A DNA stretch of 64,000 bases, from contig JAIZWL010000001.1 of the NCBI GenBank assembly GCA_021498125.1, forward strand, positions 773,434 to 837,433, read 5' to 3'. Source of the DNA: Candidatus Thorarchaeota archaeon (lineage in GTDB: Archaea > Asgardarchaeota > Thorarchaeia > Thorarchaeales > Thorarchaeaceae). The stretch's first letter is position 1; each line of letters begins with the position of its first letter. The notes beneath the pieces are model-generated. The model was not told the DNA's origin. It made no database searches and saw nothing but the letters and a program-made list of their open reading frames with translations. This document shows positions 1 through 64,000 of the stretch, piece after piece. The translations under genes and the position numbers were made by a program.

Positions 1-273
1 TGATAATCATATAGATCCGCCGGTGGCATTTTTGCCTCTCCTTTCAAAGATTATGCGTTGGAAAACTTCCATACAGATAAACATAATTAATGATAATCTC
101 TCAAATATTATTATTACTAACTTACAAATGTGTGTTGTCTAGCACTCATCTGACCTGATTCTCTCCGCCGTTCTGCCTTTTCTTGTTCTACATAGATGAA
201 TGTTGATTGCCTCTCGTGAACATCAATGAGATGATATCCCAATATATTTTAGCGGATATACGAACCTTATCGT

Positions 274-810
274 ATGATGTACGACGTGATGTATCAGGAA
301 CCCTATCGGCTCATACGTAGAACCCGTGTTATTCTACTTCCAGTTGACGGAAGCAAGGATTCTGCACGAGCCGCATCGGTTGCCTTCGAACTCGCTGAGA
401 TCACGAAAGGCAAGCTCATCATTCTTCATGTCATCAATCTTGGCATGGTCCAACAGATCGCCCGGATGTCTGATACCGATGTAGATACTGTTCTTGAACG
501 ATATCGAGAGAATGGCGAACATCTATTGGACTGCTATAAGGCATCTGCTGCTGAACATGATGTTGATGCTCAACTGATCTTGGAGGAGGGTCTCCCTTCT
601 AAGATGATTTTAAGCGTTGCCGATAAAGAAGAGGTAGAAGTGATTGTCATGGGCTCGCATGGTGCTAGTGGCGAACGATCGTCCACCATCGGTAGCACCA
701 CTGAGCGCGTTGTACGAGGTGCGAAATGTACAGTGATCGTTATCAAACGTCCACCACCACGCCGTACTAAACGACGTCCAACCGCGAAGCCAGGCGAATC
801 ATCTTCCTGA
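274..810 (+). CDS. Universal stress protein (UspA family)
   Basis: 178 aa. Usp fold signature: 'VILLPVDGSKDSARAA' N-terminal strand, 'LIILHV', and a C-terminal 'VIVMGSHGASGE...GSTTERVVRGAKCTVIVI' ATP-binding-like motif. Start may be an internal Met. Confidence 0.8.
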   Translation: MMYDVMYQEPYRLIRRTRVILLPVDGSKDSARAASVAFELAEITKGKLIILHVINLGMVQQIARMSDTDVDTVLERYRENGEHLLDCYKASAAEHDVDAQLILEEGLPSKMILSVADKEEVEVIVMGSHGASGERSSTIGSTTERVVRGAKCTVIVIKRPPPRRTKRRPTAKPGESSS

Positions 811-1015
811 TTGAGAGGACCTCTTCGCCTGCTGACTTGTAGGTCTTTGCAATGATCTTGGCGTCCTTTTTAGGGACGCCTTGCTCTACAAGAGTATTAT
901 AGAACACATCAGATCCCTGCTTGACATTCTTTCTGGCACGTCTCATCGCTGCATACACCTTCACTAGGAGTTTGCTGCCGCCCCCTATTGTTGAGGCAAT
1001 GATGCGAGCGGTCAT
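767..1015 (-). CDS. Small hypothetical protein (82 aa), paralogous to the upstream ORF 1012..1353
   Basis: Overlaps the upstream ORF by 4 nt (ATGA) on the same strand. Shares the pattern S.L...VY...FY..L.E.G(I/V)P...A....K.Y.S......M...AS with its neighbour. Its 3' end overlaps the Usp gene tail by 44 nt on the opposite strand. Confidence 0.45.
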   Translation of the reverse strand: MTARIIASTIGGGSKLLVKVYAAMRRARKNVKQGSDVFYNTLVEQGVPKKDAKIIAKTYKSAGEEVLSIRKMIRLASRLDVV

Positions 1016-1353
1016 TCTACATCTTCGTCCTCGTCTTTGTCATGTCTTGACTTTTTGATTGCGCTGTGCTTGCCTCTGCTCTCACCAGATGCCATCTCGA
1101 GCATCTTTGCAAAGTCCAGACCGCTCACATATTGCTTGGTCATCTCTAGTGCCAGCTCATCTGGAATTCCCTCTTCCTTGAGCTTGGTGTAGAAGCGACC
1201 GATTGCGGTTGCCATGCTTGCTGCTGCCTCGGGACTGTAGACACTACTGATGAGACCTGAGATTAGTGTCGGAATGGACTCGTTGAGAGCGGAGAAGATT
1301 TCCCGAATTTCTTCGGCATCTTCCTTGTGTTTGATGTGTTTTTCTTCACTCAT
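1012..1353 (-). CDS. Small hypothetical protein (113 aa) with an acidic C-terminal tail, paralogous to ORF 767..1015
   Basis: ORF with a helical, amphipathic character. Tandem arrangement with its paralogue and a 4-nt start/stop overlap suggest an operon. Confidence 0.5.
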   Translation of the reverse strand: MSEEKHIKHKEDAEEIREIFSALNESIPTLISGLISSVYSPEAAASMATAIGRFYTKLKEEGIPDELALEMTKQYVSGLDFAKMLEMASGESRGKHSAIKKSRHDKDEDEDVE

Positions 1354-1494
1354 TGGTTTGTCACCACTTGTATAGTATGCTGGTCACTACATATGCTGAT
1401 TATGGGAAAAAGTGGCCAGTTCTGTGACCACATTATGGATACTCTCTGGTCATTCTCTTTGGGTTTCTTTAATTTCCGTCTTAACCATACCTTT

Positions 1495-1533
1495 ATTAGG
1501 TAATATGTTACATAATTAGGTAATACATTACGT
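1495..1533. repeat. Direct repeat (2 x ~19 bp, period 20 bp), 'ATTAGGTAATA(T/C)(G/A)TTAC', in a divergent intergenic region
   Basis: Copy 1 at 1495-1513 (attaggtaatatgttacat) and copy 2 at 1515-1533 (attaggtaatacattacgt), immediately upstream of the GTG start at 1543. Confidence 0.6.
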
Positions 1534-1542
1534 ATTTGAAAG

Positions 1543-2460
1543 GTGTTGACGGTGAACGACATACAGATAACCGAGCCTCGACATGTGATCTTTGAACGCT
1601 ATGCCACTGGTGTGACTGCTCTTCTGACAGCAATTACACTTGTACTGACTACGATTTGGGGTCCTGCTGTTCTTGGGATAATACAGTACAGAACATCCCA
1701 GTCAGGAATTTATCAGATGATGGGGCAAGACTGGGTGAATCTTCTTCTGATGGCACCATTGCTAATCGTTGGAGGTTTGCTTCATATGAAGAAGCATTCC
1801 GGTGGAAAGTATTTTCTCATTCTGACTCCGATAACCCTGATTTACACGGGACTCTCATATGGTGTGGGACAAGAGTGGAGCAGCTCATCCTACGGTGGGA
1901 ATGCTGAACACTATGCATGGCTGTTTCTGATAATGATGATCAGTGGGTTGATACTTGCGATGAGCAGTTATTCCATGTTCTCACCAGATGATTCTCCTAA
2001 CTTCGCTGGTCGAGGCGTGAAAATCTACGTGAGCCTTATGACCCTCTTCTTGTTCTTCTTTGCCTCAATGTGGATGTCTGAGATGAGCGAGGTCATGACG
2101 ACTGGTGGGACCGCCAGCGGAACCTATGCAAGTACTCCAACTTTGTTTTGGGTGGTTCGCTATCTCGATCTTGGTTTCACTATTCCGTTGGGTCTTCTTG
2201 CATTGTATCTCTTACTTACTCGACCGCGGAAGGCCTATCCAATGATTCTTCTCTTCTTTGGATTCTTCATCACTCTTGGTACTGCTGTAAATGCAATGGC
2301 GATTGTTCAGTTACTAAGTGGAGATCCCGAATTGGCAGGGGCTGTTGCAGCCGGACTGGTCATCTTTCCGATCCTTGGCATCTTATCCTATGCGGGGCTG
2401 TTCTATCTGCTAAAGGATAAAATTGTCCGACTGTTCAAGAGTTCAGCAGAATCACTATAA
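1543..2460 (+). CDS. Polytopic integral membrane protein (about 8 TM helices), function unknown
   Basis: 305 aa with hydrophobic helices throughout. GTG start, and no recognisable catalytic motif. Confidence 0.55.
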   Translation: MLTVNDIQITEPRHVIFERYATGVTALLTAITLVLTTIWGPAVLGIIQYRTSQSGIYQMMGQDWVNLLLMAPLLIVGGLLHMKKHSGGKYFLILTPITLIYTGLSYGVGQEWSSSSYGGNAEHYAWLFLIMMISGLILAMSSYSMFSPDDSPNFAGRGVKIYVSLMTLFLFFFASMWMSEMSEVMTTGGTASGTYASTPTLFWVVRYLDLGFTIPLGLLALYLLLTRPRKAYPMILLFFGFFITLGTAVNAMAIVQLLSGDPELAGAVAAGLVIFPILGILSYAGLFYLLKDKIVRLFKSSAESL

Positions 2461-2522
2461 GGAATGACCCGGATGACGGAGTTCGTAGCACGAGGATGCC
2501 AGTATTTTTCGATGGGCCTGAT

Positions 2523-2543
2523 GGGCGGCTTGATTGGCCGCCC
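2523..2543 (+). terminator. GC-rich hairpin (GGGCGGC-ttgattg-GCCGCCC) downstream of the membrane protein gene
   Basis: Perfect 7-bp inverted repeat with a 7-nt loop. No strong T-tract follows, so terminator function is uncertain. Confidence 0.3.
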
Positions 2544-2596
2544 TCCTCACTTTGTAAATGGTTCATTGATCAATACCGTTTCTCCAAGATGCGGAT

Positions 2597-3097
2597 GTGG
2601 GCTTCATGGACGAAGAAGTGCGACAAAAAATGTTTGAGTCGTTTAGTTTGCTATTTCTACTCAGCCAGAGATTCGAGTATATATCGGACTCTCTACTATC
2701 TGAGGATGGACTGACGACTAAACAGCTTCTAGCTCTGGTTGTCATAGAGCGTGGATTTGATCATTCACCTGCAATTTCCGAAGTTGCTGAGGCTCTTAGT
2801 ACCTCTCATCAAAATGTTAAACAGATCGCATTGCAGTTGAAGAAGAAGGGTTTTGTAGACATCGTGGCAGATTCGACTGATCGACGGAGAAAGTTATTGA
2901 CAACGACTAAATTTAGTCGCACCTTTTTTGATTCACGTGCGGAGATGCATGCGCGCCAGATAACGACTTTCTTCTCTTCACTGAGTGACGAAGAGATGGT
3001 CAGTTTTCATTCAATAATTGTTAAACTTCTGAATGGCACGAGTGATCTCTATCAGAAGGTTCGTGGGATTGCTCCACAACGGACAAGGCTCTGGTGA
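2597..3097 (+). CDS. MarR-family winged-helix transcriptional regulator
   Basis: 'LTTKQLLALVVI...ISEVAEALSTSHQNVKQIALQLKKKGFVDIVADSTDRRRKLLTTT' is a canonical MarR wHTH with the DxR wing motif. Confidence 0.75.
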   Translation: MGFMDEEVRQKMFESFSLLFLLSQRFEYISDSLLSEDGLTTKQLLALVVIERGFDHSPAISEVAEALSTSHQNVKQIALQLKKKGFVDIVADSTDRRRKLLTTTKFSRTFFDSRAEMHARQITTFFSSLSDEEMVSFHSIIVKLLNGTSDLYQKVRGIAPQRTRLW

Positions 3098-3103
3098 GGT
3101 CTC

Positions 3104-3580
3104 TCACTTTTCGGCAAGTGTGAATAGTCGTGCACGTTGGTCGTCCCCTTCGACCACCTTGAGAATGCCTTTTGCAACAAGATGGTTCACACGTTCTCTT
3201 ACGATTCGGCGTGATGCCGTTCCACGTTCAGCCCTGACGGCAGCAGTCAACTGGCTGATATTGAGTGGTGGAGTCTGATCAAGTGTCTTCACGATAAGCC
3301 ATGAGATTTCATCTTTTTTCAGGTCGCCAAACCGTGCCGTGAGTCGTTCAGTCCGTGTGAACTTTGTCATTAGTCTGACGATGCCATCGTAGAACTCGAA
3401 GCCCTCCCTGATGACCTTTGCAGACTCGTTGACCTCTTCAAGTTCAGGACTGATACGCTGGATTAATCTCTCGACGCGCTCCAGTCTTCTCGCAATCTCG
3501 TCTAATCTGGCTTGGACGACTTCAAGTGATGGCTGTTCTTTTTCATCAATAGATGAAGAGTCATCAGTGGCTTTTGGCAT
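3104..3580 (-). CDS. Winged-helix DNA-binding protein with an N-terminal coiled coil (MarR/TrmB-like)
   Basis: C-terminal 'ISQLTAAVRAERGTASRRIVRERVNHLVAKGIL' wHTH, with an N-terminal 'LEVVQARLDEIARRLERVERLIQRI' coiled coil. Confidence 0.55.
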   Translation of the reverse strand: MPKATDDSSSIDEKEQPSLEVVQARLDEIARRLERVERLIQRISPELEEVNESAKVIREGFEFYDGIVRLMTKFTRTERLTARFGDLKKDEISWLIVKTLDQTPPLNISQLTAAVRAERGTASRRIVRERVNHLVAKGILKVVEGDDQRARLFTLAEK

Positions 3581-3661
3581 CGTCGATACTCCAGTTCATA
3601 CTAACGCGTCTGCTATACTTCCTGCTAGTAGGACTCATAAAGAGAATGGTCTCACAACTTC

Positions 3662-5086
3662 TTGTGTTTGACCTTGAATCTTGCAAATGAAGAGTCATCA
3701 TACCCTACACCTGCTCGCCCACTAAAGGAGATCTTCCACTTCTCACATTTCACGCATCTATATCGGATCTATGTACCCGCCGCCATTCTGACAGGGATCG
3801 TCTGTGGTCTCTTTATGGTTCTCTTTGCACTTCTTGTTGATTTTCTCATTACTATTCTGTCATGGATTCCCCTCTTTGTGGCGCCGCTTCTTGGAGGCCT
3901 CTTCTCCGGTGCGATGATCTATTTCGGTGCCCGTGAAGTTGAAGGCAGTGGTATCTCTAAAGCGATAGAACTCACTCACAATCCTGCTGAGATACATCCT
4001 CGTACTGCTGTCACAAAGCTCTTGGCCACTTCGGTATCCATTGGCTCAGGGAATCCTGTCGGTCAAGAGGGGCCCGCGGTTCTGATCGGTGCATCTATTG
4101 GTAATTTCATAGGCAGACGATTGGGACACAAGAACCCTTCACATCTACGTGTCTTTCTCATGATGGGCTCTGCTGCTGCAACTGCTGCTATCTACAAGGC
4201 CCCACTCGGCGGGACGCTCTTTGCGGCCGAGGCCCCGTACAAACGAGACGCCCAACTTGGTTTCTTTGTTCCCATGGTGTTAGCATCGATCACCTCCTAT
4301 CTCGTCTTCGGAGTGATCTTGGGGATTCGCCCCCTCTTTGATTTTGAGGCATCGCTCGATTTCACACTGGCAATAGTCCCCACTGTTATCTTGCTGGGTC
4401 TCATTGCTGGCGGAATCGCAATCTTCTTTGCTGTCTTTTTGATGCAGACCCGGAACTTCTTCAAGCTCGAACTACCCGACTGGGCCGATCCTATCGCCGG
4501 ATCATTCTTTGCAAGTGTTGTGCTCTTCATTGGTGCGGTCATCTTTGATCCCTCCCTCACTCTTGCAGGGCTGGGGTTCAATGTGATCTCTCACATTGCT
4601 ACTTCACAGGTTCCGATCATTGTTCTTCTCATGTTAATGATGGGCAAGCTGTTTGCCACATCCTTTGCAGTGGCTGGTCGTGTTTCTGGTGGAGTGCTTT
4701 CTTCCTCCATCTTTGTCGGTGCGATGCTGGGTGCTGTGTTCGGTGAGATCTTTGCACCCGCCTATGTTCCTGCATTCATTGTTCTTGGTATGGGTGCTGT
4801 GCTTGCTGCTAATACAAATACTCCCGTGGCCTCAACTGTATTGCTACTTGAAATCAGTCAGACCTTCGATCTCTTGATACCACTTGTGATCTGCATCTGT
4901 GTGGCCTATCTTGTTGCTGGAGGTACATCGCTCTACGAGGGGCAAAAGCTCAGTCGTGAGGATGAAGGTCCTGGTTTTATTGCAATGGTCAAGACCGACT
5001 CGTTGCCATTTTCCTCAAAAGCTTCTGATGCTGTCAATCGAGTTGAGAACAAGGCCAAGAAACATGAAGCGGATGTCGGTGAATAG
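3662..5086 (+). CDS. clcA: ClC-family voltage-gated chloride channel / H+-Cl- antiporter
   Basis: ClC selectivity-filter motifs 'GSGISKA' (GSGIP), 'GQEGPAVLIGASIG' (GxEGP) and 'APLGGTLFAAE', with at least 10 TM helices. Confidence 0.85.
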   Translation: MCLTLNLANEESSYPTPARPLKEIFHFSHFTHLYRIYVPAAILTGIVCGLFMVLFALLVDFLITILSWIPLFVAPLLGGLFSGAMIYFGAREVEGSGISKAIELTHNPAEIHPRTAVTKLLATSVSIGSGNPVGQEGPAVLIGASIGNFIGRRLGHKNPSHLRVFLMMGSAAATAAIYKAPLGGTLFAAEAPYKRDAQLGFFVPMVLASITSYLVFGVILGIRPLFDFEASLDFTLAIVPTVILLGLIAGGIAIFFAVFLMQTRNFFKLELPDWADPIAGSFFASVVLFIGAVIFDPSLTLAGLGFNVISHIATSQVPIIVLLMLMMGKLFATSFAVAGRVSGGVLSSSIFVGAMLGAVFGEIFAPAYVPAFIVLGMGAVLAANTNTPVASTVLLLEISQTFDLLIPLVICICVAYLVAGGTSLYEGQKLSREDEGPGFIAMVKTDSLPFSSKASDAVNRVENKAKKHEADVGE

Positions 5087-5169
5087 ATTAATCAGGAAAT
5101 GTGCCCTATTATGGTATGCTTGAGAGGACCGCGCCCTCTCCTTGGCAGCCAATTAGAGGAGGCTACCAT

Positions 5170-8100
5170 ATGCGACATGTTGTATCTTTACTGTTCATAT
5201 TATTATTATTTGCGATCCCCGCGCCTATAGCGGAGCAAACTAATGCGACCACCTCTGCATCTACTTATCAAACGCCGCCAGAGACAATTTCTTTGAACTT
5301 TCAGGCTCTTTCTTCGATCTATGGTGCTGACATTCCTGTCATGGTGTCATTCGTTGATGATGTGAGTGCTTCTGTAGTTGATCGGATTTTGGCGACAGGA
5401 GTCAGATTTAGCTTTGGTTCTCCTCAACTCAGTCATGTGAATGAGTTCTATTTGCTGCGAGGAAGTGCTTCGGCTCTTGAAACTCTCATGAACACGGGAT
5501 TGGTTCGGTCAATCGATGTTCAGTCTTCGATAAACTATCTCCAATCCACACGCGATGTTTCGATTCCTGAGATCAATGCTGATGATGCGTGGAATATGTT
5601 AGATGGACTTGGACGCAATCTCACAGGCCAAGATATCCTCATTGCAGACTTGGATACGGGAGTGGACTGGAAGCATCCCGATCTCTGGTTTCCCGGGGAT
5701 ACTGCATATTCATGGATCGATTCCACTTCTGACGGAAAGCCCTCCAATGGTAGTGATTATGTGGATCTCAATGGCGACTTTAGTGGGACTGCGGACGAGG
5801 TCCTGTACTATATTGATCTGGACTCTGATGGGACATACAATACGACCACCGACTGGCTGTGGGTAGACAACATCTCTCAGAATGCCGAACCAGACCCTGG
5901 TGAACCCTTCTTTGTGGTCAACGATACAAATGGAAACGATGCTCTTGATGTTGGCGAGACCCTTGTAATGTTGACGACCCCTAAGACGAAGTATATTGTT
6001 GAGAAAGACGGCACTCCCCAGGCCGATCTTCAGGTATGGGTAAGAGGGGTCAACCTGACGGCAAGTACACATCAGGACACCGATGGTCACGGAACGGCCG
6101 TTGCAGGAATTCTACTTGGTGGGCAGCTCAATTATCGCAAGTATGTGGGTGTCGCCCCTGACTCGGAGCTTATGATGGTTCGAGTGTTGGGAAGTAGTGG
6201 TACTGCTCTCTCTGTTGAAGAAGGTCTCACGTGGGCTTACAATCATGGTGCCGATGTGATTCTCACGGAGATCGGTTCATGGACTTACGAATATCTGGAT
6301 GGCAGCGATTCCGCCGAGACCCTGATCAATACGATCGTCTCCAATGGTGTGCCTGTCATCTCCCCAGCAGGTAACTTGGGCGGGAAGGACAAGCATGCGC
6401 TGTTCAATGTTACTGCGGACACGCAGCACCAGACTGATTTTACGATTCCTGCTCCGGATGGGACCTATGTTGTATATGATATTAATAACGTCTACATTAC
6501 AGTGCTCTCGATTAATAGTACAGACTTCTGGACATGTAATTTCAGTCTGATCATGAATCTCGCAGTTTGGGGTGGACCGCCAGCACTGACGACCTATCTT
6601 CATCCGGGAAATGGCTATCTGACCTTTAATGCCGAACCCGCTGTGGTATGGGGCGGTAATACTTTCACTATCGAGTCATTCATATCGAGTTCATCTCGGA
6701 ACACGCAGATGTTGGGGATTTGGATTCATGGGACGCTGCCTACGACTGGTTCCTCACCACCTTGGCATCAAGTCAATATTACAGCTCCCTCCAACATGAC
6801 CTTCCATGCATACATCTCCGACGATCAAAGCTCATGGTCGGGAGGCTGTATCTGGAAGAGCGATATGTCCAACGATTACGAGATCACATGGCCCTCCACC
6901 GCTGATGACGCACTCAGTGTCGCAAGTTATAGGACCCGAAATATTTTCGCTGGAAATTCTGTTGGCGATATTGCCAGTTTCTCATCACGTGGTCCACGAA
7001 TTGATGAAACCCAAAAATTAGGGGTTGCAGCCCCTGGAGGGTATGACATCATCTCAGACTATAGTAATGCCTCAGCTTGGCAGGCGTGGTTCAATGGAAA
7101 CGGGCAGCTTCCATTTGGGGCGGCCTTTGGAAGTTATAGGTTATTCAGTGGCACCAGTGCCTCAGGTCCTCATGTTGCTGGTTGTGCAGCCCTAATGTTA
7201 CAACGTGACTCCTCGAAAGGGTCGAGTGTCAAAGCACTGATTCAAAATAACGCTCGCTCGGACGGGTTTACTGGAACCGTACCAAATTCGATCTGGGGGT
7301 ATGGTAAACTCGATGTCCAAGCTGCAGTTGCGGCAATTGATGTGGCCTCTCCCACGATTCACTCTGTAGGGCTTACCCCCTCTGTTGTGGAGTACTACCA
7401 GACAGTAGAGTTTGAGGCGAATGTGACAGACGACTCTTCCGTGGATAGTGTCTATCTGAAGTATCAGACCAATGGATGGACCTCTCCGACGTGGGCCAAG
7501 ATGACCTTACAGGGAACTGGTAATTTTACAGTCACAGTTGGACCCTTTGTGTATAATTCCACAGTCTTCTATACTATCTATGCCAACGACACCTCGGGCA
7601 ATGATGCAGAATCCACAGTAGCTAATTTCATTGTTGGTGATTCCGTTGCACCCTCCTTTGCTAACTTTTGGAGATCGGCGGCAACTCCCGGTGCCGGGAA
7701 TCCCGTTGAGATCCGCGTGGATGTTGTCGAGCCATCAGGTGCCTCTGGTGTTGATACAGTACTACTAAACTGGTCTGCATCAGCTGGAGTCTGGACAATC
7801 ACGACCATGACTGCCACTACTGGAGATACCTATTCAGCGACGATATCGGGGCAATCTGAAGGAACTATTGTCTATTATTATTTCATTGCAAATGACACAG
7901 CAGGTAATCTCAATGCATCTACCATTATCAGCTATACCACGGTAGCCGCAGAGAGTGTTCCTCCCTCGATCAATAGTGTGACTCGTGATCCCGAGACCCC
8001 TGATAGTACACAGAGTGTGACGGTGACTGCGAATGTCACGGACAGTTCTGGAGTGGACATGGTAATTCTCGAGTACTACAATGGCTCTGCATGGATCAAT

Positions 8101-8433
8101 GTGACCATGACTCATGTGGGTGATTATTATGAGGCCACGATCCCTGCACTCCCCGAAGGGGCAACAGTGACCTATCGTGTACATGCACGTGATAATGTGG
8201 GTAATTGGGCGGTGAGCAGCGACTTCTCATATACTGTCACCGGTGGCACTACGACCACCACAACTACCACTACCACTACGACCACCACCACCACAACAAC
8301 AGCACCCACCACGACGACACCCACCTCTTCGACATTGCCTGACAAAGCGGATCCGCTGATACTGGGAGCCATGTTCGGGATCATTCTAATTCTGATCATT
8401 CTCTCGGTCAAGTGGTCCCGGCGTGAGCAATGA
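5170..8433 (+). CDS. Subtilisin-like serine protease (peptidase S8) with a poly-Thr stalk and a C-terminal TM anchor
   Basis: Catalytic Asp 'IADLDTGVDW', His 'DTDGHGTAVAGI' and Ser 'GTSASGPHVAGCAAL'. Signal peptide 'MRHVVSLLFILLLFAIPAPIA' at the ATG at 5170, preceded by GAGGAGG (the ORF alternatively opens at 5101). Ig-like repeat domains are followed by a T19 tract and the 'LILGAMFGIILILIILSVKWSRREQ' anchor. Confidence 0.9.
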   Translation: MRHVVSLLFILLLFAIPAPIAEQTNATTSASTYQTPPETISLNFQALSSIYGADIPVMVSFVDDVSASVVDRILATGVRFSFGSPQLSHVNEFYLLRGSASALETLMNTGLVRSIDVQSSINYLQSTRDVSIPEINADDAWNMLDGLGRNLTGQDILIADLDTGVDWKHPDLWFPGDTAYSWIDSTSDGKPSNGSDYVDLNGDFSGTADEVLYYIDLDSDGTYNTTTDWLWVDNISQNAEPDPGEPFFVVNDTNGNDALDVGETLVMLTTPKTKYIVEKDGTPQADLQVWVRGVNLTASTHQDTDGHGTAVAGILLGGQLNYRKYVGVAPDSELMMVRVLGSSGTALSVEEGLTWAYNHGADVILTEIGSWTYEYLDGSDSAETLINTIVSNGVPVISPAGNLGGKDKHALFNVTADTQHQTDFTIPAPDGTYVVYDINNVYITVLSINSTDFWTCNFSLIMNLAVWGGPPALTTYLHPGNGYLTFNAEPAVVWGGNTFTIESFISSSSRNTQMLGIWIHGTLPTTGSSPPWHQVNITAPSNMTFHAYISDDQSSWSGGCIWKSDMSNDYEITWPSTADDALSVASYRTRNIFAGNSVGDIASFSSRGPRIDETQKLGVAAPGGYDIISDYSNASAWQAWFNGNGQLPFGAAFGSYRLFSGTSASGPHVAGCAALMLQRDSSKGSSVKALIQNNARSDGFTGTVPNSIWGYGKLDVQAAVAAIDVASPTIHSVGLTPSVVEYYQTVEFEANVTDDSSVDSVYLKYQTNGWTSPTWAKMTLQGTGNFTVTVGPFVYNSTVFYTIYANDTSGNDAESTVANFIVGDSVAPSFANFWRSAATPGAGNPVEIRVDVVEPSGASGVDTVLLNWSASAGVWTITTMTATTGDTYSATISGQSEGTIVYYYFIANDTAGNLNASTIISYTTVAAESVPPSINSVTRDPETPDSTQSVTVTANVTDSSGVDMVILEYYNGSAWINVTMTHVGDYYEATIPALPEGATVTYRVHARDNVGNWAVSSDFSYTVTGGTTTTTTTTTTTTTTTTTTAPTTTTPTSSTLPDKADPLILGAMFGIILILIILSVKWSRREQ
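8248..8325 (+). repeat. Coding ACC/ACT/ACG microsatellite (poly-Thr linker) inside the S8 protease gene
   Basis: Run of (ACN)n codons encoding 'TTTTTTTTTTTTTTTTTTTAPTTTTPT'. Confidence 0.85.
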
Positions 8434-8520
8434 TTGGGGCCGGCCTCTCGCCGCCCCTCTCCATGCATCAGGAAATATGATAAATGGGGATTCGTTTCTC
8501 TCTAATCCGGGGAATATTCG

Positions 8521-8877
8521 GTGCAGCAGGTCGGCAAATTCTCACTCACAATAGCAGGGAATCGCGGAAGAATCTTTAGAGGCAGCCGTGAGATCGTTGT
8601 CGAGGTCCTGATAGACAAAGAGAGCACACACGTAGTGATAGATTGTACAGCGTGCAAGGATCTGTTAAAGAACCAGCTCCCCCGGGGCGAAATGATTGCA
8701 GTAGTATCAGGTATGAAGAAGTTCTTTGACGCTCAAGAGCTGAAAAAAATCAAGGTCTCCGTGTCTGGTGGTACGATGCATAGGGAATATGCGGGTGTTG
8801 TCGAAGAGTCGCATATTGATGATCTGCGCGAGTGCGTTGAACAATCATTGGACACATTTACGCACAAGCATCATTAG
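8521..8877 (+). CDS. Hypothetical protein (118 aa)
   Basis: Fills the gap between the protease and serC. No recognisable motifs. Confidence 0.35.
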   Translation: MQQVGKFSLTIAGNRGRIFRGSREIVVEVLIDKESTHVVIDCTACKDLLKNQLPRGEMIAVVSGMKKFFDAQELKKIKVSVSGGTMHREYAGVVEESHIDDLRECVEQSLDTFTHKHH

Positions 8878-8937
8878 AATTAGTGACTGAAAGAATGAGG
8901 GCCGGGAAGGCTCTCGCCTGTCCCGGTCAAGATCTGT

Positions 8938-10032
8938 TTACTGATTCTCTTCCTGAAACTCTTTGAGGAACTCGGCCAATAGCTTGACTCCCTCAAGGGT
9001 CATGGCGTTGTAGATGGATGCACGCATTCCTCCAACTGATCTGTGCCCCTTGAGACCAACAAGTCCACGCTTTGCCCCCTCTTCTGTGCACTTGAGCTCG
9101 AGCTCTTCAGTTTCGAGCCGGAATGTGACATTCATCAGAGACCGTGAGTCTTTCCGGGCATGGCCCTTGTAAAAACCATCCGAGTGGTCGATCACATCAT
9201 AGAGCAGTTTGGCCTTCTCACGATTGATCTTCTCAATCGCTGCCACCCCGCCGATCTCCTTCAGATACTCAAGTCCAAGCTTCGCCATGTAGATCGAGAA
9301 GACAGGAGGTGTGTTGAAGAGCGAGTCCTTTGCCGCGTGAGTGCTCCACTTCTGCATGGTCGGTGTGTTCTCTGGGACTCGGTCCAAGAGATCTTCCCGT
9401 ACGATGAGCAGTGTCACACCAGCCGGACCAAGGTTCTTTTGCGCACCTGCGTACATGACTGCGAACTTGTTAAAGTCGATGACCTTGTCCATGATATCCG
9501 AACTCAAGTCAACCACTAAGGGGATGTCATCTGGGACTTTGGGTATGTAATGCCACTCAGTACCGTACAGTGTGTTGTTGGAGGTGATGTGTGCATATGC
9601 AATATCATCACTGAATTCGATATTTTGCGGAACATACGAGAACTTATCATCCTCAGAAGATGCAACAACTCTCACATCCCCGTAGAGCTTGGCCTCTTTG
9701 ATCGCTTTCGTGGACCAGCCTCCTGTATTGACGTATTCCATAGGTTTGCCCGGAACTTGCAGGTTCAACGGGACCTGATAGAACTGTGTCGAAGCGCCAC
9801 CCTGAAGCCAGAGCACTTTGTAGTCATCGGAGAGCCTCATCAATTCTCGGACGAGATCCATTGCCTCATGATGTACCTTGTCATATTCCTTTGATCGGTG
9901 AGAGATCTCAAGAATTGACATTCCTGTTCCCTGAAAGTCCAACAGCTCTGCTTGTGCCTTTTCAAGAGCTGGCAGTGGTAGAGTTGCAGGGCCAGGGTAA
10001 AAATTGTAGACTCGATGGGTCATTTGATTCAC
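8938..10032 (-). CDS. serC: Phosphoserine aminotransferase (3-phosphoserine/phosphohydroxythreonine transaminase)
   Basis: N-terminal 'YNFYPGPATLPLPALEKAQAELLDF', PLP-fold AAT class V architecture, about 360 aa. Confidence 0.9.
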   Translation of the reverse strand: MNQMTHRVYNFYPGPATLPLPALEKAQAELLDFQGTGMSILEISHRSKEYDKVHHEAMDLVRELMRLSDDYKVLWLQGGASTQFYQVPLNLQVPGKPMEYVNTGGWSTKAIKEAKLYGDVRVVASSEDDKFSYVPQNIEFSDDIAYAHITSNNTLYGTEWHYIPKVPDDIPLVVDLSSDIMDKVIDFNKFAVMYAGAQKNLGPAGVTLLIVREDLLDRVPENTPTMQKWSTHAAKDSLFNTPPVFSIYMAKLGLEYLKEIGGVAAIEKINREKAKLLYDVIDHSDGFYKGHARKDSRSLMNVTFRLETEELELKCTEEGAKRGLVGLKGHRSVGGMRASIYNAMTLEGVKLLAEFLKEFQEENQ

Positions 10033-10035
10033 CTA

Positions 10036-11367
10036 TTAAGTTAGTTTGTTGATCGTGAAACCTGTCCATATTTTTGGTTGGAAAAAGGTGCTCTTCTGCG
10101 GCATGACCTCGAAATTCTTGGACACCGCTTCAACCTCTTCCACCCGAGTTGGGTTCATAAAGAAGACGGCCTGTGCGCCATTCTTGACCGACTTTATTGC
10201 CTCGTCAACTGCATCACCTATGCCCTTGATGTATACGACAAAGCCTCCCCCCTTCATGGTCCCCTGCGCAAGTTTCTCTTTGTTGATCCCAAGAATCTTG
10301 TCGAGGATCAGAGTATGGAGGATTGATACATCTAGTTGACGAAGTTCTTTTGACTTATCAGGAAGCATCTCATCCATGATCTTGGCATCCTTGAGGGTCA
10401 ATGCATAGAATTTGCCATCATTCATGTACAGACCAAATGCATGGGCGCCCTCCTTGAATTGCTTGTCCATTAGTGTGAACATGTCCTCGCGCTTGTCGAA
10501 GACCTGAACGTCAAAGTGTGTCTTGATCCCTTCCAGTAATTTCTCTCTTGAGAAGTCATCAAGGTTCTGTACTAGTCTGTGAGTTGGAAGCACTACCAAT
10601 CCGGGATTTGAGATATTGACGAAGGTCATCATTCGGTATTTTGCGCTCTCGAGTTCGGGATGTTCCTTTGAGAGTGCAAGTGCAGTCTTGTAACGGTGAT
10701 GACCATCTGCAATGATGACATATTTGTCCGCCATCAGCTCTGAGATCTTGGCCGTGTCCGATTTGTCATCAATCTTCCAGATCCTGTGTCTGACTCCTTC
10801 GTAGTCGGTCACATCCGCGATGGGCTCGTTCTTCATTGCTTTCTGTAGTATGTTGTCAACATTGCCCTCATGGTCTGGATAGATCACAAAGATCTGACCA
10901 AACTGCGCCATGCATGCGCGACTGAGATTGAGGCGGTCCTGAATGTCCTTTGGAAGGGTCTCTTCATGTTGAAGGACTCCTGCAAATTTCCCAGAACTGG
11001 GAGCCTCTTTGGCAAAATCCTCAAGTCGGATCAGGCCAATGAAACCAAACCTGAAGAGTCTCTGACCGTAGACCTCAAAGTCTTGACCGTACACGTAGAA
11101 GCTCTCATTGTCATCTTGAACGAGGATGTTATCTTTGATCCATTCATTGAGTAGGTCACGTGCTCGCGTGTACTGGTTGTTGGATTCAGTATCGCTATCC
11201 TGAGGTTTGTTCCGTATGATCCAAGCAATATTGTATTCCGACATCGACTGGAGTCTATCGATTTTCTCTCCCTTGATGATGTCGTAAGGCGGGGACACAA
11301 GGTTTGACAGGTCACCTGCCTTTGCAACATTATACCGGTAAGCCTTGAAAGGAATAACGCGCACCAT
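10036..11367 (-). CDS. DUF1015-family protein
   Basis: N-terminal 'VIPFKAYRYNVAKAGDLSNLVSPPYDII' is the hallmark DUF1015 opening. The gene ends 3 nt upstream of serC on the same strand. Confidence 0.75.
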   Translation of the reverse strand: MVRVIPFKAYRYNVAKAGDLSNLVSPPYDIIKGEKIDRLQSMSEYNIAWIIRNKPQDSDTESNNQYTRARDLLNEWIKDNILVQDDNESFYVYGQDFEVYGQRLFRFGFIGLIRLEDFAKEAPSSGKFAGVLQHEETLPKDIQDRLNLSRACMAQFGQIFVIYPDHEGNVDNILQKAMKNEPIADVTDYEGVRHRIWKIDDKSDTAKISELMADKYVIIADGHHRYKTALALSKEHPELESAKYRMMTFVNISNPGLVVLPTHRLVQNLDDFSREKLLEGIKTHFDVQVFDKREDMFTLMDKQFKEGAHAFGLYMNDGKFYALTLKDAKIMDEMLPDKSKELRQLDVSILHTLILDKILGINKEKLAQGTMKGGGFVVYIKGIGDAVDEAIKSVKNGAQAVFFMNPTRVEEVEAVSKNFEVMPQKSTFFQPKIWTGFTINKLT

Positions 11368-11471
11368 CGTGTTTCTTCTTCCTATGCTTTCTGGAGACCT
11401 TCCTGTAGGTCGCTGGTCGGCCGAGCGTGGACGCCTGAATAAGAGTCTTTCTTTTAAGTCAGTATTGATTT

Positions 11472-11825
11472 TTGAAAAAGACCCCGAGCGTCAAACTTAA
11501 ATCCAAACCCCGTACGGGTGGCGAAACCTATAATGCACACCGGGGAATGATCTTGGAGTTCTGTGAGAAATGTGGCGCAATGATGTTGCCCACCAAAAAA
11601 GAAGATGGCAGTAGAGTGCTCAAATGTCGCGAATGCGGGCATGAGAAGCCATTGACCAAGACTGCTGAGGACTATCGTGTCAAGTACCGCATTGACCATT
11701 CTCCTCGGGAAAAGATCGTGGTCATCGAAGATGAGGACCGTTCCACTGAGGAGATGACCGAAGACGAGCGCAGAGAACGCCGGAAGGCCATTCTAGAGTT
11801 CCTACAACTCGAAGATGGTGACTAA
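11472..11825 (+). CDS. Zinc-ribbon protein resembling the N-terminal ribbon of TFS/RpoM (Rpb9 family) but lacking the C-terminal catalytic ribbon
   Basis: 'MILEFCEKCGAMMLP...LKCRECGHE' (CxxC-17-CxxC) followed by an acidic tail. The true start is likely the internal ATG near 11547. Confidence 0.55.
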   Translation: MKKTPSVKLKSKPRTGGETYNAHRGMILEFCEKCGAMMLPTKKEDGSRVLKCRECGHEKPLTKTAEDYRVKYRIDHSPREKIVVIEDEDRSTEEMTEDERRERRKAILEFLQLEDGD

Positions 11826-11931
11826 TAGTTCTCGCAAACAACCTTTATTATGTAGGCAGCCCCCATATATTACACCTATAGTACGGACTTTCGCCACCTA
11901 GTTCTATACGGGAATCGTATGCGCGATCAAT

Positions 11932-12822
11932 TTGACAGGAGGAAACCCTTTGAAGGTCAATCTTGTGTATGATGTCACGAATTTTGTGTTGAAGCAAGGT
12001 AATATCATTGATAAACTGAGAATAGCTGCGGCTGATTACAATGTTCCATCCGAATTGAAGGATGAGATCCTCAAGTATCTGAAGGCCATCATTAATGAAG
12101 ATGGTGGGGTTCCCTTTGAGGTGCAACCCGGCGTACCCAGCTCTGTGAAGACGACCGCCGAAGTACTCACACTGCTTCTGAAGTTGAATTGGGGGACACC
12201 CGAGCTCATCGACATGATGGTTCAATTCATTGTTTCACGGCAAAAGAGTGATGGAGGTTTTGCTGAGACTCTCAATCTCAACTCGTATATTGAAGATCGA
12301 TACGGTGCGACAGAGGGGCGCGAGTGGTATCCCGTGGGCAAGAGCATTACGTGGCTCACAGGAAAGGCACTTGAGGCTCTATGCCTTGCAAAGTATGCAG
12401 ATGACGAACGGTTACGAAGAGCTCGTGATTTTTTGATCTATTCTCAAAATGAAGATGGGCACTGGCCCGACTACAAGGAACTTGATGTGTCCGATCCACT
12501 AGGGACGGGTAACATACTCCCCGCTCTTGTGGCCATGGAGGTCGGACCCGGTAACAAGGTCTACGAAGGTGCGCGGGCTGCGCTCTATCAGCACTTAAAG
12601 CATGCGATCGAAGAAAAGAATCTCTTTGACATGGTGGATCTTATTGCAATTGCGCCTCCAAAGAATAAGCACGAGACCCAAATTTTTAAGGATGCTATTC
12701 CCCTGCTTCTTGAAACTCAGCGGAATGATGGCGGCTGGAGCGGTATCGGAATGAAGAAGAGTGATCCCGAACTCTCAGCCTATTTGGCCATGGTCGTTGC
12801 GATCTGCGGGGAATATGCATGA
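11932..12822 (+). CDS. Prenyltransferase/squalene-oxidase (alpha-alpha toroid) repeat protein
   Basis: Repeated 'DGG(V/F/W)' QW-type motifs: 'EDGGVPFE', 'SDGGFAET', 'EDGHWPD', 'NDGGWSG'. Confidence 0.6.
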   Translation: MTGGNPLKVNLVYDVTNFVLKQGNIIDKLRIAAADYNVPSELKDEILKYLKAIINEDGGVPFEVQPGVPSSVKTTAEVLTLLLKLNWGTPELIDMMVQFIVSRQKSDGGFAETLNLNSYIEDRYGATEGREWYPVGKSITWLTGKALEALCLAKYADDERLRRARDFLIYSQNEDGHWPDYKELDVSDPLGTGNILPALVAMEVGPGNKVYEGARAALYQHLKHAIEEKNLFDMVDLIAIAPPKNKHETQIFKDAIPLLLETQRNDGGWSGIGMKKSDPELSAYLAMVVAICGEYA

Positions 12823-12831
12823 GGTATCAGG

Positions 12832-13344
12832 ATGCCGGATGGTAGTTCCAAGACGCTTACAGTACTTGAGGTCAATGGCCTCTATGCAGCAGCAGTCATG
12901 ACTACTACTGGCATCTTTGCGACCTCACTTCCGCGTCCGTCCCGCTCGGAGGCCGTGCAGGCAGTACGTGGGGAATCACTCCCAGAGACCACAGATCCGG
13001 AAGCGCTCAAAGTACTACGACTTGTCTTTCAGGTCTTTGAGGGACGACCGGTCGATCTCTCTGGTCTGCGATTTGACTTTACTGGACTGAGCGCGAAACA
13101 GCGCAAGGTCTTAGAGACAACAATGCAGATCCCATATGGTACAACGATCACTTATGGTGAACTGGCCCGAAACGCTGGTCTGCAAGGGGCAGCACGATTT
13201 GTTGGGAACGTCATGGCCGCAAATCGATTCGCACCACTCATTCCGTGCCACAGAGTTATATCTGGTACTGGACTTGGTGGTTATGGCCTTGGTCTGCATG
13301 TGAAGACCACACTCCTAAAAAGGGAAGGAGCTTTACAAACGTAA
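12832..13344 (+). CDS. ogt: Methylated-DNA--protein-cysteine S-methyltransferase
   Basis: Active site 'IPCHRVIS' plus 'YGTTITYGELA' HTH. Confidence 0.85.
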   Translation: MPDGSSKTLTVLEVNGLYAAAVMTTTGIFATSLPRPSRSEAVQAVRGESLPETTDPEALKVLRLVFQVFEGRPVDLSGLRFDFTGLSAKQRKVLETTMQIPYGTTITYGELARNAGLQGAARFVGNVMAANRFAPLIPCHRVISGTGLGGYGLGLHVKTTLLKREGALQT

Positions 13345-13385
13345 ACAGCTGGACTTGACATCGTGGGATCCATTCTCCGCAATGT

Positions 13386-13877
13386 GTGTCTACTCGGAGG
13401 CTTGAAAACAGAATGAACTTGAAGGTTCGAAGAAATGGACAGGTAGTCGAACTACGCAAAGTGGAGCTAGAGGAATTATGTTCCCCCCTCTATAGAACCT
13501 TCATTGGTTACAATTCCCTGAAACGCTTGGGTTATTCGATCTCTTTCCTGCGTCCCAAAAAGAGTGCTACGGGGGACTTTGAGCGTATTCGCTATAATTT
13601 TATTGAGCGTGGAGTTGTCACCCGTCGTCTCGAGAGCGAGCTTCAGCCGGACATGAAACGGGGAATTTTGAATCAACTTCCTCGTGGTGATTTTAGCATA
13701 GTTCTTCTGTTAACACAAGTGCCTCGTCGCGGTGTCAATATTCGTCTTGACAAGTATCTCTATGAGTTCTTGGGGTGCATGCTGCTTCGCAATAATGAAA
13801 TCCTTGATGTTGTGATGAATACAACTCCCACACGCGATCTAATACTTCCATCGTATGACGAGTCTCTCTCCAAGTAA
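13386..13877 (+). CDS. Hypothetical protein (163 aa)
   Basis: ORF with no recognisable motifs. A plausible internal start is at 'MNLKV'. Confidence 0.4.
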   Translation: MSTRRLENRMNLKVRRNGQVVELRKVELEELCSPLYRTFIGYNSLKRLGYSISFLRPKKSATGDFERIRYNFIERGVVTRRLESELQPDMKRGILNQLPRGDFSIVLLLTQVPRRGVNIRLDKYLYEFLGCMLLRNNEILDVVMNTTPTRDLILPSYDESLSK

Positions 13878-13915
13878 TGGCAGGATGATGAGGCTGAGGA
13901 ATCAGCCTGAACTAT

Positions 13916-14116
13916 CTAGAGTCTTCGCGTGAACGGTGTGGCTTGCTCTTCGAGTCTACGGAGGTCATCTCGTTTTTTCTTTGTCCTGTAAGCGGCGAGT
14001 CCAGCACGCGCCAACAGGATTACCATTGGCACGACCCACCATAAGATAATCAGTGTTGGATCGTACATGATCATTGTAATGCACACCCACTCTGCACAAG
14101 TTACCAAGTTAAGCAT
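13916..14116 (-). CDS. Possible small single-pass membrane protein (66 aa)
   Basis: 'LIILWWVVPMVILLARAGLAAY' TM helix followed by a basic stretch. Lies in a 330-bp gap, so support is weak. Confidence 0.25.
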   Translation of the reverse strand: MLNLVTCAEWVCITMIMYDPTLIILWWVVPMVILLARAGLAAYRTKKKRDDLRRLEEQATPFTRRL

Positions 14117-14207
14117 GTTGCACTCGGCATTTTCTATTTAAAACTGTGTTTCGCATTTCCCTCATTCTTATCTGGTCGAATGTCATTGAGGATGTTGGCG
14201 CTGCAAA

Positions 14208-15893
14208 ATGAGTAGAAGTGCAAGGCAGATACCAAAAGCAATTGCAGAATTTGGAGAACGACAGTTCAAAGAGACTGGGCCTCAAGCCGTTGAAGTGCTC
14301 CGCGTGAAGGCTTCGACCATCAGAAAGCATTTTCGACGTCTTGCAGGAATCGCCTATCTTGTTGCGGTCATCAGCCGAGATCGAGTCCGTGTCTATTTCT
14401 TTGACATGGCTGCAAATATGCTTCTTGGGGAAAACTTAGACCACTCCGTCTATACGAAGATCCGGAAGGCTTCGCGCCTGATCACAAAATATGAGAAGCC
14501 TCACGAACCTACGCCCGAGGAGCTTCGCATGGAGGCCACAGAAGAAATCCGTTCTCTATTGGCGAAGTCGATTAAACGAGTTGCTCGTTCTGTTGCGCGA
14601 CCGGAGCCGCCCTTTCCTGAACTCTATGTCACAAGAGAAAAGACGAGTGTCGGACAGAACTTTGGCGTTGCGTTTGAGAAAGATGGAACGGTTGTACTCG
14701 AAGAATCAGTGGTCCGGTCTCAATGGATTGATGGTATTGCTCTTCGGCTTGCTTTTCTCCTCTATCTTGATTCGGAACGACGAGATTCTGAAGTCGCCTC
14801 TTGTGTAGCTAATGGAGTTGCACTAAGTCTGCTCCGTGATGAGCCCGCAGATAGATGGTTGGCAGCTTGGTTGAAAAAGAGCAACGGTGGTGATATGACC
14901 AGATATGTGAATCATCTGATTCGTCATGTTCCAACATATTCCGGTCAAGGATTTCAGTGGTTGTTATCCTTACTAGAGCAGGCAACACCACCTCTTGAAT
15001 GGGATCAATTTAGAAACGCCTTGCATGTCATTCACAACGGTCTTGTTGTTCCTCTCGGTACTGGTGAGTATCATGTGATTAAGGGATTCTGTGATTCTCT
15101 CTCCACCCCGCGTAGGCTTGGATCAAAACGCCATGTCCTCACCTCAATTCATCTTGCTCCACGTGCAATCGGTGACCCTCTTCCACTTGGTCGGTCGATC
15201 TCGTTGACTCATAATCCGGTAGATGATCCTTCTGTCATTTGGGCTGGTGTCAAGTATGTTTCGAGTTCGGAGGTTCAGCAGTTGACAGTGGGTGAAGTAG
15301 ATGGCCCCTCACTTCGTGCCATAGAGTATGGTCTTAATCTCGAAGACATCTTTCCCAAGACCGGAGGAATACTCTCTCACGGCAAGGATCTTATCAACAT
15401 GGCTTTACGGATGATGGGGGTCGATGTTTCAGTCACAAACACTTTTTCACGAAGATTGGAATTTCATAAGGCAGTTCTGCCAACTGATCAGAAGGCTGTG
15501 TTGGAACGCTTATGTCAGGGGGGTCTCAAGATACTGTCAGACTCCCTTGTGGGGTCGCTCCAAAGAATCACTTCTCTCCTGACGAGTGGGCATCTTGTTC
15601 TTCTTCCGAATTTCAATCATATGGGGATTGACCATGATTTTCTCGTGTCTGGAAACCCTTCTGCTGTCAAGACCATTGTATCACAGAGTACAGTTGAATA
15701 CACATTATTTCTGACCGATGAGACCTCTTACGGAGTTGTTTCCGCACCATCAACGTGGAGATCACTCTTTCTTAATTCCTGTCATACGGCGGGTCTGAGA
15801 GTTCATCCCATACTGGAAACACAATCCACGAGAGGAGTGTTGCGTGATGAGACCGTCTTCCCCTCTGATTCTGACCATCTTCTGTGGACTTAA
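14208..15893 (+). CDS. Large hypothetical protein (561 aa) with no recognisable domain
   Basis: Long uninterrupted ORF, convergent with the GTPase gene and overlapping it by 4 nt. Confidence 0.5.
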   Translation: MSRSARQIPKAIAEFGERQFKETGPQAVEVLRVKASTIRKHFRRLAGIAYLVAVISRDRVRVYFFDMAANMLLGENLDHSVYTKIRKASRLITKYEKPHEPTPEELRMEATEEIRSLLAKSIKRVARSVARPEPPFPELYVTREKTSVGQNFGVAFEKDGTVVLEESVVRSQWIDGIALRLAFLLYLDSERRDSEVASCVANGVALSLLRDEPADRWLAAWLKKSNGGDMTRYVNHLIRHVPTYSGQGFQWLLSLLEQATPPLEWDQFRNALHVIHNGLVVPLGTGEYHVIKGFCDSLSTPRRLGSKRHVLTSIHLAPRAIGDPLPLGRSISLTHNPVDDPSVIWAGVKYVSSSEVQQLTVGEVDGPSLRAIEYGLNLEDIFPKTGGILSHGKDLINMALRMMGVDVSVTNTFSRRLEFHKAVLPTDQKAVLERLCQGGLKILSDSLVGSLQRITSLLTSGHLVLLPNFNHMGIDHDFLVSGNPSAVKTIVSQSTVEYTLFLTDETSYGVVSAPSTWRSLFLNSCHTAGLRVHPILETQSTRGVLRDETVFPSDSDHLLWT

Positions 15894-17554
15894 TTGATGA
15901 TCTCGATGATAGTTCCAATGGCTCGTGTGTTTGCCTCTCGCAGGACAATTCTATCATCGACGGCAATAGCCTCCGGATGCATCATGAACTTCAGGCGTAC
16001 ACGCGCAAAATCTCCGACACATAGGTAGTCGGCGTCATAGATCTTCTGAAGAACTACTGGATGTTGAATAGTATGGCACTGAAGCACAGGCGTATAGCCC
16101 ACTGCGATTCTGGTTGGATGCCGCGTCACTACGATATTTGCTTCAAATGTGCGACAGACCGTGATGCATTCCTCTTCATCGGCTATGGCCTGCCCCCTTC
16201 TGATCATGTGCTTGTCAACGTCCTTAATGTCAAACCCGAAGAGGTCTCCGACCTTGACCCCGGTCACTCTCTTCTTGAACACTTCAATACTAAAGATCCG
16301 ACCATGATGTATGTCCCCCTTTACATCAGGACCAATGGCTATGCTCTGACCAGTCTTGAAGACTCCCTGTTTGACGGTTCCTGTGATCACTACATTTGTT
16401 CCGCGGATGCCTTTGTAGACCTTATCCACATATGCCAACGCTGGTTTTGTGATAGCGTCCTCTGATGGACCTGCGGGTAGTTGTCTAAGTAGTTCGGAGA
16501 GCAGCATTACCGAGTCCGTGTCAGTTGCTGAGACATAGAGCACCGGCACAATCGTTCCATTGGTGATCTCCCTGACTATTGGTCCGATGTCTTCGGTACT
16601 CGTGATAGTGACAGGTATCTTGCCAATTTCTTTCAGTGTGAGTCGAACAATCTCCGTGACAAGATTCAGATCTTTCTCCTGCGCCCTGTCGATCTTCGAG
16701 GCGACAAGAATGAATGGTATGTTCTTGCTGGCCATCAAGATGAGATGTTCTCGAGTGATATCGTCCAGTCTTCTGATCCCCGTCTTTTCCTCCTCTTGAC
16801 GGATCAGATACGCCTCCTCGGGGATCGGCACTAACACTAATCCGTATTGAGCATCCGCACCAAGAATGCTTCTTATCATGGTCTTGCTGTATTCCTTATG
16901 TCCGGGTGCGTCAACAAATGTCAGGATCTTTGAAGATTGATCGAGGACACGAGCGGCCTCCTCCTTGTTCAGCGGGTTCTGGAGATGTAGTGCACGGCCA
17001 TCTTCGGCAAAGCCCATGAACGCCATGTGAATGTCCGCTGTCTGTCCTCTCGTAAGTTCTTGAGGATGCGTCAGGAGAAACGATCTCGCGCTTCCTGAAC
17101 CATTATCCGGCATTCCGGTGACAAGCACCCCGATCAGGGTTGACTTTCCCGAGTTCACTCGACCCGCCACATTGATGGAGCAGGTCTCTTTAATCTCTGG
17201 TGCAGCAAGTCGTTTGAGAAGGTATACTCCGACAAAGCCCTTTGGGGTCTCAACTCGTTCCGCCTCGATGATGTCCACTTCTGCCTCTTTGGTTATTTTA
17301 GATAATATCTCTTCAGCCTCTTCGATCTGTTTTTCCGATATCCCATATACCTTCCATTCTGTACCATTGATATCTTCGATTCCCACTAGAAAACGGCCTT
17401 CGAAGGGTGGCTCACAGGTCATGTATCGAATTCTCGCAACCAACCTCTGACGCCGTTCTGCTCTAAGATCCGTTTTCGTCAATGTTCTCTTGAATTCCGC
17501 ATTTCTGGTTTCGCCATTTCTTAGAATGGACTGTATCTCATCGAGGGCAGTCAT
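15890..17554 (-). CDS. GTPBP1-family translational-type GTPase (EF-Tu-like G domain plus beta-barrel domains)
   Basis: G1 'AGRVNSGKSTLIGVLVTGMPDNGSGSARS' (compare GTPBP1 'GNVDAGKSTLLGVL..G.LDNGRG'), G3 'DAPGH', G4 'ASKID', and C-terminal EF-Tu domain II/III-like barrels. Confidence 0.8.
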   Translation of the reverse strand: MTALDEIQSILRNGETRNAEFKRTLTKTDLRAERRQRLVARIRYMTCEPPFEGRFLVGIEDINGTEWKVYGISEKQIEEAEEILSKITKEAEVDIIEAERVETPKGFVGVYLLKRLAAPEIKETCSINVAGRVNSGKSTLIGVLVTGMPDNGSGSARSFLLTHPQELTRGQTADIHMAFMGFAEDGRALHLQNPLNKEEAARVLDQSSKILTFVDAPGHKEYSKTMIRSILGADAQYGLVLVPIPEEAYLIRQEEEKTGIRRLDDITREHLILMASKNIPFILVASKIDRAQEKDLNLVTEIVRLTLKEIGKIPVTITSTEDIGPIVREITNGTIVPVLYVSATDTDSVMLLSELLRQLPAGPSEDAITKPALAYVDKVYKGIRGTNVVITGTVKQGVFKTGQSIAIGPDVKGDIHHGRIFSIEVFKKRVTGVKVGDLFGFDIKDVDKHMIRRGQAIADEEECITVCRTFEANIVVTRHPTRIAVGYTPVLQCHTIQHPVVLQKIYDADYLCVGDFARVRLKFMMHPEAIAVDDRIVLREANTRAIGTIIEIIN

Positions 17555-17621
17555 TGTGTTTTACCTGACTTGTCTAACTGTCCTTGACTCTTTATGGACC
17601 AATATAAGCTCAGCTACCTTT

Positions 17622-19622
17622 CTAAGCAGCAATCACGTCTGTGAACAATTGGTTGACGATCTTAGAAGCCTCTTTGTATCGTCGGGGTTCTACCATCTCA
17701 AGATCTGCGACTGGTGGGAACTTTGTATCAAACAAGGCCGCAAATTCTCTGAGTCGGTATCGCAATTCAAATGATTCGTCCGTTGCTATGAGGACAATGA
17801 TCCGCATTTTCGTATGTTCCATCATGAGTGTGAACCCCTCATGTGTTATAGAACGAAGTTTTCCACTTGACCCCATCATCTGTCCACTAAAGGACCCGAC
17901 TGCTGCGATGAACCCTGCGATGATCGAGCTGTCCATATCAAGGGGTTCGTCAAAATAGTGAACAAACTCTGTGAGACCCGATTTTCTGTCAATTGCAATT
18001 AGCGCATAAATTATCGGTTGGTGAACCTGTCTTGGTGAACCCGGATGTTTGAATGCAGATACTCGATCAAATGATTTACCAAAGCTCGTATCGATTGGGA
18101 GTTCTTCGTGCGTCTCGATTCTTTGAAGTCTGGCAGTCGCCTCAGCCTCCATGACGTTATCTTCGGTGAATCTTGCAATCCCAAGTACACGCTCAAGATA
18201 TCCTCTTGCCTCAAATTCTCTTCCTGCAAGATTTAGCAGGTCACTCTTCAAAAGTAAAATTCGTCCTCTTAACGAGTTCATTCGTTGTTCCTTGGCAATC
18301 TGTGCAAGGTCGTCTAGGTGGTACATTGCTGAATCGATTAGGTCTGACAGATGTGATTTCTTATACATATGAATGTAGGTTCTAGCAAGTTCAAGCTTTG
18401 ATCGTATGAGCATCTCGAAAACGTTCTTTTTCTTAGCCAGCGCAAGTTCTTCCTCATAGATCTTAATTGCCTCAATATACTTTCCCTGAGCTGCATCCAT
18501 TATTCCTTTAGCGTGAAGATATGCACATTGTTCCAGTGGGTTCTCAGTTGTCTTGGCTAATTTTTCAGCCTGTTTCAAATACTCTTTTGCCTCGTCAATT
18601 CTGTCCAGCCTAGACAGAAGATCACAATAGAGGGTATAGACCTGCAATAGCCCCCGCTGTGTCTTCAGATCGAGTCGTAGTGCCTCCTTAAAATATCCCT
18701 CTGCCTCATCATAGCGACCCAATAATGTGGCGATCTCTCCAAGATTAGTGAGAGTGACCAATCGGGCTGAGTCCGTGTTCATGTATGTGAGCGCATCTTC
18801 AAAGCACTCAAGTGCGTCTTCGAGGCGTAGGGAGTATGTCATCATTGAGCCAAGGTTGTTCAGGGCCATTCCTACTCCAAGTTTGAAGGATAGTCTCCTG
18901 CTCTGATCTTTTAGTCGATAGTAATGTTCCTCTGCGGATCGCATGTTCCCTACCAGATGACTGATATTGCCACGAAGATTCTCGGTGAGCGCTAACATCA
19001 TTCTGTGGCCTTTTTTCTTAGCCATGTCCTCAAGCGTATCTGCAATTCTGGATGCCTTAGTTGCCTCTCCGACCTCTCTCAATATGGTTCCTACAACATA
19101 GAGTGTGAACAGGGTCTCTGTGAGAGGATTTTCTATTTGCTCAGGGTATGTTTCAAGTAGGTTGTCAAATTCCATGACGCATATGATGACACTCGTATCC
19201 CGCTCCGCGGCTGCCAACAGTATTTTGACAGTACTTAACCGGACCTGATCATCTACTGGCGACTCTTCACTGATGATCTTCTCTATAATCTGCTTGGTCT
19301 CTCGGAGACCTGCGATGTCTGACAATACAAATAATGCAATGGCCTTTAATGCAAGAATATGCGTGTCCTCAATATCACTGGATAGAAATAACACCTCTGC
19401 AAGGCGTCCGCGGGCCAGTGCTGCTTCCACTCCAAGGCTCAGTACGGACTTGTTTTGATTCTCTTTCATGCACTCCTTTGTAGCAAAATCAATAGCAGTA
19501 TCTGTGAAGGCAATATATTCGTCATTGTTCATTTCTATCTTCTTTTCTACTGCCCTCGTGAACTCCGCCCAAGGAATGGCCGGATCGTCTTTATAATGTG
19601 CAAATTCTTTTGGTATCTGCAA
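17622..19622 (-). CDS. TPR-repeat protein with a C-terminal longin/roadblock-like alpha/beta domain
   Basis: Central run of 34-residue TPR-like helices ('ALNNLGSMMTYSLRLEDALECFEDAL', 'YLHAKGIMDAAQGKYIEAIKIYEEEL' and others). The C-terminus shows a beta-beta-alpha-beta-beta-alpha pattern ('IIYALIAID...EFVHYF...SIIAGFIAAVGSF...LRSITHEGFTLMMEH...RIIVLIATDE'). Confidence 0.7.
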   Translation of the reverse strand: MQIPKEFAHYKDDPAIPWAEFTRAVEKKIEMNNDEYIAFTDTAIDFATKECMKENQNKSVLSLGVEAALARGRLAEVLFLSSDIEDTHILALKAIALFVLSDIAGLRETKQIIEKIISEESPVDDQVRLSTVKILLAAAERDTSVIICVMEFDNLLETYPEQIENPLTETLFTLYVVGTILREVGEATKASRIADTLEDMAKKKGHRMMLALTENLRGNISHLVGNMRSAEEHYYRLKDQSRRLSFKLGVGMALNNLGSMMTYSLRLEDALECFEDALTYMNTDSARLVTLTNLGEIATLLGRYDEAEGYFKEALRLDLKTQRGLLQVYTLYCDLLSRLDRIDEAKEYLKQAEKLAKTTENPLEQCAYLHAKGIMDAAQGKYIEAIKIYEEELALAKKKNVFEMLIRSKLELARTYIHMYKKSHLSDLIDSAMYHLDDLAQIAKEQRMNSLRGRILLLKSDLLNLAGREFEARGYLERVLGIARFTEDNVMEAEATARLQRIETHEELPIDTSFGKSFDRVSAFKHPGSPRQVHQPIIYALIAIDRKSGLTEFVHYFDEPLDMDSSIIAGFIAAVGSFSGQMMGSSGKLRSITHEGFTLMMEHTKMRIIVLIATDESFELRYRLREFAALFDTKFPPVADLEMVEPRRYKEASKIVNQLFTDVIAA

Positions 19623-19779
19623 TTATTTCCTCTCGTTCTTTCTTTATACCATACAGTATTGGTTTTTTTGGTGATGGCCTTCAGACGAATTTTACGCTCT
19701 AATTTTTATAATCTTCCTGTTTCACTGAAAAAGGTTTTAAGGTAAGGTTTGTTATACAAACCATACAGTTCAAAATGAC

Positions 19780-21180
19780 TTGGAGTGTACACTGGTGTTT
19801 GATAAACTTGAGAAGGCTCTAGAACATGGCCAGGACTTGGGCGCAACATATGTGGAATTGCGTGCGGAGGACGGCTTTATCGAGTATCTGCAGATGGATG
19901 ATGGACGGATCAATGCCCTGACCCAGAGAATCGAACGGGGTGTTGCTATCCGTGCTCTCGTCAATGGTGCATGGGGTTTTGTTTCGACTGGAGAATCGGA
20001 GCAATTACCTGAAGCAGTTGTGAGTGCCTGTAAGATGGCACGAGCAGCGGCAGCCACAAGAAGAGAACCGATCACGATTGCAGAAGTAAAGACGTATGAG
20101 GACGTTGTCAAGAGTGAGGCCCGAATCGATCCTCGCCATGTTTCAGTAGAGGAAAAAGTCGGATATATGCGCGAAGTCACACAGGCGATTCAGGATTATG
20201 ACAAGCGTATAGCAGCCGTCACATTGAAGGTTCGAACAGCCTCTGGGACCAAATACATTGCGACTTCTGAAGGGACACGCCTGCAGATGCCTGTCAATCT
20301 GGTATGGGTGTATCCTTGGGTGACTGGCAAAGATGGTCCCAAGATGAGTGCTGCAAGAAATGAAGAGGCTACTACTCTTGCCGGATGGGAGTTTGTTTCA
20401 GATGTTGCTACACCCGAGGTCGTGGGTATTCCCGCAGCTCGACGTGCAATTATGCAGCTCGAGGGAGTCGCCGCAAAGGCTGGGTCATTCCCCTGTATTC
20501 TTGGTCCACGTGTCATTGGTGTGCTTGCTCATGAGGCACTTGGCCACCTAGCTGAGGCTGATCTGACGGCGACAAGCGCATTTGCCGGGAAGCTTGGTGA
20601 GGTTGTAGCTGCTGAGGGCGTGAACATGACGGATGATGGAACCGATCCTGGCAATATTGGGACCTCTAAATATGATGATGAGGGAGTGCCAGCAAGTCGG
20701 GTCGAGATCATCAAGGACTCTGTTCTCACCGAATTAATGACCAACCGCGAATATGCAGCCAAGATGGATATGAGGCCAACTGGCAACGCTCGTGCGGAGA
20801 GCTATCTATATCCTCCCATCGTCAGAATGCGGAACACGTTCTTTGAGAAGGGTGACTTTTCCTTTGAAGAACTGTTCGAAGATATTGAATTTGGATACTA
20901 TTGTGTTGATTTCAGAGGCGGACAAGCTCAGATGAATGCGAGTTTCCAAGTTGGTATTCAGGAGGCCTTTGAGATAGTGAATGGTGCTGTAGGTCGGCCT
21001 GTCAAAGATCTCTCAATCTCCGGTATTGCAACTGATTCGCTATTCAAGATCGATGCGGTCTCGAACGAGGACTTTCCATTCGAGACTGGTCGTTGCGGCA
21101 AAGGTCAGGAGGCCTTTGTATCATCTGGTGGTCCGAGTATTCGGTTTCTGAAAGGTGGCATCACCTTTGGAGGGAAATAG
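19780..21180 (+). CDS. tldD: TldD-family metalloprotease
   Basis: 'HEALGHLAEAD' (HExxxH) motif and TldD/PmbA architecture. TTG start at 19780. Confidence 0.85.
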   Translation: MECTLVFDKLEKALEHGQDLGATYVELRAEDGFIEYLQMDDGRINALTQRIERGVAIRALVNGAWGFVSTGESEQLPEAVVSACKMARAAAATRREPITIAEVKTYEDVVKSEARIDPRHVSVEEKVGYMREVTQAIQDYDKRIAAVTLKVRTASGTKYIATSEGTRLQMPVNLVWVYPWVTGKDGPKMSAARNEEATTLAGWEFVSDVATPEVVGIPAARRAIMQLEGVAAKAGSFPCILGPRVIGVLAHEALGHLAEADLTATSAFAGKLGEVVAAEGVNMTDDGTDPGNIGTSKYDDEGVPASRVEIIKDSVLTELMTNREYAAKMDMRPTGNARAESYLYPPIVRMRNTFFEKGDFSFEELFEDIEFGYYCVDFRGGQAQMNASFQVGIQEAFEIVNGAVGRPVKDLSISGIATDSLFKIDAVSNEDFPFETGRCGKGQEAFVSSGGPSIRFLKGGITFGGK

Positions 21181-21191
21181 GAGGGACTGAT

Positions 21192-22553
21192 ATGATAGAT
21201 GAAAAGAAATTGCATGAGCTCTGTGAGTTTGGTATTAAGAGAGGCGTCGATGGTGGCGCTACGCAGATCGAGATTCATGCTCAGATTGTCAATGAACTTG
21301 AGAGCAGTGTGGAACTTGGTCAGGTCAATAGTGTCAATCGAAAAGATGGTACAGAGATCGCCATCCGTCTGTACATCGGTAAGAAGATGGGCAGTACGTT
21401 CACGAACATACCCTCTGAAGAGGCGATTGGTGAGGCTGTTGATATGGCTCTGGGCGCTGCGCGTGTGGCCACAGAAGATCCGGACTTTGTGGGTCTTTCC
21501 AAGCCTGCAACATATCCTGAGATCGAGGGCCTTTGGAATGACGAAGCTGCAAAAGCCGAAGCGGAACGTGTTGTGACAGATTTGACAAAGGCTGTTGCTG
21601 GCTCTGTTGAGAAGGATCCTCAACTTGTACCCGCAATGGCCATGGTCGGCACCGTTGTCTATCGAAATGTCTACATGAATAACAATGGGGTCGACACCTC
21701 AGAACGTGGGACGATTGGGTATGTTGTTTTAGGGGCTGTTGCGCAGACCGAGTCGGGCATGACTCCTATGGTCTTTTCTTTCGACATCCGTCGGGGGATA
21801 GACTTTGACTCAGAAGCAGTGATTGACGAAGTAGTCAAGTTTCTACGCCTCTGCAAGACTCCTGTCAAGGGAAAGGGTGGTAGTCTTCCGGTAGTGATGC
21901 ACCCCATGGCATATGGTTCGATAATGAACTTCACAGTTTCCAAAGCTATCAGGGGTGATAATGTTGCACGAGGTAAATCTATCATCGGTGACAAGATTGG
22001 TGAAACCATAGCCTCACCAAAGATCACGATATACGATGATGGGACACATCCGCGAGGGATTACCACTTCTCTCTCAGATGATGAAGGTGTTCCCCGGCAA
22101 AAGACACCAATAATCGAGAATGGTGTTCTTCGATCATTCATCTGGGATACGTACTGGGCCAATAAGATGGGGGTCTCCAGCACAGGTAATGCTCGACGCG
22201 ATATGCGTCAGGGTCTGGTTGAGATCGCTCCAACTACTATGGTCATCGATCCCGGTACGAGAAGTGTTGATGACATTATCTCCGAGATCGAATACGGGTA
22301 TTATGTCCAATCTGTTCAGGGCGCACATAGTTCCAATCCCGATTCGGGTGACTTTAGCATCGTTGCAAATCCTGCGATCCTTATTGAGAATGGTCGGATG
22401 ATTGGGCAGGTTCATGGTCTGATGATCTCAGGGAATGCCTTCGATCTCCTTATGCAAGTTGCAGAGGTGGCCAACACTCCTATCTATCTCCAAGAAATGA
22501 TCGGCCCGGAAATTCTGTTCACCAATGTCAATGTTGTGGCTCGTGAGGAATAG
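21192..22553 (+). CDS. pmbA: PmbA/TldE-family protein, partner of TldD
   Basis: Pairs with TldD. ATG at 21192 lies 11 nt after the tldD stop and is preceded by GGAGGG. The ORF table opens earlier at 21093, overlapping tldD. Confidence 0.8.
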   Translation: MIDEKKLHELCEFGIKRGVDGGATQIEIHAQIVNELESSVELGQVNSVNRKDGTEIAIRLYIGKKMGSTFTNIPSEEAIGEAVDMALGAARVATEDPDFVGLSKPATYPEIEGLWNDEAAKAEAERVVTDLTKAVAGSVEKDPQLVPAMAMVGTVVYRNVYMNNNGVDTSERGTIGYVVLGAVAQTESGMTPMVFSFDIRRGIDFDSEAVIDEVVKFLRLCKTPVKGKGGSLPVVMHPMAYGSIMNFTVSKAIRGDNVARGKSIIGDKIGETIASPKITIYDDGTHPRGITTSLSDDEGVPRQKTPIIENGVLRSFIWDTYWANKMGVSSTGNARRDMRQGLVEIAPTTMVIDPGTRSVDDIISEIEYGYYVQSVQGAHSSNPDSGDFSIVANPAILIENGRMIGQVHGLMISGNAFDLLMQVAEVANTPIYLQEMIGPEILFTNVNVVAREE

Positions 22554-22560
22554 ACTCACT

Positions 22561-22596
22561 GGAGCTGTAAGCGTGCAGCTCCCCCTTTTTCTTTTT
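22561..22596 (+). terminator. Hairpin (GGAGCTG-taagcgtg-CAGCTCC) followed by CCCTTTTTCTTTTT, an intrinsic terminator after pmbA
   Basis: Perfect 7-bp inverted repeat followed by an oligo-T tract. Confidence 0.6.
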
Positions 22597-22702
22597 CAAG
22601 CAAAAGCATATCTGTGATAGTATGCTGCTGAATTGTTGTACTTGAATGCGGTGATGAACACTGACGCGCGTCTACTCTCTGGTCATACTCACACTACTCT
22701 CT

Positions 22703-25700
22703 GTGCCAATGATCATGCCTCTTCTGGTTGTGCCTCCTGTGGCATCGATGAGGTTTACCCCTCTCCCCGGTCTACAAGTCATCGACTCGATGCTTGCGCA
22801 CGAGATTGAGAATGCACACTCCTCTAATGGTCTGGCGAGTTGTACCTCTATCCGTGCAATTCTTCAGTTCACCCATGAGTTGTCCGGCTCGCAGATTGAG
22901 CTGGCTGAATCTTTTGGGGTACGGCTCTTGAAACGAGGTTTCACTCCCATTCATGTTGGTCCTGTCTATCTTGCCGAAGTTTCGGATGAGGCATCACTTC
23001 AAACGTTGACGGCGATCGGTCTTGTTCGTGCCTCTCCCGGCTCTAAACAATTTTATCCGTCACTCTCTTCATCCGTTCCTGCTACTAAAGCAACTGAGGT
23101 TCGACATAAGCTCACAAAAGATGGTTCGGCCATTGATGGTAGCGGTACGCTTGTTGCGGTCTTGGATACTGGTGTTGACTGGTTGCATCCTTCATTTTGG
23201 CGAGTGACAACATCTCCGCTCAATGTTATCCAGAGTGGTGGGGACTACTATGTTGATCTGGATAATGACTCGGTCCCAGATTCAAATGAGGGACCGATCG
23301 TAGTCGTTCAACAACAGAATCCCTCTTCAATCGAGGTTTCGAACGAGTACATGTACATCGACGTTAAGGATAACGGTAACTTCGACTTGACCGATGGTGA
23401 CCGATGGCTTGCGGGTGTTGATGCAAATGATGATGGCGTGATCACCCTGAGCACAGAACAGGTCGTTGTTCTTGGCGAGCCCAAAGTGGCTATCTTTTAC
23501 GATCAGCACTCTGGTAATGTGTATGTGCGTGGTGTCAATCTCACTTCGAGTGCATTGTATGTGGGCGATGATCACGGGCATGGTACACATGTTGCCTCGA
23601 TAATCGCGGGTGGGCAGCCGGGCTATACTGATATGGTTGGTGTGGCCCCGGGAGCAGACATCTTGGCGATTCGGAGCCCATTAATGTCCGCTGATATTCT
23701 TGACGCTATCTTTTTCGCGGCTCAAAACGATGCCGATGTTATCAACATGTCTTTTTCCAGCTTTCTCGGTTTTCTTGATGGGACTGATGTTGAGGATGTT
23801 GCAATCAGCGAGGCCATGCGCGACTATGGGCTTATTGCATCTCTTGCATCAGGAAATCTGGCCGGTTCTCAAAAGCACGCCAGCTTTGAGGTTCAATCAG
23901 GCGCGAGGGTAAATGCGTCCTTTACAGTATCGGATCCCCCTGACTACTCATTCCTCAATATTCTATGGTACAGCTATGACGACGATGAATATGTGACTCT
24001 ATACTCCCCCAATGACGAGTCGATCGAGATAGGACCGTTCAGTGAATACACTGGAAAGAGTTTCGAGGTCAATGCAGACGATCTTCGTGCGTACGTCTTT
24101 GCAGACACGAGCATAAAGGGGACGAACCGTATTCTTGTGCAGGTCTCGCAATCGGATCACTTCTGGACTGATGGCACATGGAGGGTCGAAGTACGGAATC
24201 CTGCTGGTGAGACCGTTGATGTCAATTGCTTTGTCTGGGCTGGCGCTTGGTCTGATACGCACCTTCGTTTTACTTCACACATTGATAATTTACATACACT
24301 CAGTTCTCCCGGGACCGCCGACCTTGGGATCACCGTCGGTTCTTGTTACGACTCCTTGACCTCGATTTCCGGCTCATCAGGAAGGGGCCCCCGCATTGAC
24401 GGACGGATCAAACCAGAGGTCGTAGCTCCGGGTGTAGGGATTAATGCTGCTCGTAACAGTCTGACCAGTCTTTGGACTGTCAGGAGTGGAACCAGCATGG
24501 CTGCGCCTCATGTTGCTGGTGTTCTTGCATTGATCCGTCAGGCCTCCTCCGTTGACTCTCCTTGGATCGCATATTCAGCTCTTGTACAGGGTGCCGGAGG
24601 ACTCGCAGGTCATAAGAGCATACCATTACCCGACTGGGGATTTGGGGCGGTTGATGCATTGACATCAGTTAGACATGTTCTCTCTCTCAATGTCAGTTCG
24701 GGTTCTACTGAAGACGATTGGGCTGGGATTCCTCTTGCTTTTGGTCCCAGTGAGGACAGCTCGCTCAATGCTACTCTTGATATCGTGACCACGCGAGTGT
24801 ATCCCACAGTCTCTGAGTTAGATGTGGAGGTCACAATGCGTGCTGCTCCCGATTTCTCTGGTGGCAATACTCTGACCATTGAGTGGGACACTGATAATAA
24901 TGTGGCCACCGGTCATAATGGTGCAGAGATGAAGATCGAGATATCTGGTGGGACAAGTACACTCTATCAATGGAGCGGTACTGCTTATGTCGCCACAAGT
25001 ACGACTGTTGGGTCTCATATCTCAGGCAAGTCTGTGTTGGTCCATGTCGGCGTGGGTGCAGATCTTCCCTGCAGATTGAGTATATCCACATTCAACTCGA
25101 CTGATGCGGCCATTGATGACACAGGCTGGTTTTCTCTCACGAACACTTGGCGTCCACTCATTACAGATGCCACGATCAATCACGCAGCGTCTACATGGAC
25201 CTTCGATTTTACACCATCTGATATTGACACTCCAATCACTTCGCTCTCCTACTCATGGAAGGTGGTCGATGGAGACCTGAAATCTCTGGCGTCGGACAGT
25301 GGAGCATGTACTACGCATTTGACTCTCTCTGTAGACACAGCAGCTATCCCGACTCTTGATTCACCCAGTTTGAGTCTAAATATTTCCGATGATCTGTCCA
25401 CGCTCTATGCTCCACTTGTGATCCTCTCGGGAGGTCTGTCAGTACGGGTTGCAGTACAAGATGCCAGTCTTGATGCATATACCATAACGACAGGTCCATT
25501 CCTTAATGGGATGATCACAGGCGAGATCAACGTCACAGGTGAGATGTTCATTGACTCTGTAAGTCTGGCACTTCATTCCTCTGTTGGTTATTGGCTCAAC
25601 TTTACGCTTGAGGGCAAGGATGGTGTGTATCCGATCTCGGTCTCGGCCAATAACATCGCTGATGGGTCCTACGATGCCTACGCTGTCGTAAAGGACTTGG

Positions 25701-25834
25701 GTGGTGGCTCGATCCACTATCTGATGGGGACTCTTCACATAGTGACTGATTATTCAAGGGTTATTATCATAACCGCAGTAGTGGTAGGAGTCATAGTTAT
25801 AATCAAGCTGTACAAGATGAGAACTCCTCCCTAA
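22703..25834 (+). CDS. Subtilisin-like serine protease (S8) with a C-terminal TM anchor
   Basis: Asp 'VAVLDTGVDW', His 'GDDHGHGTHVASIIAG', Ser 'SGTSMAAPHVAGVLAL'. C-terminal 'VIIITAVVVGVIVIIKLYKMRTPP'. GTG start. Confidence 0.9.
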   Translation: MPMIMPLLVVPPVASMRFTPLPGLQVIDSMLAHEIENAHSSNGLASCTSIRAILQFTHELSGSQIELAESFGVRLLKRGFTPIHVGPVYLAEVSDEASLQTLTAIGLVRASPGSKQFYPSLSSSVPATKATEVRHKLTKDGSAIDGSGTLVAVLDTGVDWLHPSFWRVTTSPLNVIQSGGDYYVDLDNDSVPDSNEGPIVVVQQQNPSSIEVSNEYMYIDVKDNGNFDLTDGDRWLAGVDANDDGVITLSTEQVVVLGEPKVAIFYDQHSGNVYVRGVNLTSSALYVGDDHGHGTHVASIIAGGQPGYTDMVGVAPGADILAIRSPLMSADILDAIFFAAQNDADVINMSFSSFLGFLDGTDVEDVAISEAMRDYGLIASLASGNLAGSQKHASFEVQSGARVNASFTVSDPPDYSFLNILWYSYDDDEYVTLYSPNDESIEIGPFSEYTGKSFEVNADDLRAYVFADTSIKGTNRILVQVSQSDHFWTDGTWRVEVRNPAGETVDVNCFVWAGAWSDTHLRFTSHIDNLHTLSSPGTADLGITVGSCYDSLTSISGSSGRGPRIDGRIKPEVVAPGVGINAARNSLTSLWTVRSGTSMAAPHVAGVLALIRQASSVDSPWIAYSALVQGAGGLAGHKSIPLPDWGFGAVDALTSVRHVLSLNVSSGSTEDDWAGIPLAFGPSEDSSLNATLDIVTTRVYPTVSELDVEVTMRAAPDFSGGNTLTIEWDTDNNVATGHNGAEMKIEISGGTSTLYQWSGTAYVATSTTVGSHISGKSVLVHVGVGADLPCRLSISTFNSTDAAIDDTGWFSLTNTWRPLITDATINHAASTWTFDFTPSDIDTPITSLSYSWKVVDGDLKSLASDSGACTTHLTLSVDTAAIPTLDSPSLSLNISDDLSTLYAPLVILSGGLSVRVAVQDASLDAYTITTGPFLNGMITGEINVTGEMFIDSVSLALHSSVGYWLNFTLEGKDGVYPISVSANNIADGSYDAYAVVKDLGGGSIHYLMGTLHIVTDYSRVIIITAVVVGVIVIIKLYKMRTPP

Positions 25835-25856
25835 CATCCTCGGAGAATGAACGAAC

Positions 25857-27140
25857 ATGAAGCTCGTGATTGTTGGATATGGGCCCGGTGGTGTGGCTGC
25901 AGCAGTGGCCGCTAAGATATCCGCCCCTGAGACTGAGGTAACTATTCTCACTAAAGAAACACTTCCAGCTCATAGAAGACCTGGCGTGACCATGGCATTT
26001 AGATCAATAACAGCCGGAGACCTCACAATATCTGAGTGGTCTCCCAAGGCTCTATCCAAGAAAGGGATCAATCTCACGCAAGGCGTCACCGTTGTTGGAG
26101 GTGATGTTTCCCGAAAGGCTCTCTCTGTTAAAGATGCCAAGGGTGAGAGCCAGATCAGGTACGATAAATTGATTCTTGCGACTGGTGGCCGCCCTGTCAT
26201 TCCACAGATTCCAGGGGCCGATTTGAAGGGAGTCTTCACCGTTCAAGATTTGGCCGATGCTCAGAATGTGGCTAAAGCACTTGAAGACGCAAATTCTGTT
26301 ATCATTGTCGGTGCCGGGTTTAGCGGATTAGAAGCTGCAGAACAAATCTTAGCGCTTGGTAAGGAAGTCCATCTGATTGTCAGATCACGTCTGCTGCGAC
26401 GACTGCTTGAACCCAGTATGAGCGATGAACTTGTTAAACGATTACCATCACGGCTTCATGTACATATTGGCAAGAGTCCGGATCGGGTGCTTGGCACCAC
26501 TTGTGTTGCTGGTCTTTCTCTCGGGGATGATAAAATCGATGCGGACATGGTTCTCTTCATGACTGGTGTTCGCCCTGAGACCAGTCTTGCTGAGAGTCTG
26601 GGACTCAAGATCGGTGATCTTGGCGGGATCGTGGTCAACGAACTCATGGAGACCTCAGTTCCAGAGGTATATGCTGTAGGGGACTGTATCGAGTCGCGTG
26701 ATTTTCTCACCGGTAAACCAATTCTCCTTCCCGTGGGCAGTGCGGCAGCTCGGGCCGGGCGTCAGGCTGGAATGGCCGCAATTGGTCGTGACAAGGTGTA
26801 TCCGGAAGTGACTCTCCGTTTTCAGTATGACCACATCTTCTCTACTGAGATAGTGACCGTCGGATCTTCCACAACACAGGCTTCAGACTATGGGCTTGAG
26901 ACCCTTGTCGAGACCATGTATGATCCTGCCGAGTTTACGCACGTGGCCATTATCACTGACAAACAGCATCGGATCATAGGCGGGCAGGTCTTATCTGCCA
27001 GAATGGCCTCTCCTATAGGCTACCAGCTTCTCAGACGGGTGGAAGAGGGTGCCACGTTGGATGCGCAGCCCCTCACCAAGTTCAGGCATGAGGCATTCAG
27101 GGCTGCATTGGAAGAGGCCCTTGGCCCGATCAATCCCTGA
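25857..27140 (+). CDS. FAD/NAD(P)-dependent pyridine-nucleotide-disulfide-family oxidoreductase
   Basis: Two Rossmann GxGxxG motifs ('IVGYGPGGVAAA', 'IIVGAGFSGLEAA') and 'ILATGGRP'. No N-terminal redox Cys is evident. Confidence 0.8.
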   Translation: MKLVIVGYGPGGVAAAVAAKISAPETEVTILTKETLPAHRRPGVTMAFRSITAGDLTISEWSPKALSKKGINLTQGVTVVGGDVSRKALSVKDAKGESQIRYDKLILATGGRPVIPQIPGADLKGVFTVQDLADAQNVAKALEDANSVIIVGAGFSGLEAAEQILALGKEVHLIVRSRLLRRLLEPSMSDELVKRLPSRLHVHIGKSPDRVLGTTCVAGLSLGDDKIDADMVLFMTGVRPETSLAESLGLKIGDLGGIVVNELMETSVPEVYAVGDCIESRDFLTGKPILLPVGSAAARAGRQAGMAAIGRDKVYPEVTLRFQYDHIFSTEIVTVGSSTTQASDYGLETLVETMYDPAEFTHVAIITDKQHRIIGGQVLSARMASPIGYQLLRRVEEGATLDAQPLTKFRHEAFRAALEEALGPINP

Positions 27141-30032
27141 TCACACGATATCTGGTGGATTGCCTCTATCCTCGACTGGGATCTCCCATTCGTTTTGTTG
27201 GGACATCCGGCGTCTACCTCTTCCTTTTCCATACTTGATGAATGCCACATAACACAGACCGACCACGACTATGATCAGTAGGCCCGTGGTCACTGATGTG
27301 ATAAATACGTCATCCGCTGCTTGAACTTGGATAAGAATGGTCTTTTCGTAGACACGTAGGTGACCAGTTGAGTCATATGCCTGTACATAGATGTGATAGA
27401 ATCCGCCCATGTCAATGACAAAGCTCGTTGCAAATTTATACCCTAATGACTCGATGACATCACTTGTCACGTTTGTACCATCTGGCTTTTCAATGTGGAC
27501 GGCCACGGATTGTAAGTCCTCATCAAAGATATATACGGTAAGGTTCGCGGTATCGCCGATTCTGCCTGCTTCAAAATCCACTCCATAGATCCGCGGAGAA
27601 ACGGGGATAATGGACTGTGCAAGGTTGCGGACAAATTGTAGATTATCGGCATTCATTTCTGTAGCCTTATTGATGATGTCATCATACAGCGTCGAGCCAT
27701 CTGCAATGGCAACGACTCTTCCGCGTCCAACATTTACTTCGGCAATCAATGCATGAGTCTTTGCAGCATCTGTCCAGAGAAGGCCTCTCGCACCTGCAAC
27801 GGACGGATCAATACTTAGTGTTCCTCCATAGACGATGTAGAGGTTTCTGACATCATCAACGAGTGGATCGTTTTCTACAGCCCCGCCATAATCTGCTCCA
27901 TAGACAAGGCCCTCTCCACTAGGTCCCACACCAATACTGTTCTTCTCACACTGAATTCCATACGGTGCTAAGATCTTGTTGTAGTCCGCCATATTGTATG
28001 ATGCATTGTGATAGACGGGGTCATAGTATTCTGAGAGGATGAGTAGCGTTCCTCCATCTCTCACGTACTCATGTATTGCATTGATTTCGGAGTCGGTGTA
28101 ATCAAGTTCTGTGTCCATGATCATGAACGATTCCGAATTTGATAGATCGTCAGGTGTTAGGTGCGATGTAAGCCAGCTCTTCTCTAGGCGGTCTGTGATC
28201 ATGCCTGCCTCTCTCAATTCCTGTCCGAAATAGTTGTAGTACCTTGGGTCATCAGGATCGTCATCAGATTGGTGGAGCATATCGACCAGAAGGCGACCTC
28301 CGTAAGTAGTGATCGAGTACGAGATGTCTAACGACGCGATAATCTCAGTTCCTACAACTAGTGACAGATTTCCCGTATATGTGCCCACGGCAGAGAGCGG
28401 AAGATTGCCTGAGATGTTCATGCCAATGCTGAAGTACGAATATCCTGTCTGAACAGATACTATGTTCGTTGATACATTAACATAATTAGTTGCATTACCC
28501 GACATGACTATGTCTACTTTTCCACGGTTCACGGTCGATATGATCGTGACCTTCTGGTTGGGCCTGTCATCACCAACGATGAGCACAGAAGACCCCTCGG
28601 GAAGAGTAGGATATCTAAGAGGTGTCATTAGTGTGATTATTCGAGAGGTCTCATTGATCAGTGTGGCTGACCGATTTGCATTGACCAGCCCCATTCCTTG
28701 GGCCATTGCATCAAGGTCCAGATCTGTTGCGCCAGCCATCAAGAATGCTTTGACCGCCAGTGGCGATAAACCAGGATATTGCTGTACCAATATTGCTACT
28801 ACACCTGCTACTAATGGTGTGGCAACAGAAGTACCCGACCACATGGTGTAGTAGTTCCCAAATTGGGTTGAATTATAAATTATATATTCACTAGGATTTG
28901 CCCCCGACCATCTTCCTGAAACGACATTTTCGCCTGGGGCAATTACATCCGGTTTGACTACCCGCCCACGCGGATAATGGACGTTTCGCACTACTGGCCC
29001 ACGCGAGCTAAACTGTGCAATCGCATCTGCTCCGTTGGAGGCACCCACAGTAATGGCCTCTTCAGTGATTCCTGGTGCATTAATCGTTTCTGTTGCAGGT
29101 CCGGAATTACCTGCTGCTATGACTACAGCAACTCCGTTGCTAATCGCGGCCTTACTGGCCTCGACTGAGGGATCTGCGAACATACTATCGGTCCATAGGC
29201 CTCCAATGCTCATGCTGATGACATCAACGCCCTGGTCCACAGCAAATTCAATGCCTTGTGCAATAATCGAGTCGTCCGTTGTTCCTGATGAGTCAAGGAT
29301 CTTTACGATGAGTAGATCTGCTCCTGGGGCCATGCCACTGTAATTTCCAGTACCCATATTTGTACCAGCCGCAAGCCATGCAGTACCAGTACCATGACCA
29401 TTATCGTCGTATGAATTGATGCCGTCTGCGGGATTCATATCGTCGTGATTGTTCACAAAATCTTTGAATCCGATAATCTTCCCTGCGAGATCGGGGTGAC
29501 CGCCCCACGCCCCACTATCAAGAAGTGCAATGGTAGTCCCTGAGCCATTATATCCCTTTTCCCAGAGTGGATTAATATTGAGTATCTTGTCCGGATGGAC
29601 ATATCCACTGTTCGACTTAGCAGCAATGCCATCTACTGGATCCTCTGCAAGAAGACCTACCTTTATGTCGAGAGTGATGGCGTTCACATACCCTGAGACT
29701 GCGAGTCGTACGATTGCCTGATTGGTTGCATAGGCGGAAACCATTGGAATGAGATGGAACACATGTCGTATCTCCACTCCCTTTGTCTCATACTGTTCGA
29801 CTACTTGCTCCATGTATGAGGAAGGTGTTCCATCAGGAAACTGAAAGACTACAGGTATTCGCTGACTGGTGCATTGCTCTTTTATTGCATTTTGAAGCGA
29901 TGGCGCAATAATTGACGGAACACTGTTGTTTGTCTTGACCGAAATACCTGATACTAAGGCTGGTATTGGTATTAACATAATTGTAATCAACAAAGCTGCA
30001 ATGAATTTGGTTCGATATCTGATCGGCGTCAT
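27141..30032 (-). CDS. Subtilisin-like serine protease (S8) with a C-terminal TM anchor and a short cytoplasmic tail
   Basis: Asp 'IALLDSGAWGGHPDL', His 'DDNGHGTGTAWLAAG', Ser 'WSGTSVATPLVAGVVAIL'. Signal/TM 'FIAALLITIMLIPIPALVSG' after the Met at 30032 (the ORF extends to 30167). C-terminal 'LLIIVVVGLCYVAFIKYGKGRGRRR'. Confidence 0.9.
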   Translation of the reverse strand: MTPIRYRTKFIAALLITIMLIPIPALVSGISVKTNNSVPSIIAPSLQNAIKEQCTSQRIPVVFQFPDGTPSSYMEQVVEQYETKGVEIRHVFHLIPMVSAYATNQAIVRLAVSGYVNAITLDIKVGLLAEDPVDGIAAKSNSGYVHPDKILNINPLWEKGYNGSGTTIALLDSGAWGGHPDLAGKIIGFKDFVNNHDDMNPADGINSYDDNGHGTGTAWLAAGTNMGTGNYSGMAPGADLLIVKILDSSGTTDDSIIAQGIEFAVDQGVDVISMSIGGLWTDSMFADPSVEASKAAISNGVAVVIAAGNSGPATETINAPGITEEAITVGASNGADAIAQFSSRGPVVRNVHYPRGRVVKPDVIAPGENVVSGRWSGANPSEYIIYNSTQFGNYYTMWSGTSVATPLVAGVVAILVQQYPGLSPLAVKAFLMAGATDLDLDAMAQGMGLVNANRSATLINETSRIITLMTPLRYPTLPEGSSVLIVGDDRPNQKVTIISTVNRGKVDIVMSGNATNYVNVSTNIVSVQTGYSYFSIGMNISGNLPLSAVGTYTGNLSLVVGTEIIASLDISYSITTYGGRLLVDMLHQSDDDPDDPRYYNYFGQELREAGMITDRLEKSWLTSHLTPDDLSNSESFMIMDTELDYTDSEINAIHEYVRDGGTLLILSEYYDPVYHNASYNMADYNKILAPYGIQCEKNSIGVGPSGEGLVYGADYGGAVENDPLVDDVRNLYIVYGGTLSIDPSVAGARGLLWTDAAKTHALIAEVNVGRGRVVAIADGSTLYDDIINKATEMNADNLQFVRNLAQSIIPVSPRIYGVDFEAGRIGDTANLTVYIFDEDLQSVAVHIEKPDGTNVTSDVIESLGYKFATSFVIDMGGFYHIYVQAYDSTGHLRVYEKTILIQVQAADDVFITSVTTGLLIIVVVGLCYVAFIKYGKGRGRRRMSQQNEWEIPVEDRGNPPDIV

Positions 30033-30172
30033 TTCGTGGGGCCCTTCTACTGATGCGTTTATCAATCTGTAATTAAGCATTCCTTTGACTGCTGTTTTGA
30101 TACTCGGTCTCTCCGAGCAGTGAAGTCTTATTATTTGATTGTATATAGATATCTGAGTGCAATGCACATTGA

Positions 30173-30484
30173 GTGAAAAAGGAGTTTAATACGTTGGGAA
30201 CAAAACCACCTAATTACGAACGCAGGCTGCAGATCAAGCATTTCTTTGATGACCGTACTACTGGGCAGACTCGACGAACATGGCTCGAGATTCAGTTGCT
30301 CCCCCCGGAGAAGAGCCCTGAAGGCTGGGTCAATGAGGGAAAGGTCAGGCTCACATTGGGTGAGGACCGCGATATCAAGGGATCTTTTCTTCTATCGATA
30401 TCCGAGGCTGCTCGCCTGCAAAAGGCGCTTGATATGATAGTCGAAGATCATGAGCTTGATATGGCTCGATTATGGCGAGAGTGA
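30173..30484 (+). CDS. Small hypothetical protein, possibly a PC4/YdbC-like ssDNA-binding fold
   Basis: Weak resemblance to PC4 C-terminal domain spacing: 'WLEIQLLPPEKSPEGWVNEGKVRLTLGEDRDIKGSFLLSISEAARLQKAL'. Confidence 0.35.
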   Translation: MKKEFNTLGTKPPNYERRLQIKHFFDDRTTGQTRRTWLEIQLLPPEKSPEGWVNEGKVRLTLGEDRDIKGSFLLSISEAARLQKALDMIVEDHELDMARLWRE

Positions 30485-30662
30485 TCGAGTCTAGTGTGGC
30501 GGTTCTTCCATATCGATAGTATCGCCACAGGCCTCCATTCTTTTTTAAGACCTGATGCTCCTAATAGGGAGTGACAACAGATTTATTCCTCGCTTTACTA
30601 TAGTAGAAGCAATACGAGGAGGACTATCATTGGCTGGTCTTGAAAATGTACTTGGCTATGTG

Positions 30663-31745
30663 ATGAAGATTGACTTTCAATTTCCAATGAGTGATATTAT
30701 TGCAGTAGTGCCGTACGTGCTTCCTATGCTGTTCATTGGTGCAACGCTCTTGTTGTATCAGCGGCATCTTGTCCCCGAAGCAATGAGTCGGAATGCCATG
30801 GTCTTTGTTGGTGCACTCTGCTACATTCTATCGTTCTTATTGATTCTGTATGCCGGGTTTGGCTCTGTGTGGTGGGGCCCACCGGAACTCACGTTTGGCT
30901 CATGGGCAATCTTCATGGGATTACTTCAGGCAACAACCGATCTTATCTTTGGGTCTGTGCTTGGAAGTGTCAGCTACATCCTCCTCATAACGGTACTCTT
31001 TATCTTTCTCGCCAAATCCGTGATCGCCCCACCCAACCCTGACTTTGTTAAAATAAAGGCGGAGTTGCGTGCTGCCGAGGATAACGTCAAGACTCTGACT
31101 GGTGAGGTTCAAAAATTAGAGGGTGAGAAGAAGCAGCTTACCGAGTTCCTCTCCGATAAGGAGACGACCCTCACCCGTCTGGAGAGTGAACTGACCTCGT
31201 TGAAAGCGCAGGTCGCACAGATTGAGGAGGAAAAGGCAGTATTACAGGCCGATCTCGCAGCAGCAAAGGAATCTCCCACTGTCGATGCTGATGCGGAACA
31301 GGAACTTCTTGCAACTATATCGAAGAAAGATCAGACTATTACTCGGTTGCAGGCTGAGATTGAGGATCTACGCCGCCGTGCAGAATCTGCGGCCCCTGCA
31401 AAAAGCACTGACAAGCTAGCTAAGATCGAAGAGCAGCTAAAGTCATGTCAGGGTCGGATGGAGAGTCTCGCTCGAAGGTCTGAGACCGCATCTGAGGTGA
31501 TAGACAGTGTGATCTCGGATATGGCCGAACTTATTTCGGATATTGACTCCAGTGGTCTTGATCCTTCGGCAAAGATCGCTTTGTCATCTCTGCTTGAAGG
31601 CTTGGGCCGGGCTGTAGGAAAGATATCACGCCCCTCGGAAGCACCACCTGAAGAAGAACCTCGTGTAGAGCTCATCGGAGCTGTTATGATGGTTCATGAA
31701 GTGGTGGATGCTGTAAAGCGTCTTGCACGCAGTGCTTCCTCATAG
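30663..31745 (+). CDS. Membrane protein (4 TM) with a long cytoplasmic coiled-coil domain
   Basis: N-terminal TM helices followed by about 200 aa of heptad-rich sequence ('LRAAEDNVKTLTGEVQKLEGEKKQLTEFLSDKETTLTRLESELTSLKAQVAQIEEEKAVLQ'). The ORF table opens at 30555. Confidence 0.55.
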   Translation: MKIDFQFPMSDIIAVVPYVLPMLFIGATLLLYQRHLVPEAMSRNAMVFVGALCYILSFLLILYAGFGSVWWGPPELTFGSWAIFMGLLQATTDLIFGSVLGSVSYILLITVLFIFLAKSVIAPPNPDFVKIKAELRAAEDNVKTLTGEVQKLEGEKKQLTEFLSDKETTLTRLESELTSLKAQVAQIEEEKAVLQADLAAAKESPTVDADAEQELLATISKKDQTITRLQAEIEDLRRRAESAAPAKSTDKLAKIEEQLKSCQGRMESLARRSETASEVIDSVISDMAELISDIDSSGLDPSAKIALSSLLEGLGRAVGKISRPSEAPPEEEPRVELIGAVMMVHEVVDAVKRLARSASS

Positions 31746-31766
31746 TTGCTTCTCTATGGACGATCC

Positions 31767-31815
31767 GAGAGAGGTCAATGATGGCCTCTCTCTCTTAACT
31801 TCTTTCGATTTTTAC
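31767..31815 (+). terminator. Hairpin (GAGAGAGG-tcaatgatgg-CCTCTCTC) followed by a T-rich tract
   Basis: Perfect 8-bp inverted repeat 22 nt after the stop codon, followed by 'ttaacttctttcgattttta'. Confidence 0.55.
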
Positions 31816-32069
31816 TAAAACAATCATTATTAGTCTTCAATTGTCAAAAGTTTATCTTACAAGATGTGAGTCGTAATGCTTAATAGTCACCGACGCGCCA
31901 AAATATTTAATCACACCGGATACCAGAGAACGCGAACAGAGGAGATAAATCCCGAAGAACCTTGAGGAGGGTTCTCGGGGTATTTTGGAGGTTCATTTAC
32001 GGCGTAGTGTGCACGCTACGTGCCACGCGCAAGTTCTCGGTGTTCAATTATGTGAGGAGAACGAAAAAA

Positions 32070-35000
32070 ATGAGCTATAAACGAACTGCAGCAGTTCTGT
32101 TGTTTATTGCGGCGTTGAGTCTGACAATGTTTGTCACGCCCGCGACACGCGTTAATACGGCAGAACCCGCTAGCGCTCCAACGCTCAGCCCAGAGGCCAA
32201 GGAGCAGCTGCAGCAATGGTATCAAGACGTTGCGCAGCCAGGCTACCAGGCCAAGGTCGATCCAGCATTGGCCGAGTGGGTTGAAACCGGAGTGCTTAGC
32301 GAAAAAGTCGTCAAGACCGCAGACGGCGGAGTCAGTGCGTTGCTTGTCTTAGCCCCATGGGCTGATGAAGCAAAGCTTGCTGACTTAGTTGAGGTGCAGT
32401 GGAAGGCTGATCTGAAGTACTTTAAAGTATGGCAGGTCACATTCTCAAGCACCAGCACAGTTTCTGCCGTTGCAGCTGTTAGTGGTGTCGGTTCTATTGA
32501 AGCCGACCAGTACAAGCTGAACATGGCTGACGACCTTCAGAAACATATCGCTACTCCAAGCACTCCTGAGCAAGGCGTGGATATCTATCATATCCGCCAA
32601 GTTGTCGGTGCTGAGACCGCTCCTGCCTCAAGTTACAATGGCACTGGAGTATACGTTGGTCAAGTTGACACTGGTGCGGACTTTGGTAACCCTGATCTTC
32701 AGGGCGCCTATGGTGCAGCCTATGACCCATCCGGTTATGGTCTAGTACCTACATTCTACCACGCTAACTCAACCCCAGTCAATGTAACAGAGTGGTCTGC
32801 CAGTCCATACAACCTTTTGACCTATGAGGGTTCAGATGGTAACATCTACCTTGATGTCAGCGGTTGGGACCCATTGCTCAATTATGAGGGCGGTGGACGA
32901 TACCTGATTGGTGATGGTGACGAAAATGCACCATACCACAAGAGGGTCGGCTTCATCTGGCTGTACGCTTACTACTGGGGCATTGAGGGTGCCGGTAATC
33001 TGATCAATAACTATCTCTGGAAAGACTGGTGTCTGCCAGACCCATCAAATGTATACGGAAATTACTCTGTTAACTTCGTCATGCAGCAGAGATGGGCTCC
33101 CTACGCCAAGATCTTCGCTCCAGCTCTTGTGATCAACAGTACCGCTGACAAGCAGTACCATCTCATCATCAACTGGGAGGACACAATGGGTTGGAACAAG
33201 CTCTGGACCGCAGGGTTCTACTACGAGTCTATTGATCTAACAAACATTCTTGATGCATACGATGTCATCAAAGAGTTCGACTGGAACTTCACCGATGATT
33301 TCGTAGAAGAAACATTCTCAAAGGCTAACCGGATTGTCGCACACGACTATGATGGAGACAGCATTGATGACTTCAGTCTTGGTGCGCTCTGTTATGTCTA
33401 CGACGCCGGTGAGTGGTTCGATACTGAACCCTACTTTGACGCATTCCGAGCCGACGGAGATGCATTTGCACTCTACTATGATGCTGGTACTCACGGTACC
33501 GCTACTGCATCTCAGGTCGCAGGACAAGGCGTCCTAACTTACAAGAACACTGATACAGGCGCAACCTTCAAGATGACTGGTGTTGCACCTGGTGCGAAGA
33601 TCTACTCAGTCCGCGGTCTCACAAGCGGTTCCGTCTTTGGCGGTTTCCTCTGGGCCTGTGGATTTGACTTGAATGCAACATCTGGTGAATTCGAGTACAC
33701 AGGGCATCACCTCTCCAATCTCGTTACAAACTCTTGGGGTTGGGTCGCTGACGCCACTAGTGAATTCAGTTACATGTCCATGACTTGGACAATCCTTTCA
33801 GTACCAAACCTACTTGATTCAACCTACCCTGGTGTCCTGCACGTATTCTCAGCAGGAAATGAGGGTGCTGGTTACATGACCGTTGCGGCTCCAGGTTGTG
33901 CATCTGGTGTCCTAACTGTAGGTGCATCTACAACAAGCCACTGGCTCGAGTACCTCTACGGACCTACTCAGCCATACGAGGGTATTGCATCATTCACCAG
34001 TAAGGGTCCCGATTTCTCCGGATATCCCAAGCCTGATGTGCTTGCACCGGGTCTTGCAGGATACGCAGCAGTCCCATGGTATAATCAGTTCATGGGTGCA
34101 TATTGGGGCAGCCACACCGATGAGTACACAGTCTTTGCTGGTACCAGTCAGGCCGCACCTGTTGCAGCTGGTGTTGCAGCTCTGTTGTTCGATGCTGCCA
34201 ACAACGCACTGACCTCATTCCAGGCAAAGATCATCCTGCAGCAGACGGCTGTTGATCTCGGCTATGATCCTGCTACTCAGGGCTTTGGTCGTATTGATGC
34301 AGCACGTGCAGTTGACTTCTATGTCAATAATGTTGGTAGAGTATCAGCCAACCTTGATTCTGCCGCAAATATTGCAAAGATTCTCCAAGATGCATGGAAG
34401 GCTGGAGGTATACTCCCCTCATCCCTTCTTGGTACATCTGTGAACACGAGCGCTGTAGCCTTCCCAGATAGTTATATGGAGGGATCGTTGTTCTTTGGCA
34501 ATGTTTGGCCGGGTACAACCTCTACAATCTATCAGTCCATAATGGACAATTCATCCGCCCTTGATAATTCTGGGTGGAGCTATAGCTATCAGCACTTCGT
34601 TAAGGCGGAGACCTTCCAGTTTACTGGTACGACTTTCGCCTATGTTGACGCCAATGTGTCTGGTGACTATGCCTATGGTTATTTCAACCTCCGCGAGGAG
34701 CTTGGTCATGCTACCTATGACAGCAACATGTCCACATACAAGTACGTCACAATTGGTGTGGCGTTCGCAGGAGATGCTGCTACTGGTGGTGAATACCCAT
34801 GGATGTTCCTCTATGACTGGGAGGACACCAATGTCACCGATGGTTATCCGAACCTCTGGAACGGAACCGATGGTAACGAGCTCCATAGGCTGACCAGTGC
34901 TAGTAATCCAAGCAACACGAACTTCATGTCGTTTGCCGATGCAACCAGCGATCTGGCTTCAGTGCTATCGGGTAACATGACAATGGTCATTCATGACCCA

Positions 35001-36821
35001 GTCTTTGATGTCAACGCAACTTATGTCAATGTCAGCGCACCTGGGCACGATTTCGTTGCTACTGTGACGTTCTGGAAAGTCACCGATCCTGGTGTCCTTT
35101 CTGCCGCCGCAGGTGGAACGACCAACACAGTGAACTTCACGTTGACTGTACCGGCCAATGCAGAAGCAGGCATCCACACGGGCTACGTCATTGCTACTAA
35201 GGGTAGCACTGTTATCAAGTTGCCATTCAGCTACAATGTAGTTGCTAACCTTAGTGCTGATGTCACCACGCCAACAACCGTTGTTGATGGCTTCGGAAGT
35301 GAGTTGACGCCATACGATGCGCCGCTCTACTGTTTAGCCTCGGATTCGAGCACGGCAGACTTCAGATCGTACTTGGTCTACAACCCACACAATGCCTCAT
35401 ACATGGGCGTTCGTGCTATCTGGGATGAACCAGGTTCTCAGATGTTTGTCGAGATCCTTGACCACAGTGGTAGCATCCTAGCTTCTGGTGGTGCCTCAAC
35501 TGCTACAACAACAGCCGTGATTGCTAACTTGGGTTCTTCACCCGTCGGCTACTACTACATCTTTGTCTACGCTGTAGCACTGAACGGAACTACATTCCTG
35601 CCAGTCAACTACACGCTAGAGGCAATCATGTACGAGAGCCTCACTGGTGGAGCAAACGATGTCATCTTGACCTACACGGCCAATGATGTCACGACTCCTG
35701 TTGCTATCCATGATGGCGACACAATCGTTGGTGATCATGCGGTCGTCAACGCTACGTATCCGAAATTCAACCTACCGAACATGCCTGAGTATGAGGTCGA
35801 TTACACGAAGATCTCATTCTTGTCTGGTGTCTTCTATCAACACACTGGTAATCTTGTGATTCCAAGTAGCTCCTACAATCCATTCTCTGGTACTATTGAT
35901 CTTACTCAGTTCGCGTGGGAGCGTGTTGATGGCATCAAGGCTGGAGACAATGTTGATGTCAAGGTCGACTTCACCAATGGCGACTGTGACATCATGATGT
36001 GGTGGGCAGATACCGACAATAGCAGCTGGTCATACGCCAACAACCTGATGGCTGATAAGATGGCTACTGGTAACAAGCCTGAGCATGGTTCGTTCACTGC
36101 GGACCGCGACGGTTCTATCATGATTGGTATCTTCGACTATGACCTCTCTGCTGGTCAGTACACAGTGACCGTTGACACCCGTGTTGGTGTGTCCAACCAA
36201 GCTTTGGGTGCAACTGTGACCTTTGACTCCTACTCGTTCCTCAAGAACGGTAGCTTCCAGGTCCAGATTCTTGCGACCACTATGACCAACATTAACTTCG
36301 AGGTCAACTTGGCCGAGCTCACCTTCCAGAACTTCTTCAGTCCAGATGTGACCAACGTGCAGATTTCCAAGTCTGGTAACGTGGTGACTATCACTTGGAC
36401 CGCAACAGACAGGAACGCAGGTGACGATCTCTACTTCGACATTTTGATGAGCCCTGACAGTGGCCTGACATGGCAGTACCTTGCTGTCAACCAGACAGGC
36501 AACTCTTACGTCTGGGACTCCTCGTCGTTCCTTGCACTCGACACCTACATGATCAGGGTTGATGTCTATGACAACGATCCGGTACAGAACCCAACTGTCG
36601 GACCTGGTGACTACTGGATGGGCCTGACTGACACCGCATACTCCTCAGTATTCTCTGCAGGAGCGGTGACAACAACACCCACTCCAACCACCTCCACAAC
36701 TACAACCGCAACTCCACCTGGTCCGGGACTTACGATCGACCCACTCATTATCGGTCTGATCGGCGGTATCGGCGTTGGTGTTGTGATCATCCTGATCTTG
36801 TTCCTAGTGAAGAAGAAGTAG
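32070..36821 (+). CDS. Very large subtilisin-like serine protease (S8, about 1580 aa) with a Thr/Pro stalk and a C-terminal TM anchor
   Basis: Asp 'VGQVDTGADFGNPDL', His 'YYDAGTHGTATASQVAG', Ser 'FAGTSQAAPVAAGVAALL'. Signal peptide 'MSYKRTAAVLLFIAALSLTMFV' at the ATG at 32070 (GAGGAG upstream). C-terminal 'TTTPTPTTSTTTTATPPGPGLTIDPLIIGLIGGIGVGVVIILILFLVKKK'. Confidence 0.9.
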   Translation: MSYKRTAAVLLFIAALSLTMFVTPATRVNTAEPASAPTLSPEAKEQLQQWYQDVAQPGYQAKVDPALAEWVETGVLSEKVVKTADGGVSALLVLAPWADEAKLADLVEVQWKADLKYFKVWQVTFSSTSTVSAVAAVSGVGSIEADQYKLNMADDLQKHIATPSTPEQGVDIYHIRQVVGAETAPASSYNGTGVYVGQVDTGADFGNPDLQGAYGAAYDPSGYGLVPTFYHANSTPVNVTEWSASPYNLLTYEGSDGNIYLDVSGWDPLLNYEGGGRYLIGDGDENAPYHKRVGFIWLYAYYWGIEGAGNLINNYLWKDWCLPDPSNVYGNYSVNFVMQQRWAPYAKIFAPALVINSTADKQYHLIINWEDTMGWNKLWTAGFYYESIDLTNILDAYDVIKEFDWNFTDDFVEETFSKANRIVAHDYDGDSIDDFSLGALCYVYDAGEWFDTEPYFDAFRADGDAFALYYDAGTHGTATASQVAGQGVLTYKNTDTGATFKMTGVAPGAKIYSVRGLTSGSVFGGFLWACGFDLNATSGEFEYTGHHLSNLVTNSWGWVADATSEFSYMSMTWTILSVPNLLDSTYPGVLHVFSAGNEGAGYMTVAAPGCASGVLTVGASTTSHWLEYLYGPTQPYEGIASFTSKGPDFSGYPKPDVLAPGLAGYAAVPWYNQFMGAYWGSHTDEYTVFAGTSQAAPVAAGVAALLFDAANNALTSFQAKIILQQTAVDLGYDPATQGFGRIDAARAVDFYVNNVGRVSANLDSAANIAKILQDAWKAGGILPSSLLGTSVNTSAVAFPDSYMEGSLFFGNVWPGTTSTIYQSIMDNSSALDNSGWSYSYQHFVKAETFQFTGTTFAYVDANVSGDYAYGYFNLREELGHATYDSNMSTYKYVTIGVAFAGDAATGGEYPWMFLYDWEDTNVTDGYPNLWNGTDGNELHRLTSASNPSNTNFMSFADATSDLASVLSGNMTMVIHDPVFDVNATYVNVSAPGHDFVATVTFWKVTDPGVLSAAAGGTTNTVNFTLTVPANAEAGIHTGYVIATKGSTVIKLPFSYNVVANLSADVTTPTTVVDGFGSELTPYDAPLYCLASDSSTADFRSYLVYNPHNASYMGVRAIWDEPGSQMFVEILDHSGSILASGGASTATTTAVIANLGSSPVGYYYIFVYAVALNGTTFLPVNYTLEAIMYESLTGGANDVILTYTANDVTTPVAIHDGDTIVGDHAVVNATYPKFNLPNMPEYEVDYTKISFLSGVFYQHTGNLVIPSSSYNPFSGTIDLTQFAWERVDGIKAGDNVDVKVDFTNGDCDIMMWWADTDNSSWSYANNLMADKMATGNKPEHGSFTADRDGSIMIGIFDYDLSAGQYTVTVDTRVGVSNQALGATVTFDSYSFLKNGSFQVQILATTMTNINFEVNLAELTFQNFFSPDVTNVQISKSGNVVTITWTATDRNAGDDLYFDILMSPDSGLTWQYLAVNQTGNSYVWDSSSFLALDTYMIRVDVYDNDPVQNPTVGPGDYWMGLTDTAYSSVFSAGAVTTTPTPTTSTTTTATPPGPGLTIDPLIIGLIGGIGVGVVIILILFLVKKK

Positions 36822-36837
36822 GACGTAGTATCTTAAC

Positions 36838-36870
36838 GGGGACGTAAGTCCCCTACCCCTTTCTTTTTTT
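36838..36870 (+). terminator. Hairpin (GGGGAC-gtaa-GTCCCC) plus TTTCTTTTTTT, an intrinsic terminator after the giant protease gene
   Basis: Perfect 6-bp stem with a tetraloop and an oligo-T tract, 17 nt after the stop codon. Confidence 0.7.
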
Positions 36871-36961
36871 CAGAAATGTTGTCTTCTGTTAGGGGCAATT
36901 CTAAAAGGCTGATTGTAATCACAAGTGGTGAGTGATTGTGATAGTTCTGAAGTGGCAGAGC

Positions 36962-37954
36962 TCATACGTGTCTATATGCAGTATCATTCACAAGATTTTT
37001 TGGTCTTATACCCTTCAGGCCTGCAAGCAAGTTTTCCGCGCACATGAGTGACATCTTTGATCGGGTTTCGACGCTTGCACTTCCAATATGAGGCGCGAGT
37101 ATCACATTTGGAAGTGAGATCAAGGGACTGTCTTGGGAGAGTGGTTCTTTTGTGAAGACATCAAGGCCCGCTGCACGAATCCATCCTTTTTGCAAGGCCT
37201 CGATCAGGGCCTCCTCGTGCACTACAGGTCCCCGTGCAGTATTGATGAGCACCGCAGTCGGTTTCATCCGTCTTAGACGTTCTCGATTGATGAGGTGTCG
37301 TGTGTGTTTTGTTAGAGGCACATGCAATGAGACAAAGTCTGATTGTTCTAAGAGCGTATCAAGATCGACTCGTAACGCCCCTAATTCGTCTTCAGCCTTC
37401 TTGGTTGTTGTGGATTCCGATCTATTTGTGTATATGATCTTCATGCCGAATCCACGAGCGCGTCTTGCAACGGCGAAGCCTATTCGTCCCATACCTACTA
37501 TTCCAATAGTTGCATCATAGATGTCGCGGCCTAGAAGTAATTGTGGCCCCCACGCGACCTTCCATTGGCCGTTACGAACGTACTTGTCCGCCTCGACAAT
37601 CCTTCTTGAGGCTGCCATCAGCAGTGCCCATGCCAGATCCGCGGTCGTCTCAGTCAGTACTCCGGGTGTGTTAGTCACCAATATCCCCTTCTTTGTTGCA
37701 GCCTCAACGTCAATATTGTCGTAACCTACAGCATACTGGGCAATTACACGGAGCTTGGGAAGGCTCTCGATCACATGGGCATTGATCGGATCAGAGAGTA
37801 GTGTGACGATTCCCTCGCAATCCTGTGAGACATCGATGATCTCTTGTTCTGTTGGTGGTGTTTCCTTTTCCCATACAATGGCATCGCACTCTTTTTTGAT
37901 AATGTTCAGCCCTTCTTCTGGGATCTTCCGTGTGACAAACACTTTGGCCAGCAT
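36962..37954 (-). CDS. D-isomer-specific 2-hydroxyacid dehydrogenase (glyoxylate/hydroxypyruvate reductase or short PGDH-like)
   Basis: 'GIVGMGRIGFAVARRARGFGMKIIY' NAD Rossmann motif, 'LLMAASRRIVEADKYVRNGQWK', and catalytic 'HIGSAS'. Confidence 0.8.
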   Translation of the reverse strand: MLAKVFVTRKIPEEGLNIIKKECDAIVWEKETPPTEQEIIDVSQDCEGIVTLLSDPINAHVIESLPKLRVIAQYAVGYDNIDVEAATKKGILVTNTPGVLTETTADLAWALLMAASRRIVEADKYVRNGQWKVAWGPQLLLGRDIYDATIGIVGMGRIGFAVARRARGFGMKIIYTNRSESTTTKKAEDELGALRVDLDTLLEQSDFVSLHVPLTKHTRHLINRERLRRMKPTAVLINTARGPVVHEEALIEALQKGWIRAAGLDVFTKEPLSQDSPLISLPNVILAPHIGSASVETRSKMSLMCAENLLAGLKGIRPKNLVNDTAYRHV

Positions 37955-38054
37955 CTCTGTATTCTCCTATTGGCTATGACTGTTCTCTCGTATTCGAATT
38001 TTACGTTTAGTGCGATTTTGATGATTCACTTCCTTGAGTAGTTTTTCTCAAATG

Positions 38055-38088
38055 GCAATATGTGCGTTGACAATATTGCTTATATAAC
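38055..38088 (+). promoter_or_regulatory. Palindrome GCAATAT-N11-ATATTGC abutting the TATA box 'CTTATATAAC', about 35 bp upstream of the ATG at 38119
   Basis: 7-bp perfect inverted arms at 38055-38061 and 38073-38079, followed by the AT-rich TATA-like element at 38079-38088. Confidence 0.45.
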
Positions 38089-38118
38089 AAAGTTAGATAG
38101 TGTACTTGGGTTTCAACG

Positions 38119-38385
38119 ATGTCCTTAGAATTACCACGGAGTGCAATCATTGTTCTGGATCGATTACAGCATGATGGACCAATGACCCCCAAGGACATCT
38201 CAACCAAAGTCGATCTTGCCCCACGAACTGTTTCCTTTGCTCTTCGAAAACTTGTTCGCCACAAACTATGTCGCAAGATCCCAAATCTGGCAGATATGCG
38301 ACAGCCGCTCTATTTTGTTGAAGAGGAGAGAGCTCGTGAGCTACGGATGAAATACGAACATGTGTTTCGCCAAGTTCTCATGTGA
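38119..38385 (+). CDS. Small winged-helix transcriptional regulator (88 aa)
   Basis: 'IIVLDRLQHDGPMTPKDISTKVDLAPRTVSFALRKLVRHKLC' wHTH. Confidence 0.55.
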   Translation: MSLELPRSAIIVLDRLQHDGPMTPKDISTKVDLAPRTVSFALRKLVRHKLCRKIPNLADMRQPLYFVEEERARELRMKYEHVFRQVLM

Positions 38386-38495
38386 TGGGATGATACACCT
38401 CTTGTTGTTCGAATTTTTTTTCTCTTTTTCATTATTCGGACTCAGCCGCAACGTTTTTGACATAAACCTGTAGCTCTGATACTAACACATAGGAG

Positions 38496-38690
38496 ATGAC
38501 ATGTATGGCACATGAAGGACTTTCACTATTTTTGATCATATTAGGCGTCATCCTCTTGCTGGGTTATTATTTTGGTCCTCGAAATGAAGTACGTGAGTTC
38601 AAGCGGCTAGAGGGTAAGATCATGTTGATTCCTACGGGAGTTCTCTTGTTCATCATTGCAGGGATCATATTTTCAGGGATTATTGGTTGA
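38496..38690 (+). CDS. Possible small 2-TM membrane protein (64 aa)
   Basis: Two hydrophobic helices. No other support. Confidence 0.3.
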   Translation: MTCMAHEGLSLFLIILGVILLLGYYFGPRNEVREFKRLEGKIMLIPTGVLLFIIAGIIFSGIIG

Positions 38691-38710
38691 ATCGCTCGTG
38701 GATTGGTCTC

Positions 38711-39673
38711 CTATTCCTGCACTCGTAACTCAACGAGTCGGCAAAAGAGTGCAGCAGAGAGAAGATCCGCTGTCGTTCCCGGGTTGAGAAGGTTGCCCTG
38801 AGCCCGTAGGATCATATCTAGTCGCTGTAGCTGCTCGATTCCCTTCAGGCCTGTCTGCAATGTTTCTCTTGCAGCTCTCTGTACATCCTTTGCGGGAGTG
38901 ATTCCAGCTCTCTTGATAATGTGGTTGTCCGGTTCAAGTGATAATCTCCAGACAAACACTTCAACAATTGCTTCTTCTGCGTCAGCGAGACCGTGCATGG
39001 TTTTTCGCAGTGCAGGGAGGGTCTCAAAGATGGTCGAATGATAATAGTTTGACCACTCTTCACATATACGATCGACTTTTGACGACATCCGAAAGAGTTC
39101 CCCAAGTGTGATATTATCTGCACGAATGTTATCATAGACCTCAGGATTATCGAGATCGTATCGTGTATGTTGGTCTGTCCAATTTTCTAATGTCTTGTGC
39201 TTGTCGCCACGAGGGTTGACAAGATGAAGGGCCTTGTAGAGATCGATCGTATCCTCAACAGTTGTGGAATTAATGATGCTTCTCAGGTAATTTATCATGA
39301 GCATAGTGTCCAGATACTTGTTCTCCGATATTGCCGCGGCCATTGCAATAGCAAGTGGGATGTGAAGAAGTATAGTTCCCAGAATTGTGTTGTGCCTATT
39401 CATGTCTGTGAATACATCTGTTGCGGTCTCAAGTACAAGTTCCCCGAGTCGAATCTCCTGCGGGTCGATGACGCCATTCGCGAGCAGTAGCCCTTGAGAC
39501 GCAGCGTGATAGATCCCCTCTCCGATCAAGGTGGCACTGGCCAGAAAGTGACGGTAGCCAATATCGGAAAAGCCCGCGCCTCTATTCACGTTTCCCGGTT
39601 TAGGTGCACTGACCTCAAGAAGAACTGCTAGCTGACTCGACTGTGAGATCATCCAGGGTATATCACGCGACAT
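38711..39673 (-). CDS. Triphosphoribosyl-dephospho-CoA synthase (CitG/MdcB) family protein
   Basis: 'EVSAPKPGNVNRGAGFSDIGYRHFLASA' matches the CitG N-terminal signature (E.S..KPG.V.R....F.D..Y..F..SA). Confidence 0.7.
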   Translation of the reverse strand: MSRDIPWMISQSSQLAVLLEVSAPKPGNVNRGAGFSDIGYRHFLASATLIGEGIYHAASQGLLLANGVIDPQEIRLGELVLETATDVFTDMNRHNTILGTILLHIPLAIAMAAAISENKYLDTMLMINYLRSIINSTTVEDTIDLYKALHLVNPRGDKHKTLENWTDQHTRYDLDNPEVYDNIRADNITLGELFRMSSKVDRICEEWSNYYHSTIFETLPALRKTMHGLADAEEAIVEVFVWRLSLEPDNHIIKRAGITPAKDVQRAARETLQTGLKGIEQLQRLDMILRAQGNLLNPGTTADLLSAALFCRLVELRVQE

Positions 39674-39686
39674 ACATCACATCTGT

Positions 39687-40100
39687 GTGGGCTTCCTTAT
39701 GGTCTTTGTCAGTCGATGCAGAAATGATAAAAAGCAGTACACTCTTTCAACAAATGAGGCAAGGACAGTGAGTATCTCGGCACGATTGACATTCTCACAG
39801 GTTGGACTGTTTGTTTCTATAATTGTATATCTTGCAGTCAGAGGATTCTTTGTAGTTCTCAATATAGGTCTTCTATGGACCCAAGCGGGAGGATTTCTTA
39901 GTATTGCCTTTCCTCTGATCCCTGTTATTGTGATGGGCTTTACTGCATGTGTCGTGTCTTATGGTTACTCCTATCTTGGTCTCTGGGTGATGGATCATAA
40001 TCAACCGATCCTTGGTATCCTGCTCATCTTTCTCGGTGTGATCCTTATTCCCGGTGCCCTCGGCGTCTATTCTTGGGTCTATTTTCCGTTCCTCACGTGA
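39687..40100 (+). CDS. Possible small integral membrane protein (3-4 TM)
   Basis: Hydrophobic helices. Overlaps the 3' end of the Sir2 gene by 8 nt on the opposite strand. Confidence 0.35.
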   Translation: MGFLMVFVSRCRNDKKQYTLSTNEARTVSISARLTFSQVGLFVSIIVYLAVRGFFVVLNIGLLWTQAGGFLSIAFPLIPVIVMGFTACVVSYGYSYLGLWVMDHNQPILGILLIFLGVILIPGALGVYSWVYFPFLT

Positions 40101-40842
40101 TCCCTACAAGCTGTGGTAGGATCACTGATGCACGACCCTTAAGCACTATGTCACCGACGCCGTCCTTGTTATCCCCTTGGAGCGTCACGATGATGATCTT
40201 GGCCCCCGAGTCCTTTGCAAGCTGAGGCAAATATGCAGCAGGGTAGACACTAAGACTGGTCCCGACCACAAGCATGAGATCTGCTTCTCGGCATACCTTG
40301 ACTGCATCCGCCATTGCCTGTTCTGGTAACGGCTCACCGAAGAGGATCGCCTCTGACTTGAGAACTCCCCCACACGCTGTGCATTTTGGTGGTATCTCCC
40401 CTTCTACAACTCTCCTGTGAACGTCTTCTCCGACGTAGACCTTTCCACATTTCATACATGTTGCTCGCAGGTAATTTCCATGAAGTTCTATGACCCGCTT
40501 ACTCCCAGCAGATTGGTGCAGATTGTCGATGTTCTGTGTAATGAGGCCGATTAGTTTTCCCTGTCGTTCTAATTCCGCAAGGGCGTAGTGTGCAGGATTC
40601 GGTCTGGCCTTTAAGATCACTTCGGCAAGTTCTCTTCCCATCGTCCAGAACTTGCTTGGGTCCTCAAGAAACCGTTCATACGTTGCATACTCGAAAGGGT
40701 CGTATCTGCGCCAGAGTCCCCCCTCGGATCGAAAATCGGGGATTCCGGAGTCCACACTTATGCCGGCCCCTGTGAGTGCGGTTATCTTGTGTGACTGTGA
40801 GACGAGGACTCTTGCTCTTTGGATATCTGCATCAAGGGTCAT
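40093..40842 (-). CDS. cobB: NAD-dependent protein deacylase, Sir2 family
   Basis: '[15 protein letters not shown]', 'ITQNIDNLH' and the zinc ribbon 'CMKCGK...CTACGG'. Confidence 0.9.
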
Positions 40843-41049
40843 ACGAACTGAATGGTCAGTGTAACACTTCTTAGTTTCGGTTTACGAAAATAGCTATGTC
40901 GAAAGCTTTTTCTTTTGATGGGCTTCAAGACCGGACGAGTCACCGAGGGAGGCTGAAACCATATATTCAGCGCCCCGGCCGTATCTTTGGTTCGGCTGGC
41001 TTCTGTACTTGTTTCCCTTTACATCACTACAGGCAAGAGTGTGCCGAGA

Positions 41050-41649
41050 ATGAGCGAGAAAGATAGAGAGCAGGATATTGAGCTGGCCTCGGTGGAGAAT
41101 GATGATGAAGAGGCATTCGAGTTGGTACCTGAAGATGAACTCGAAGTCCAGCGTTCAAGGGCCGATGAGCTTTTTGATAAATTGCAACGGGTGCAAGCGG
41201 ACTTTGAAAACTACCGTAAGCGTATGGATGCTCGGTTCGCTGAGACCGCAAAATACGCCAGTGAGGCGATTCTGCTCAAAGTGCTGGAGATCTATGACAA
41301 TCTCGAGCGAGCCCTTGAGGTCGACTTCGAGACCGACCCGAAGGCTGCCAAAGAGGGGATTGCCGCCATCAAACAACAGATGGACACCCTCCTTACTCAA
41401 GAGGGCGTTCGCCCCATGGATCCATTAGGTAAGCCTTTTGACCCATATTATCAGTACTCTGTTCACAAGACCAATGATCCCGACAAACCGGATGGTGTGG
41501 TTGTCGAGGTCTATCAAAAGGGGTACATGTTTCGCGAGAAAGTCCTGAGACCAGCTCTCGTCTGTGTCAATCGAACTGAACCTAAGGAGTCCGGCACTGA
41601 ACCCAGTAGTGAGTCGAGTTCGACCACTGAAAAGGAGGATGGTGAATAA
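41050..41649 (+). CDS. grpE: Nucleotide exchange factor GrpE
   Basis: '[13 protein letters not shown]', '...[17 protein letters not shown]'. The ORF opens at 40987, and the Met at 41050 gives a typical length. Confidence 0.9.
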
Positions 41650-41650
41650 A

Positions 41651-43552
41651 ATGTCACGAATCGTAGGAATTGACCTTGGAACAACAAATAGCGGTATTGC
41701 ATACATGGAGGGTGGCAAACCCACCATTATACCAAATGCCGAAGGGAAACGACTGACCCCATCAGTAGTAGGCATCACACAGCAGGGTGAGATTGTGGTT
41801 GGCGAGCTTGCAAAACGCCAAGCGGTCTCAATGCCAGAACGCACAGTACGTTCGATTAAGAGAAAGATGGGTCAGGACTATCGTGTGAAGATCGGAGATA
41901 AGGAGTACACGCCGCAGGAGATCTCTGCAATGATTCTTCGAAAGCTCAAAGAGGATGCCGAGGCATTCCTTGGTGAGAAGATCGAGAAAGCGGTCATTAC
42001 AGTTCCTGCATACTTCAATGATAGTCAGCGTCAGGCGACTAAAGATGCTGGACGTATCGCTGGTCTTGAGGTCGTTCGAATCATTAACGAACCGACTGCC
42101 TCTGCATTAGCCTACGGCCTCGACAAAGGAAAAGAACTCAAAGTCTTGGTCTATGATCTTGGTGGCGGGACCTTTGATGTCTCTATCCTTGATATCGGTG
42201 AAGATGTATATTCAGTCCTCGCGACGAGCGGAAACACCCGACTTGGCGGTGATGATTGGGACCAGCGAGTAATCGATTGGGTCGTCGAGGAATTCAAGAA
42301 GGAGACTGGTATTGACATCACAGCGGATCGGTCAGCGATGCAACGGATTCGTGATGCAGCCGAACAGGCAAAGATCGAGCTCTCAACTGTTCAGAAGACA
42401 GTCATCAACCTTCCTTATATCACGGCTGATGAGACCGGGCCAAAGCATATCAATTTTGAACTGACTCGTGCTAAGTTTGAGCAGATGACGGATGATTTGG
42501 TTCAAGCAACTATGGGACCAATTCGTCAGGCGCTTCAAGACGCCAACCTCGAGGCCGAAAACATTGACAAGGTCTTGCTGGTCGGTGGGGCCACACGAAT
42601 GCCAATGGTTCAAAACTTGATCCGGAACCTATTAGGAAAGGATGGCGAGAAGAGCATTAATCCTGACGAATGTGTAGCTCTTGGCGCAGCAGTCCAAGCA
42701 GGAGTTCTCTCTGGTGAGGTCAAGGATATACTGCTGTTGGATGTGACACCACTCACTCTGGGCATCGAGACCCTTGGTGGTGTGTCCACGCCTATCATTC
42801 CACGCAATTCCACAATTCCCACTCGTAAGAGCCAGATCTTTACTACCGCCGCTGATAATCAGACAGTTGTTGAGATTCATGTTGTCCAAGGAGAGCGGCC
42901 TCTTGCTAAAGATAATATGACTCTCGGCAAGTTCCAACTGGTCGGTATTCCTCCTGCGCCTCGTGGAACCCCCCAGATTGAAGTCACATTTGATATCGAT
43001 GCAAATGGTATTGTCAAGGTTTCTGCAAAAGACAAGGCCACTGGCAATGAGCAATCGATCACTATTACTGCGACCACTAATCTTTCTCAGGATGAGATTG
43101 AGCGTATGGTCCAAGACGCGCAGAAGTATGCGGAGGAAGATGCCAAGCGTAAGGCTCAGATTGAGGTCAAGAACAATGCTGAGACCCTGATATACCAGGG
43201 CGAGAAGATGGTCCGTGACCTTGGCGATAAGATACCGGATGATCTCAAGAAAGAATTCGAGCAGAAGTCCAAGGATCTCCGGACGGCTATGGAAGCTGAC
43301 GACTTTGAAAAGATCAAGTCGGGAACCGAAGAGCTTCAGCAGGTCATCTTCAAGATGTCCGAAAAAGTCTATGGTGCTGCTGGCCCCGGAGCAGCGGGAT
43401 TCGATCCCTCCTCTATGGCGGGTGCCGGTGCTGGCGCAGGTGCAGGTCCACAGTTCGGTGCTGGTGGCCCAACTACAACATCCACTGCTTCCGCATCTAA
43501 CGACGATGACGAGAATGTTGTAGATGTAGACTTTGAGGATCTTGACGAGTAA
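41651..43552 (+). CDS. dnaK: Molecular chaperone DnaK (Hsp70)
   Basis: '[11 protein letters not shown]', '[12 protein letters not shown]', '[11 protein letters not shown]'. ATG lies 2 nt after the grpE stop, with AAGGAGGA upstream. Confidence 0.97.
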
Positions 43553-43568
43553 GGGATGGTGATGCTCC

Positions 43569-44609
43569 TTGGCAGATGAAGAGGACTACTACGCAATATT
43601 AGGTGTGAGCAGAAGCGCCACCCAAGACGAGATCAAGCGAGCGTACCGTCGGTTGGCCAAGGAGTACCACCCCGACCTCAACCCGGGGGACAAGAACGCT
43701 GAAGAGAAGTTCAAGCAGATCAATGAGGCCTATTCGGTACTTAGTGACCCTGAGAAACGGGCGAATTATGACCGCTATGGGACTGCGGACTTTCAGGGTA
43801 TCCACATGGATGACCTGAGCGATCTCTTCAAGCAGTTCTTTAGTGGATTTGGCGGATTCGGAAGCTTTGGCATGGATGAACGAGGTAGCGTTCTTCGTGG
43901 TCGCAATCTTCGTCTGAACATCCGCTTGACATTTGAAGAGGCCTTCTTTGGTACAGAAAAGACCGTTTCATTCCGTCGTCAGGTCCCCTGTGAGGTATGC
44001 CACGGATCAGGAGCCGCCCCGGGTTCGTCACCTCGACGTTGCCCAACTTGTGGAGGGCGTGGGCAGGTCATGCGCAGAATGGGAGGTTTCATGGCGGTCT
44101 CGCAGACCTGCCCCACCTGTCAAGGCCTTGGTGAGATCATTGATACTCCCTGCAAGAAATGCAAAGGTACTGGTCTTCGGCGCGAAGAGGTCAAGATCAA
44201 GATACCCATTCCTCCCGGTGTCGAGGATGGCATGGCTCAGCGTATTCGTGGTGGTGGTGATGCTGGTCCTCGTGGAGGCCCATCTGGCGATCTTATACTA
44301 ATGTTCCATGTCAAGCCTCACGAGAAGTTTGTTCGTCGTGGGCTACACGTCTATCTGGAGCAAGATATACCCTTTGACATTGCAGTGCTTGGTGGTCAGG
44401 TCGAAGTACCGACCATGTGGGGTGCGAGTGAGATCAAGATTCCCAAGGGAACGAGAGATGGGTCACTATTCCGGATGAAAGGAAAGGGTGTTCATACAGA
44501 AGATGGTCGGAGCGGAGATCAACTCGTGCGTGTCCATATTGAAGTCCCGAAGAAATTAACAAAGAAGCAACGCGAGTACCTCTCAAAGTTCAAAGAGGTC
44601 TTCCGTTAG
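43569..44609 (+). CDS. dnaJ: Chaperone DnaJ (J domain, CxxCxGxG zinc-finger repeats, CTD)
   Basis: '[33 protein letters not shown]', four CxxCxG repeats. TTG start. Confidence 0.93.
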
Positions 44610-45175
44610 AACTCTTTAGGTTTGCAGAGGCACACACGCATCTTCAACAGGGGGAACTCACTGGTGTATGCGGGACTGATCAGCCACGCTGTATCAGCAC
44701 CTCTTCCAGTCCCCCCGATTGTGATCACGTCTTTATCTACGGGGATGAGTCCTGCATCTGCAGCCATCATTGCAATTTCAGCGCAGACCTTTGTTCCTTG
44801 CCCAAAGGTACGAAAGGCGACAGCCATCAACTCAGTTGGTGTCCATGTGCCCAGCATTTTTCTAAAGCTGCGGGCGATACCAGCTAATGCATGAGTTGCT
44901 GTGAGGATGTCAGCTCCCGCTTTCTTGATCTCTTCACGATTCTCTTCTTTCAGTTCGTTAAAGTTCGGAGCTGCAAATCCCGTCATATGTGATACAACCA
45001 CAACGTGTTTGTCAGTGAATTGTTGGGCGGCAAGCACACCCGTTGTGCCCTCAGTCGTGGCGACCACGATATGTTCGATCTCAGGATGCGCTTTGACGAA
45101 TGCCCCAACAATTTCCAGTACTTCTTGAGTGTGTTGAGGTGATGCCTCATCAAAATAGCGAGTTTCTATCCGCAT
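44606..45175 (-). CDS. Conserved hypothetical protein, possibly pyruvate-kinase C-terminal alpha/beta-domain-like
   Basis: '[28 protein letters not shown]' resembles the PK C-terminal domain core. This is a weak call. Confidence 0.4.
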
Positions 45176-45205
45176 AGAGCATACCTTCCTTACGAGCCGT
45201 CTGAA

Positions 45206-45652
45206 TCATTTGGTACTCTCTTCAGCCTGCCAATTTCTGATGATTCCCTCTAAGATAGCAAATATAAACAAGACCAGAAATGCAGTCATAAAGTCAATGC
45301 TCTCAACAACCTGTGAGATATACCACGCAGCAGGAATTGACACAATTATGAAAGCAATTGACCTGAGAGTGAAATATCTGATCTTACTCTTCTCTTTCTC
45401 TTGTTCCTCTGTGGGCTGTGCTTGACCTATTTCTTCTGCGATCTCCTCAGGGGTTCCCATCTCCCTCAGGACTTCCGTCAGGAGTTCGTTCTGGTTCCTG
45501 TCTGGCATCGATTGCATCTTCTCATTGAGTGCCTCAATAATGTGTTCTTTCAAATCCTGTAAGAGATCCTCGGTCTCAAAGTCGTCAGGCAGATTCTTTC
45601 CAACCCTTTTCAGAAATTCATCAATGGCAACCTCAGTTTCTTTCTCGATCAT
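45206..45652 (-). CDS. PadR-associated membrane-anchored protein (DUF1700-like)
   Basis: Helical N-terminal domain plus two C-terminal TM helices. Its start overlaps the stop of the padR-like gene by 4 nt. Confidence 0.55.
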   Translation of the reverse strand: MIEKETEVAIDEFLKRVGKNLPDDFETEDLLQDLKEHIIEALNEKMQSMPDRNQNELLTEVLREMGTPEEIAEEIGQAQPTEEQEKEKSKIRYFTLRSIAFIIVSIPAAWYISQVVESIDFMTAFLVLFIFAILEGIIRNWQAEESTK

Positions 45653-46014
45653 TTCATCAAAGCCTCCAGTCGCTCAAATACACTTGACAATGTCACGGTG
45701 AGTTCTCGGTACACTCTATCCCCTTCACCAGTGAGGACGTACACTTTTCTCTTTGGTCCTGCATCCGATCTCTCAACCCGCACGTTGAGCAGATGTTCCT
45801 TTCTTAGTCTATGAAGAATCGGATAAAGAGTACCCTCCTTGACACCCAGCAGTCCACCTGTCCGTTTATCAAGTTCGCGTGCGATACCATAGCCGTGAAT
45901 CCCCCTCTCGTATTGTCGAACTATGGCAAGAACAGCATACTGTAAGAGACCTCTTCTAATCTCTATCTTCCAGCTGTCCTCGAATGCCATATTCTCTCTC
46001 ACGGCAGACTTCAA
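45649..46014 (-). CDS. PadR-family transcriptional regulator
   Basis: 'LQYAVLAIVRQYERGIHGYGIARELDKRTGGLLGVKEGTLYPILHRLRKEHLL'. Confidence 0.75.
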   Translation of the reverse strand: MKSAVRENMAFEDSWKIEIRRGLLQYAVLAIVRQYERGIHGYGIARELDKRTGGLLGVKEGTLYPILHRLRKEHLLNVRVERSDAGPKRKVYVLTGEGDRVYRELTVTLSSVFERLEALMK

Positions 46015-46069
46015 CTCCGATAGTGTCAGTCTAGTTGACCTTTAACTTAAGTCTGACTAAAAACGCGAA

Positions 46070-47410
46070 TTATACATTATCGCTTCTAATTCTTCTTCCA
46101 AGCCGGGAGAGTATTTCAGCTCTCATTGTAGAGGCATACTGGCGAGGCTCGTGAAGGAAGATGAATAAGAATGCAGCAAAGAATCTCAGGACTCCACTCA
46201 GTATAAGCATGGCAAATGCTGCATCATGGTCTCCCACTATCGGGACTAATGCTTGACCAAGAATCCCTGCAAGCAGACTGCCTCCCAGAAAGATGATTCC
46301 TGTAAATGTGTTATAGACCGACAGATATGATCCTCTCTCTTCCTCTGGTGCAATATCGTAGATATATGCCGTCAGCGCATTGAACGCCCCAGCTATAGCG
46401 AATCCTGCGACCGCATTAGCAATATAGATCATTATGGTCGTTGTAGCAAATGCGTAGATGATTGGCACAATGAAGAGCGTTCCTCGCCCCACCAGAATCA
46501 GTGGTTTTCGTCCCACACGATCACTAAGTCTTCCCAGAGGTCCTGTGAAGATGACAGTCGTAATGGCCATGATAGCAGAGGCCAAGCCGATCTCGAAGAG
46601 TGTGTTATGAAGCCACACTCTCTGGACCACCGAAAAATAAGGCCATGCCATCGACATCCCAAAGGAGAAGAATGTTGCAACAGCACAGAGTCTTCTAAAA
46701 TCACCCGGTTGTGAGAGCAGTTTGTGGATGGGTGGCAGTTCGCGTCGATTTGCGAGGTCTCGTGGTTTTTCTTTAATGGTCGCTGCCAGAATAGATGCGA
46801 TGATGCCTACTATCGCGGTAATATAAAATGGAATATAATATATTTCTCTCCAAGTTTCTACGGGCGGAAACAAGATGGGCCCCAAGTCACCGAGTGATGC
46901 TCGCAAGAATGGCAAGATTGCAGGAACGCCTGCAATAAACCCTGATATCAGAGTTGCACTGAGAGCGGCACTGTTAGTTGCAATGGATAATTTCCCAAGT
47001 TCCTCTCCTCTGTTATCTTCATCCATCATTCCGCCGATTAGAGAGAGCCACGTAGGGATTTGGATGCTGAGCAACACTGACTGGATACCGTAGAGGATGA
47101 TCATGTCGATTGGTGTTGCGGCCCAGAGGAATAGGAAGACTGTGAAGAGGCCAGTGAGTATGCCAAAGACAACAAATGGTTTGGTCCGACCTACTTTATC
47201 CGATCCTGTTCCCCAGATAGGTTGTAGCATTGTGGGTGCAAAATTCCCAACACTACGAAAGGCACTGAGTTCAGCATAGTTGGCACCCATATCGATGAGA
47301 TAGGTCGAGAGAAATGGCGCATACATTCCCTGAGCGAATTGCGTGAGCGATCCAACAATGAACACTCGTGAGGGGAGTCTACCATTCTTCCGTTCTTTGT
47401 TCTCAGACAT
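46070..47410 (-). CDS. MFS transporter
   Basis: 12 TM helices with the MFS loop motif 'GSDKVGRTKP' and related sequence. Confidence 0.8.
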   Translation of the reverse strand: MSENKERKNGRLPSRVFIVGSLTQFAQGMYAPFLSTYLIDMGANYAELSAFRSVGNFAPTMLQPIWGTGSDKVGRTKPFVVFGILTGLFTVFLFLWAATPIDMIILYGIQSVLLSIQIPTWLSLIGGMMDEDNRGEELGKLSIATNSAALSATLISGFIAGVPAILPFLRASLGDLGPILFPPVETWREIYYIPFYITAIVGIIASILAATIKEKPRDLANRRELPPIHKLLSQPGDFRRLCAVATFFSFGMSMAWPYFSVVQRVWLHNTLFEIGLASAIMAITTVIFTGPLGRLSDRVGRKPLILVGRGTLFIVPIIYAFATTTIMIYIANAVAGFAIAGAFNALTAYIYDIAPEEERGSYLSVYNTFTGIIFLGGSLLAGILGQALVPIVGDHDAAFAMLILSGVLRFFAAFLFIFLHEPRQYASTMRAEILSRLGRRIRSDNV

Positions 47411-47534
47411 GGCTGATTTGCTCCGGCTGGTGGCTCGCTGGCCTTCACTCTAGGTATTAACTGTAAGCTTGACGGTAACATGGTCCAACCGAAGTTGTTA
47501 TGTATAACATTGTGTGTTTCTCGAAATGTAGTGA

Positions 47535-48653
47535 GTGTTGGAAAAAATGTTAGATGCTGCAGTCTACAAGACCAGGATCGAGCGTGTTCGTGAGGCACTC
47601 CGCCAAAATGGTACGCCCTTTGCGTTGGTGACCCCCTCACCTAATTTTGAATATCTTACTGGGATCCACTATGAGATGCGCGAGCGGCTCATTGCTCTTG
47701 TTCTATCTCAAGACAACGATCCCTTCATTGTTGCACCTTCATTTGAGGTTTCGAATCTCTCTCGCATGACGTGGATCAAGGATTTTGTGCCTTGGGCCGA
47801 GGACGAAAATCCCTATGACCTCATTGCTGGTCAGATACGTGATCTCCACGCGCAGGCGGTCGCTCTGGATGAGACCCTGCCCATTGGGATCTTCTGGTCT
47901 CTACGCACAAGTATCGATGATCTTCAGACGACTGTTTCTCTCGCACCGCTCTTTCGTGAGATGCGCCTGCACAAGAGCGACGCCGAACTTGATCTAATGC
48001 GTAAGGCTGGTCATATCATTGACGCAGCCGTTATGAAGGCATTTGCAGAAGCACATGTTGGAGTGACGGAGATAGAGCTCCGTCGAGTCATTCACGAAGA
48101 GATCACTCGATTAGGAGGTGTCCCCACTTTTGCGGCCGTCCAGTTCGGTGACAATAGTGCGCTTCCGCATGCTGAGCCAAGCTTCCGTAAGCTCAAATCG
48201 GGCGACATAGTTCTAATGGACTGTGGTTGTAGTGTTGATGGATATAATACTGACATGACCCGTGTAGGTGTAGTTGGAGAACCCTCTGACGAGCAAAAGA
48301 AGATCTACTCGATCGTTCTCAAGGCTCAGGAGACCGCTATTGACAAGCTCGCTCCCGGAGTGACCTGCGGGTCAGCAGACGGATTTGCGCGTAGAGTGAT
48401 TGAGGAAGAGAACTATGGTGAGTTCTTTACCCATCGTCTTGGTCATGGTATAGGACTTGAGGTGCATGAGCCTCCATTCATCGTACGAGGCAATTCTATG
48501 GCGCTTGAGCCCGGTATGACTCATAGTGTTGAGCCCGGAATCTACTTGGAGAGCAAATTCGGTATCCGGATGGAGGACTTAGTGGCCATTCAAGAGGACG
48601 GTTGTGAAGTCATCACGTATGCTCCGAAAGAACTCTATATCATTGAGGACTGA
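47535..48653 (+). CDS. pepQ: M24-family Xaa-Pro aminopeptidase/dipeptidase (prolidase)
   Basis: 'HRLGHGIGLEVHEPP', 'D.GC..DGY..D.TR' and a pita-bread metal-ligand pattern. Confidence 0.85.
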   Translation: MLEKMLDAAVYKTRIERVREALRQNGTPFALVTPSPNFEYLTGIHYEMRERLIALVLSQDNDPFIVAPSFEVSNLSRMTWIKDFVPWAEDENPYDLIAGQIRDLHAQAVALDETLPIGIFWSLRTSIDDLQTTVSLAPLFREMRLHKSDAELDLMRKAGHIIDAAVMKAFAEAHVGVTEIELRRVIHEEITRLGGVPTFAAVQFGDNSALPHAEPSFRKLKSGDIVLMDCGCSVDGYNTDMTRVGVVGEPSDEQKKIYSIVLKAQETAIDKLAPGVTCGSADGFARRVIEEENYGEFFTHRLGHGIGLEVHEPPFIVRGNSMALEPGMTHSVEPGIYLESKFGIRMEDLVAIQEDGCEVITYAPKELYIIED

Positions 48654-49274
48654 TCACTCCGACTTGGACTCATCCGTATCCTCTTGTGTCTTCTTTGACA
48701 TAATCTCTTCCAGTTTCTTCCGGTCCTCTTCGGACAGGTCCTTTAGCGATTCGGCGGATTGGCGTAACATGTACCCCATGATGATCCCATATAGTGATGG
48801 AAGAGCAGCAATGGTCTCTGCGCGCTCACGGAATTCCTGCTCGGCAAGATCACGTGCTTCCTTGAGTGCCTCCTTTGTGACCTCTCCTTGGCCAATTCCC
48901 GGGCATCGCTGGTCGGTCACGATGAACTTTGAACCGGTGTACTCAAGTGGAAATGTTCTGCATGAAATCGGTCTGCTGAATCTGATCGTGCATGCATTCG
49001 ATTCTTCATGAAAGAAGATACAGGCATCGCCTTCAACCTGTTCGTCATCAGTCTTTCCCTTGAGAGGTTTGCGAAGGGTCTCTATTGCAAATTGTCCGGT
49101 CTCAGACTTGGGGATGGTGATGGTCAGTCCTGGCAAGATTGTATCAATATATCCCTGCGTCATCCATCTTGCAAGATCCCCTATTGTTACGTTGACATGT
49201 GGTCTCTTGCAACATACTCTGTCCGTACAGTTCTGCTCTAGACATTTGAAGCTGTATTTTTTCTTTTCAGACAT
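48654..49274 (-). CDS. YkgJ/UPF0153-family cysteine-cluster (putative Zn/Fe-chelating) protein
   Basis: 'CLEQNCTDRVCCKRP' and 'CIFFHEESNACTIRFSRPISCRTFPL' match the CxxCxxCC-type domain. Confidence 0.6.
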   Translation of the reverse strand: MSEKKKYSFKCLEQNCTDRVCCKRPHVNVTIGDLARWMTQGYIDTILPGLTITIPKSETGQFAIETLRKPLKGKTDDEQVEGDACIFFHEESNACTIRFSRPISCRTFPLEYTGSKFIVTDQRCPGIGQGEVTKEALKEARDLAEQEFRERAETIAALPSLYGIIMGYMLRQSAESLKDLSEEDRKKLEEIMSKKTQEDTDESKSE

Positions 49275-49399
49275 GACGAACCACCTCTTAGTCTAATGCT
49301 CAGTCAATCTCACTTTTTTGTAAAGCAAACTTAAGTGTAGTGAAGTTGCCACGGAAATTCTTATGAAATTTTTACTGTTCCTACGAATCTCGGAATACG

Positions 49400-49448
49400 A
49401 TTGAATGGCGAATAAAATAACGTTTATTGAATCAAATTGATATTGAAT
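49400..49448 (+). promoter_or_regulatory. Three copies of ATTGAAT (plus one ATTGAT) in the 269-bp leader of the P-type ATPase gene, upstream of a TATA-like 'GGTATAATT'
   Basis: ATTGAAT at 49400-49406, 49426-49432 and 49442-49448. TATA-like element at about 49459. Confidence 0.35.
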
Positions 49449-49543
49449 AAGCCGAAAGGTATAATTCAGTATGATTGTGAAATTTTGTTTGCTCGACCTG
49501 ACACAAATGCCATAATTGGCTACGTAATGCCGGAGTCCACAAA

Positions 49544-52357
49544 ATGAGTGAAACGGATTGGTATAGCAACGACATCGAGTCTATCTTAAAAAAACTTGGA
49601 ACAAGTCGTGAGGGACTTACGGACAAAGAGGCGCAGGACCGAATTGAGAAATATGGCTTCAATGAGATCGTGGAGACCGACAAAAAGGGTCCATTTCGGA
49701 TGTTCTTGGAGCAATTCACAGATCCTATGGTCATTATACTATTGATTGCCATCTTGATTTCAGTTATCACTGCCTATCTTCCCGGTTCGCACGAAGAGGG
49801 TGGCCTTATCGATGCAATGGTCATCTCTGCAATTGTCATCTTTAATGCCATTTTCGGTTTTGTTCAAGAATATCGTTCAGAGCAGGCGTTGGAGGCTCTA
49901 AAATCAATGGCTGCGCCCCGTGCACGAGTACGGCGAGGTGGCCTTTGGAAAGAGATCGATTCAAGATACGTTGTTCCTGGTGATATCATCTCACTTGAGG
50001 CTGGAAATAAAGTTCCAGCAGATGCGCGTGTCATCTATGCTGTTGGTCTCTCAACAGATGAGTCTGCACTCACAGGCGAATCGGTTTCCGTTCGGAAGAT
50101 TGAGGACACGATCGCGTTAGATGCTCCAGTCGTTGGGGATATGCGAAATATGGTCTTTCAAGGTACGACTATTGTATCCGGAAAAGGGCAGGCAGTTGTT
50201 ACCAGTACTGGAATGGACACGTACTTTGGAAAGATCGCCGGATTGGTTCAGGAGAGCGAGAAAGAAGATACCCCTCTCCAACAGGATCTCGGAGACCTCG
50301 GGCTAAAACTCGGACTGGTCGTTATTGCACTATGTGTCATTGTCTTTGGTGCAGAGATCCTTCGTGATGTTTCTGATAGTATCTTAGACGAATTGCTGGC
50401 TGCGATTGCTCTTGCCGTGTCTGCGATTCCTGAGGGTCTCCCCGCTGTTGTCACCATTACTCTGGCTTTAGGCATGAAACAGATGGTCCAGCATAATGCA
50501 ATAGTACGAAGATTGCCCTCTGTAGAGACGCTTGGTTCGATCACAGTCATTTGTTCCGACAAGACCGGCACTATTACGAAATCCGAGATGACCGTGAAAC
50601 GGCTCTTTGTGAATGGCGAGATCATAGAGGTCACAGGTGTCGGTTACAATCGAGATGGACAGTTTCTCAAAGATGGTACCGAGGTCGAAGTCCATACCGA
50701 TCCCCATGTGGTCCGTATGTTCGAGATCGGGCAGCTCTGTACAAACTCCACCTTACAACCTGATCCGAGTGGTAATGCTGACTGGGATATTGTGGGTGAT
50801 CCCACAGAGGGTGCGCTGCTTGTAGTTGCTGAGAAGGCTGGCATAGTCCATAGTAATACCCTCTCCAGATACAAGGAGGTCTCAGAGATCTCATTTGATT
50901 CCGCACGAAAGCGGATGACCTCTATCTGTGAGGACGATGCTGGTGTGCTTAATGCCTTCATGAAGGGTGCACCGGAGGTCCTTCTTCCTCTGTGTTCAAA
51001 GATATTCGAAGGCGGCAGTGTTCGTCCTATCACTGATGATGATCGTCAGCGGATCTTGCGAGTGAACGCGGAATTTGCAGCCGATGCTCTCAGGGTTCTC
51101 GCCTTTGCATATCGTTCTATTGATGAGGTCCGCTCAGAGTGGGAGCCAGAACATGTTGAGAAAGAGATGATCTTTGTTGGTCTCATGGGGATGATGGACC
51201 CACCACGTGAAGAAGTACAGGATGCCATTGATCTCTGTAAGGCTGCTGGAATCCGCCCCATCATGATCACTGGTGACCATGAGCTAACCGCTCGGGCCGT
51301 TGCTATTCAGGTTGGTCTGATGAAACCTGACGGTCTCGTATACACAGGTTCTGCTCTTGACAAGATGAGTGATGCTGAATTCTTTGAAGCTGTTCAGGAA
51401 TGTGATGTCTATGCCCGCGTGGCACCGGAGCACAAGATGAAGATCGTCGGTGCTTTAAAAGACGCCGATCAGGTCGTTGCAATGACCGGTGACGGAGTGA
51501 ATGATGCTCCTGCTGTCAAGGCTGCCGATGTCGGTGTGGCTATGGGCATTCGAGGGGCGGATGTCACTAAAGAGGCATCTGATGTCATTCTCACCGATGA
51601 TAACTTTGCAACTATTGTCACTGCCATAGAGAAGGGTCGAGAGATCTATTCCAACATCCGCAAATTTGTCCGGTTCCTTCTTGCGGCAAACTTCGATGAG
51701 ATCTTTCTCATTTTCACGATTATCATGCTGGGGCTTCCACTACCAATCACCCCGATCCAGATCCTCTGGTTGAATCTTGCAACAGATGGTTTTCCCGCTT
51801 TAGCACTGGGGGTCGATCCTCCAGAGCCGGGAGTCATGAAGCGCAGTCCGCGAAAACCCGGTTCAAAGATGATGAATCGTGGGATGGCCTCATTCGTTCT
51901 AGTTGCTGGATTCTTGGCCTTTCTGGCCTCTAGCTTCATATTTCTCTCCGACCTGACCCTCTACGGTGGTTGGATTCCGGGAGTGACCGGTCCTCCAGTT
52001 GACTGGACCATTGATCCCTGGGCAAGTGTTCTTCGGCACTCACGAACGACGGTCTTTGCTTCAGTCGTGACCTTTGAGCTGATCTTTGTCTGGAATTGTC
52101 GTGATGAATACAGATGGGTCTGGGAGACTCATATCCGCCAGTCAAAGGCTCTTCTCATTGCTGTAGCGGTCTCAGTGATCCTCACACTCGCAACGATCTA
52201 TGTTCCATTTATGCAACCGTTGTTCCAGACGGTCCCGCTAAACGCTGAAGACTGGGCGGTCATCATCCTGACCAGTATACCTGCCCTGCTGATTCCACCA
52301 CATCTGATCTTCCGTCACAAAGAGGAACATGAGAAGATACGTTCAGGAGAATTATGA
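49544..52357 (+). CDS. P-type cation-transporting ATPase, type IIA (Ca2+-ATPase-like)
   Basis: 'PEGLPAVVTITLA', 'CSDKTGTITK', 'TGDHELTA', 'MTGDGVNDAPA', about 10 TM helices. Confidence 0.95.
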   Translation: MSETDWYSNDIESILKKLGTSREGLTDKEAQDRIEKYGFNEIVETDKKGPFRMFLEQFTDPMVIILLIAILISVITAYLPGSHEEGGLIDAMVISAIVIFNAIFGFVQEYRSEQALEALKSMAAPRARVRRGGLWKEIDSRYVVPGDIISLEAGNKVPADARVIYAVGLSTDESALTGESVSVRKIEDTIALDAPVVGDMRNMVFQGTTIVSGKGQAVVTSTGMDTYFGKIAGLVQESEKEDTPLQQDLGDLGLKLGLVVIALCVIVFGAEILRDVSDSILDELLAAIALAVSAIPEGLPAVVTITLALGMKQMVQHNAIVRRLPSVETLGSITVICSDKTGTITKSEMTVKRLFVNGEIIEVTGVGYNRDGQFLKDGTEVEVHTDPHVVRMFEIGQLCTNSTLQPDPSGNADWDIVGDPTEGALLVVAEKAGIVHSNTLSRYKEVSEISFDSARKRMTSICEDDAGVLNAFMKGAPEVLLPLCSKIFEGGSVRPITDDDRQRILRVNAEFAADALRVLAFAYRSIDEVRSEWEPEHVEKEMIFVGLMGMMDPPREEVQDAIDLCKAAGIRPIMITGDHELTARAVAIQVGLMKPDGLVYTGSALDKMSDAEFFEAVQECDVYARVAPEHKMKIVGALKDADQVVAMTGDGVNDAPAVKAADVGVAMGIRGADVTKEASDVILTDDNFATIVTAIEKGREIYSNIRKFVRFLLAANFDEIFLIFTIIMLGLPLPITPIQILWLNLATDGFPALALGVDPPEPGVMKRSPRKPGSKMMNRGMASFVLVAGFLAFLASSFIFLSDLTLYGGWIPGVTGPPVDWTIDPWASVLRHSRTTVFASVVTFELIFVWNCRDEYRWVWETHIRQSKALLIAVAVSVILTLATIYVPFMQPLFQTVPLNAEDWAVIILTSIPALLIPPHLIFRHKEEHEKIRSGEL

Positions 52358-53203
52358 GACGAGTCGCTTGTCGAGCCAGTTGTACATATCGGCAAGCACC
52401 CTCTCTTTCTCCGGTTCTCTAAATATCTCGTGATAGAGTCCCTCGTAGAGGATCCATTCCTTGTCTTCAGATCCCAACCTGTCAAAAAAATCGCGTGTCT
52501 TTTCAGGAATGACCAATTTGTCATCTCCTGCCTGTTGTACCAGCGCAGGCAATTTGATCAACGGGGCCGCATTGAAGGCCTCTTTGACAGCTCTGAGACC
52601 GCTAATACCAAAGCGTGGAGTGACCGAGTCCCACGTCAATGGATCCTCTTCGTGCTCACGGACGACCTCGGGATTTCGACTTGAAAGGGTCAGGTCATTG
52701 TCATCTGAGAACTGTTTCTTCACGTTAAGCAGCGAGAGAAACCAAGCTCCAATTTTCTTAAGCGGTGAGATCGGTAGTTGCTGGCTCACTGCGGGACATG
52801 CTATGATCAGGCCATCGACCTCATGGGGATACGTTGCCGCATAGCGAATGATGTGTTGGCCCCCGAGTGAGTGACCATAGAGGAATGTCAATTTGTTGTG
52901 AAACCTATCTTTCACCTGCATGACAATGTTCTGAAGATCCTCAATGTATTCGTTAAAGTTCATTACGTGACCCTTGATTCCCGTATAGTGGCCAAATCCT
53001 CTCATGTCCGGCGCAAAGACGGCAATTCCTTTCTCGGCCATGTATTCACCGATCGTGCGAAGACTGAGGCCATGCGAACCGAGACCATGGATTGCTATCA
53101 GGAGTGCCCGAGGTCTCTCATCATCGGGTAACCATGCCGCCATGTACATCCTCAGTCCGTCATACCCCAGATAATGGGTTTCTTCAAAAATCATGGTTAC
53201 CAC
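52352..53203 (-). CDS. Alpha/beta hydrolase (lysophospholipase/monoacylglycerol lipase-like)
   Basis: 'GHSLGG' nucleophile elbow, 'AIHGLGSHG' oxyanion region. Confidence 0.75.
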   Translation of the reverse strand: MVTMIFEETHYLGYDGLRMYMAAWLPDDERPRALLIAIHGLGSHGLSLRTIGEYMAEKGIAVFAPDMRGFGHYTGIKGHVMNFNEYIEDLQNIVMQVKDRFHNKLTFLYGHSLGGQHIIRYAATYPHEVDGLIIACPAVSQQLPISPLKKIGAWFLSLLNVKKQFSDDNDLTLSSRNPEVVREHEEDPLTWDSVTPRFGISGLRAVKEAFNAAPLIKLPALVQQAGDDKLVIPEKTRDFFDRLGSEDKEWILYEGLYHEIFREPEKERVLADMYNWLDKRLVS

Positions 53204-53319
53204 CTTATTTTCTCTCTCTTGGATTATCTGACTCGTGTGCTAAATCTCTTACTACTTTGTAGTGCTGATGCTACACAAAAGAAAAAGGTGGAGACCCATT
53301 GCGAGTCTCCAGAAGTCAA

Positions 53320-54201
53320 TTAGAATCGAAGTGGAACTGGTTTCTCTCCGGAATAGTCGTAGAATCCCTTACCCGTCTTTCTACCAAGCCATCCGGCTCT
53401 TACCATCTTTCTCAATAAAGCTGGTGCACGATACTTGCTATCCTTGAACTCGTCAACGAAATAGTCCGCGATGTACAGTAGTGTATCAAGACCCACAAAG
53501 TCCGCCAGTGTGAGCGGCCCCATTGGCCAGTTCAGACCAAGCTTGATGGCAAGATCCATGTCCTCTACTGTCGCAACGCCTTCCTGAATGGCTAAGACAG
53601 CCTCGTTGATCGCAGGAATGAGAATTCGATTGACTGCGAAGCCCGGCGCCTCATTGACGATCACGGTCTTCTTTCCTACTTTTTCGGAGACCGTTCGAAT
53701 GACATCCACAGTGCTGTCAGCCGTCGCAGCACCCTTGATGATCTCAACAAGCCCCATTACAGGTACTGGGTTGAAAAAGTGCATACCAATGAACTTCTCT
53801 GGTTTCTTTGTAACAGCTGCCATCTGCGTGATACTGATGCTTGAGGTATTGGAGGCAAGTATTGCATTCTCCGGTGCGTACTCGTCAACCTCTCTCCATG
53901 TATCAAGTTTGAGCTTGACGACCTCCGGAATCGCCTCAATCACAAGGTCCGCATCTTCTACAGCCTCTTTGAGATCGATGACTCCTTTGATGCGTCCGAC
54001 TATTGCATCCGCCTCTTCCTGTGTCATCTTTCCCTTTTTGACGCCACGGCCGAGGTTTTTCTTGATGGTCTCAAATCCTCTGTCAAGGAATCTCTGTTCA
54101 ATGTCTCTCATCTTGACCTCGTAGCCAGCCTGAGCGCAGACATGTGCGATGCCATTACCCATCTGACCTGCACCAAGAACTGTGATCTTTTTAATTTCCA
54201 C
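53320..54201 (-). CDS. hbd: 3-hydroxyacyl-CoA / 3-hydroxybutyryl-CoA dehydrogenase
   Basis: 'ITVLGAGQMGNGIAHVCAQAGYEV' NAD-binding motif and the 3HCDH C-terminal domain. Confidence 0.85.
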   Translation of the reverse strand: MEIKKITVLGAGQMGNGIAHVCAQAGYEVKMRDIEQRFLDRGFETIKKNLGRGVKKGKMTQEEADAIVGRIKGVIDLKEAVEDADLVIEAIPEVVKLKLDTWREVDEYAPENAILASNTSSISITQMAAVTKKPEKFIGMHFFNPVPVMGLVEIIKGAATADSTVDVIRTVSEKVGKKTVIVNEAPGFAVNRILIPAINEAVLAIQEGVATVEDMDLAIKLGLNWPMGPLTLADFVGLDTLLYIADYFVDEFKDSKYRAPALLRKMVRAGWLGRKTGKGFYDYSGEKPVPLRF

Positions 54202-54507
54202 TTGGAATGTTCCTCCATTTGCATTGAAGACTGTTGTAGGTGTTGTTCTCCCCCGTAAAAACTCTACTCCTTCCTGACTTTTATCTATACACGAACAATT
54301 TTCGGTTTAATATATACACCGCGTATATGATTAGAGTTTATTAACCAAATTCTATAGACCGTATTAGTTTGTCAGGCAAACCTATATATGCGTATGTGTG
54401 CACGAGACACAACGGATACCAAAGTATGGTGCATGGTCATGGAGTGACCACACTCCTGACCACTAATGACCAGCAGGGCGATATCCGGTGACCAAAAGAT
54501 GTAAGGC

Positions 54508-55956
54508 ATGATGATCCTCATGAGTTATGTTGCAAGTTTTTTTGGACTGGACGAGGCGAATGATCGAATACTGAGCTTGGCCCGGAAGTTTGCCGTACTG
54601 CTCCCTCTGGTCGCAGCCACAATTCAGTTATCGACTACGTTTTTTATGATCTTCATAGCTGAAGCAGTTGGTCAAGGCTCCTACATTGAGGGAATGCGTA
54701 CTATTGGTCTTCTTATTGTGATCATGTTTATTGTCCAAGTGTCTTTGGATTATCCCACTGGTGCGATAGGGGACTGGATTGGACAGAGGTATATTCTCGC
54801 AACTGCGTTCCTCTGCTTTGCGTTTGCCTTCTATCTTGTATCACTTGTGACCAGTCATACTCCCTTTCTTCTGCTGGTTTCGATTTACGTTGCTATGGGC
54901 GTCGGGCAATCACAGATGAGTGGGGCATTCCAAGCATGGTTTGATAACAATTACAGAGTGGCCATGCCCGGCGACTCGGAACGTAAACAGTACGGTGTTT
55001 TCTTCGGTAAGGTGATGATGCTCTTTCAGATTGTTGCCACTCTTGCACTTATTCCCGGGAGTATTCTTGCAGCCGTCTTTGGGCGTCCTTGGGTCTTTCA
55101 AATCCAAGCGATTCTCTGCGTAGTGATTGCAATAGTCGTCATGCAGACAGTCAAGGATTTTCCTGAAGTGCAGGAGGCACGGCAAGAGCGTCCCTCATTT
55201 GGAGAGTACAAGAGTCTTCTCACTGATGGTATCAAATTCCTCTTTTCAAGCTCATTTGTCCTGTTGTTTATTTTTGGTACTACTCTGACGATGAGTGTAG
55301 GAATTGTCTGGTCTGAACTGCTCTTGTTTCCCATGTACTATTCATACCTGCTCACCGATGTTGCAGTCGCAGCATTTCGGACCGTGCTTTTTGTTCCGGG
55401 TGTCTTTCAGGCTGAACGTTCAGGAGTATGGTCTCGTAGATTCGAGCCAAAGAAATGGATCCCTCGATTCCGCCTATTACAGGGATCAGGTTTTCTATTC
55501 TATAGTACGTTTGCAGTGATCATGTTGTTTCTTCCTCCAGTGGCCTCGGGAACGATGATCTCTCTAACTTTACCTCTTACCAATATCACTCTCCTTCAAT
55601 TGCCCGAGGCCTCTATGTTTCCAGTGATACTCATTGCTACGATCTTTACTGTGAGTGGTATTTTTGGAGGCTTTTCGGAAATTCTGTCACAGCGAATCAT
55701 GTTAGATGTGGTCCCAAATCGTATTCGTAACAGCATATATTCTCTCACTCCCACGATTGCCACAATCATGGCCATCCCCCAAATTGCGCTCTTTGGTTGG
55801 CTGATTCCCGTGGCAGGATTTCCTTTGACCATGGCGCTTTGTGGTCTGATCTCACTGATTGGTGTAGTGATGATCTATTCTGGTCTGAGACATCCAGTGC
55901 CTACAGTCGCACAGCAGGAACAGCCATTGGTCATACCCGAGGCCCCGCTCGAATGA
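54508..55956 (+). CDS. MFS-like transporter
   Basis: Polytopic, with the MFS signature loop 'DYPTGAIGDWIGQRY'. Confidence 0.6.
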   Translation: MMILMSYVASFFGLDEANDRILSLARKFAVLLPLVAATIQLSTTFFMIFIAEAVGQGSYIEGMRTIGLLIVIMFIVQVSLDYPTGAIGDWIGQRYILATAFLCFAFAFYLVSLVTSHTPFLLLVSIYVAMGVGQSQMSGAFQAWFDNNYRVAMPGDSERKQYGVFFGKVMMLFQIVATLALIPGSILAAVFGRPWVFQIQAILCVVIAIVVMQTVKDFPEVQEARQERPSFGEYKSLLTDGIKFLFSSSFVLLFIFGTTLTMSVGIVWSELLLFPMYYSYLLTDVAVAAFRTVLFVPGVFQAERSGVWSRRFEPKKWIPRFRLLQGSGFLFYSTFAVIMLFLPPVASGTMISLTLPLTNITLLQLPEASMFPVILIATIFTVSGIFGGFSEILSQRIMLDVVPNRIRNSIYSLTPTIATIMAIPQIALFGWLIPVAGFPLTMALCGLISLIGVVMIYSGLRHPVPTVAQQEQPLVIPEAPLE

Positions 55957-56021
55957 TTCATCTTGGGGCCTCTTCCCTTCTGCAATAAGGTTAAGAGGAT
56001 AGAATGTAGCATGTTTTACTG

Positions 56022-56873
56022 GTGCTAATAATGTCAGAGAGACCGACTTTCCTTTCTGTACAATACTCCGGTTCAGGACTTACCACTATGAGTTATGAGC
56101 GGAAGATGGTCCGAGAGGAAGATGTCAAATTTGATGGTGAGGATGGAATCCTCGAACTGACAGACGTCAGACTTGTCTGGTACAAGAAACCCAAAAAGAG
56201 CCGGTTTGGCGGCCTCAAAAAGATCGGTGCTGTCGCTGGTGCTCTTGCGGGGGCAGCTATCCTCGAGGGCGTTGGCGGACAAATTGGTGGTATTGGTGGT
56301 CGTGCACTTCGAGGTGTTGGCCGAGGCCTGGCCTACGGTGCGGTCAGTGCAGCCGTCTATTCTTGGACCGCTGACAATTTTTACAATCGCGGGCCGAATG
56401 GTGAAACTGAGAGTCTTGCTATCCCCCTGATCGCTGTGGCAAATGCACAGCAGAGTGGCAAAGAATTGATCATTGATCTTAAATCGGGTGGAAACCTTCG
56501 TTTTGAATTCAAGCAGTCGAAGGTGATCCCCTCTGTCACAGCAAATATTTCTCAGGCACAGAACGAAGGCAAATGTCCGTACTGTGGCCATGCCGCAGGA
56601 AATGCGGCGACCTGTCCCAATTGTGGTGCCTCCATTAATCCTGGTGGTGGTGGCGGCGGACGTGCAACAGGAGCTCCCGCAGGTTCCCCTGGCGATTCTG
56701 TACACATCAGTGTACATGAGGAGGGTGGCGTGCGTCGCGCGACTGTGACGAGTGGTGACGGGACTTATCATGTGGACGTTCATGAAGGTGGCGGTGGCGG
56801 ATACTGCCCCAACTGTGGCAGTCCAGTTCCTGCTGGCGCCAAGTTCTGCAACAACTGTGGTCAACGGCTCTAG
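56022..56873 (+). CDS. Hypothetical protein: PH/GRAM-like N-terminal domain interrupted by a glycine-zipper segment, plus two C-terminal zinc ribbons
   Basis: 'ILELTDVRLVWYKK' ... 'ELIIDLKSGGNLRFEFKQ' are bPH-like strands. 'GAVAGALAGAAILEGVGGQIGGIGG' is a Gly-zipper. 'CPYCGH...CPNCG' and 'CPNCGS...CNNCG' are zinc ribbons. Confidence 0.5.
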   Translation: MLIMSERPTFLSVQYSGSGLTTMSYERKMVREEDVKFDGEDGILELTDVRLVWYKKPKKSRFGGLKKIGAVAGALAGAAILEGVGGQIGGIGGRALRGVGRGLAYGAVSAAVYSWTADNFYNRGPNGETESLAIPLIAVANAQQSGKELIIDLKSGGNLRFEFKQSKVIPSVTANISQAQNEGKCPYCGHAAGNAATCPNCGASINPGGGGGGRATGAPAGSPGDSVHISVHEEGGVRRATVTSGDGTYHVDVHEGGGGGYCPNCGSPVPAGAKFCNNCGQRL

Positions 56874-56936
56874 TAGACACGATTTATCAGAGACGAAGGG
56901 ACATGTTCCCTTCTCTCTTGTTTAATTCTTTTAGTA

Positions 56937-57692
56937 TTATTTAAACAAGTTCTCTTGTTGTGACATTGCAATATTGGCCGCTCTCTCATCGCCTTCTTCA
57001 AACTGATATCCTCTGATTATGACGATCGGGTGGCCTTCCTTTGCCTGACCCATAACTGGTTCGGCAGCGGCTGCAAGTTCATCGATCTGGCAGACTGTTG
57101 ATCGATGGAGTTCATGTCCATAGGTGTCTCTTTTTCCTCGATTATACCGGAACGCATTGATCCCAGCGCATCCTATTGCCACATTGATGCTACCCTTCCG
57201 CCAAGGTCTGCCCTGAGTGTCTGTGATGATGACCGCTACTTCTACACCCGTTGCCTCTCTGATTTTCTCACGTATCGCCTCTGCACTCCTATCCGGGTCC
57301 TCGGGAAGAAGAACGTACGAATCAGTTGGCGCGTTTGATTGATCCACACCTGCAAAATTACAGACGAATCCAAGAGTCGACTCAGTGACCAGTACTTTTG
57401 ATCTTCTTAGGACCGTCTTGCTCTCTCTAAGTGCGAGCTCGACTTGGATTGGGTCGAACTCGTTCTCGTCTGCGATTCTCTGGGCCTCTGAAGATACTCG
57501 GACCGTGTCGCTATGGACTACTCGTCCTTCGGCCTTAGAAATAATGGTATGGGCTATTAGTATGACATCTTTGCGGTAGAGGGTCTGCTGTTCTCTTCTG
57601 AGCGCTTGCAGGATGATCTCTGCAATATCTTGTTTCTCAGTAATGATGGGTATCTTGTCCAATGCAATTATTTTTACTTCGCCTGATGTCAT
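56937..57692 (-). CDS. cofE: Coenzyme F420-0:L-glutamate ligase (CofE family)
   Basis: 'IISKAEGRVV', 'NFAGVDQSNAP', 'AVIITDTQGRPWRKGSINVAIGCAG' are CofE signatures. Met at 57692 gives about 250 aa (the ORF extends to 57791). Confidence 0.75.
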   Translation of the reverse strand: MTSGEVKIIALDKIPIITEKQDIAEIILQALRREQQTLYRKDVILIAHTIISKAEGRVVHSDTVRVSSEAQRIADENEFDPIQVELALRESKTVLRRSKVLVTESTLGFVCNFAGVDQSNAPTDSYVLLPEDPDRSAEAIREKIREATGVEVAVIITDTQGRPWRKGSINVAIGCAGINAFRYNRGKRDTYGHELHRSTVCQIDELAAAAEPVMGQAKEGHPIVIIRGYQFEEGDERAANIAMSQQENLFK

Positions 57693-57914
57693 TTGGTCCT
57701 CTCTTAACACCTTCCCTATTGAAGACTTCCTCCATGTGTTTTTTTGAAATTTCCATGCAGGTCGCCTCTCAGAGGCCAAAACAGCCCCCACGGGAAAACA
57801 ATAAATGCAAAGCGCGTGAGTGTCATTTACATCTTATTGTATTGCGAATGGGGAAATCATGGACGCTGGCCGTTCTAATGTGACCCACAGGCAAACGTTA
57901 TGCAGGTGAAATAA

Positions 57915-59930
57915 TTGAGTCCGTCGAGCAAAAAAGCACGAAAACAAGGTTCACGTACTAGATCAGTACCAAGTGTAGCGGATGCTGGTGATATCAAACA
58001 AGGCACAATTGCTAAGTTTATGCGTAAGCGGACTCAGCTTGTCGGATTTGAAACTGGCCTTAACAAACATACCCAATATGCGATAGAATTTCTTGACAAT
58101 GCTGTTGATGCACTTGAGAGCTGGTGGTGGAAGTCACCGAAGCATCCACGGCTCCCTGAGCATCTTGATCCCGCTATCATTGAGGAGATCAAAGAGAAGA
58201 TACAACCGACCCTCTACGATTCAATCGCCTTGAGTAAGAAGCTGGAAAAGGCTGTTCGCGAAGGCAAGCCTGTTGAGATTCCCACACGCCCAAAGGAGAA
58301 CCTTGAGGAAAAGGTCAAGGCGTTCCGAAAGTTTCTGATTCCCTTTAGAAGTCTCATTCGAAAAAATGAGCCATTTGCTGTCCTTCAGCTCACTGAGATT
58401 CAGATGCCTGATCTCGTCCCTCTGGATGACGAGGAAGGTCTGAAGGTCTATGAATTCACCTGTTTCGATAACGGTGTTGGGATGATCCCTCGCGACTTCG
58501 AGAAATATGGTATCTATCTAGCATCAAGCAAGTCTGAAAAACTACGACAGACACGTGGGAGTCAAGGTTTTGGTGCGCCATCAGCATTTAGCGATGCCCA
58601 AAATACAACTGGTAAACCCATATTCTCAGTCACGAAGCGCTTTACTGAGGATAAGGCAATCGTCGCAGACTTTTTCACAACGACTGCAAACACTAAACAG
58701 TATGAGGGTGGTCCGGTTGAGATGGATCTCCCGTTTGAGCATGGTACCTACATTCGTCTGCATTATTTGAATATTCAATATCGACGAGGGTATGCGGATG
58801 TCTATGCCGAGATGGCATCATTACTGAACTCCCATGTCACGATTATCTTCATTGATCCCTATGGTGTGATTCGTGTCTATCCACGTCGTGTCAATGTGTT
58901 TCCCGAAGAGCCAAAATATGCACAACCTCATCCTGCGAGTATCCGGATTGGGGAATTTCAGGATCTTTTGCGTGAGACCTCAGAGCAGACTCTTGGAGGG
59001 TTTCTGACAAAAGCATTCTGTAGAATCAGCACGAATAAGGCACGGACGATCATTCAAGAAGCGAACAAAGAACTTGGTCGCAAGCACCTACCAAAGATAA
59101 GCATGAAGACCCCTGTTGATACTCTCTCAAAAATCGAGATCGAGCTCCTTTACAAGGCGTTTTCAAGTCAAGACTATATTGCGCCTCCGACTGATACAGT
59201 TGTTCCGGTTGGTGAGGAAGTCTTTGAGCAGACCATCAAACTTGCTTATGAACCCGATTTTGTGACTGCGGTCACTCGTAGACCGACTTCAGGGAAGGGA
59301 CTCTCTTTTGCGGTTGAGGTATGTATCGCCTATGGTGGTAAGATCTCTAATGCGACCTCTGCGCCCATGGTTCTCTGGCGTTTTGTTAATCGTGTGCCCA
59401 AGCTCCGGGACAATAGTGACTGTGCAACATGGAAGGCCTGTGCCTCGGTCAATTGGCGAAATTACAAAGTTCAGACGTTCGATAATGGTATTCCTCGAGG
59501 CCCCATGATGGTCTTCATTCACGTCTGTGGTGCTTATGTCCATGTTATGTTCAAAGGGCAAAGCAAGCAGGCACTGGCGGAAGATGAGGTTCTCCTACGC
59601 GAGATCAAGTTGGCCCTTGAAGACGCGGGCCGTCGTTTCCGTCGTTTTATCACACGGCGTGAGACCGCCAAACGTAAGGCAAAACGCGCGGGAGTTCTTG
59701 CGATGTATGCGGACCAGTTTGCACAGAGTCTGGCATATATCGTTAATACTGCCAAGGGAAAGACCGTCTTTGATCCTGAGACCGTTGCAAGAAAATTACG
59801 TGATTCAATTACCGGCTTTGAGACCCAGCGTGATATTGAAGAGACCGAGTCCGATGGTGTAGGTAACGATTTGGTCTCTGACGTGCCCTTGGGCGACGTA
59901 AGTGAAGTTGACTTAACGGAGGGTGATTAG
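57915..59930 (+). CDS. top6B: DNA topoisomerase VI subunit B
   Basis: Bergerat/GHKL N-box 'IAKFMRKRTQLVGFETGLNKHTQYAIEFLDNAVDALE', G1 'CFDNGVGM', transducer domain. TTG start. The stop overlaps the top6A start. Confidence 0.85.
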   Translation: MSPSSKKARKQGSRTRSVPSVADAGDIKQGTIAKFMRKRTQLVGFETGLNKHTQYAIEFLDNAVDALESWWWKSPKHPRLPEHLDPAIIEEIKEKIQPTLYDSIALSKKLEKAVREGKPVEIPTRPKENLEEKVKAFRKFLIPFRSLIRKNEPFAVLQLTEIQMPDLVPLDDEEGLKVYEFTCFDNGVGMIPRDFEKYGIYLASSKSEKLRQTRGSQGFGAPSAFSDAQNTTGKPIFSVTKRFTEDKAIVADFFTTTANTKQYEGGPVEMDLPFEHGTYIRLHYLNIQYRRGYADVYAEMASLLNSHVTIIFIDPYGVIRVYPRRVNVFPEEPKYAQPHPASIRIGEFQDLLRETSEQTLGGFLTKAFCRISTNKARTIIQEANKELGRKHLPKISMKTPVDTLSKIEIELLYKAFSSQDYIAPPTDTVVPVGEEVFEQTIKLAYEPDFVTAVTRRPTSGKGLSFAVEVCIAYGGKISNATSAPMVLWRFVNRVPKLRDNSDCATWKACASVNWRNYKVQTFDNGIPRGPMMVFIHVCGAYVHVMFKGQSKQALAEDEVLLREIKLALEDAGRRFRRFITRRETAKRKAKRAGVLAMYADQFAQSLAYIVNTAKGKTVFDPETVARKLRDSITGFETQRDIEETESDGVGNDLVSDVPLGDVSEVDLTEGD

Positions 59931-62166
59931 GATGAGCCCCAAAAAGCGGGGGAAAAAGGAGGCCACTCAGGCAACTCTTGAGGAATTAGTAGAACCAGTG
60001 ACGAAGAAGAAGACGACAAGCGCTAAGCGATCAACATCTAAATCACGCACAACCAAGAAGTCAGCAAAAGCATCTTCAAAGACAAGTTCAAAGGCCAGCA
60101 CAACCAAGGCGCCTAAGAAAAAGACCACTAGTACGAAGAAGACGACCACAAAGAAGACCAAGTCTAAGCCAAAGGAAAAGAAGACGACCACAAAGAAGAC
60201 CAAGTCTAAGCCAAAGGAAAAGAAGACGACCACAAAGAAGACCAAGTCCAAAGAGAAGAAGGCGACACCTAAAAAGACTAAGACGAAGCCAAAAGAGAAG
60301 GTCAAAGCCAAAGAGCCAGTCAAAGAGTCGTCTGTAGAAGGACCATCACTTGATGATCTTCCGGGTGTCGGTAGCAAGACCCGCGCAAAGCTCATTGCCG
60401 CGGGATACGGGTCCATAGAAAAAATCTCAAAGACTCGTGCTTCGGCCTTATCCAAGAAGATCGAAGGCCTGTCCACAGATGGGGCAGATCATCTAATTAA
60501 GAGTGCAAAGAAACTATTGCGTGAGAGCAAAGAGAAACCTGCTGATTCCGAGGAGCAGTCAGACTATCCATCATTGACAGAGCTTCCCGGTGTCGGAAAG
60601 AAGTTAGCAGATCGTCTGGTGGATGCTGGTTATGATTCTGTTCCACGACTATCCCGCTCACGACCACAAAAAGTTGCAGCAGCAATTAGTGGACTGAGTG
60701 TTCCTAGGGCAGCTGAGATCGTGGCGGCAGCAAAAGACATGATGAATCAGATTCAGATCGCTCGAATTGTAGAACCCACGCCAGTTATTGTGGCTACCAC
60801 ACAAAAAACAAAACCTGAAAAGAAACCGACAAAGAAGGCCGAATCCAAGTCCGAGCCAAAAGAGAAGACGCCAAAGAAGTCAACAAAGAAGGAGCCAAAG
60901 AAAGTGAGCACGAGACGCACCACAAAGAAGAAGGCTCGTACAAAGAAGGTACCTCCTGTACGAAAGAAACCAATCCGTAAAAAGTCTGGACTTCCTGTAC
61001 CAAAAGCAGTCACAGACCTTGAGGCTGAGCTGAAAGCCCGGTGGGCAGGTGCTGCTGCACGTGAGGCTGCACGCGAGGAGTTTCAGGAGATCGTTGAAGT
61101 CGTGTCACTTCCACGTGAGGAAACAATAGAATTACTTGTCGAAGAGGCGATGGAGGTTCTTAATGAGGCGATCACAACAGGCCGGCCTGCGTTCGAGATC
61201 CCAAGTCGGTCCAGTGATAATATCGTCTGGGATGAGATTCGTGATCTTCTCCTGCTGGGCATGAAGACCTTTTCCAGACCTTATCACTCACTTGCCTCAG
61301 TGGTCGATGCGACTCGCACCGCTCGTGTCATGGAGATCGTCTTCAATCTACTTCAGTCCAATCTTCACGCAACGAAACGTGAGATCTATTATTCGGATGT
61401 TAACCTCTTCAGAGATCAGAAGTATAGCGATAAGATCATTGAAGATGTATCCTCAATGTTACAGACGACACGTGATAGCATTCACGTAGTGGCTTCTGCA
61501 CGTGGTTCTGCGATGGGTCGTGTACTGATTCGCGACGGCGGTGATCTAATCGACCTGACAAAAATGGGAACTGGTGGTTGGGCAATCACGCCCTTCCTTG
61601 ATCAAGTCGAGATCGTGGAGAGCGACGCAGAATTCATTCTTCTCTCGGAAAAAGACGCAGCAGTCATGAGGCTTGCAGAGGCAAAATACTGGAATCGCCA
61701 ACCCTGTATCGTTCTTACAGGCAAGGGATCTGGAGATATGGCAACAAGAGCTTTTCTTAAGCGACTTGTCAAAGAACTCGAGATTCCCGCCTTTGCCCTG
61801 GTGGACTCTGATCCATATGGGCATTACATCTATTCTGTCTTCTTGAGAGGCAGTAAGCGTCTGAGTTACGAGTCGCCCTTTATTGCAACTCCGGAACTCA
61901 AGTTGTTGGGTGTACTGAGTCGTGACCTTGATGCGTATAATATTCCCAAGTCTGTGAGAATCCCCATGGAGCCAGCGGACATCAAACGTGTAAAGGACAT
62001 GTTAAAGGAACCCTTTGTTCAGGCTAACAAGGAGTGGGTTGAGGACCTTAAACTGATGCTTAAGCTGAAAGAGAAGGCCGAGATCCAGGCATTTGCAAGT
62101 CACAGTTTCAAGTATTTGACAGACGAGTATCTGCCTACCAAACTCGAGACCGGCGACTGGATTTAA
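59923..62166 (+). CDS. top6A: DNA topoisomerase VI subunit A (Spo11 family) with a ~350-aa N-terminal Lys/Thr-rich and (HhH)2-containing extension
   Basis: Core: catalytic-Tyr CAP motif 'KREIYYSD', Toprim 'LLSEKDA' (Glu) and 'VDSDPYG' (DxD). N-extension: 'KKTTTKKTKSKPKEKK' tandem repeats, HhH motifs 'LDDLPGVGSKTRAKLIAAGYGSI' and 'LTELPGVGKKLADRLVDAGYDSV', and a second basic tract 'KTKPEKKPTKKAESKSEPKEKTPKKSTKKEPKK'. Confidence 0.9.
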   Translation: MIRMSPKKRGKKEATQATLEELVEPVTKKKTTSAKRSTSKSRTTKKSAKASSKTSSKASTTKAPKKKTTSTKKTTTKKTKSKPKEKKTTTKKTKSKPKEKKTTTKKTKSKEKKATPKKTKTKPKEKVKAKEPVKESSVEGPSLDDLPGVGSKTRAKLIAAGYGSIEKISKTRASALSKKIEGLSTDGADHLIKSAKKLLRESKEKPADSEEQSDYPSLTELPGVGKKLADRLVDAGYDSVPRLSRSRPQKVAAAISGLSVPRAAEIVAAAKDMMNQIQIARIVEPTPVIVATTQKTKPEKKPTKKAESKSEPKEKTPKKSTKKEPKKVSTRRTTKKKARTKKVPPVRKKPIRKKSGLPVPKAVTDLEAELKARWAGAAAREAAREEFQEIVEVVSLPREETIELLVEEAMEVLNEAITTGRPAFEIPSRSSDNIVWDEIRDLLLLGMKTFSRPYHSLASVVDATRTARVMEIVFNLLQSNLHATKREIYYSDVNLFRDQKYSDKIIEDVSSMLQTTRDSIHVVASARGSAMGRVLIRDGGDLIDLTKMGTGGWAITPFLDQVEIVESDAEFILLSEKDAAVMRLAEAKYWNRQPCIVLTGKGSGDMATRAFLKRLVKELEIPAFALVDSDPYGHYIYSVFLRGSKRLSYESPFIATPELKLLGVLSRDLDAYNIPKSVRIPMEPADIKRVKDMLKEPFVQANKEWVEDLKLMLKLKEKAEIQAFASHSFKYLTDEYLPTKLETGDWI
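60136..60262 (+). repeat. Tandem 45-bp coding repeat (about 2.8 copies) encoding KKTTTKKTKSKPKEK
   Basis: Copy 1 at 60136-60180 and copy 2 at 60181-60225 are identical. Copy 3 is partial and diverged. Confidence 0.85.
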
Positions 62167-62256
62167 TCGCCTCTAATGTAGATCCTTCTAAATCCTACAA
62201 TCGTATCAAGACATCTGAGAGCTTCCTGTGTAATTGTTGTGTATGCATGCCGCAGG

Positions 62257-63639
62257 TTATGCTCTTAGGATCTTTTTCTCAAGGCCCTTCAATCGCTTGG
62301 TCGCACCAGCAAGACGATATTTCTCAGCTGCCTCTTGGTACAGTGATAATGCCCGTCTACTGTCCCCCACTTTTGAGAGGTTGTTCGCCTCGCTCTCAAG
62401 GGCCTTTCCCCATTCTTCATAGGTCCGTTGAACACGTTCGGAGCATTTTGCACGCATCTTGGCAAGCGATGTGAACATGTAGAGTTCACGGGCTTTCCGA
62501 AATTGTACGATCGCCCATTCGAACTCTTTTTGTTTCAGATGCTGTTCTCCCTCGATGTAGTGCGACTCAGCCATGGCCTCATAGCCCTCGTCAACCTTTC
62601 GTGTTGCCTCCTCTAGCCCTTTCTTATCATTGGCTCTCTCATATAGTAATTTTGCTTTTTCGAAGGACTCTATTGCTTTCTCATGTTCGCTTCTCTTGAG
62701 TAACTGTAGCCCCGCCTCCATTCTGGCTCGTGCCATGGCCTCGTATACGTAGTCCGGATACTTGAAGTCGTCAGTAGTTATGACTGCTCCACAACTTGGA
62801 CACATTGGGGTCTCGAGTTCCCGCATAGGTTCTTCGACAACGATCTTCTTTGGTTTGCCAACGACGATCTCGATGAACTCCTTGCTCGTGGTTCCCTTCC
62901 CTTCAGGAAATAGGTGACTGACCGCCTTTGCGGTTCTTGACGGGTCTTCTTCTGTAAAGAGATGGGTCTTTGCATCTTCGGGTGCGGGAATAAATTCTCT
63001 AAGTGGCTCTAGGGACTCTCCGAATGTGGGATCTACTTCTCTCACAGGAACGGGTTCCATGTCCTCCATGTCCTTCGGGACTGGCGGCTCCACTTCGACA
63101 AAAGGATCTCCTTCTCTGACCATATCGGTATCGATCTCTCTTGTGATGGTCGATTCAACTTCTCTTATCATGCTCGGATCGATCTCTCGGATCTCTCCAT
63201 AATCCGATGCGGCTGTGCTCTCCGTCTCGGACTCCTCATCAACTTCCCATTCTAATGCCTCTTCGGGCCTTGTCTTCTCGCGGGTCTTCTCTTCAAGTGA
63301 GGCCGTTGTTGTTGGAGGAGGAGATTCGGCCATTACATCTTCGATAGGTTCTAGTTCAGATTCGGGAAGTAATTCTTCATCAATTGGCGGAAGACTATCT
63401 GCATCTGTGCTCTCTATTGGAGAAGGCTTTAAGGCCATACTATCCCCTGCGAGCATACTGGTCATTGTACTCTCAAGTGTGTCGAGTCGATCATCGGTGG
63501 CTGGTGTTGAGGGCGGCCTATGTGTGACTATTGCTTCTTCAGTGCCTTCTACATTCAATCGTGTGCCACAATGCAGGCAGTGTGTGGATCCTTTTGCGAC
63601 TCTATTACCACATTCCGGGCAAATAATATATTCCGGCAA
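62257..63639 (-). CDS. Hypothetical protein: N-terminal zinc ribbon, long acidic low-complexity region, second zinc ribbon, C-terminal TPR-like helices
   Basis: 'CPECGN...CLHCG', an acidic E/D/P-rich repeat region, 'CPSCGAV', and a helical-repeat C-terminus. Confidence 0.5.
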   Translation of the reverse strand: MPEYIICPECGNRVAKGSTHCLHCGTRLNVEGTEEAIVTHRPPSTPATDDRLDTLESTMTSMLAGDSMALKPSPIESTDADSLPPIDEELLPESELEPIEDVMAESPPPTTTASLEEKTREKTRPEEALEWEVDEESETESTAASDYGEIREIDPSMIREVESTITREIDTDMVREGDPFVEVEPPVPKDMEDMEPVPVREVDPTFGESLEPLREFIPAPEDAKTHLFTEEDPSRTAKAVSHLFPEGKGTTSKEFIEIVVGKPKKIVVEEPMRELETPMCPSCGAVITTDDFKYPDYVYEAMARARMEAGLQLLKRSEHEKAIESFEKAKLLYERANDKKGLEEATRKVDEGYEAMAESHYIEGEQHLKQKEFEWAIVQFRKARELYMFTSLAKMRAKCSERVQRTYEEWGKALESEANNLSKVGDSRRALSLYQEAAEKYRLAGATKRLKGLEKKILRA

Positions 63640-63832
63640 TTTTGTTCCTGTCCCTATTATTGTTTACGTTTTGTTGATACATTTTGTAGTCTCATTATAT
63701 TTCGAGTGAGAGTACACGAGGCTCTCCGGCCTTTGCTGGTATAGTCCCCTACGAGTATACAACTCGCGCAGACTTTGACTCCTATGATATTATCATAAGA
63801 GTTGTGGTGATGTGTCTTTCATTTGAATTATT

Positions 63833-64000
63833 TTAACCTGAACACAAAAGAATGTATGTTGTAAGTGTTACCACAAATCCTACCATGATGCCCAGTGCAC
63901 CTTGAATTAGTGTGTGCTGTTTAAGGACCGATCTCGACCAGACTACGACAAACCATATCACAATCACTGGTATTGCAACCATGCCATACATGTATATGAG
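63833..64000 (-). CDS. 3' end of a membrane protein gene (partial, with the N-terminus beyond the window edge)
   Basis: The reverse strand reads '...MVAIPVIVIWFVVVW...LGIMVGFVVTLTTYILLCSG*' with hydrophobic helices, running into the window boundary. Confidence 0.3.
   Translation of the reverse strand, partial: LIYMYGMVAIPVIVIWFVVVWSRSVLKQHTLIQGALGIMVGFVVTLTTYILLCSG

Follow-up and report, generated by a model that had tools for sequence, protein, structure and literature searches.

Why should an Asgard archaeon keep four large subtilisin-like proteases within so short a stretch of its genome, and what might they do for the cell? In the window, the whole 64-kb stretch of a Thorarchaeota (Asgard) metagenome-assembled genome (MAG) analysed here, which contains archaeal marker genes, four open reading frames (ORFs) encode Pfam S8 subtilases. 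Counted from their likely starts, P1 (5170-8433, plus strand) measures 1087 aa, P2 (22703-25834, plus strand) 1041-1043 aa, P3 (27141-30032, minus strand) 963 aa and P4 (32070-36821, plus strand) 1583 aa. With Pfam scores of 131, 139, 192 and 124 bits for P1 to P4 (E = 7e-38, 2.5e-40, 1.8e-56 and 7.9e-36), all lie far above the gathering cut-off of PF00082 (Peptidase_S8; 21.8 bits). The DTG/DSG, HGT, GN and GTS motifs follow one another in the correct order in each protein, yielding the catalytic sets D162, H307, N402 and S663 (P1), D155, H293, N385 and S598 (P2), D172, H213, N309 and S402 (P3), and D200, H475, N597 and S693 (P4). This confirms the four large S8 ORFs with intact triads that an initial annotation had read from the DNA. 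Misaligned catalytic residues, which it had named as a possible objection, were not encountered: the motifs align to subtilisin and to Tk-SP of Thermococcus kodakarensis, and the catalytic residues are unchanged in 33 P3 orthologues and 32 P1 orthologues.

The four proteins share a common plan, as judged from a hydropathy scan and AF2 models. Each has a pro-region, with propeptide folds visible in the models of P1 and P3, and each ends in a hydrophobic segment of at least 19 residues followed by basic residues, in agreement with the C-terminal anchor proposed initially. The Thr/Pro-rich linkers claimed for two of the proteins were found in P1 and P4, directly ahead of this segment. The proposed secretion signals fared less uniformly, in that P1, P3 and P4 have clear signal-like h-regions at their N-terminus whereas P2 lacks a canonical signal peptide. 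No LPXTG motif is present in any of the four tails, and a weak tail match to an LPXTG-protein tail model was non-significant (E = 0.049). Sequence and models together suggest that P1 to P4 would each carry a Sec-type signal at the N-terminus, then an I9/Tk-SP-type propeptide, and after export would remain fixed to the external side of the cytoplasmic membrane by a single C-terminal transmembrane (TM) helix, with the short basic tail inside (type-I topology). We think it probable that the four are ancient paralogous membrane-tethered pre-pro-subtilases inherited as a syntenic set, of which P1, P2 and P4 serve as surface degraders while P3 is of a processing type.

What sets P1, P2 and P4 apart is the size of their catalytic domains. 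Asp and His are 145, 138 and 275 aa apart in P1, P2 and P4, respectively, and Asn and Ser 261, 213 and 96 aa, as compared to 32 and 66 aa in subtilisin BPN'. Envelope-associated S8 proteases that exceed 1000 aa, their catalytic domain bearing large insertions and followed by long C-terminal extensions, are known from hyperthermophilic Euryarchaeota or Crenarchaeota, namely pyrolysin of Pyrococcus furiosus and the STABLE protease of Staphylothermus marinus, the latter bound to the tetrabrachion stalk and devoid of a TM anchor of its own. In general description, P1 to P4 may be likened to these two enzymes. By their features, and by these only, P1, P2 and P4 conform to the pyrolysin type of Siezen and Leunissen, which combines large catalytic-domain insertions with a long C-terminal extension. 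The long Asp-to-His insertions might also have indicated a relation to tripeptidyl-peptidase II (TPPII), but PDB searches with P1 and P4 did not return this enzyme, and a TPPII-like reading was dropped.

The architecture of P1 is the most readily compared to known enzymes. Behind a signal (~aa 1-22) and a propeptide (aa 44-117), its S8 core (aa 130-723) is interrupted by a beta-rich insert (aa 173-291), which lies between Asp and His and holds DxDxDG-like motifs, and by a jelly-roll-like one (aa 409-551) that separates Asn from Ser. In the AF2 model (pLDDT 80.8), three FN3-like domains (aa 729-1024) lead to a Thr-rich linker (aa 1027-1062), the TM helix (aa 1062-1086) and the tail SRREQ. The initial suggestion of Ig-like or beta-sandwich stalks thus holds for P1. 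Of the domains proposed for a follow-up search, FN3-like ones appear in the P1 model, and the PA domain has no Pfam match in any of P1 to P4. CspB (4i0w; TMt 0.74) is the best Foldseek match of the model, followed by streptococcal C5a peptidase/SpyCEP and FN3 tandems. Like the bacterial cell-envelope proteinases (ScpA/ScpB, SpyCEP, lactocepin) and CspB, P1 is a large, surface-tethered S8 enzyme; with the former it shares domains inserted into the catalytic fold and an FN3-type stalk (modelled in P1), and with CspB a core carrying a jelly-roll insert. P2 can be likened to these enzymes through its homology with P1. The differences concern the anchor, a TM helix with a basic tail in P1 as opposed to LPXTG and sortase in the bacterial proteinases, the insert, which is CspB-like rather than the PA domain of the lactocepin or C5a peptidase type, and the Asp-His insert and Thr-rich linker, which P1 has in addition. 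Such linkers are typical of archaeal surface glycoproteins. Homologues of P1 number 229, and those that bear names come nearly all from Thorarchaeota.

The two remaining members of this group are less well covered by known domains. P2 shares both catalytic-domain insertions with P1, and further has a C-terminal part of ~400 aa without annotation and a TM helix (~aa 1018-1037) followed by KLYKMRTPP. P4 carries an insert of ~240 aa between Asp and His, and its ~780 C-terminal residues are likewise unannotated; Pfam matches neither the C-terminal regions of P2 and P4 nor the P4 insert even at E up to 1. P4 homologues come from MAGs of Thorarchaeota or from ones labelled 'Lokiarchaeota', and some of these homologues are joined to SBP_bac_5, an oligopeptide-binding domain of Opp type. 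A homologue search with at least 26 matches had made P4 look like a rare family, a view refuted by tblastn, which shows a P4-like S8 gene of 4.6-4.8 kb in the same slot in 32/56 species loci.

Taken together, P1, P2 and P4 may be regarded as archaeal counterparts of cell-envelope proteinases, with a catalytic domain enlarged by beta-rich insertions that beta-sandwich domains would hold off the membrane, and, in P1 and P4, with a Thr/Pro-rich spacer that is presumably glycosylated. They most likely cut environmental proteins at the cell surface, and the resulting peptides would be imported and fermented. Surface protein scavenging by Thorarchaeota, a way of life already generally accepted for Asgard archaea, is plausible, as the initial annotation had supposed, because P1 resembles bacterial cell-envelope proteinases and P4 relatives are in some cases joined to an oligopeptide-binding protein. 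It also agrees with the report of extracellular peptidases, ABC transporters and genes of amino-acid catabolism being expressed in Asgard archaea, Thorarchaeota among them (10.1101/858530).

For P2, however, export is uncertain, because in this genome its signal sequence is not preceded by a canonical start. The first canonical start is GTG 22703 or ATG 22709, from which the N-terminus is short, hydrophobic and uncharged; P2 orthologues have normal signal peptides. Directly upstream (22646..22702, plus strand), the DNA reads ATG CGG TGA TGA and continues with 15 in-frame codons that match the ancestral signal-peptide h-region. The absence of a canonical signal peptide thus results from two in-frame TGA codons that split the ancestral ATG (22646) from the signal-peptide coding sequence. 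An identical ATG CGG TGA TGA arrangement is found in the independent MAG GCA_054386855.1 (~84% identity, judged from the P3 orthologue). Since the same sequence is present both in that MAG and in the Logan assembly of SRR15988961, an assembly error does not account for the missing start. Global recoding of UGA was discarded too, TGA being the normal stop of 11/35 window genes, and so was selenocysteine, as neither SECIS nor any other Rfam match, tRNAs included, was obtained in the window.

P3 is composed differently. Its signal (aa 1-33) and Tk-SP-type propeptide (aa 40-126), a region that aligns with ProN of Tk-SP, precede an S8 domain (aa 150-465; nt 28638-29585), a P-like beta-sandwich (aa 480-575; nt 28308-28595), a GIFT/GATase1-like domain (aa 578-810; nt 27603-28301), an Ig-like domain (aa 814-901), a TM helix (aa 908-934) and, in the cytoplasm, a basic tail of 29 aa with a conserved end motif. 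For P3, the beta-sandwich stalk proposed initially is therefore right in part, the stalk also holding the alpha/beta GIFT domain. The eukaryotic site-1 protease S1P (MBTPS1/SKI-1; PDB 8UW8, 9CSD) is built like P3 in that a signal peptide and an inhibitory pro-domain precede the S8 domain, the P-like beta-sandwich and the GIFT domain, and the chain closes with a single TM helix and a basic tail in the cytoplasm; the two are also close in length (963 aa for P3, 1052 aa for S1P). S1P cleaves after RX(hydrophobic)X motifs, removes its pro-domain autocatalytically in two steps and is activated by SPRING. From the pro-domain to the basic tail, the order of domains by which the S1P family is recognised is present in the P3 model, and it agrees with the description of S1P in PMC11231238. 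Given this order, P3 more likely processes surface or membrane proteins than degrades protein in bulk, and the uniform role originally assigned to the four proteins is not supported: in architecture P3 follows S1P and departs from the cell-envelope proteinases that act as bulk degraders. There are clear differences as well. Identity between P3 and S1P is only 19%, the Ig-like domain ahead of the TM helix is specific to P3, a SPRING-like partner or an SREBP/ATF6-like substrate is not known for P3, in contrast to S1P, and P3 is predicted to reside at the cell surface instead of the Golgi lumen. By sequence, the catalytic domain of P3 is nearer to that of Tk-SP (PDB 3AFG); P3 and Tk-SP have the N-propeptide, the S8 domain and a beta-jelly-roll behind it in common (TMt 0.70). 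Tk-SP, however, is a soluble, secreted enzyme without the GIFT domain, Ig-like domain, TM anchor and cytoplasmic tail of P3, which is predicted to be membrane-anchored.

Could P3 then be an archaeal forerunner or sister of eukaryotic S1P, that is, a site-specific cleaver of membrane-tethered proteins at the outer membrane face, whose cut would be the first step of regulated proteolysis or signalling? We take this possibility seriously while leaning slightly against it. In its favour, the human S1P ectodomain is the top Foldseek match of the P3 model (9csd_A, E = 1.8e-38, 767 aligned columns) and S1P also ranks third, both over ~760 aligned columns, although global TM-scores reach just 0.39 and 0.48. 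Alignment of the P3 family to S1P by hhalign is collinear over 491 columns, running from S8 through the P-like domain into GIFT, and the post-catalytic part of P3 alone still aligns to S1P with a probability of 89% and E = 2.3e-6. Moreover, searching the PDB with the P3 post-catalytic profile gives sequence matches to no more than IFT52 and S1P, both GIFT proteins, besides 2gk3 (E = 0.64), an unnamed 'putative cytoplasmic protein'. With S1P as the query, some Asgard members score 110-120 bits, compared to ~100 bits for any non-self PDB protein (subtilisins). On the other hand, the P3 profile matches Tk-SP (5.7e-82) far better than S1P (5e-37), Tk-SP is also the best match of the single P3 sequence (E = 2.7e-56), and for a Heimdall S8-GIFT member S1P is not within the top 60 PDB matches. 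Generic GIFT/GATase1-like Pfam models fit at least as well as the S1P-specific model, matching 33/33 P3 orthologues as opposed to 14/33, all of these matches being under threshold.

The taxonomic distribution bears on the same question. The P3 architecture is spread over Heimdall-, Loki/Prometheo-, Odin-, Baldr-, Hel-, Ran- and Asgardarchaeia, and many of these Asgard proteins have a cytoplasmic zinc-ribbon tail suggestive of transmembrane signalling, both of which speak for a relation to S1P. Against it, independent fusion of S8 and GIFT domains is possible, and one S8-GIFT cluster (P0339) belongs to Bathyarchaeia/Thermoproteota, so that the architecture is not strictly Asgard. The Heimdall P3-like gene shares no synteny with Thorarchaeota, its neighbours being ribosomal and RNA-modification genes. 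A survey (PMC6713707) assumed a eukaryotic origin for S1P/SBT7, and our literature search found no publication connecting S1P with Asgard archaea, both of which we count in favour of the forerunner reading. Tentatively, P3-type S8, P-like, GIFT proteases may thus be homologous to S1P across the whole ectodomain, the architecture having been inherited from the archaeal ancestor of eukaryotes, where it might already have processed surface or membrane proteins. With similar reserve, we suggest that many Asgard members of the type could be coupled to the zinc-ribbon tail, and, no more firmly, that Thorarchaeota P3 might be linked to the products of two conserved neighbouring genes, a 96-aa protein and a coiled-coil membrane protein. 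Descent of S1P from the P3 family is not proven.

How did the four genes come to lie together? To answer this, we compared 56 loci, each from a Thorarchaeota species representative. A block consisting of P2, a pyridine nucleotide-disulphide oxidoreductase gene, P3, the 96-aa gene, the coiled-coil gene and P4 recurs in most of them. The oxidoreductase gene (25857..27140, plus strand, 427 aa; Pfam Pyr_redox_2, 4e-53; 49/56 loci) follows P2 in the same orientation, 23 nt downstream, and ends stop to stop against P3. P2, scored as present at an identity of at least 35% over at least half of the gene length, adjoins this gene and P3 in 43/56 loci. Divergent from P3 lies the gene of the conserved 96-aa protein (30194..30484, plus strand; 43/56 loci, 53-81% identity), and between this and P4 that of a conserved 371-aa membrane protein with a long coiled coil (30630..31745, plus strand; 40/56 loci); the former has no Pfam match and the latter no informative one. 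Directly upstream of P2, on the same strand, a TldD/PmbA metallopeptidase pair (19780..22553, plus strand) is a further conserved neighbour, seen in 24-26/56 loci when counted where the flank extends that far. Every species locus has one P3 orthologue, three S8 genes are found in 32/56, and all four share a single 37.6-kb contig in a relative that is ~50% identical. As each of P1 to P4 forms an orthologous group within this syntenic Thorarchaeota block, the S8 density is inherited and class-wide, and the lineage-specific expansion put forward in the initial annotation is not supported in the sense of an event local to this genome. The catabolic genes that it had listed nearby are real (TldD/PmbA, 2-hydroxyacid dehydrogenase, M24 peptidase and Hbd). 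Their link to the subtilases is weak, though, the M24 peptidase and Hbd genes lying 10-17 kb off amid housekeeping genes (Hsp70/DnaJ, P-type ATPase, TopoVI). A peptide ABC transporter was not found in the window, whose transporters are of the MFS, CLC and P-type ATPase kinds.

These data bear on what else the four genes could be. Apart from their physical closeness, nothing suggests that the four are ordinary secreted subtilisins that were recently duplicated in place or came together by chance, a reading whose probability we regard as negligible: P1 and P2 are 27% identical over 686 aa, the remaining pairs ~30% over parts of the catalytic core, in line with the old paralogues postulated at the outset, while each gene has its own orthologues of 45-88% identity in other species and the arrangement is kept over the 56 loci. 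The divergence and the conserved arrangement refute recent duplication, and the conservation across species also means that the clustering is not due to chance. It is only a little less improbable that some of the four are dead pseudo-proteases with an adhesin or receptor role like that of CspC in Clostridioides. The CspB-like fold of P1 and weak matches of P1 and P2 to the NCBIfam CspC/CspBA models would fit such a role, but the scores are far beneath the cut-offs and the Asp, His, Asn and Ser motifs are kept in all four and invariant in the orthologues of P1 and P3.

A more serious competitor, albeit still an unlikely one, holds that all four are proteases of envelope biogenesis or maturation, whose targets, to be processed or shed, would be surface proteins of the cell itself (for instance S-layer-like proteins, adhesins or parts of protrusions), and which would have no nutritional role. 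It would account for the single copy, the universal conservation and the synteny with housekeeping genes, and it draws on the one P3 orthologue per locus, the rigid block from P2 to the coiled-coil membrane protein, the conserved motif in the cytoplasmic tail of P3 and the S1P-like nature of P3, S1P being a processing enzyme. Yet it comes without a candidate substrate, and it sits poorly with the similarity of P1 to broad-specificity cell-envelope proteinases, with the oligopeptide-binding protein fused to relatives of P4, and with the view of Asgard archaea as peptide fermenters that express extracellular peptidases. We favour the mixed assignment, with degradation for P1, P2 and P4 and processing for P3. 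Against it stands that nutritional exoenzymes tend to vary in copy number; strict single copy and fixed synteny with housekeeping genes arguably fit cell-biological functions better, the maturation of surface proteins being one example.

For ecology, our assignment adds detail to the accepted picture of Thorarchaeota living partly on detrital protein, and a fixed, class-wide set of four surface-tethered subtilases offers possible markers and targets for expression studies. With regard to cell biology and eukaryogenesis, P3 holds more interest than the other three. S1P is central to regulated proteolysis in eukaryotes, where it takes part in activating SREBP and ATF6 and in targeting lysosomal enzymes. 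Should the Asgard proteases that combine S8, P-like, GIFT and TM parts indeed be its relatives, S1P would join the eukaryotic signature proteins with Asgard antecedents, and the role of an S1P-like enzyme in a cell without a Golgi would become directly testable.

The tail of P4 deserves a final remark. Its Thr/Pro linker is followed by PGPGLTIDPLIIG, the TM helix and KKK. No NCBIfam/TIGRFAM CTERM model for archaeosortase sorting signals matched the tails of P1 to P4 or of one P4 orthologue at E up to 10, and no archaeosortase gene turned up among the ORFs scanned in the window (64 kb) and in up to 10 kb of flanking DNA. A divergent archaeosortase signal in P4 is nevertheless possible, judging by sequence, because the P4 orthologue in locus L002 reads ...PPGFAIDPLLIG... 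where P4 of the window reads PGPGL.

What is the nature of the four very large S8 subtilase genes, here numbered P1 to P4 by position? They are real and were rightly identified by the initial annotation, whose sizes were reproduced when open reading frames were called with their likeliest starts: P1 (ORF 5101-8433, +; likeliest start giving 5170-8433, 1087 aa), P2 (22703-25834, +; 1041-1043 aa from the likeliest starts), P3 (27141-30167, -; 27141-30032, 963 aa) and P4 (31962-36821, +; 32070-36821, 1583 aa). In an HMM search all four proteins matched Pfam Peptidase_S8 far over threshold. The claim of an intact catalytic set likewise held: Asp, His, oxyanion Asn and Ser stand in canonical motifs and canonical order in each protein, and alignments show these residues to be invariant across 33 P3 and 32 P1 orthologues, which argues against pseudo-proteases. 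As proposed, every C-terminus consists of a hydrophobic helix and, after it, basic residues, and type-I membrane tethering is predicted for all four; the Thr/Pro-rich linkers noted in two of them precede the helix in P1 and P4. A secretion signal had been assigned to each, and signal-like N-termini are clear in P1, P3 and P4, whereas the first canonical start codon of P2 yields only a short uncharged hydrophobic N-terminus. Pfam detected no PA, PKD or CARDB domains in the window proteins, and the archaeosortase CTERM models gave no match to the P1-P4 tails. One P4 orthologue reads PPGF-AIDPLLIG ahead of its helix.

The four genes form a conserved, class-wide feature of Thorarchaeota, which goes beyond the initial reading. 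P1 and P2 are 27% identical across 686 aa, both catalytic-domain insertions included, while every other pair reaches only ~30%, over parts of the core. Each has its own orthologues, overwhelmingly from sources named Thorarchaeota: P1 gave 229 homologue matches and P4 at least 26 (word-indexed search), and the best 120 matches listed for P3 are all full-length, at 45–84% identity. The gene order (TPR, two TldD/PmbA genes, P2, Pyr_redox, P3 on the opposite strand, a 96-aa gene, a coiled-coil membrane protein gene, P4, 2-HADH) is retained in 62%- and 84%-identical relatives, and without P4 in the closed genome CP070761.1. Scanning GTDB species representatives with a profile of the P3 post-catalytic region gave 56 loci, one per species and nearly all named Thorarchaeota, in which neighbours were counted by tblastn. 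P2 adjoins in 43 of the 56, an oxidoreductase lies between P2 and P3 in 49, the 96-aa gene is found in 43, the coiled-coil gene in 40, and a P4-like S8 gene of 4.6-4.8 kb occupies the same slot in 32, with absences mostly at loci cut by contig ends. A single 37.6-kb contig of GCA_900174565.1 carries all four S8 families, and their neighbours there match those in the window. Because the four families and their neighbours thus recur across species, the view of these genes as old, strongly diverged paralogues is right. Lineage-specific expansion holds only for the class as a whole, not as a local event, since orthologues and synteny span Thorarchaeota.

Two of the conserved neighbours, both transcribed away from P3, encode a 96-aa protein that matches no Pfam family (30194-30484, +) and a protein with a transmembrane (TM) segment and a coiled coil (30630-31745, +). 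The former is 53–81% identical across species, more conserved than P3 itself. One possibility is that the two, as a pair, act as partners or substrates of P3. The P2 slot of one Thorarchaeota species (L052, 12869-18630) covers ~5.8 kb with a tblastn score twice the usual, suggesting that P2 was tandemly duplicated there.

The AF2 model of P1 (pLDDT 80.8) starts with a signal helix, an alpha/beta propeptide and the S8 core, which carries a beta-rich insert with DxDxDG-like motifs between Asp and His (aa 173-291) and a beta-sandwich between Asn and Ser (aa 409-551). The stalk that follows consists of three FN3-like domains (aa 729-1024) and leads through a disordered Thr linker to the TM helix. 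In Foldseek, Clostridium CspB protease ranked first (TMt 0.74), followed by the streptococcal cell-envelope proteinases (CEPs) ScpA/ScpB and SpyCEP, and then by FN3 tandems. P2 has the P1 layout by homology. P4 contains a ~240-aa insert between Asp and His, and the ~780 residues C-terminal of its catalytic domain had no Pfam match. The proposed Ig-like or beta-sandwich stalks were borne out for P1 and, in part, for P3, whose stalk has beta-sandwich and Ig-like domains but also includes an alpha/beta domain. Several P4 relatives (P0137, P0138, P0140 and P0141, ~2560-2600 aa; P0142, 1627 aa) carry a family-5 extracellular solute-binding domain of the Opp/Dpp type; in the two scanned, P0137 and P0140, it lies N-terminal of S8, with extra PKD/Big_3 domains at the C-terminal side.

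Signal peptides are normal in P2 orthologues. At 22646-22711, in the P2 frame, ATG(22646) CGG TGA TGA precedes 15 codons that specify the h-region of the ancestral signal peptide, and this ATG is homologous to the start codon of a P2 orthologue. An assembly error is ruled out, as the independent MAG GCA_054386855.1 (locus L065) shows the identical layout. Its supposedly untranslated codons differ from ours by three synonymous and two conservative changes and, because these are of such kinds, the comparison suggests that the stretch with its two TGA codons is translated. Possible mechanisms are initiation at a non-AUG codon, read-through and truncation of the signal; TGA is an ordinary stop for 11 of 35 window genes, and no SECIS-like Rfam match was found in the window.

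The initial annotation had not recognized that P3 is part of a mainly Asgard family that shares its complete domain architecture with eukaryotic site-1 protease (S1P, MBTPS1). The AF2 model of P3 (pLDDT 80.8) has three domains after the catalytic part, a beta-sandwich at aa 480-575, an alpha/beta domain at aa 578-810 and an Ig-like sandwich at aa 814-901, and ends with the TM helix and basic tail. This order is exactly that described for S1P by cryo-EM: pro-domains, S8 (187-478), P-like beta-sandwich (479-616), GIFT (617-998), TM helix and basic tail, with GIFT being unique to S1P among proprotein convertases (PMC11231238). The alpha/beta domain falls in the GIFT/GATase1-like clan, with every Pfam match below curated thresholds: ABC_transp_aux and DUF4350 in all 33 orthologues, IFT52_GIFT in 22 and MBTPS1_4th in 14. 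Against the PDB, the post-catalytic profile found only IFT52, S1P and an unnamed 'putative cytoplasmic protein' (2gk3, E 0.64). Thermococcus Tk-SP is nearest in sequence to the propeptide and catalytic part, yet Foldseek against the PDB puts S1P ahead of it, with the human ectodomain at rank 1 (9csd_A, E 1.8e-38, 767 aligned columns) and at rank 3 (8uw8_A). With a human S1P query sequence confirmed residue by residue against chain 8uw8_A, hhalign joined P3 137-673 and S1P 166-730 in one collinear alignment of 491 columns, from S8 through P-like into GIFT; the post-catalytic region alone gave 89% probability (E 2.3e-6). The P3 cytoplasmic tail (27144-27230, -) has ~30 aa, with a basic cluster and a conserved end, consensus EWE.P......PPSIE; this varies as PP(S/D)I(E/V), with Pro960 and Ile962 invariant among 33 Thorarchaeota orthologue sequences.

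When 1.84 billion representative proteins were searched exhaustively with a profile, 934 matched, and 43 among the best 150 have an N-terminal S8 before the P-like and GIFT module. Source-named clusters are Asgard (Thor-, Heimdall-, Loki/Prometheo-, Odin-, Baldr-, Hel-, Ran- and Asgardarchaeia) save one, from Bathyarchaeia/Thermoproteota. A cytoplasmic zinc ribbon ends many of the longer members, which hints that a protease outside the cell is coupled to an effector within it. Examples of 1220-1415 aa from other Asgard classes, with S8, P-like and GIFT (P0290, P0295, P0303, P0306, P0308, P0309, P0330, P0342, P0364 and P0407) carry the ribbon (CPxCG...CxxCG) after the TM helix, and their named sources include Odin, Baldr, Prometheo and Ran. 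Does this architecture reflect kinship with S1P? Global TM-scores are modest (0.39 and 0.48), identity is 19%, and for the P3 and Heimdall catalytic domains Tk-SP and subtilisins outrank S1P. In the reverse direction, S1P does somewhat better with some Asgard members (110-120 bits) than with any non-self PDB protein (~100 bits), a suggestive but not decisive sign of kinship. Independent fusion of S8 and GIFT domains could also have produced the architecture. No paper in the literature searched links S1P to Asgard archaea, and a survey took S1P/SBT7 to be of eukaryotic origin (PMC6713707). The relation is a lead that merits a proper phylogenetic and structural test.

As to function, P1, P2 and P4 may be cell-surface proteinases making peptides for uptake, given the CEP-like build of P1, the Opp-type fusion in P4 relatives and published data on the expression of extracellular peptidases and of genes for amino-acid catabolism in Asgard archaea (10.1101/858530). 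For P3, the analogy with S1P makes site-specific processing the more likely role. A role of all four in envelope biogenesis is the main rival and would fit their strict single-copy conservation and fixed position amid housekeeping genes. Surface proteolysis in a peptide-fermenting archaeon is a reasonable general reading and, agreeing with the accepted view, an ordinary one. The catabolic neighbours cited in its favour all exist (TldD/PmbA, 19780-22553; 2-hydroxyacid dehydrogenase, 36962-37954; M24 peptidase, 47535-48653; Hbd, 53320-54201), but M24 and Hbd lie 10-17 kb off amid housekeeping genes including Hsp70/DnaJ and a P-type ATPase. No S8 gene was found among 20 ORFs scanned in 37-64 kb (eight shorter ORFs left out).

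Directly downstream of P1 lies a class-V aminotransferase and DUF1015 pair (8938-11367, -), also present in a ~52%-identical relative (L006, 4584-7040); beyond it, in both, come a prenyl-cyclase-repeat protein, an MGMT gene and two Pfam-less proteins in the same order. Proteins matching P3 and P4 at 100% identity come from a MAG labelled 'Candidatus Thorarchaeota archaeon', and a Logan assembly contains the contig that encodes them. Archaeal markers in the window are an aEF1A-like GTPase and both subunits, A and B, of TopoVI. Subunit A (59923-62166, +) has an ORF of 747 aa, with TP6A_N and Toprim confined to aa 464-741 and an N-terminal ~450 aa with helix-hairpin-helix motifs, an unusual extension for Top6A.

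Follow-up and report, generated by a model that had tools for sequence, protein, structure and literature searches.

Why does a Thorarchaeota genome place the gene of a GTPBP1-like GTPase directly beside that of a tetratricopeptide-repeat (TPR) protein with a longin-like C terminus, and do the two products work together? The genes lie in a window (the whole stretch of DNA that was analysed) of 64,000 nucleotides from this Asgard archaeon, on the same strand, with the TPR-longin gene upstream and a gap of 67 bp between them (Table 1). The original prediction, made from the sequence of the window, had proposed them as a candidate GTPase-plus-regulator module. The ORF calls confirmed both reading frames where that prediction had placed them, with the same coordinates, lengths, strand and spacing. 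Full-length orthologues are numerous for the GTPase and for the TPR-longin gene, so both are genuine genes rather than chance ORFs. The evidence set out below leads us to think it probable that the two genes act separately and are neighbours because their order was inherited.

For the GTPase, the closest solved structure is human GTPBP1 (entry 9ypg; E 8.4e-57, 196 bits, query residues 63-553), compared with an E value of about 1e-22 (81 bits) for a/eEF1A in the same kind of search, a PDB sequence search, and its scores against the NCBIfam EF1A, EF-Tu and SelB models all fell far under the cut-offs. The protein is nearer to GTPBP1 than to EF1A, SelB, IF2-gamma or Hbs1/eRF3, and the GTPBP1-type assignment made earlier therefore holds. 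Pfam detected its EF-Tu-type G domain and, as had been claimed, the EF-Tu-like beta-barrel domains II and III, PF03144 scoring over its cut-off (31.2 bits) and PF03143 and PF22594 slightly under theirs. The G domain carries the P-loop GRVNSGKS, the DAPGH and SKID motifs and a GTPBP-type 'DNGSGSARSFLLTHPQELTRGQT' segment, and the residues of all four are invariant in 20 orthologues. Alignment to 9ypg makes residues 63-123 the counterpart of the GTPBP1-specific N-terminal domain; 'GMPDNGSGSARSFLLTHPQELTRGQT' aligns with the GTPBP1 segment that replaces helix alpha-2, and the GTPBP-specific 'DNG.G.AR...H' is covered. This N-terminal domain and the alpha-2-replacing segment are features described in PMC12775451. 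A weak match to PF04326 SLFN_AlbA_2 was also detected over residues 15-103 (E 0.025). On the strength of its sequence, the 554-aa protein is a member of the archaeal GTPBP family (GTPBP1/GTPBP2 family, EF1A-like), a known family that is widespread in archaea (Atkinson 2015, PMC4342817) and whose function was largely obscure according to that 2015 survey; we found no experimentally characterised archaeal member in the literature searched. Among 344 homologues, the best 120 are 62-95% identical to it, mostly 554 aa long and labelled Thorarchaeota.

Compared with GTPBP1/GTPBP2, the window GTPase has the same domain order (N-terminal domain, EF-Tu-type G domain, two beta-barrels) and shares the 'DNG.G.AR...H' segment with the human protein. 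Human GTPBP1 has disordered N- and C-terminal tails that the window GTPase lacks, whereas the latter carries about 20 additional residues inserted after DAPGH. Its first 60 residues are specific to the archaeal proteins.

Table 1. Features of the locus, numbered from the first nucleotide of the window.
Feature	Coordinates	Strand	Basis or remark
561-aa conserved protein (context only, outside the proposed module)	14208..15893	(+)	Convergent with GTPase, 3' ends overlap by 4 nt
GTPBP-family translational GTPase (archaeal)	15890..17554	(-)	ORF, 554 aa, ATG start
EF-Tu-like beta-barrel domains II + III of GTPase, aa 388-552	15899..16393	(-)	Pfam PF03144, PF03143, PF22594
G domain of GTPase, aa 124-359	16478..17185	(-)	Pfam PF00009, E 4.6e-22; 9ypg alignment
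N-terminal region of GTPase, about aa 1-122	17189..17554	(-)	Residues 63-123 align with 9ypg 133-190
CTTATAT, TATA-like box, putative GTPase promoter	17602..17608	(-)	13 nt past TPR-longin stop, 54 nt before GTPase ATG
TPR-longin protein	17622..19622	(-)	ORF, 666 aa, TTG start
C-terminal longin domain, aa 538-665, b1 b2 a1 b3 b4 b5 a2 a3	17628..18011	(-)	AlphaFold2, Foldseek
TPR solenoid of about 28 helices (helical repeats), aa 1-522	18057..19622	(-)	Pfam TPR_12, TPR_MalT, others; AlphaFold2 model
TldD/PmbA metallopeptidase gene pair (context)	19780..22553	(+)	Pfam; divergent from TPR-longin gene

That the upstream neighbour is a TPR protein is agreed on by three lines of evidence: Pfam TPR families, which match about residues 180-490 of the 666 aa; a full-length AlphaFold2 model built from an alignment of the wider family (pLDDT 87.2, pTM 0.83), in which helical repeats run from residue 1 to 522; and Foldseek matches of the solenoid to the TPR scaffolds OGT, LGN/Pins, APC/C subunits, CTR9 and Ski3. 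Like LGN/Pins, OGT, APC/C subunits and Ski3, the protein is modelled as a superhelical TPR solenoid, a likeness that is generic for helical repeats (TM 0.2-0.38, query-normalised), but none of these proteins has a longin domain.

The C-terminal segment had been described as longin- or roadblock-like. A separate AlphaFold2 model of this domain (pLDDT 87.8, pTM 0.83) has strands at 538-545, 551-556, 591-594, 597-603 and 607-613 and helices at 565-583, 618-634 and 646-665. The strands and helices listed in the original prediction correspond one for one with this model, except that 'LRSITHEGFTLMMEH' is two strands and that helix 646-665 is additional; with 'LRSITHEGFTLMMEH' split, the true order is b-b-a-b-b-b-a-a. 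The models thus show the longin topology, a five-stranded sheet in this order without an N-terminal helix. When the domain model was compared with the PDB, Foldseek returned 36 matches at E<=0.001, most of them to longins (E 1e-5 to 1e-3), with TM scores of 0.5-0.66 and sequence identities of 8-19%. Small longin subunits of AP and COPI adaptor complexes head the list, and roadblock folds (MglB, LAMTOR, MP1/p14) rank under the longins, at positions 26, 34 and 36. The folds of MglB/roadblock-LC7 and LAMTOR are related to that of the window domain, but the matches are weaker: roadblock is defined by an N-terminal helix, whereas only a linker (523-537) precedes strand 1 here, and two C-terminal helices are modelled in place of the single one of roadblock/LC7. 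Because the N-terminal helix is absent and a C-terminal helix is added, we assign the domain to the longins and not to roadblock. Judged by modelled topology and structural ranking together, the C-terminal domain of the 666-aa protein is a longin.

Topology is the same in sigma-adaptin, zeta-COP, TRAPP Bet5/Trs23 and the first longin of Fuzzy/Mon1 and Inturned/Ccz1, but in none of these is a longin fused to a TPR solenoid, as in the window protein. The tri-longin Rab exchange factors (Mon1-Ccz1, Fuzzy-Inturned, HPS1-HPS4) are heterodimers with three tandem longins per subunit, whereas the window protein has one longin after 522 residues of TPR helices. No Pfam model matched the window's own longin domain, and a sequence search of the PDB with it gave noise only, with Bet5 marginal at E 0.15. 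Word-indexed searches with the domain or its alignment yielded nearly nothing, so that an exhaustive search of representatives was required, which gave 138 representative relatives. In a set of 39 relatives, PF19036 Fuz_longin_1 was matched by 14 (best E 8.7e-6), PF19031 by five, PF13774 by one and the roadblock model PF03259 by two; PF19036 and PF19031 are the first-longin models of Fuzzy/Mon1 and Inturned/Ccz1. Profile matches in the PDB to the designed helical protein 4D2 reflect low-complexity helix similarity, and we rejected it as a relative.

A TATA-like box lies between the two genes of the window (Table 1), and CTTATA[ATC] recurs 46-47 nt before the GTPase ATG in most loci, both in those with the TPR-longin gene (20 of 25) and in those without it (18 of 23). 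We infer that the box in the 67-bp spacer would serve as the GTPase's own promoter. The window spacer holds no terminator-like T-run, so read-through from the TPR-longin gene into the GTPase gene is possible. Gaps between the two genes range from 2 to 148 bp, mostly 30-75 bp; one lineage (L004/L017) has 2 bp between them and no TATA box, an arrangement that looks operonic.

If the module were real, the GTPBP-type GTPase of Thorarchaeota would have the TPR-longin protein as an accessory factor (regulator, localiser or adaptor). The longin would bind to the G domain, the solenoid would bring a ribosome-associated or RNA-decay partner, and the protein would be dispensable, which would account for its loss in many lineages. 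Both longin and roadblock domains are known to act as platforms for GTPases (PMC10933270), and gene order gives this idea some substance. The TPR-longin gene is directly upstream of the GTPase gene on the same strand in 27 of 52 Thorarchaeota species genomes, its orthologue adjoins the GTPase in 16 of 16 informative metagenome contigs, and in these 27 genomes and 16 contigs it was never seen apart from it. The 2-bp gap without a TATA box in L017 points the same way, as does locus L075, where the TPR-longin gene stays beside the GTPase although the TldD pair is deleted. However, this synteny is restricted to part of the Thorarchaeota and lies within a nine-gene block of fixed order (S8 protease, TldD pair, TPR-longin where present, GTPase, 561-aa, 163-aa, MGMT-like and SQHop-like proteins). 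Because the whole block keeps its order, the adjacency is not specific and says little alone. A lack of conserved synteny had been named in advance as evidence against a module: the adjacency is conserved in the 27 genomes, yet it is limited to a clade and does not go beyond the general conservation of gene order. The 561-aa gene, whose product matched nothing in Pfam, NCBIfam or the PDB, adjoins the GTPase wherever the syntenic block is present and the downstream sequence is long enough, and is a more constant companion of the GTPase than the TPR-longin gene. The locus may serve as a worked example of how gene-order inertia can give conserved adjacency within one archaeal order.

Several further results argue against a module. 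The TPR-longin gene is missing at the locus in 25 of the 52 species genomes, and its presence or absence changes at least ten times on the GTPase tree, which is most simply explained by repeated loss; one deletion scar is visible where the gene has gone. The GTPase is kept in every locus (the 60 recovered GTPases are all 54-86% identical to that of the window), with its promoter-like box conserved whether or not the TPR-longin gene is there. Outside this Thorarchaeota clade the GTPase occurs in other gene contexts and the adjacency is absent, and no GTPase gene lies within 5-6 kb of five related TPR-longin genes from other Asgard genomes. The distance matrices of the GTPase and the TPR-longin protein correlate at r 0.92, which does not set them apart from control gene pairs (0.87-0.89), and the partial correlations are likewise alike; a mirror-tree signal that had looked strong with weak controls (r 0.95, partial 0.82) became undistinctive with four control genes, and we do not use it as evidence. 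With block synteny, repeated loss, a separate box and co-evolution at the level of controls, the module claim had nothing beyond adjacency in its favour, and we regard it as unlikely. The statement in the original prediction that a TPR-longin-like protein with a translational-type GTPase is not a described pairing was supported, in that we found no account of it in the literature searched. It is distinctly doubtful that the TPR-longin protein serves the archaeal GTPBP-type GTPase as a dedicated though dispensable partner, and is with that the first longin platform for a translational GTPase instead of a small Ras-like one, a reading kept alive because the orthologue has not been seen away from the GTPase. 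By analogy, such a partner might couple the sensing of stalled ribosomes to an RNA-decay or proteolysis factor bound by its TPR repeats; the TPR protein Ski3, which works with the GTPase-like Ski7, offers a loose parallel and a lead only. If this were true, the range of longin platforms would reach beyond small GTPases to translation factors, and coupling of the two proteins would offer an initial clue to what archaeal GTPBP proteins do.

With two separately acting genes, the reading that we favour, the GTPase would most likely, from homology, bind GTP and a tRNA and enter the ribosomal A site. It would be switched on by the ribosome itself, not by a protein activator, and a TATA-type promoter of its own, located in the short spacer, would drive its transcription. 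For translational GTPases the activator is the ribosome, and the known partners of longins are small Ras-like GTPases, which also counts against a module. The TPR-longin protein would act, as the likeliest mechanism, as a scaffold whose TPR groove holds a peptide or protein partner. The longin would form a pair with a second longin or with a roadblock domain, or would bind a small GTPase of the Ras superfamily encoded at another locus, by way of its conserved 'SG(F/L)ISA' helix and 'LRSIxHEG' strand. Binding of a small GTPase is suggested here by analogy with other longins; Asgard small-GTPase genes generally lie outside operons with longin or roadblock genes (PMC10933270). A pure protein-protein scaffold is a different possibility: the longin, without any GTPase partner, would be a dimerisation or assembly module, comparable to sigma-adaptin and zeta-COP inside a helical solenoid, or would sit on the TPR groove as a closed intramolecular cap. 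The adaptor subunits that head the Foldseek ranking do bind solenoid subunits and not GTPases, some longins, for example in SNAREs, do not regulate GTPases (PMC10933270), and the pTM of the full-length model suggests a fixed position of the longin relative to the solenoid. Against this, family members match models for the first longin of Fuzzy/Mon1 and Inturned/Ccz1, groups that in eukaryotes comprise Rab exchange factors, and we consider an arrangement without a GTPase quite unlikely. It is very improbable that the TPR-longin protein works with the TldD/PmbA pair and the S8 protease, perhaps as a substrate adaptor. In the window, and in many related loci too, the TPR-longin gene and the TldD pair are arranged head-to-head, but the two vary independently in related genomes: all four combinations of presence and absence occur, L075 having the TPR-longin gene without TldD and L021 the reverse. 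The five relatives checked have no TldD/PmbA or S8 protease neighbours either, and we set this functional link aside.

The TPR-longin protein itself belongs to a larger group. Its orthologues are 46-87% identical and colinear over their full length, and 650-700-aa relatives from Heimdall-, Hod- and Thorarchaeota align colinearly with it at 21-27% identity. These proteins are an Asgard-wide family in which the architecture is constant: about 520 residues of TPR solenoid, then one C-terminal longin. We see a useful result in this well-defined family, whose longin Pfam misses in the window protein. Lineage-specific multidomain Asgard longin proteins with architectures absent from eukaryotes are described in the Liu et al. 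2020 preprint and in Makarova et al. 2024 (PMC10936438), which list TPR repeats and Ig-like domains among the extra domains. The proteins described centre on Vps28-C, adaptin-appendage or two-component domains, unlike the TPR-longin protein, and the 650-700-aa family of TPR solenoid and one C-terminal longin is not singled out in the text consulted. Its members carry only the labels 'tetratricopeptide repeat protein' or 'hypothetical'. A combination of Ig-like and longin domains also occurs among the relatives (P0190).

In this Thorarchaeota (Asgard) genome, the GTPase and the TPR-longin protein are encoded by two ORFs on the minus strand, separated by a spacer of 67 bp as originally predicted, and a locus that is 95% identical to the window (GCA_054387575.1) is annotated with identical gene boundaries. 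The best 120 listed homologues of the GTPase share 62-95% identity with it and are labelled mostly as Thorarchaeota. Pfam assigned it a G domain of EF-Tu type followed by domains II and III. Against the NCBIfam models of EF1A, EF-Tu, SelB and IF2-gamma, the protein scored far under every cut-off. Its top match among solved structures was human GTPBP1 on the ribosome (PDB 9ypg; E = 8.4e-57, residues 63-553), compared with only about 1e-22 for a/eEF1A. This alignment takes in both hallmarks of GTPBP1 (PMC12775451): part of its specific N-terminal domain, and the 'DNG.G.AR...H' segment that stands in place of helix alpha-2. On this sequence evidence, the GTPBP1-like assignment in the original prediction can be sharpened, as the GTPase is a member of the already known archaeal GTPBP subfamily, which is widespread in archaea and was defined by Atkinson (2015; PMC4342817), who called the GTPBP family's function largely obscure. 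Residues 1-60, which lack alignment to GTPBP1, form an archaeal extension in which the motif 'GE..N.EFK' is invariant (it reads GETRNAEFKR in the window) and which weakly matches Schlafen AlbA_2 (PF04326; E = 0.025). This extension might be a nucleic-acid-binding module.

Features of the gene pair and its surroundings in the window
Feature	Position	Strand	Remarks
S8 subtilase genes (three)	5101-8433; 22703-25834; 27141-30167	+; +; -	1008-1110 aa, within 25 kb
561-aa protein	14208-15893	+	convergent with GTPase; 3' ends overlap by 4 nt
GTPase	15890-17554	-	554 aa; ORF
N-terminal extension of GTPase	17375-17554	-	aa 1-60
CTTATA box	17602-17608	-	54 nt before GTPase ATG; 13 nt past TPR-longin stop codon
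TPR-longin protein	17622-19622	-	666 aa; TTG start; ORF
TldD/PmbA peptidase gene pair	19780-22553	+	indel within syntenic block
Sir2-family gene	40093-40842		directly upstream of grpE-dnaK-dnaJ
grpE-dnaK-dnaJ chaperone gene cluster	40987-44609	+	
PadR-plus-HAAS gene pair	45206-46014		downstream of grpE-dnaK-dnaJ

The isolated C-terminal domain of the TPR protein matched no Pfam model and no PDB sequence. When 1.8 billion representative proteins were searched exhaustively, 138 relatives were recovered, of which 124 carry the domain at the C terminus and about 55 measure 620-800 aa. With 39 of these sequences as input, AlphaFold2 gave a confident model (pLDDT 87.8, pTM 0.83) with the order b1 b2 a1 b3 b4 b5 a2 a3. 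Foldseek returned 36 PDB matches at E<=0.001, the majority longins (zeta- and delta-COP, sigma- and mu-adaptins, TRAPP Bet5/Trs23, Fuzzy/Inturned, Mon1-Ccz1 and VAMP7); Sec22b ranked 44th, slightly above the cut-off, and the roadblock proteins MglB and LAMTOR came lower in the list, at ranks 26 and 34-36. When the 39 family members were scanned singly, 14 matched PF19036, the first longin domain of Fuzzy/Mon1/HPS1 (best E = 8.7e-6), five PF19031, two Robl_LC7 and one Sybindin. Together, the model, the structural ranking and these sequence matches identify the fold as a longin; a roadblock identity is ruled out by the absence of the N-terminal helix and the presence of two C-terminal helices. 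The predicted structure thus confirms that a genuine longin domain forms the C-terminal end of the protein, narrowing the longin/roadblock-like fold proposed earlier. The TPR-like repeats were also borne out: the full-length model (pLDDT 87.2, pTM 0.83) has about 28 helices over residues 1-522, then a short linker and the longin domain at 538-665, with a solenoid similar to generic TPR scaffolds.

The same architecture occurs in Heimdall-, Hod- and Thorarchaeota proteins of 650-700 aa that are colinear with the TPR-longin protein (21-27% identity) and are labelled 'tetratricopeptide repeat protein' or 'hypothetical'. Liu et al. (2020 preprint) and Makarova et al. (2024; PMC10936438) describe roadblock and longin families as abundant in Asgard archaea, comprising 130 orthologous groups as well as numerous lineage-specific fusions, and list TPR and Ig-like domains as additions that longin-containing proteins carry. 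The window protein is a new, well-delimited example of these documented fusions. As P0151, P0180 and P0190 show, the same longin family is N-terminal in Thorarchaeota proteins of about 410-430 aa and C-terminal in 1143-aa Ig-like-domain proteins of Hod- and Promethearchaeota, and its presence at either end of differing proteins indicates domain shuffling.

To follow the gene pair across genomes, we scanned one genome per GTDB species for the GTPase, recovering 60 loci, and searched these with a longin-domain profile. Where upstream sequence sufficed, TPR-longin lay directly upstream on the same strand in 27 of 52 loci (gaps of 2-148 bp) and was absent from the other 25. In the reverse search of metagenomes with TPR-longin orthologues, the GTPase came next in all 16 contigs with sufficient downstream sequence. 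No orthologue without the GTPase was seen among these 27 species loci and 16 contigs, whereas about half of the GTPase loci lack TPR-longin. This asymmetry would fit an accessory partner; we argue for the simpler reading that TPR-longin originated here and has since been decaying in place. Its presence is scattered over the GTPase tree, with at least ten changes among 47 taxa, and in L025 (positions 1132-1275), a locus otherwise without the gene, about 75 nt of its coding 3' end remain upstream of the putative GTPase promoter, by sequence a deletion scar of recent loss. Together these observations indicate repeated loss of TPR-longin, with the GTPase kept in every locus.

The original prediction took the two genes for a GTPase-plus-regulator module. 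The data support this no further than their adjacency, within a limited lineage and an order-conserved block, and do not refute it; we consider such a module unlikely. In favour of a link, TPR-longin is invariant in orientation and position relative to the GTPase and still adjoins it in L075, a locus where the TldD pair is deleted; in one lineage (L004/L017) the gap shrinks to 2 bp and the TATA box is missing; and the window spacer lacks a T-run, so that read-through transcription is possible. However, the whole region keeps its order (S8 protease, TldD2, TldD1, [TPR-longin], GTPase, 561-aa protein, 163-aa protein, MGMT-like protein, SQHop-like protein), and the convergent 561-aa gene is the more constant neighbour, adjoining the GTPase in every Thorarchaeota locus with the block and sufficient downstream sequence. 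The GTPase also keeps a promoter-like box of its own: CTTATA[ATC] (also given as gCTTATA(A/T)) precedes its ATG by 46-47 nt in 20 of 25 loci with TPR-longin and 18 of 23 without, and recurs at the corresponding position in L009-L067. Together with the GGAG near -10 that follows it in many loci, the box resembles an archaeal TATA promoter and ribosome-binding site. Diverged GTPases (54-63% identical) occupy unrelated contexts, and no GTPase of any kind was found within 5-6 kb of five related TPR-longin genes. This fits the observation in PMC10933270 that, in Asgard archaea, genes for small GTPases generally do not share operons with longin genes. Nor was there a co-evolution signal: the distance-matrix correlation of the pair (r = 0.92) did not exceed that of control pairs in the block (0.87-0.89), and partial correlations were similar.

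We therefore favour, as the somewhat more probable explanation, two independent functions. The GTPase would be a translation factor activated by the ribosome and transcribed from a promoter of its own, and TPR-longin an Asgard scaffold whose longin domain would most likely partner either another longin or roadblock protein or a small GTPase whose gene lies elsewhere. In a diverged lineage in which the GTPase has a different context (L005:2746-5380 and L006:2869-5502), an apparent operon 2-4 kb upstream encodes uncharacterized proteins of 93, 124 and 472 aa and a Ras/Roc-like small GTPase. An Arf-like GTPase gene lies close by, and the small proteins might be partners of the roadblock or longin type.

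Among the neighbouring genes, the 561-aa protein matched no Pfam, NCBIfam or PDB profile; its orthologues are 40-48% identical, with Arg, His and Trp invariant at many positions. The TldD/PmbA pair and TPR-longin, each present or absent, occur in every one of the four possible combinations among related genomes. The S8 subtilase encoded at 5101-8433 weakly matches the carbohydrate-binding module CBM_56.

What the first reader, a model, noticed from the sequence alone, without database searches (positions are those of the whole stretch)
59923..60990. Topoisomerase VI subunit A fused to an N-terminal histone-H1-like K/T-rich tail plus two (HhH)2 DNA-binding modules
Top6A/Spo11 is normally a 350-400-aa protein that begins shortly before its winged-helix CAP domain. 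Here the same reading frame runs for about 350 additional N-terminal codons with no stop. The extra region encodes a lysine/threonine-rich basic tract with exact 45-bp tandem repeats (KKTTTKKTKSKPKEK), then two helix-hairpin-helix pairs ('LPGVGSKTRAKLIAAGYGSI', 'LPGVGKKLADRLVDAGYDSV'), then a second K/P/T-rich tract. This looks like an appended sequence-nonspecific DNA-binding platform. HhH repeats on a topoisomerase recall Methanopyrus Topo V. It could tether or load topo VI on DNA or chromatin. The repeat number may be polymorphic, since it is a perfect tandem repeat.
Basis: seen in the sequence. Interest (0 to 1): 0.7.

Follow-up and report, generated by a model that had tools for sequence, protein, structure and literature searches.

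The report
Topoisomerase VI with built-in DNA tether
In Thorarchaeota, the DNA-cutting subunit of topoisomerase VI carries a conserved 350-residue N-terminal extension made of lysine-rich disordered tracts and RadA-like helix-hairpin-helix domains, which most likely holds the enzyme on DNA.

Summary
One ORF (59932-62166, 744 aa) starts 1 nt after the top6B stop. It encodes, in order:
- a short conserved N-terminal motif (VQxTL)
- a lysine/threonine-rich disordered tract containing a perfect tandem repeat (period 42 bp, not 45 bp)
- two (HhH)2 domains
- a second K/P-rich tract
- a complete Top6A core with catalytic Tyr487, Glu573 and Asp625/Asp627

It is not an assembly artefact. More than 120 protein clusters and 63 species genomes share the architecture, almost all labelled Thorarchaeota. 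The HhH region is under strong purifying selection (dN/dS 0.02).

Module number varies from 2 to 7 between lineages and trades off against lysine-tract length. This suggests the two elements do the same job.

The HhH modules match the RadA N-terminal domain (about 1 Å rmsd, 41% identity). "H1-like" holds only for composition.

The most likely function is a sequence-nonspecific DNA tether that raises DNA affinity and processivity in a lineage reported to lack gyrase. This is inferred, not shown.

I found no paper describing the fusion. I rate it a new variant of a known kind.

Side finding: the sister Heimdallarchaeia Top6A carries an N-terminal ubiquitin-like domain instead.

The parts
57915..59930 (+). 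top6B, the topoisomerase VI B subunit (671 aa), first gene of the top6B-top6A pair
   Evidence: Pfam Topo-VIb_trans E 1.3e-42. PDB M. mazei Top6B 2q2e_B E 9e-55. It lies directly upstream of the HhH-Top6A gene in every related locus that has upstream DNA.
59918..59934 (+). Translational coupling junction: GGAGGG Shine-Dalgarno-like site (59918-59923), top6B stop TAG (59928-59930), 1-nt spacer, top6A ATG (59932-59934)
   Evidence: Read directly from the sequence. In related loci the top6A start overlaps or abuts the top6B stop (-4, -1, +1 to +5 nt) and a GGAGG-type site precedes it.
59932..62166 (+). Complete HhH-Top6A gene (744 aa plus stop)
   Evidence: ORF; domains. 248 homologues, of which the best 120 are 531-855 aa and all carry HHH_5 + TP6A_N + Toprim.
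59959..59994 (+). Conserved N-terminal short linear motif (residues 10-21, EATQATLEELVE; family consensus [EK][TI]V-Q-x-T-L-G-[DE]-h-h)
   Evidence: Q, T and L are invariant in all 116 of 121 sequences that contain the Q.[TS]L pattern used to locate the motif. Four of the five without it are N-terminally truncated. AF2 models it as disordered and does not dock it onto the rest of the chain.
59998..60336 (+). Lysine/threonine/serine-rich disordered tract 1 (residues 23-135, net charge +41)
   Evidence: Composition and low positional conservation: 22% identity and 37% gaps. pLDDT below 45. dN/dS 0.34. Length across the family is 28-165 residues.
60136..60248 (+). Perfect 42-bp tandem repeat, 2.7 copies (unit KKTTTKKTKSKPKE); degenerate extension to 60282
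   Evidence: TRF: period 42, 100% matches, score 226. The orthologous array in L064 has 2.2 copies at 98% identity with a different unit.
60337..60531 (+). (HhH)2 module A (residues 136-200; hairpins LPGVG and IEGLS)
   Evidence: Pfam HHH_5. pLDDT 82-89, helices 148-199. 35% identity to the Thor RadA N-terminal domain. G147, Y159, G179 and A185 are invariant.
60562..60771 (+). (HhH)2 module B (residues 211-280; hairpins LPGVG and ISGLS)
   Evidence: Pfam HHH_5 at residues 214-269. pLDDT 85-94. Foldseek to M. voltae RadA N-terminal domain: 0.9-1.0 Å over 58 residues, 41% identity. PDB sequence hits to L32e N-terminal domain, Topo V and RadA. G222, K224, G233, Y234, G254 and A260 are invariant.
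60808..60981 (+). Lysine/proline-rich disordered tract 2 (residues 293-350, net charge +22)
   Evidence: Composition. pLDDT below 50. dN/dS 0.73.
60982..61311 (+). Conserved junction (near-invariant SGLPVP motif, residues 352-357) plus the helical N-terminal part of the Top6A core (residues 351-460)
   Evidence: S352 is invariant and G353, L354, V356 and P357 are nearly invariant; W371 is invariant. Helices 358-379 and 395-416. Alignment to S. shibatae and M. mazei Top6A begins at about residue 400.
61312..61626 (+). Winged-helix/CAP domain with catalytic tyrosine Tyr487 (codon 61390-61392, in KREIYYS)
   Evidence: Pfam TP6A_N E 3.2e-20. The motif aligns with the tyrosine motif of 2zbk_A and 1d3y_A. 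Y487 is invariant in 78 sequences.
61627..62163 (+). Toprim domain with metal-binding Glu573 and Asp625/Asp627 (DSDPYG)
   Evidence: Pfam TOP6A-Spo11_Toprim E 3.1e-54. The residues are invariant. No nonsynonymous changes against 59 synonymous ones versus the 95%-identical relative, over residues 461-744.

Best explanation
This is the A (DNA-cleaving) subunit of a type IIB topoisomerase (topo VI) from a Thorarchaeon. It is co-translated with its B subunit from a top6B-top6A gene pair.

**What the protein contains**
The catalytic core is intact and belongs to the Asgard Top6A group closest to eukaryotic Top6A/SPO11. About 350 residues are fused to its N-terminus:
- a short invariant VQxTL peptide
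- a strongly cationic disordered Lys/Thr/Ser tract
- two RadA-N-terminal-type (HhH)2 domains
- a second cationic Lys/Pro tract

**Proposed mechanism (inferred)**
Each A2B2 enzyme carries two flexible, sequence-nonspecific DNA-binding arms. They emerge at the outer edge of the winged-helix domains, next to where the bent G-segment arms leave the enzyme.
- The Lys tracts would bind DNA electrostatically.
- The HhH hairpins would bind the phosphate backbone.

Together they would keep the enzyme on DNA between strand-passage cycles. That would raise DNA affinity, processivity and perhaps salt tolerance. Solved examples of topo VI are slow and highly distributive, and Thorarchaeota are reported to lack gyrase.

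The invariant N-terminal peptide probably recruits a partner protein that is still unknown.

**Shown versus inferred**
- Shown: the gene structure, the domain identities, conservation, selection, and the trade-off between modules and tracts.
- Inferred: DNA binding, the geometry, the effect on processivity, and partner recruitment.
For: **Real gene and real start**
- The ATG lies 1 nt after the top6B stop, behind a GGAGGG site. The same coupling recurs in related loci.
- Top6B is upstream in every locus that has upstream DNA.
- 248 homologues were found; the best 120 all combine HHH_5 with Top6A domains.
- 63 species genomes carry it.

**Selection against a 95%-identical relative**
- HhH region: dN/dS 0.02 (27 synonymous, 2 nonsynonymous changes).
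- Core: 0 nonsynonymous against 59 synonymous changes.
- Lys tracts: dN/dS 0.34 and 0.73, with composition retained.

**Active enzyme**
Tyr487, Glu573 and Asp625/Asp627 are invariant.

**The modules are (HhH)2 domains of a DNA-binding type**
- Pfam HHH_5.
- PDB sequence hits to Topo V, RadA and L32e (HhH)2 domains.
- AF2 pLDDT 82-94.
- Foldseek to the RadA N-terminal domain: 0.9-1.0 Å, 41% identity.
- 35-41% identity to the RadA N-terminal domain of a sister Thorarchaeon.
- Hairpin glycines are invariant.

**Tracts and modules look interchangeable**
- Relatives have 2, 3, 4 or 7 modules.
- Hairpin number correlates negatively with Lys-tract length (Spearman -0.52, p 4e-6).
- Median tract net charge falls from about +45 to +11/+26 in the lineages with the most modules.

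**Context from papers**
- Gyrase seems absent in Thorarchaeota (PMC9348778).
- M. mazei topo VI is a slow, highly distributive relaxase (PMC8837201).
- Lysine repeats make Streptomyces TopA highly processive (PMC5714199).
- Winged-helix domains flank the Toprim dimer, and the bent DNA arms run along Top6B (PMC13040014).
Against: - No DNA-binding, activity or processivity data exist for any member.
- (HhH)2 domains can also mediate protein contacts. The tandem modules also match NusA AR1/AR2 in the fold search.
- The AF2 model of the full protein is poor for the core (mean pLDDT 54.9). It gives no information on how the arms sit relative to the DNA gate.
- The module/tract correlation is not corrected for phylogeny.
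- According to PMC12680538, Thorarchaeia may hold up to three Top6A copies. This copy could therefore be specialised rather than the housekeeping enzyme.
- The partner of the VQxTL motif is unknown.
Confidence: 0.6

Rival explanations
1. Artefact. The long ORF is a false fusion from a sequencing or assembly error, or translation really starts at the internal Met near MEVLNEAITTGRP and the upstream frame is untranslated.
For: None found. Single-genome ORFs with low-complexity AAG-rich stretches can arise by chance. The region also produces spurious antisense ORFs (59967-60476 and 60753-61013 on the minus strand).
Against: - The same architecture occurs in at least 120 clusters at 90% identity and in 63 species genomes from independent assemblies.
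- dN/dS is 0.02 across the HhH region.
- There is no intergenic gap. The ATG sits 1 nt after the top6B stop behind an SD-like site.
- The extreme N-terminus carries an invariant motif.
Confidence: 0.01
2. A protein-recruitment scaffold rather than a DNA tether. The RadA-N-terminal-like (HhH)2 modules and the VQxTL peptide mainly bind other proteins (replisome, recombination or chromatin factors). They would localise topo VI rather than contact DNA themselves.
For: - The tandem modules also resemble NusA AR1/AR2 in the fold search. From my own knowledge, these are protein-binding (HhH)2 domains.
- The invariant N-terminal peptide embedded in a disordered tract has the hallmarks of a short linear interaction motif.
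- The motif partly resembles a PIP box. Q and L are invariant and Q-[AS]-T-L is typical of archaeal and yeast PIP boxes (own knowledge). One relative has QETLGDFV (L042).
- The sister Heimdall clade carries a ubiquitin-like domain, a protein-interaction domain, at the same position.
Against: - The aromatic pair that defines PIP boxes is absent. Positions 7-8 are aliphatic in most sequences and not hydrophobic at all in the lineages with many HhH modules (QMTLDASD, QSTLLEHD).
- Net charge of +41 and +22 in the tracts, and the trade-off between tracts and HhH modules, fit a polyanion (DNA) ligand better.
- Hairpin glycines typical of DNA-binding HhH motifs are invariant.
Confidence: 0.2
3. Chromatin or condensate targeting. 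The H1-like lysine tracts drive association with, or co-condensation on, archaeal chromatin. They would concentrate topo VI in a nucleoid phase rather than act as a processivity clamp on a single DNA molecule.
For: - The long cationic disordered tracts are conserved in composition but not in sequence.
- There are a median of 2 (range 0-6) [ST]P.[KR] motifs per protein.
- The tandem repeat evolves in concert and tract length is labile.
- From my own knowledge, the disordered basic C-terminal domain of eukaryotic topo II promotes condensation on DNA.
Against: - There is no linker-histone globular domain.
- Alanine content is about 9%, well below what I recall for H1 C-terminal tails.
- Some lineages nearly lose tract 1 and gain folded HhH modules instead. 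That argues against a requirement for disorder as such.
- This reading overlaps with the main explanation and is not exclusive of it.
Confidence: 0.12
4. A repair-active extension as in Topo V. The (HhH)2 modules would carry AP-lyase/dRP-lyase activity through lysines, making the enzyme a combined topoisomerase and repair protein.
For: - Topo V (HhH)2 repeats are among the PDB matches (E 3e-4; Foldseek rank 24).
- From my own knowledge, some Topo V (HhH)2 domains have AP-lyase activity.
- K224 is invariant.
Against: - The closest match is the RadA N-terminal domain, not the Topo V repeats.
- No lyase-family signature passed curated thresholds for a catalytic domain.
- Variable module number fits a dosage-type binding role better than catalysis.
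Confidence: 0.03

Closest known systems
Canonical archaeal topoisomerase VI A subunit (M. jannaschii 1D3Y, S. shibatae 2ZBK, M. mazei 2Q2E/9O0G) and eukaryotic Top6A/SPO11
   Same: - The winged-helix domain has the catalytic Tyr and the Toprim domain has E and DxD.
- A Top6B partner gene lies adjacent.
- The core matches 2zbk_A at E 1.6e-61.
- The core is 44-48% identical to Heimdall-clade and eukaryote-like Top6A, and 35% identical to the mammalian SPO11 cluster.
   Different: About 350-380 extra N-terminal residues (VQxTL motif, two Lys-rich disordered tracts, two (HhH)2 domains). Canonical proteins are 350-400 aa and start shortly before the winged-helix domain.
Methanopyrus kandleri topoisomerase V
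   Same: A topoisomerase with a covalently attached tandem array of (HhH)2 domains. Sequence and fold matches to its repeats are seen. From my own knowledge, the array confers DNA affinity, processivity and salt resistance.
   Different: - Topo V is a type IC enzyme with an unrelated catalytic domain.
- Its array is C-terminal and has 12 (HhH)2 domains, some with lyase activity.
- Here the array is N-terminal, has 2-7 modules, sits on a type IIB enzyme, and is combined with Lys-rich disordered tracts.
Actinobacterial topoisomerase I (Streptomyces/Mycobacterium TopA) with lysine-repeat C-terminal domain (PMC5714199)
   Same: A lineage-specific lysine-repeat tail appended to a topoisomerase. In TopA it stabilises the enzyme-DNA complex and confers high processivity. 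Repeat length varies between lineages.
   Different: - TopA is a type IA enzyme.
- Its tail is C-terminal.
- It has no HhH modules.
- It is bacterial.
RadA/Rad51 N-terminal (HhH)2 domain (Pfam HHH_5)
   Same: The modules are of this subtype: 35-41% identity to the RadA N-terminal domain of a sister Thorarchaeon, and 0.9-1.0 Å over 58 residues to M. voltae RadA. In the 95%-identical relative, radA lies about 3 kb downstream.
   Different: The modules are duplicated in tandem and fused to a topoisomerase rather than to a RecA-fold ATPase.
Linker histone H1 C-terminal tail
   Same: A long, strongly cationic, low-complexity disordered tract with occasional [ST]P.[KR] motifs.
   Different: - There is no GH1/GH5 winged-helix globular domain (no Pfam hit).
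- The tracts are rich in T and S and lower in A than I recall for H1 tails.
- There is no sequence homology.
Ubiquitin-like-domain Top6A of Heimdallarchaeia
   Same: It is the nearest non-Thor relative of the core (48% identity). It also carries a lineage-specific domain fused at the Top6A N-terminus.
   Different: The added domain is a roughly 80-residue beta-grasp ubiquitin fold. It is not HhH or Lys-rich, which suggests a different, protein-mediated kind of regulation.

Membership tests
Topoisomerase VI subunit A / Spo11 (type IIB) | Winged-helix (CAP) domain carrying the catalytic tyrosine | tested here: met
   Pfam TP6A_N E 3.2e-20. KREIYYS aligns with the tyrosine motif of 2zbk_A and 1d3y_A. 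Y487 is invariant in 78 sequences.
Topoisomerase VI subunit A / Spo11 (type IIB) | Toprim domain with conserved Glu and DxD metal-binding residues | tested here: met
   Pfam TOP6A-Spo11_Toprim E 3.1e-54. E573 and D625/D627 are invariant.
Topoisomerase VI subunit A / Spo11 (type IIB) | Partner Top6B (GHKL ATPase plus transducer) present | tested here: met
   The adjacent gene 57915-59930 gives Topo-VIb_trans E 1.3e-42 and 2q2e_B E 9e-55. The pairing is conserved in related loci.
Topoisomerase VI subunit A / Spo11 (type IIB) | ATP-dependent double-strand passage activity | not testable with these tools
   Requires purified Top6A/B and relaxation and decatenation assays.
(HhH)2 domain, RadA-N-terminal / HHH_5 type | Two helix-hairpin-helix motifs (h-x-G-h-G hairpins) joined by a connector helix in a roughly 60-residue five-helix bundle | tested here: met
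   Pfam HHH_5, two stretches, E 5.6e-15. The AF2 helices have pLDDT 82-94. Foldseek to the RadA N-terminal domain gives rmsd 0.9-1.0 Å. Hairpin glycines are invariant.
(HhH)2 domain, RadA-N-terminal / HHH_5 type | Sequence-nonspecific DNA backbone binding | not testable with these tools
   Requires EMSA or fluorescence anisotropy with the isolated modules.
Topoisomerase V (type IC) | Topo V-type N-terminal topoisomerase catalytic domain | tested here: not met
   PDB matches to Topo V cover only its (HhH)2 repeats (chain residues 618-680). The catalytic part here is Top6A.
Topoisomerase V (type IC) | Tandem (HhH)2 array covalently attached to the topoisomerase | tested here: met
   Two modules here and up to seven in P0121. 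However, the array is N-terminal and shorter than the 12 in Topo V.
Linker histone H1 | Globular winged-helix GH1/GH5 domain | tested here: not met
   No Linker_histone hit among 13 Pfam families at E up to 0.01.
Linker histone H1 | Lys-rich disordered tail | tested here: inconclusive
   The tracts are cationic and disordered, but the composition is K/T/S/P with about 9% A. The resemblance is compositional only.
PCNA-interacting peptide (PIP box) | Q-x-x-[LIM]-x-x-[FYW]-[FYW] at a protein terminus | tested here: not met
   Q and L are invariant and the motif is terminal. Positions 7-8 are aliphatic ([LV][VLI]) in most sequences and non-hydrophobic in the lineages with many HhH modules. An aromatic residue at position 7 was seen in only one sequence, L042. 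PCNA binding itself was not testable.

The most novel reading that the evidence does not exclude
The N-terminus of the eukaryote-like Asgard Top6A is an evolutionary docking site for lineage-specific control modules.
- In Thorarchaeia, a VQxTL partner-binding peptide plus a Lys-tract/(HhH)2 DNA tether would turn a normally distributive topo VI into a processive, salt-tolerant enzyme. That enzyme might be recruited to the replisome or chromatin, and could serve as the main relaxase of a gyrase-less cell.
- In Heimdallarchaeia, a ubiquitin-like domain sits at the same position.

Together these would be pre-eukaryotic experiments in regulating Top6A/Spo11 through appended modules. They would foreshadow the accessory-factor control of eukaryotic Top6A and SPO11.
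Probability: 0.25. Interest if true: 0.75.

Novelty: new variant of a known kind. Interest (0 to 1): 0.5.

Why it matters
**A puzzle about topo VI.** Topo VI is the main type II topoisomerase of most archaea and the ancestor of the meiotic nuclease SPO11. The forms studied so far are slow and highly distributive. That leaves open how gyrase-less archaea cope with replication-driven supercoiling.

**A natural experiment.** This enzyme has built-in DNA tethers whose dosage (2-7 HhH modules against Lys tracts) varies between lineages. It can be used to test whether extra DNA contacts make a type IIB enzyme processive or salt-tolerant. It is also a template for engineering such enzymes.

**Relevance to eukaryotic origins.** The core belongs to the Asgard group closest to eukaryotic Top6A/SPO11. 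The sister Heimdall lineage carries a ubiquitin-like domain at the same site. The finding therefore bears on how regulation of this enzyme family evolved before eukaryotes.

**A practical point.** NCBI's automatic annotation names these proteins "helix-hairpin-helix domain-containing protein". Name-based surveys will therefore under-count topo VI in Thorarchaeota.

Tried and rejected
- **HhH region alone as a database query.** Searching residues 136-280 returned no hit, not even the known homologues. This is a limit of the word index. I could not ask whether the same cassette is fused to other Thor enzymes.
- **AF2 of the full-length protein.** It gave confident HhH modules and disordered tracts, but a poor core (mean pLDDT 54.9), probably because the alignment is shallow. 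It gives no information on inter-domain geometry or on docking of the VQxTL peptide.
- **PIP-box idea.**
  - I scanned 897 ORFs in the window and 64 loci for terminal canonical PIP boxes, to learn what Thor PIP boxes look like. Only 4 hits appeared and none was informative.
  - The window holds no replication protein to compare with.
  - The aromatic pair is missing, so I do not file the motif as a PIP box.
- **Locus L053 (closed Thor chromosome CP070658).** It seemed to lack the extension and Top6B, but the upstream region is masked with N runs. It is uninformative.
- **Other long Top6A representatives (767-947 aa).** I checked whether they were alternative fusions. All ten carry inteins. The long eukaryotic N-termini have no Pfam domain.
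- **Literature.** Seven searches combined topo VI, Top6A, Asgard or Thorarchaeota with HhH or helix-hairpin-helix, and topo VI with ubiquitin-like and Heimdall. None found a description of either fusion. The library is incomplete, so prior description elsewhere cannot be excluded.
- **Copy number of Top6A paralogues in Thor genomes.** I rely on PMC12680538.

Full report
**1. What is in the sequence**

The + strand carries two adjacent genes.
- The first (57915-59930, 671 aa) is Top6B. Pfam gives Topo-VIb_trans at E 1.3e-42, and M. mazei Top6B 2q2e_B matches at E 9e-55.
- Its TAG stop (59928-59930) is followed, after one nucleotide, by an ATG at 59932. That ATG opens a 744-codon frame ending at 62166.
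- A GGAGGG Shine-Dalgarno-like site lies 9-14 nt upstream of this ATG, inside the end of top6B.

Pfam places these domains on the 744-aa product:
- two HHH_5 stretches, E 5.6e-15
- TP6A_N at residues 461-519, E 3.2e-20
- TOP6A-Spo11_Toprim at residues 568-738, E 3.1e-54

Alignment with solved Top6A chains begins at about residue 400, opposite residue 18 of the S. shibatae and M. mazei proteins. So about 380 residues are extra, and residues 1-350 correspond to the finding's coordinates.

The catalytic residues are present and invariant across 78 homologues: Tyr487 in KREIYYS, Glu573, and Asp625/Asp627 in DSDPYG.

**2. Anatomy of the extension**

| Residues | Feature | Evidence |
|---|---|---|
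| 10-21 | Short conserved motif (ATQATLEELVE) | |
| 23-135 | Tract 1: 42% K+R, 38% T+S, net charge +41 | |
| 136-200 | (HhH)2 module A | |
| 201-210 | Acidic linker | |
| 211-280 | (HhH)2 module B | |
| 293-350 | Tract 2: 47% K+R, 14% P, net charge +22 | |
| 352-357 | Near-invariant SGLPVP junction, leading into the helical start of the Top6A core | |

Tract 1 contains a perfect tandem repeat. Tandem Repeats Finder gives a 42-bp period with 2.7 copies at 100% identity over 60136-60248, decaying to 60282.

AlphaFold2, run with a 78-sequence alignment, models both HhH modules confidently (pLDDT 82-94) and both tracts as disordered (below 45). The core came out poorly, probably because the alignment is shallow, so I make no claim about inter-domain geometry.

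**3. It is a real, translated, conserved gene**

A search of 5.8 billion protein clusters returned 248 homologues.
- The best 120 are 531-855 aa; the shortest are partial sequences.
- All combine HHH_5 with the two Top6A domains.
- Where a source gives a name, it is almost always Candidatus Thorarchaeota. The name assigned is "helix-hairpin-helix domain-containing protein" or "SPO11".

A scan of one genome per GTDB species found 63 loci, again essentially all Thorarchaeota or Promethearchaeota MAGs. They include two closed chromosomes.

Gene arrangement is conserved.
- Top6B lies directly upstream wherever upstream DNA is available.
- The top6A start overlaps or abuts the top6B stop (-4, -1, +1 to +5 nt) behind a GGAGG-type site. 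In other loci a GTG or TTG opens the frame a few codons after the preceding stop.

I compared the gene with a 95%-identical relative (P0001, locus L064, same gene order). The results are:

| Region | dN/dS | Changes |
|---|---|---|
| HhH modules | 0.02 | 27 synonymous, 2 nonsynonymous |
| Core (residues 461-744) | 0 | 59 synonymous, 0 nonsynonymous |
| Lys tract 1 | 0.34 | 20.5 synonymous, 26.5 nonsynonymous |
| Lys tract 2 | 0.73 | 4 synonymous, 10 nonsynonymous |

This rules out a false fusion and an internal start. The antisense ORFs listed in the region are by-products of the AAG-rich coding strand.

**4. What the modules are**

Sequence search of residues 1-354 against the PDB hits only (HhH)2 domains:
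- the N-terminal domain of Haloarcula L32e
- repeats of M. kandleri Topo V
- the N-terminal domain of RadA/Rad51

Foldseek superposes module B on the M. voltae RadA N-terminal domain at 0.9-1.0 Å over 58 residues, with 41% identity. The tandem pair also matches NusA AR1/AR2 and Topo V.

The two modules are 41% and 35% identical to the N-terminal domain of the RadA encoded about 3 kb downstream in the sister contig.

The hairpin glycines and neighbouring residues are invariant: G147, G179, G222, K224 and G254.

No linker-histone domain is detected. Family-wide tract composition is roughly K 32-35%, T+S 13-22%, P 10-15% and A 9%. "H1-like" is therefore a compositional analogy only.

**5. Variation that hints at function**

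Module number is not fixed.
- Most proteins have two modules.
- P0052 has three.
- P0010, P0023, P0024 and P0041 have four.
- P0121 (950 aa) has seven HHH_5 stretches and almost no Lys tract.

Across 69 aligned proteins:
- Hairpin number correlates negatively with total Lys-tract length (Spearman -0.52, p 4e-6). This is not corrected for phylogeny.
- Median tract charge falls from about +45 to +26 and +11 in the forms with the most modules.

Two chemically different, sequence-nonspecific nucleic-acid binders thus appear to substitute for one another. That is what a dosage-type DNA tether would predict.

Tract sequences evolve fast while their composition is kept. The 42-bp array in the closest relative has about the same copy number (2.2 copies, 98% identity). 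Its unit differs at 5 of 42 positions by my manual comparison of the two consensus units. This indicates concerted evolution rather than a static sequence. Copy-number polymorphism itself was not observed.

Some variants with many modules come from Lake Tekirghiol MAGs (L031, L046), a site of 6% salinity (PMC7392546). From my own knowledge, HhH-DNA contacts are less salt-sensitive than lysine-phosphate contacts. That suggests a salt-adaptation angle, but this is speculative.

**6. A conserved N-terminal peptide**

In 116 of 121 sequences the first 30 residues contain [EK][TI]V-Q-x-T-L-G-[DE]-h-h, with Q, T and L invariant in those that contain the search pattern. Four of the five exceptions are truncated.

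It sits in a disordered basic context and is not docked intramolecularly in the model. This is what a short linear interaction motif looks like.

It resembles a PIP box in its terminal position and in Q-[AS]-T-L. However, it lacks the defining aromatic pair, and in the lineages with many modules positions 7-8 are not even hydrophobic. I therefore do not call it a PIP box. Its partner is unknown.

**7. Distribution and relatives**

An exhaustive HMMER search of 1.84 billion representatives with the core alone collapses the Thor clade to two representatives, P0024 and P0121. Both bear HhH modules.

Among the best 150 hits, every other protein of 767 aa or more that I scanned (10 of 12) carries an intein. 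Long eukaryote-like sequences, and one Heimdall-clade protein, have N-termini without Pfam domains. P0122, scanned in the same call, later proved to have a weak ubiquitin hit.

The nearest non-Thor relatives are:
- a Heimdallarchaeia clade, 48% identity
- eukaryote-like Top6A, 44% identity
- the mammalian SPO11 cluster, 35% identity, which ranks among the first 30 hits

This agrees with the report that the conserved Asgard Top6A is sister to the eukaryotic proteins. The same paper says Thorarchaeia may hold further, more typically archaeal copies (PMC12680538). I could not count paralogues directly.

**8. Mechanism proposed**

These points are established: the enzyme is a complete topo VI, and its A subunit carries two folded (HhH)2 domains and two strongly cationic disordered tracts.

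The rest is inferred.
- In solved topo VI structures, the Top6A winged-helix domains flank the Toprim dimer and contact the end of the Top6B stalk. The arms of the sharply bent G-segment run outward along Top6B (PMC13040014).
- An N-terminal extension would therefore emerge on each side of the DNA gate. From there it could hold flanking DNA, or a second duplex.
- Such tethers would slow dissociation between strand-passage cycles.

There are precedents.
- Lysine repeats make Streptomyces TopA highly processive (PMC5714199).
- From my own knowledge, HhH arrays give Topo V and chimeric polymerases DNA affinity and salt resistance.

The need is plausible.
- M. mazei topo VI is a slow and highly distributive relaxase, judged too slow to support replication (PMC8837201).
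- Gyrase seems to be absent from Thorarchaeota (PMC9348778).

I put about 0.6 on this explanation as a whole. I put about 0.95 on the architectural part.

Rivals are:
- a mainly protein-recruiting scaffold (0.2)
- chromatin or condensate targeting (0.12, overlapping with the main explanation)
- a Topo V-like repair activity (0.03)
- an artefact (0.01)

**9. Novelty**

The proteins are in public databases and are auto-annotated by their HhH domain. Seven full-text searches combined topo VI, Top6A, Asgard or Thorarchaeota with HhH or helix-hairpin-helix. Apart from a general review that mentions Topo V, none found a paper. The library is incomplete.

All parts are known kinds, and so is the idea of appending DNA binders to a topoisomerase. 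A type IIB enzyme with this clade-wide, dosage-variable N-terminal platform is a new variant of a known kind.

**10. Side finding**

The Heimdallarchaeia Top6A proteins (about 460-470 aa; Hodarchaeales, Heimdallarchaeaceae and Kariarchaeaceae by NCBI names) carry an N-terminal domain of about 80 residues.
- It gives weak Pfam hits to ubiquitin and Rad60-SLD.
- AF2 models it confidently as beta-beta-alpha-beta-beta (overall pLDDT 87.5, pTM 0.84).
- It matches ubiquitin, SUMO, NEDD8, ISG15 and Caldiarchaeum ubiquitin at TM 0.71-0.84 over roughly 76-83 aligned columns for the single-domain targets.

I found no paper on this either. The Top6A N-terminus in this eukaryote-like clade therefore appears to be a hot spot for lineage-specific additions.

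Noticed in passing
Proteins P0122, P0315-P0432 (no window coordinates); alignment A2, model mdf4f871ef087: The closest non-Thor relatives of this Top6A are about 460-470-aa proteins from Heimdallarchaeia (Hodarchaeales, Heimdallarchaeaceae, Kariarchaeaceae). They carry an N-terminal ubiquitin-like beta-grasp domain fused to Top6A. Evidence: AF2 pLDDT about 90 for residues 6-78; Foldseek TM 0.71-0.84 to ubiquitin, SUMO, NEDD8 and ISG15; weak Pfam ubiquitin and Rad60-SLD hits in 7 and 5 of 55 members. My searches found no paper on it.
   Followed up: yes
window 57915-59930 (Top6B), residues ~70-165: Top6B has an insertion of about 95 residues in the GHKL ATPase domain, between the N-box (DNAVDALE, residues 61-68) and the G1 box (DNGVGM), relative to M. 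mazei Top6B. The PDB alignment jumps from query residue 69 to 165 while the chain advances from 55 to 60. I did not check whether this is Thor-specific or co-evolves with the Top6A extension.
   Followed up: no
window 59959-59994 (residues 10-21 of Top6A): An invariant N-terminal peptide, [EK][TI]VQxTLG[DE]hh, is present in 116 of 121 homologues. It is PIP-box-like but lacks the aromatic pair. Its partner is unknown.
   Followed up: partly
L064 13253-14185 (about 3 kb downstream of top6A in the 95%-identical relative; beyond the window's end): radA lies close downstream of the top6B-top6A pair. Its N-terminal (HhH)2 domain is 35-41% identical to the two Top6A modules. It is a possible donor of the modules by duplication, or the proximity may be coincidental.
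   Followed up: partly
window 62257-63639 (- strand): A 460-aa protein with an N-terminal zinc ribbon, a long acidic low-complexity middle and C-terminal TPR repeats lies convergent to top6A. The same neighbour is present in L064 and L053. Its function is unknown.
   Followed up: no
window 5101-8433, 22703-25834, 27141-30167 (-), 31962-36821: Four very large subtilase (Peptidase_S8) genes (1008-1619 aa) lie within 32 kb. This suggests a substantial complement of subtilase-family proteases in this Thorarchaeon.
   Followed up: no
Loci L031 (TEKIR_12S), L046 (TEKIR_14), L044, L012, L019; proteins P0041 (BAJATHORv1), P0121: Variants with 3-7 (HhH)2 modules and short Lys tracts include MAGs from Lake Tekirghiol (6% salinity, PMC7392546). 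One has a name that suggests Baja California mats. This hints at a link between module number and salt, but I did not test it statistically or phylogenetically.
   Followed up: partly
Database annotation of P0001-P0120: NCBI names most of these Top6A proteins "helix-hairpin-helix domain-containing protein" and JGI names them "meiotic recombination protein SPO11". Name-based surveys would therefore miss or mislabel topo VI in Thorarchaeota.
   Followed up: no
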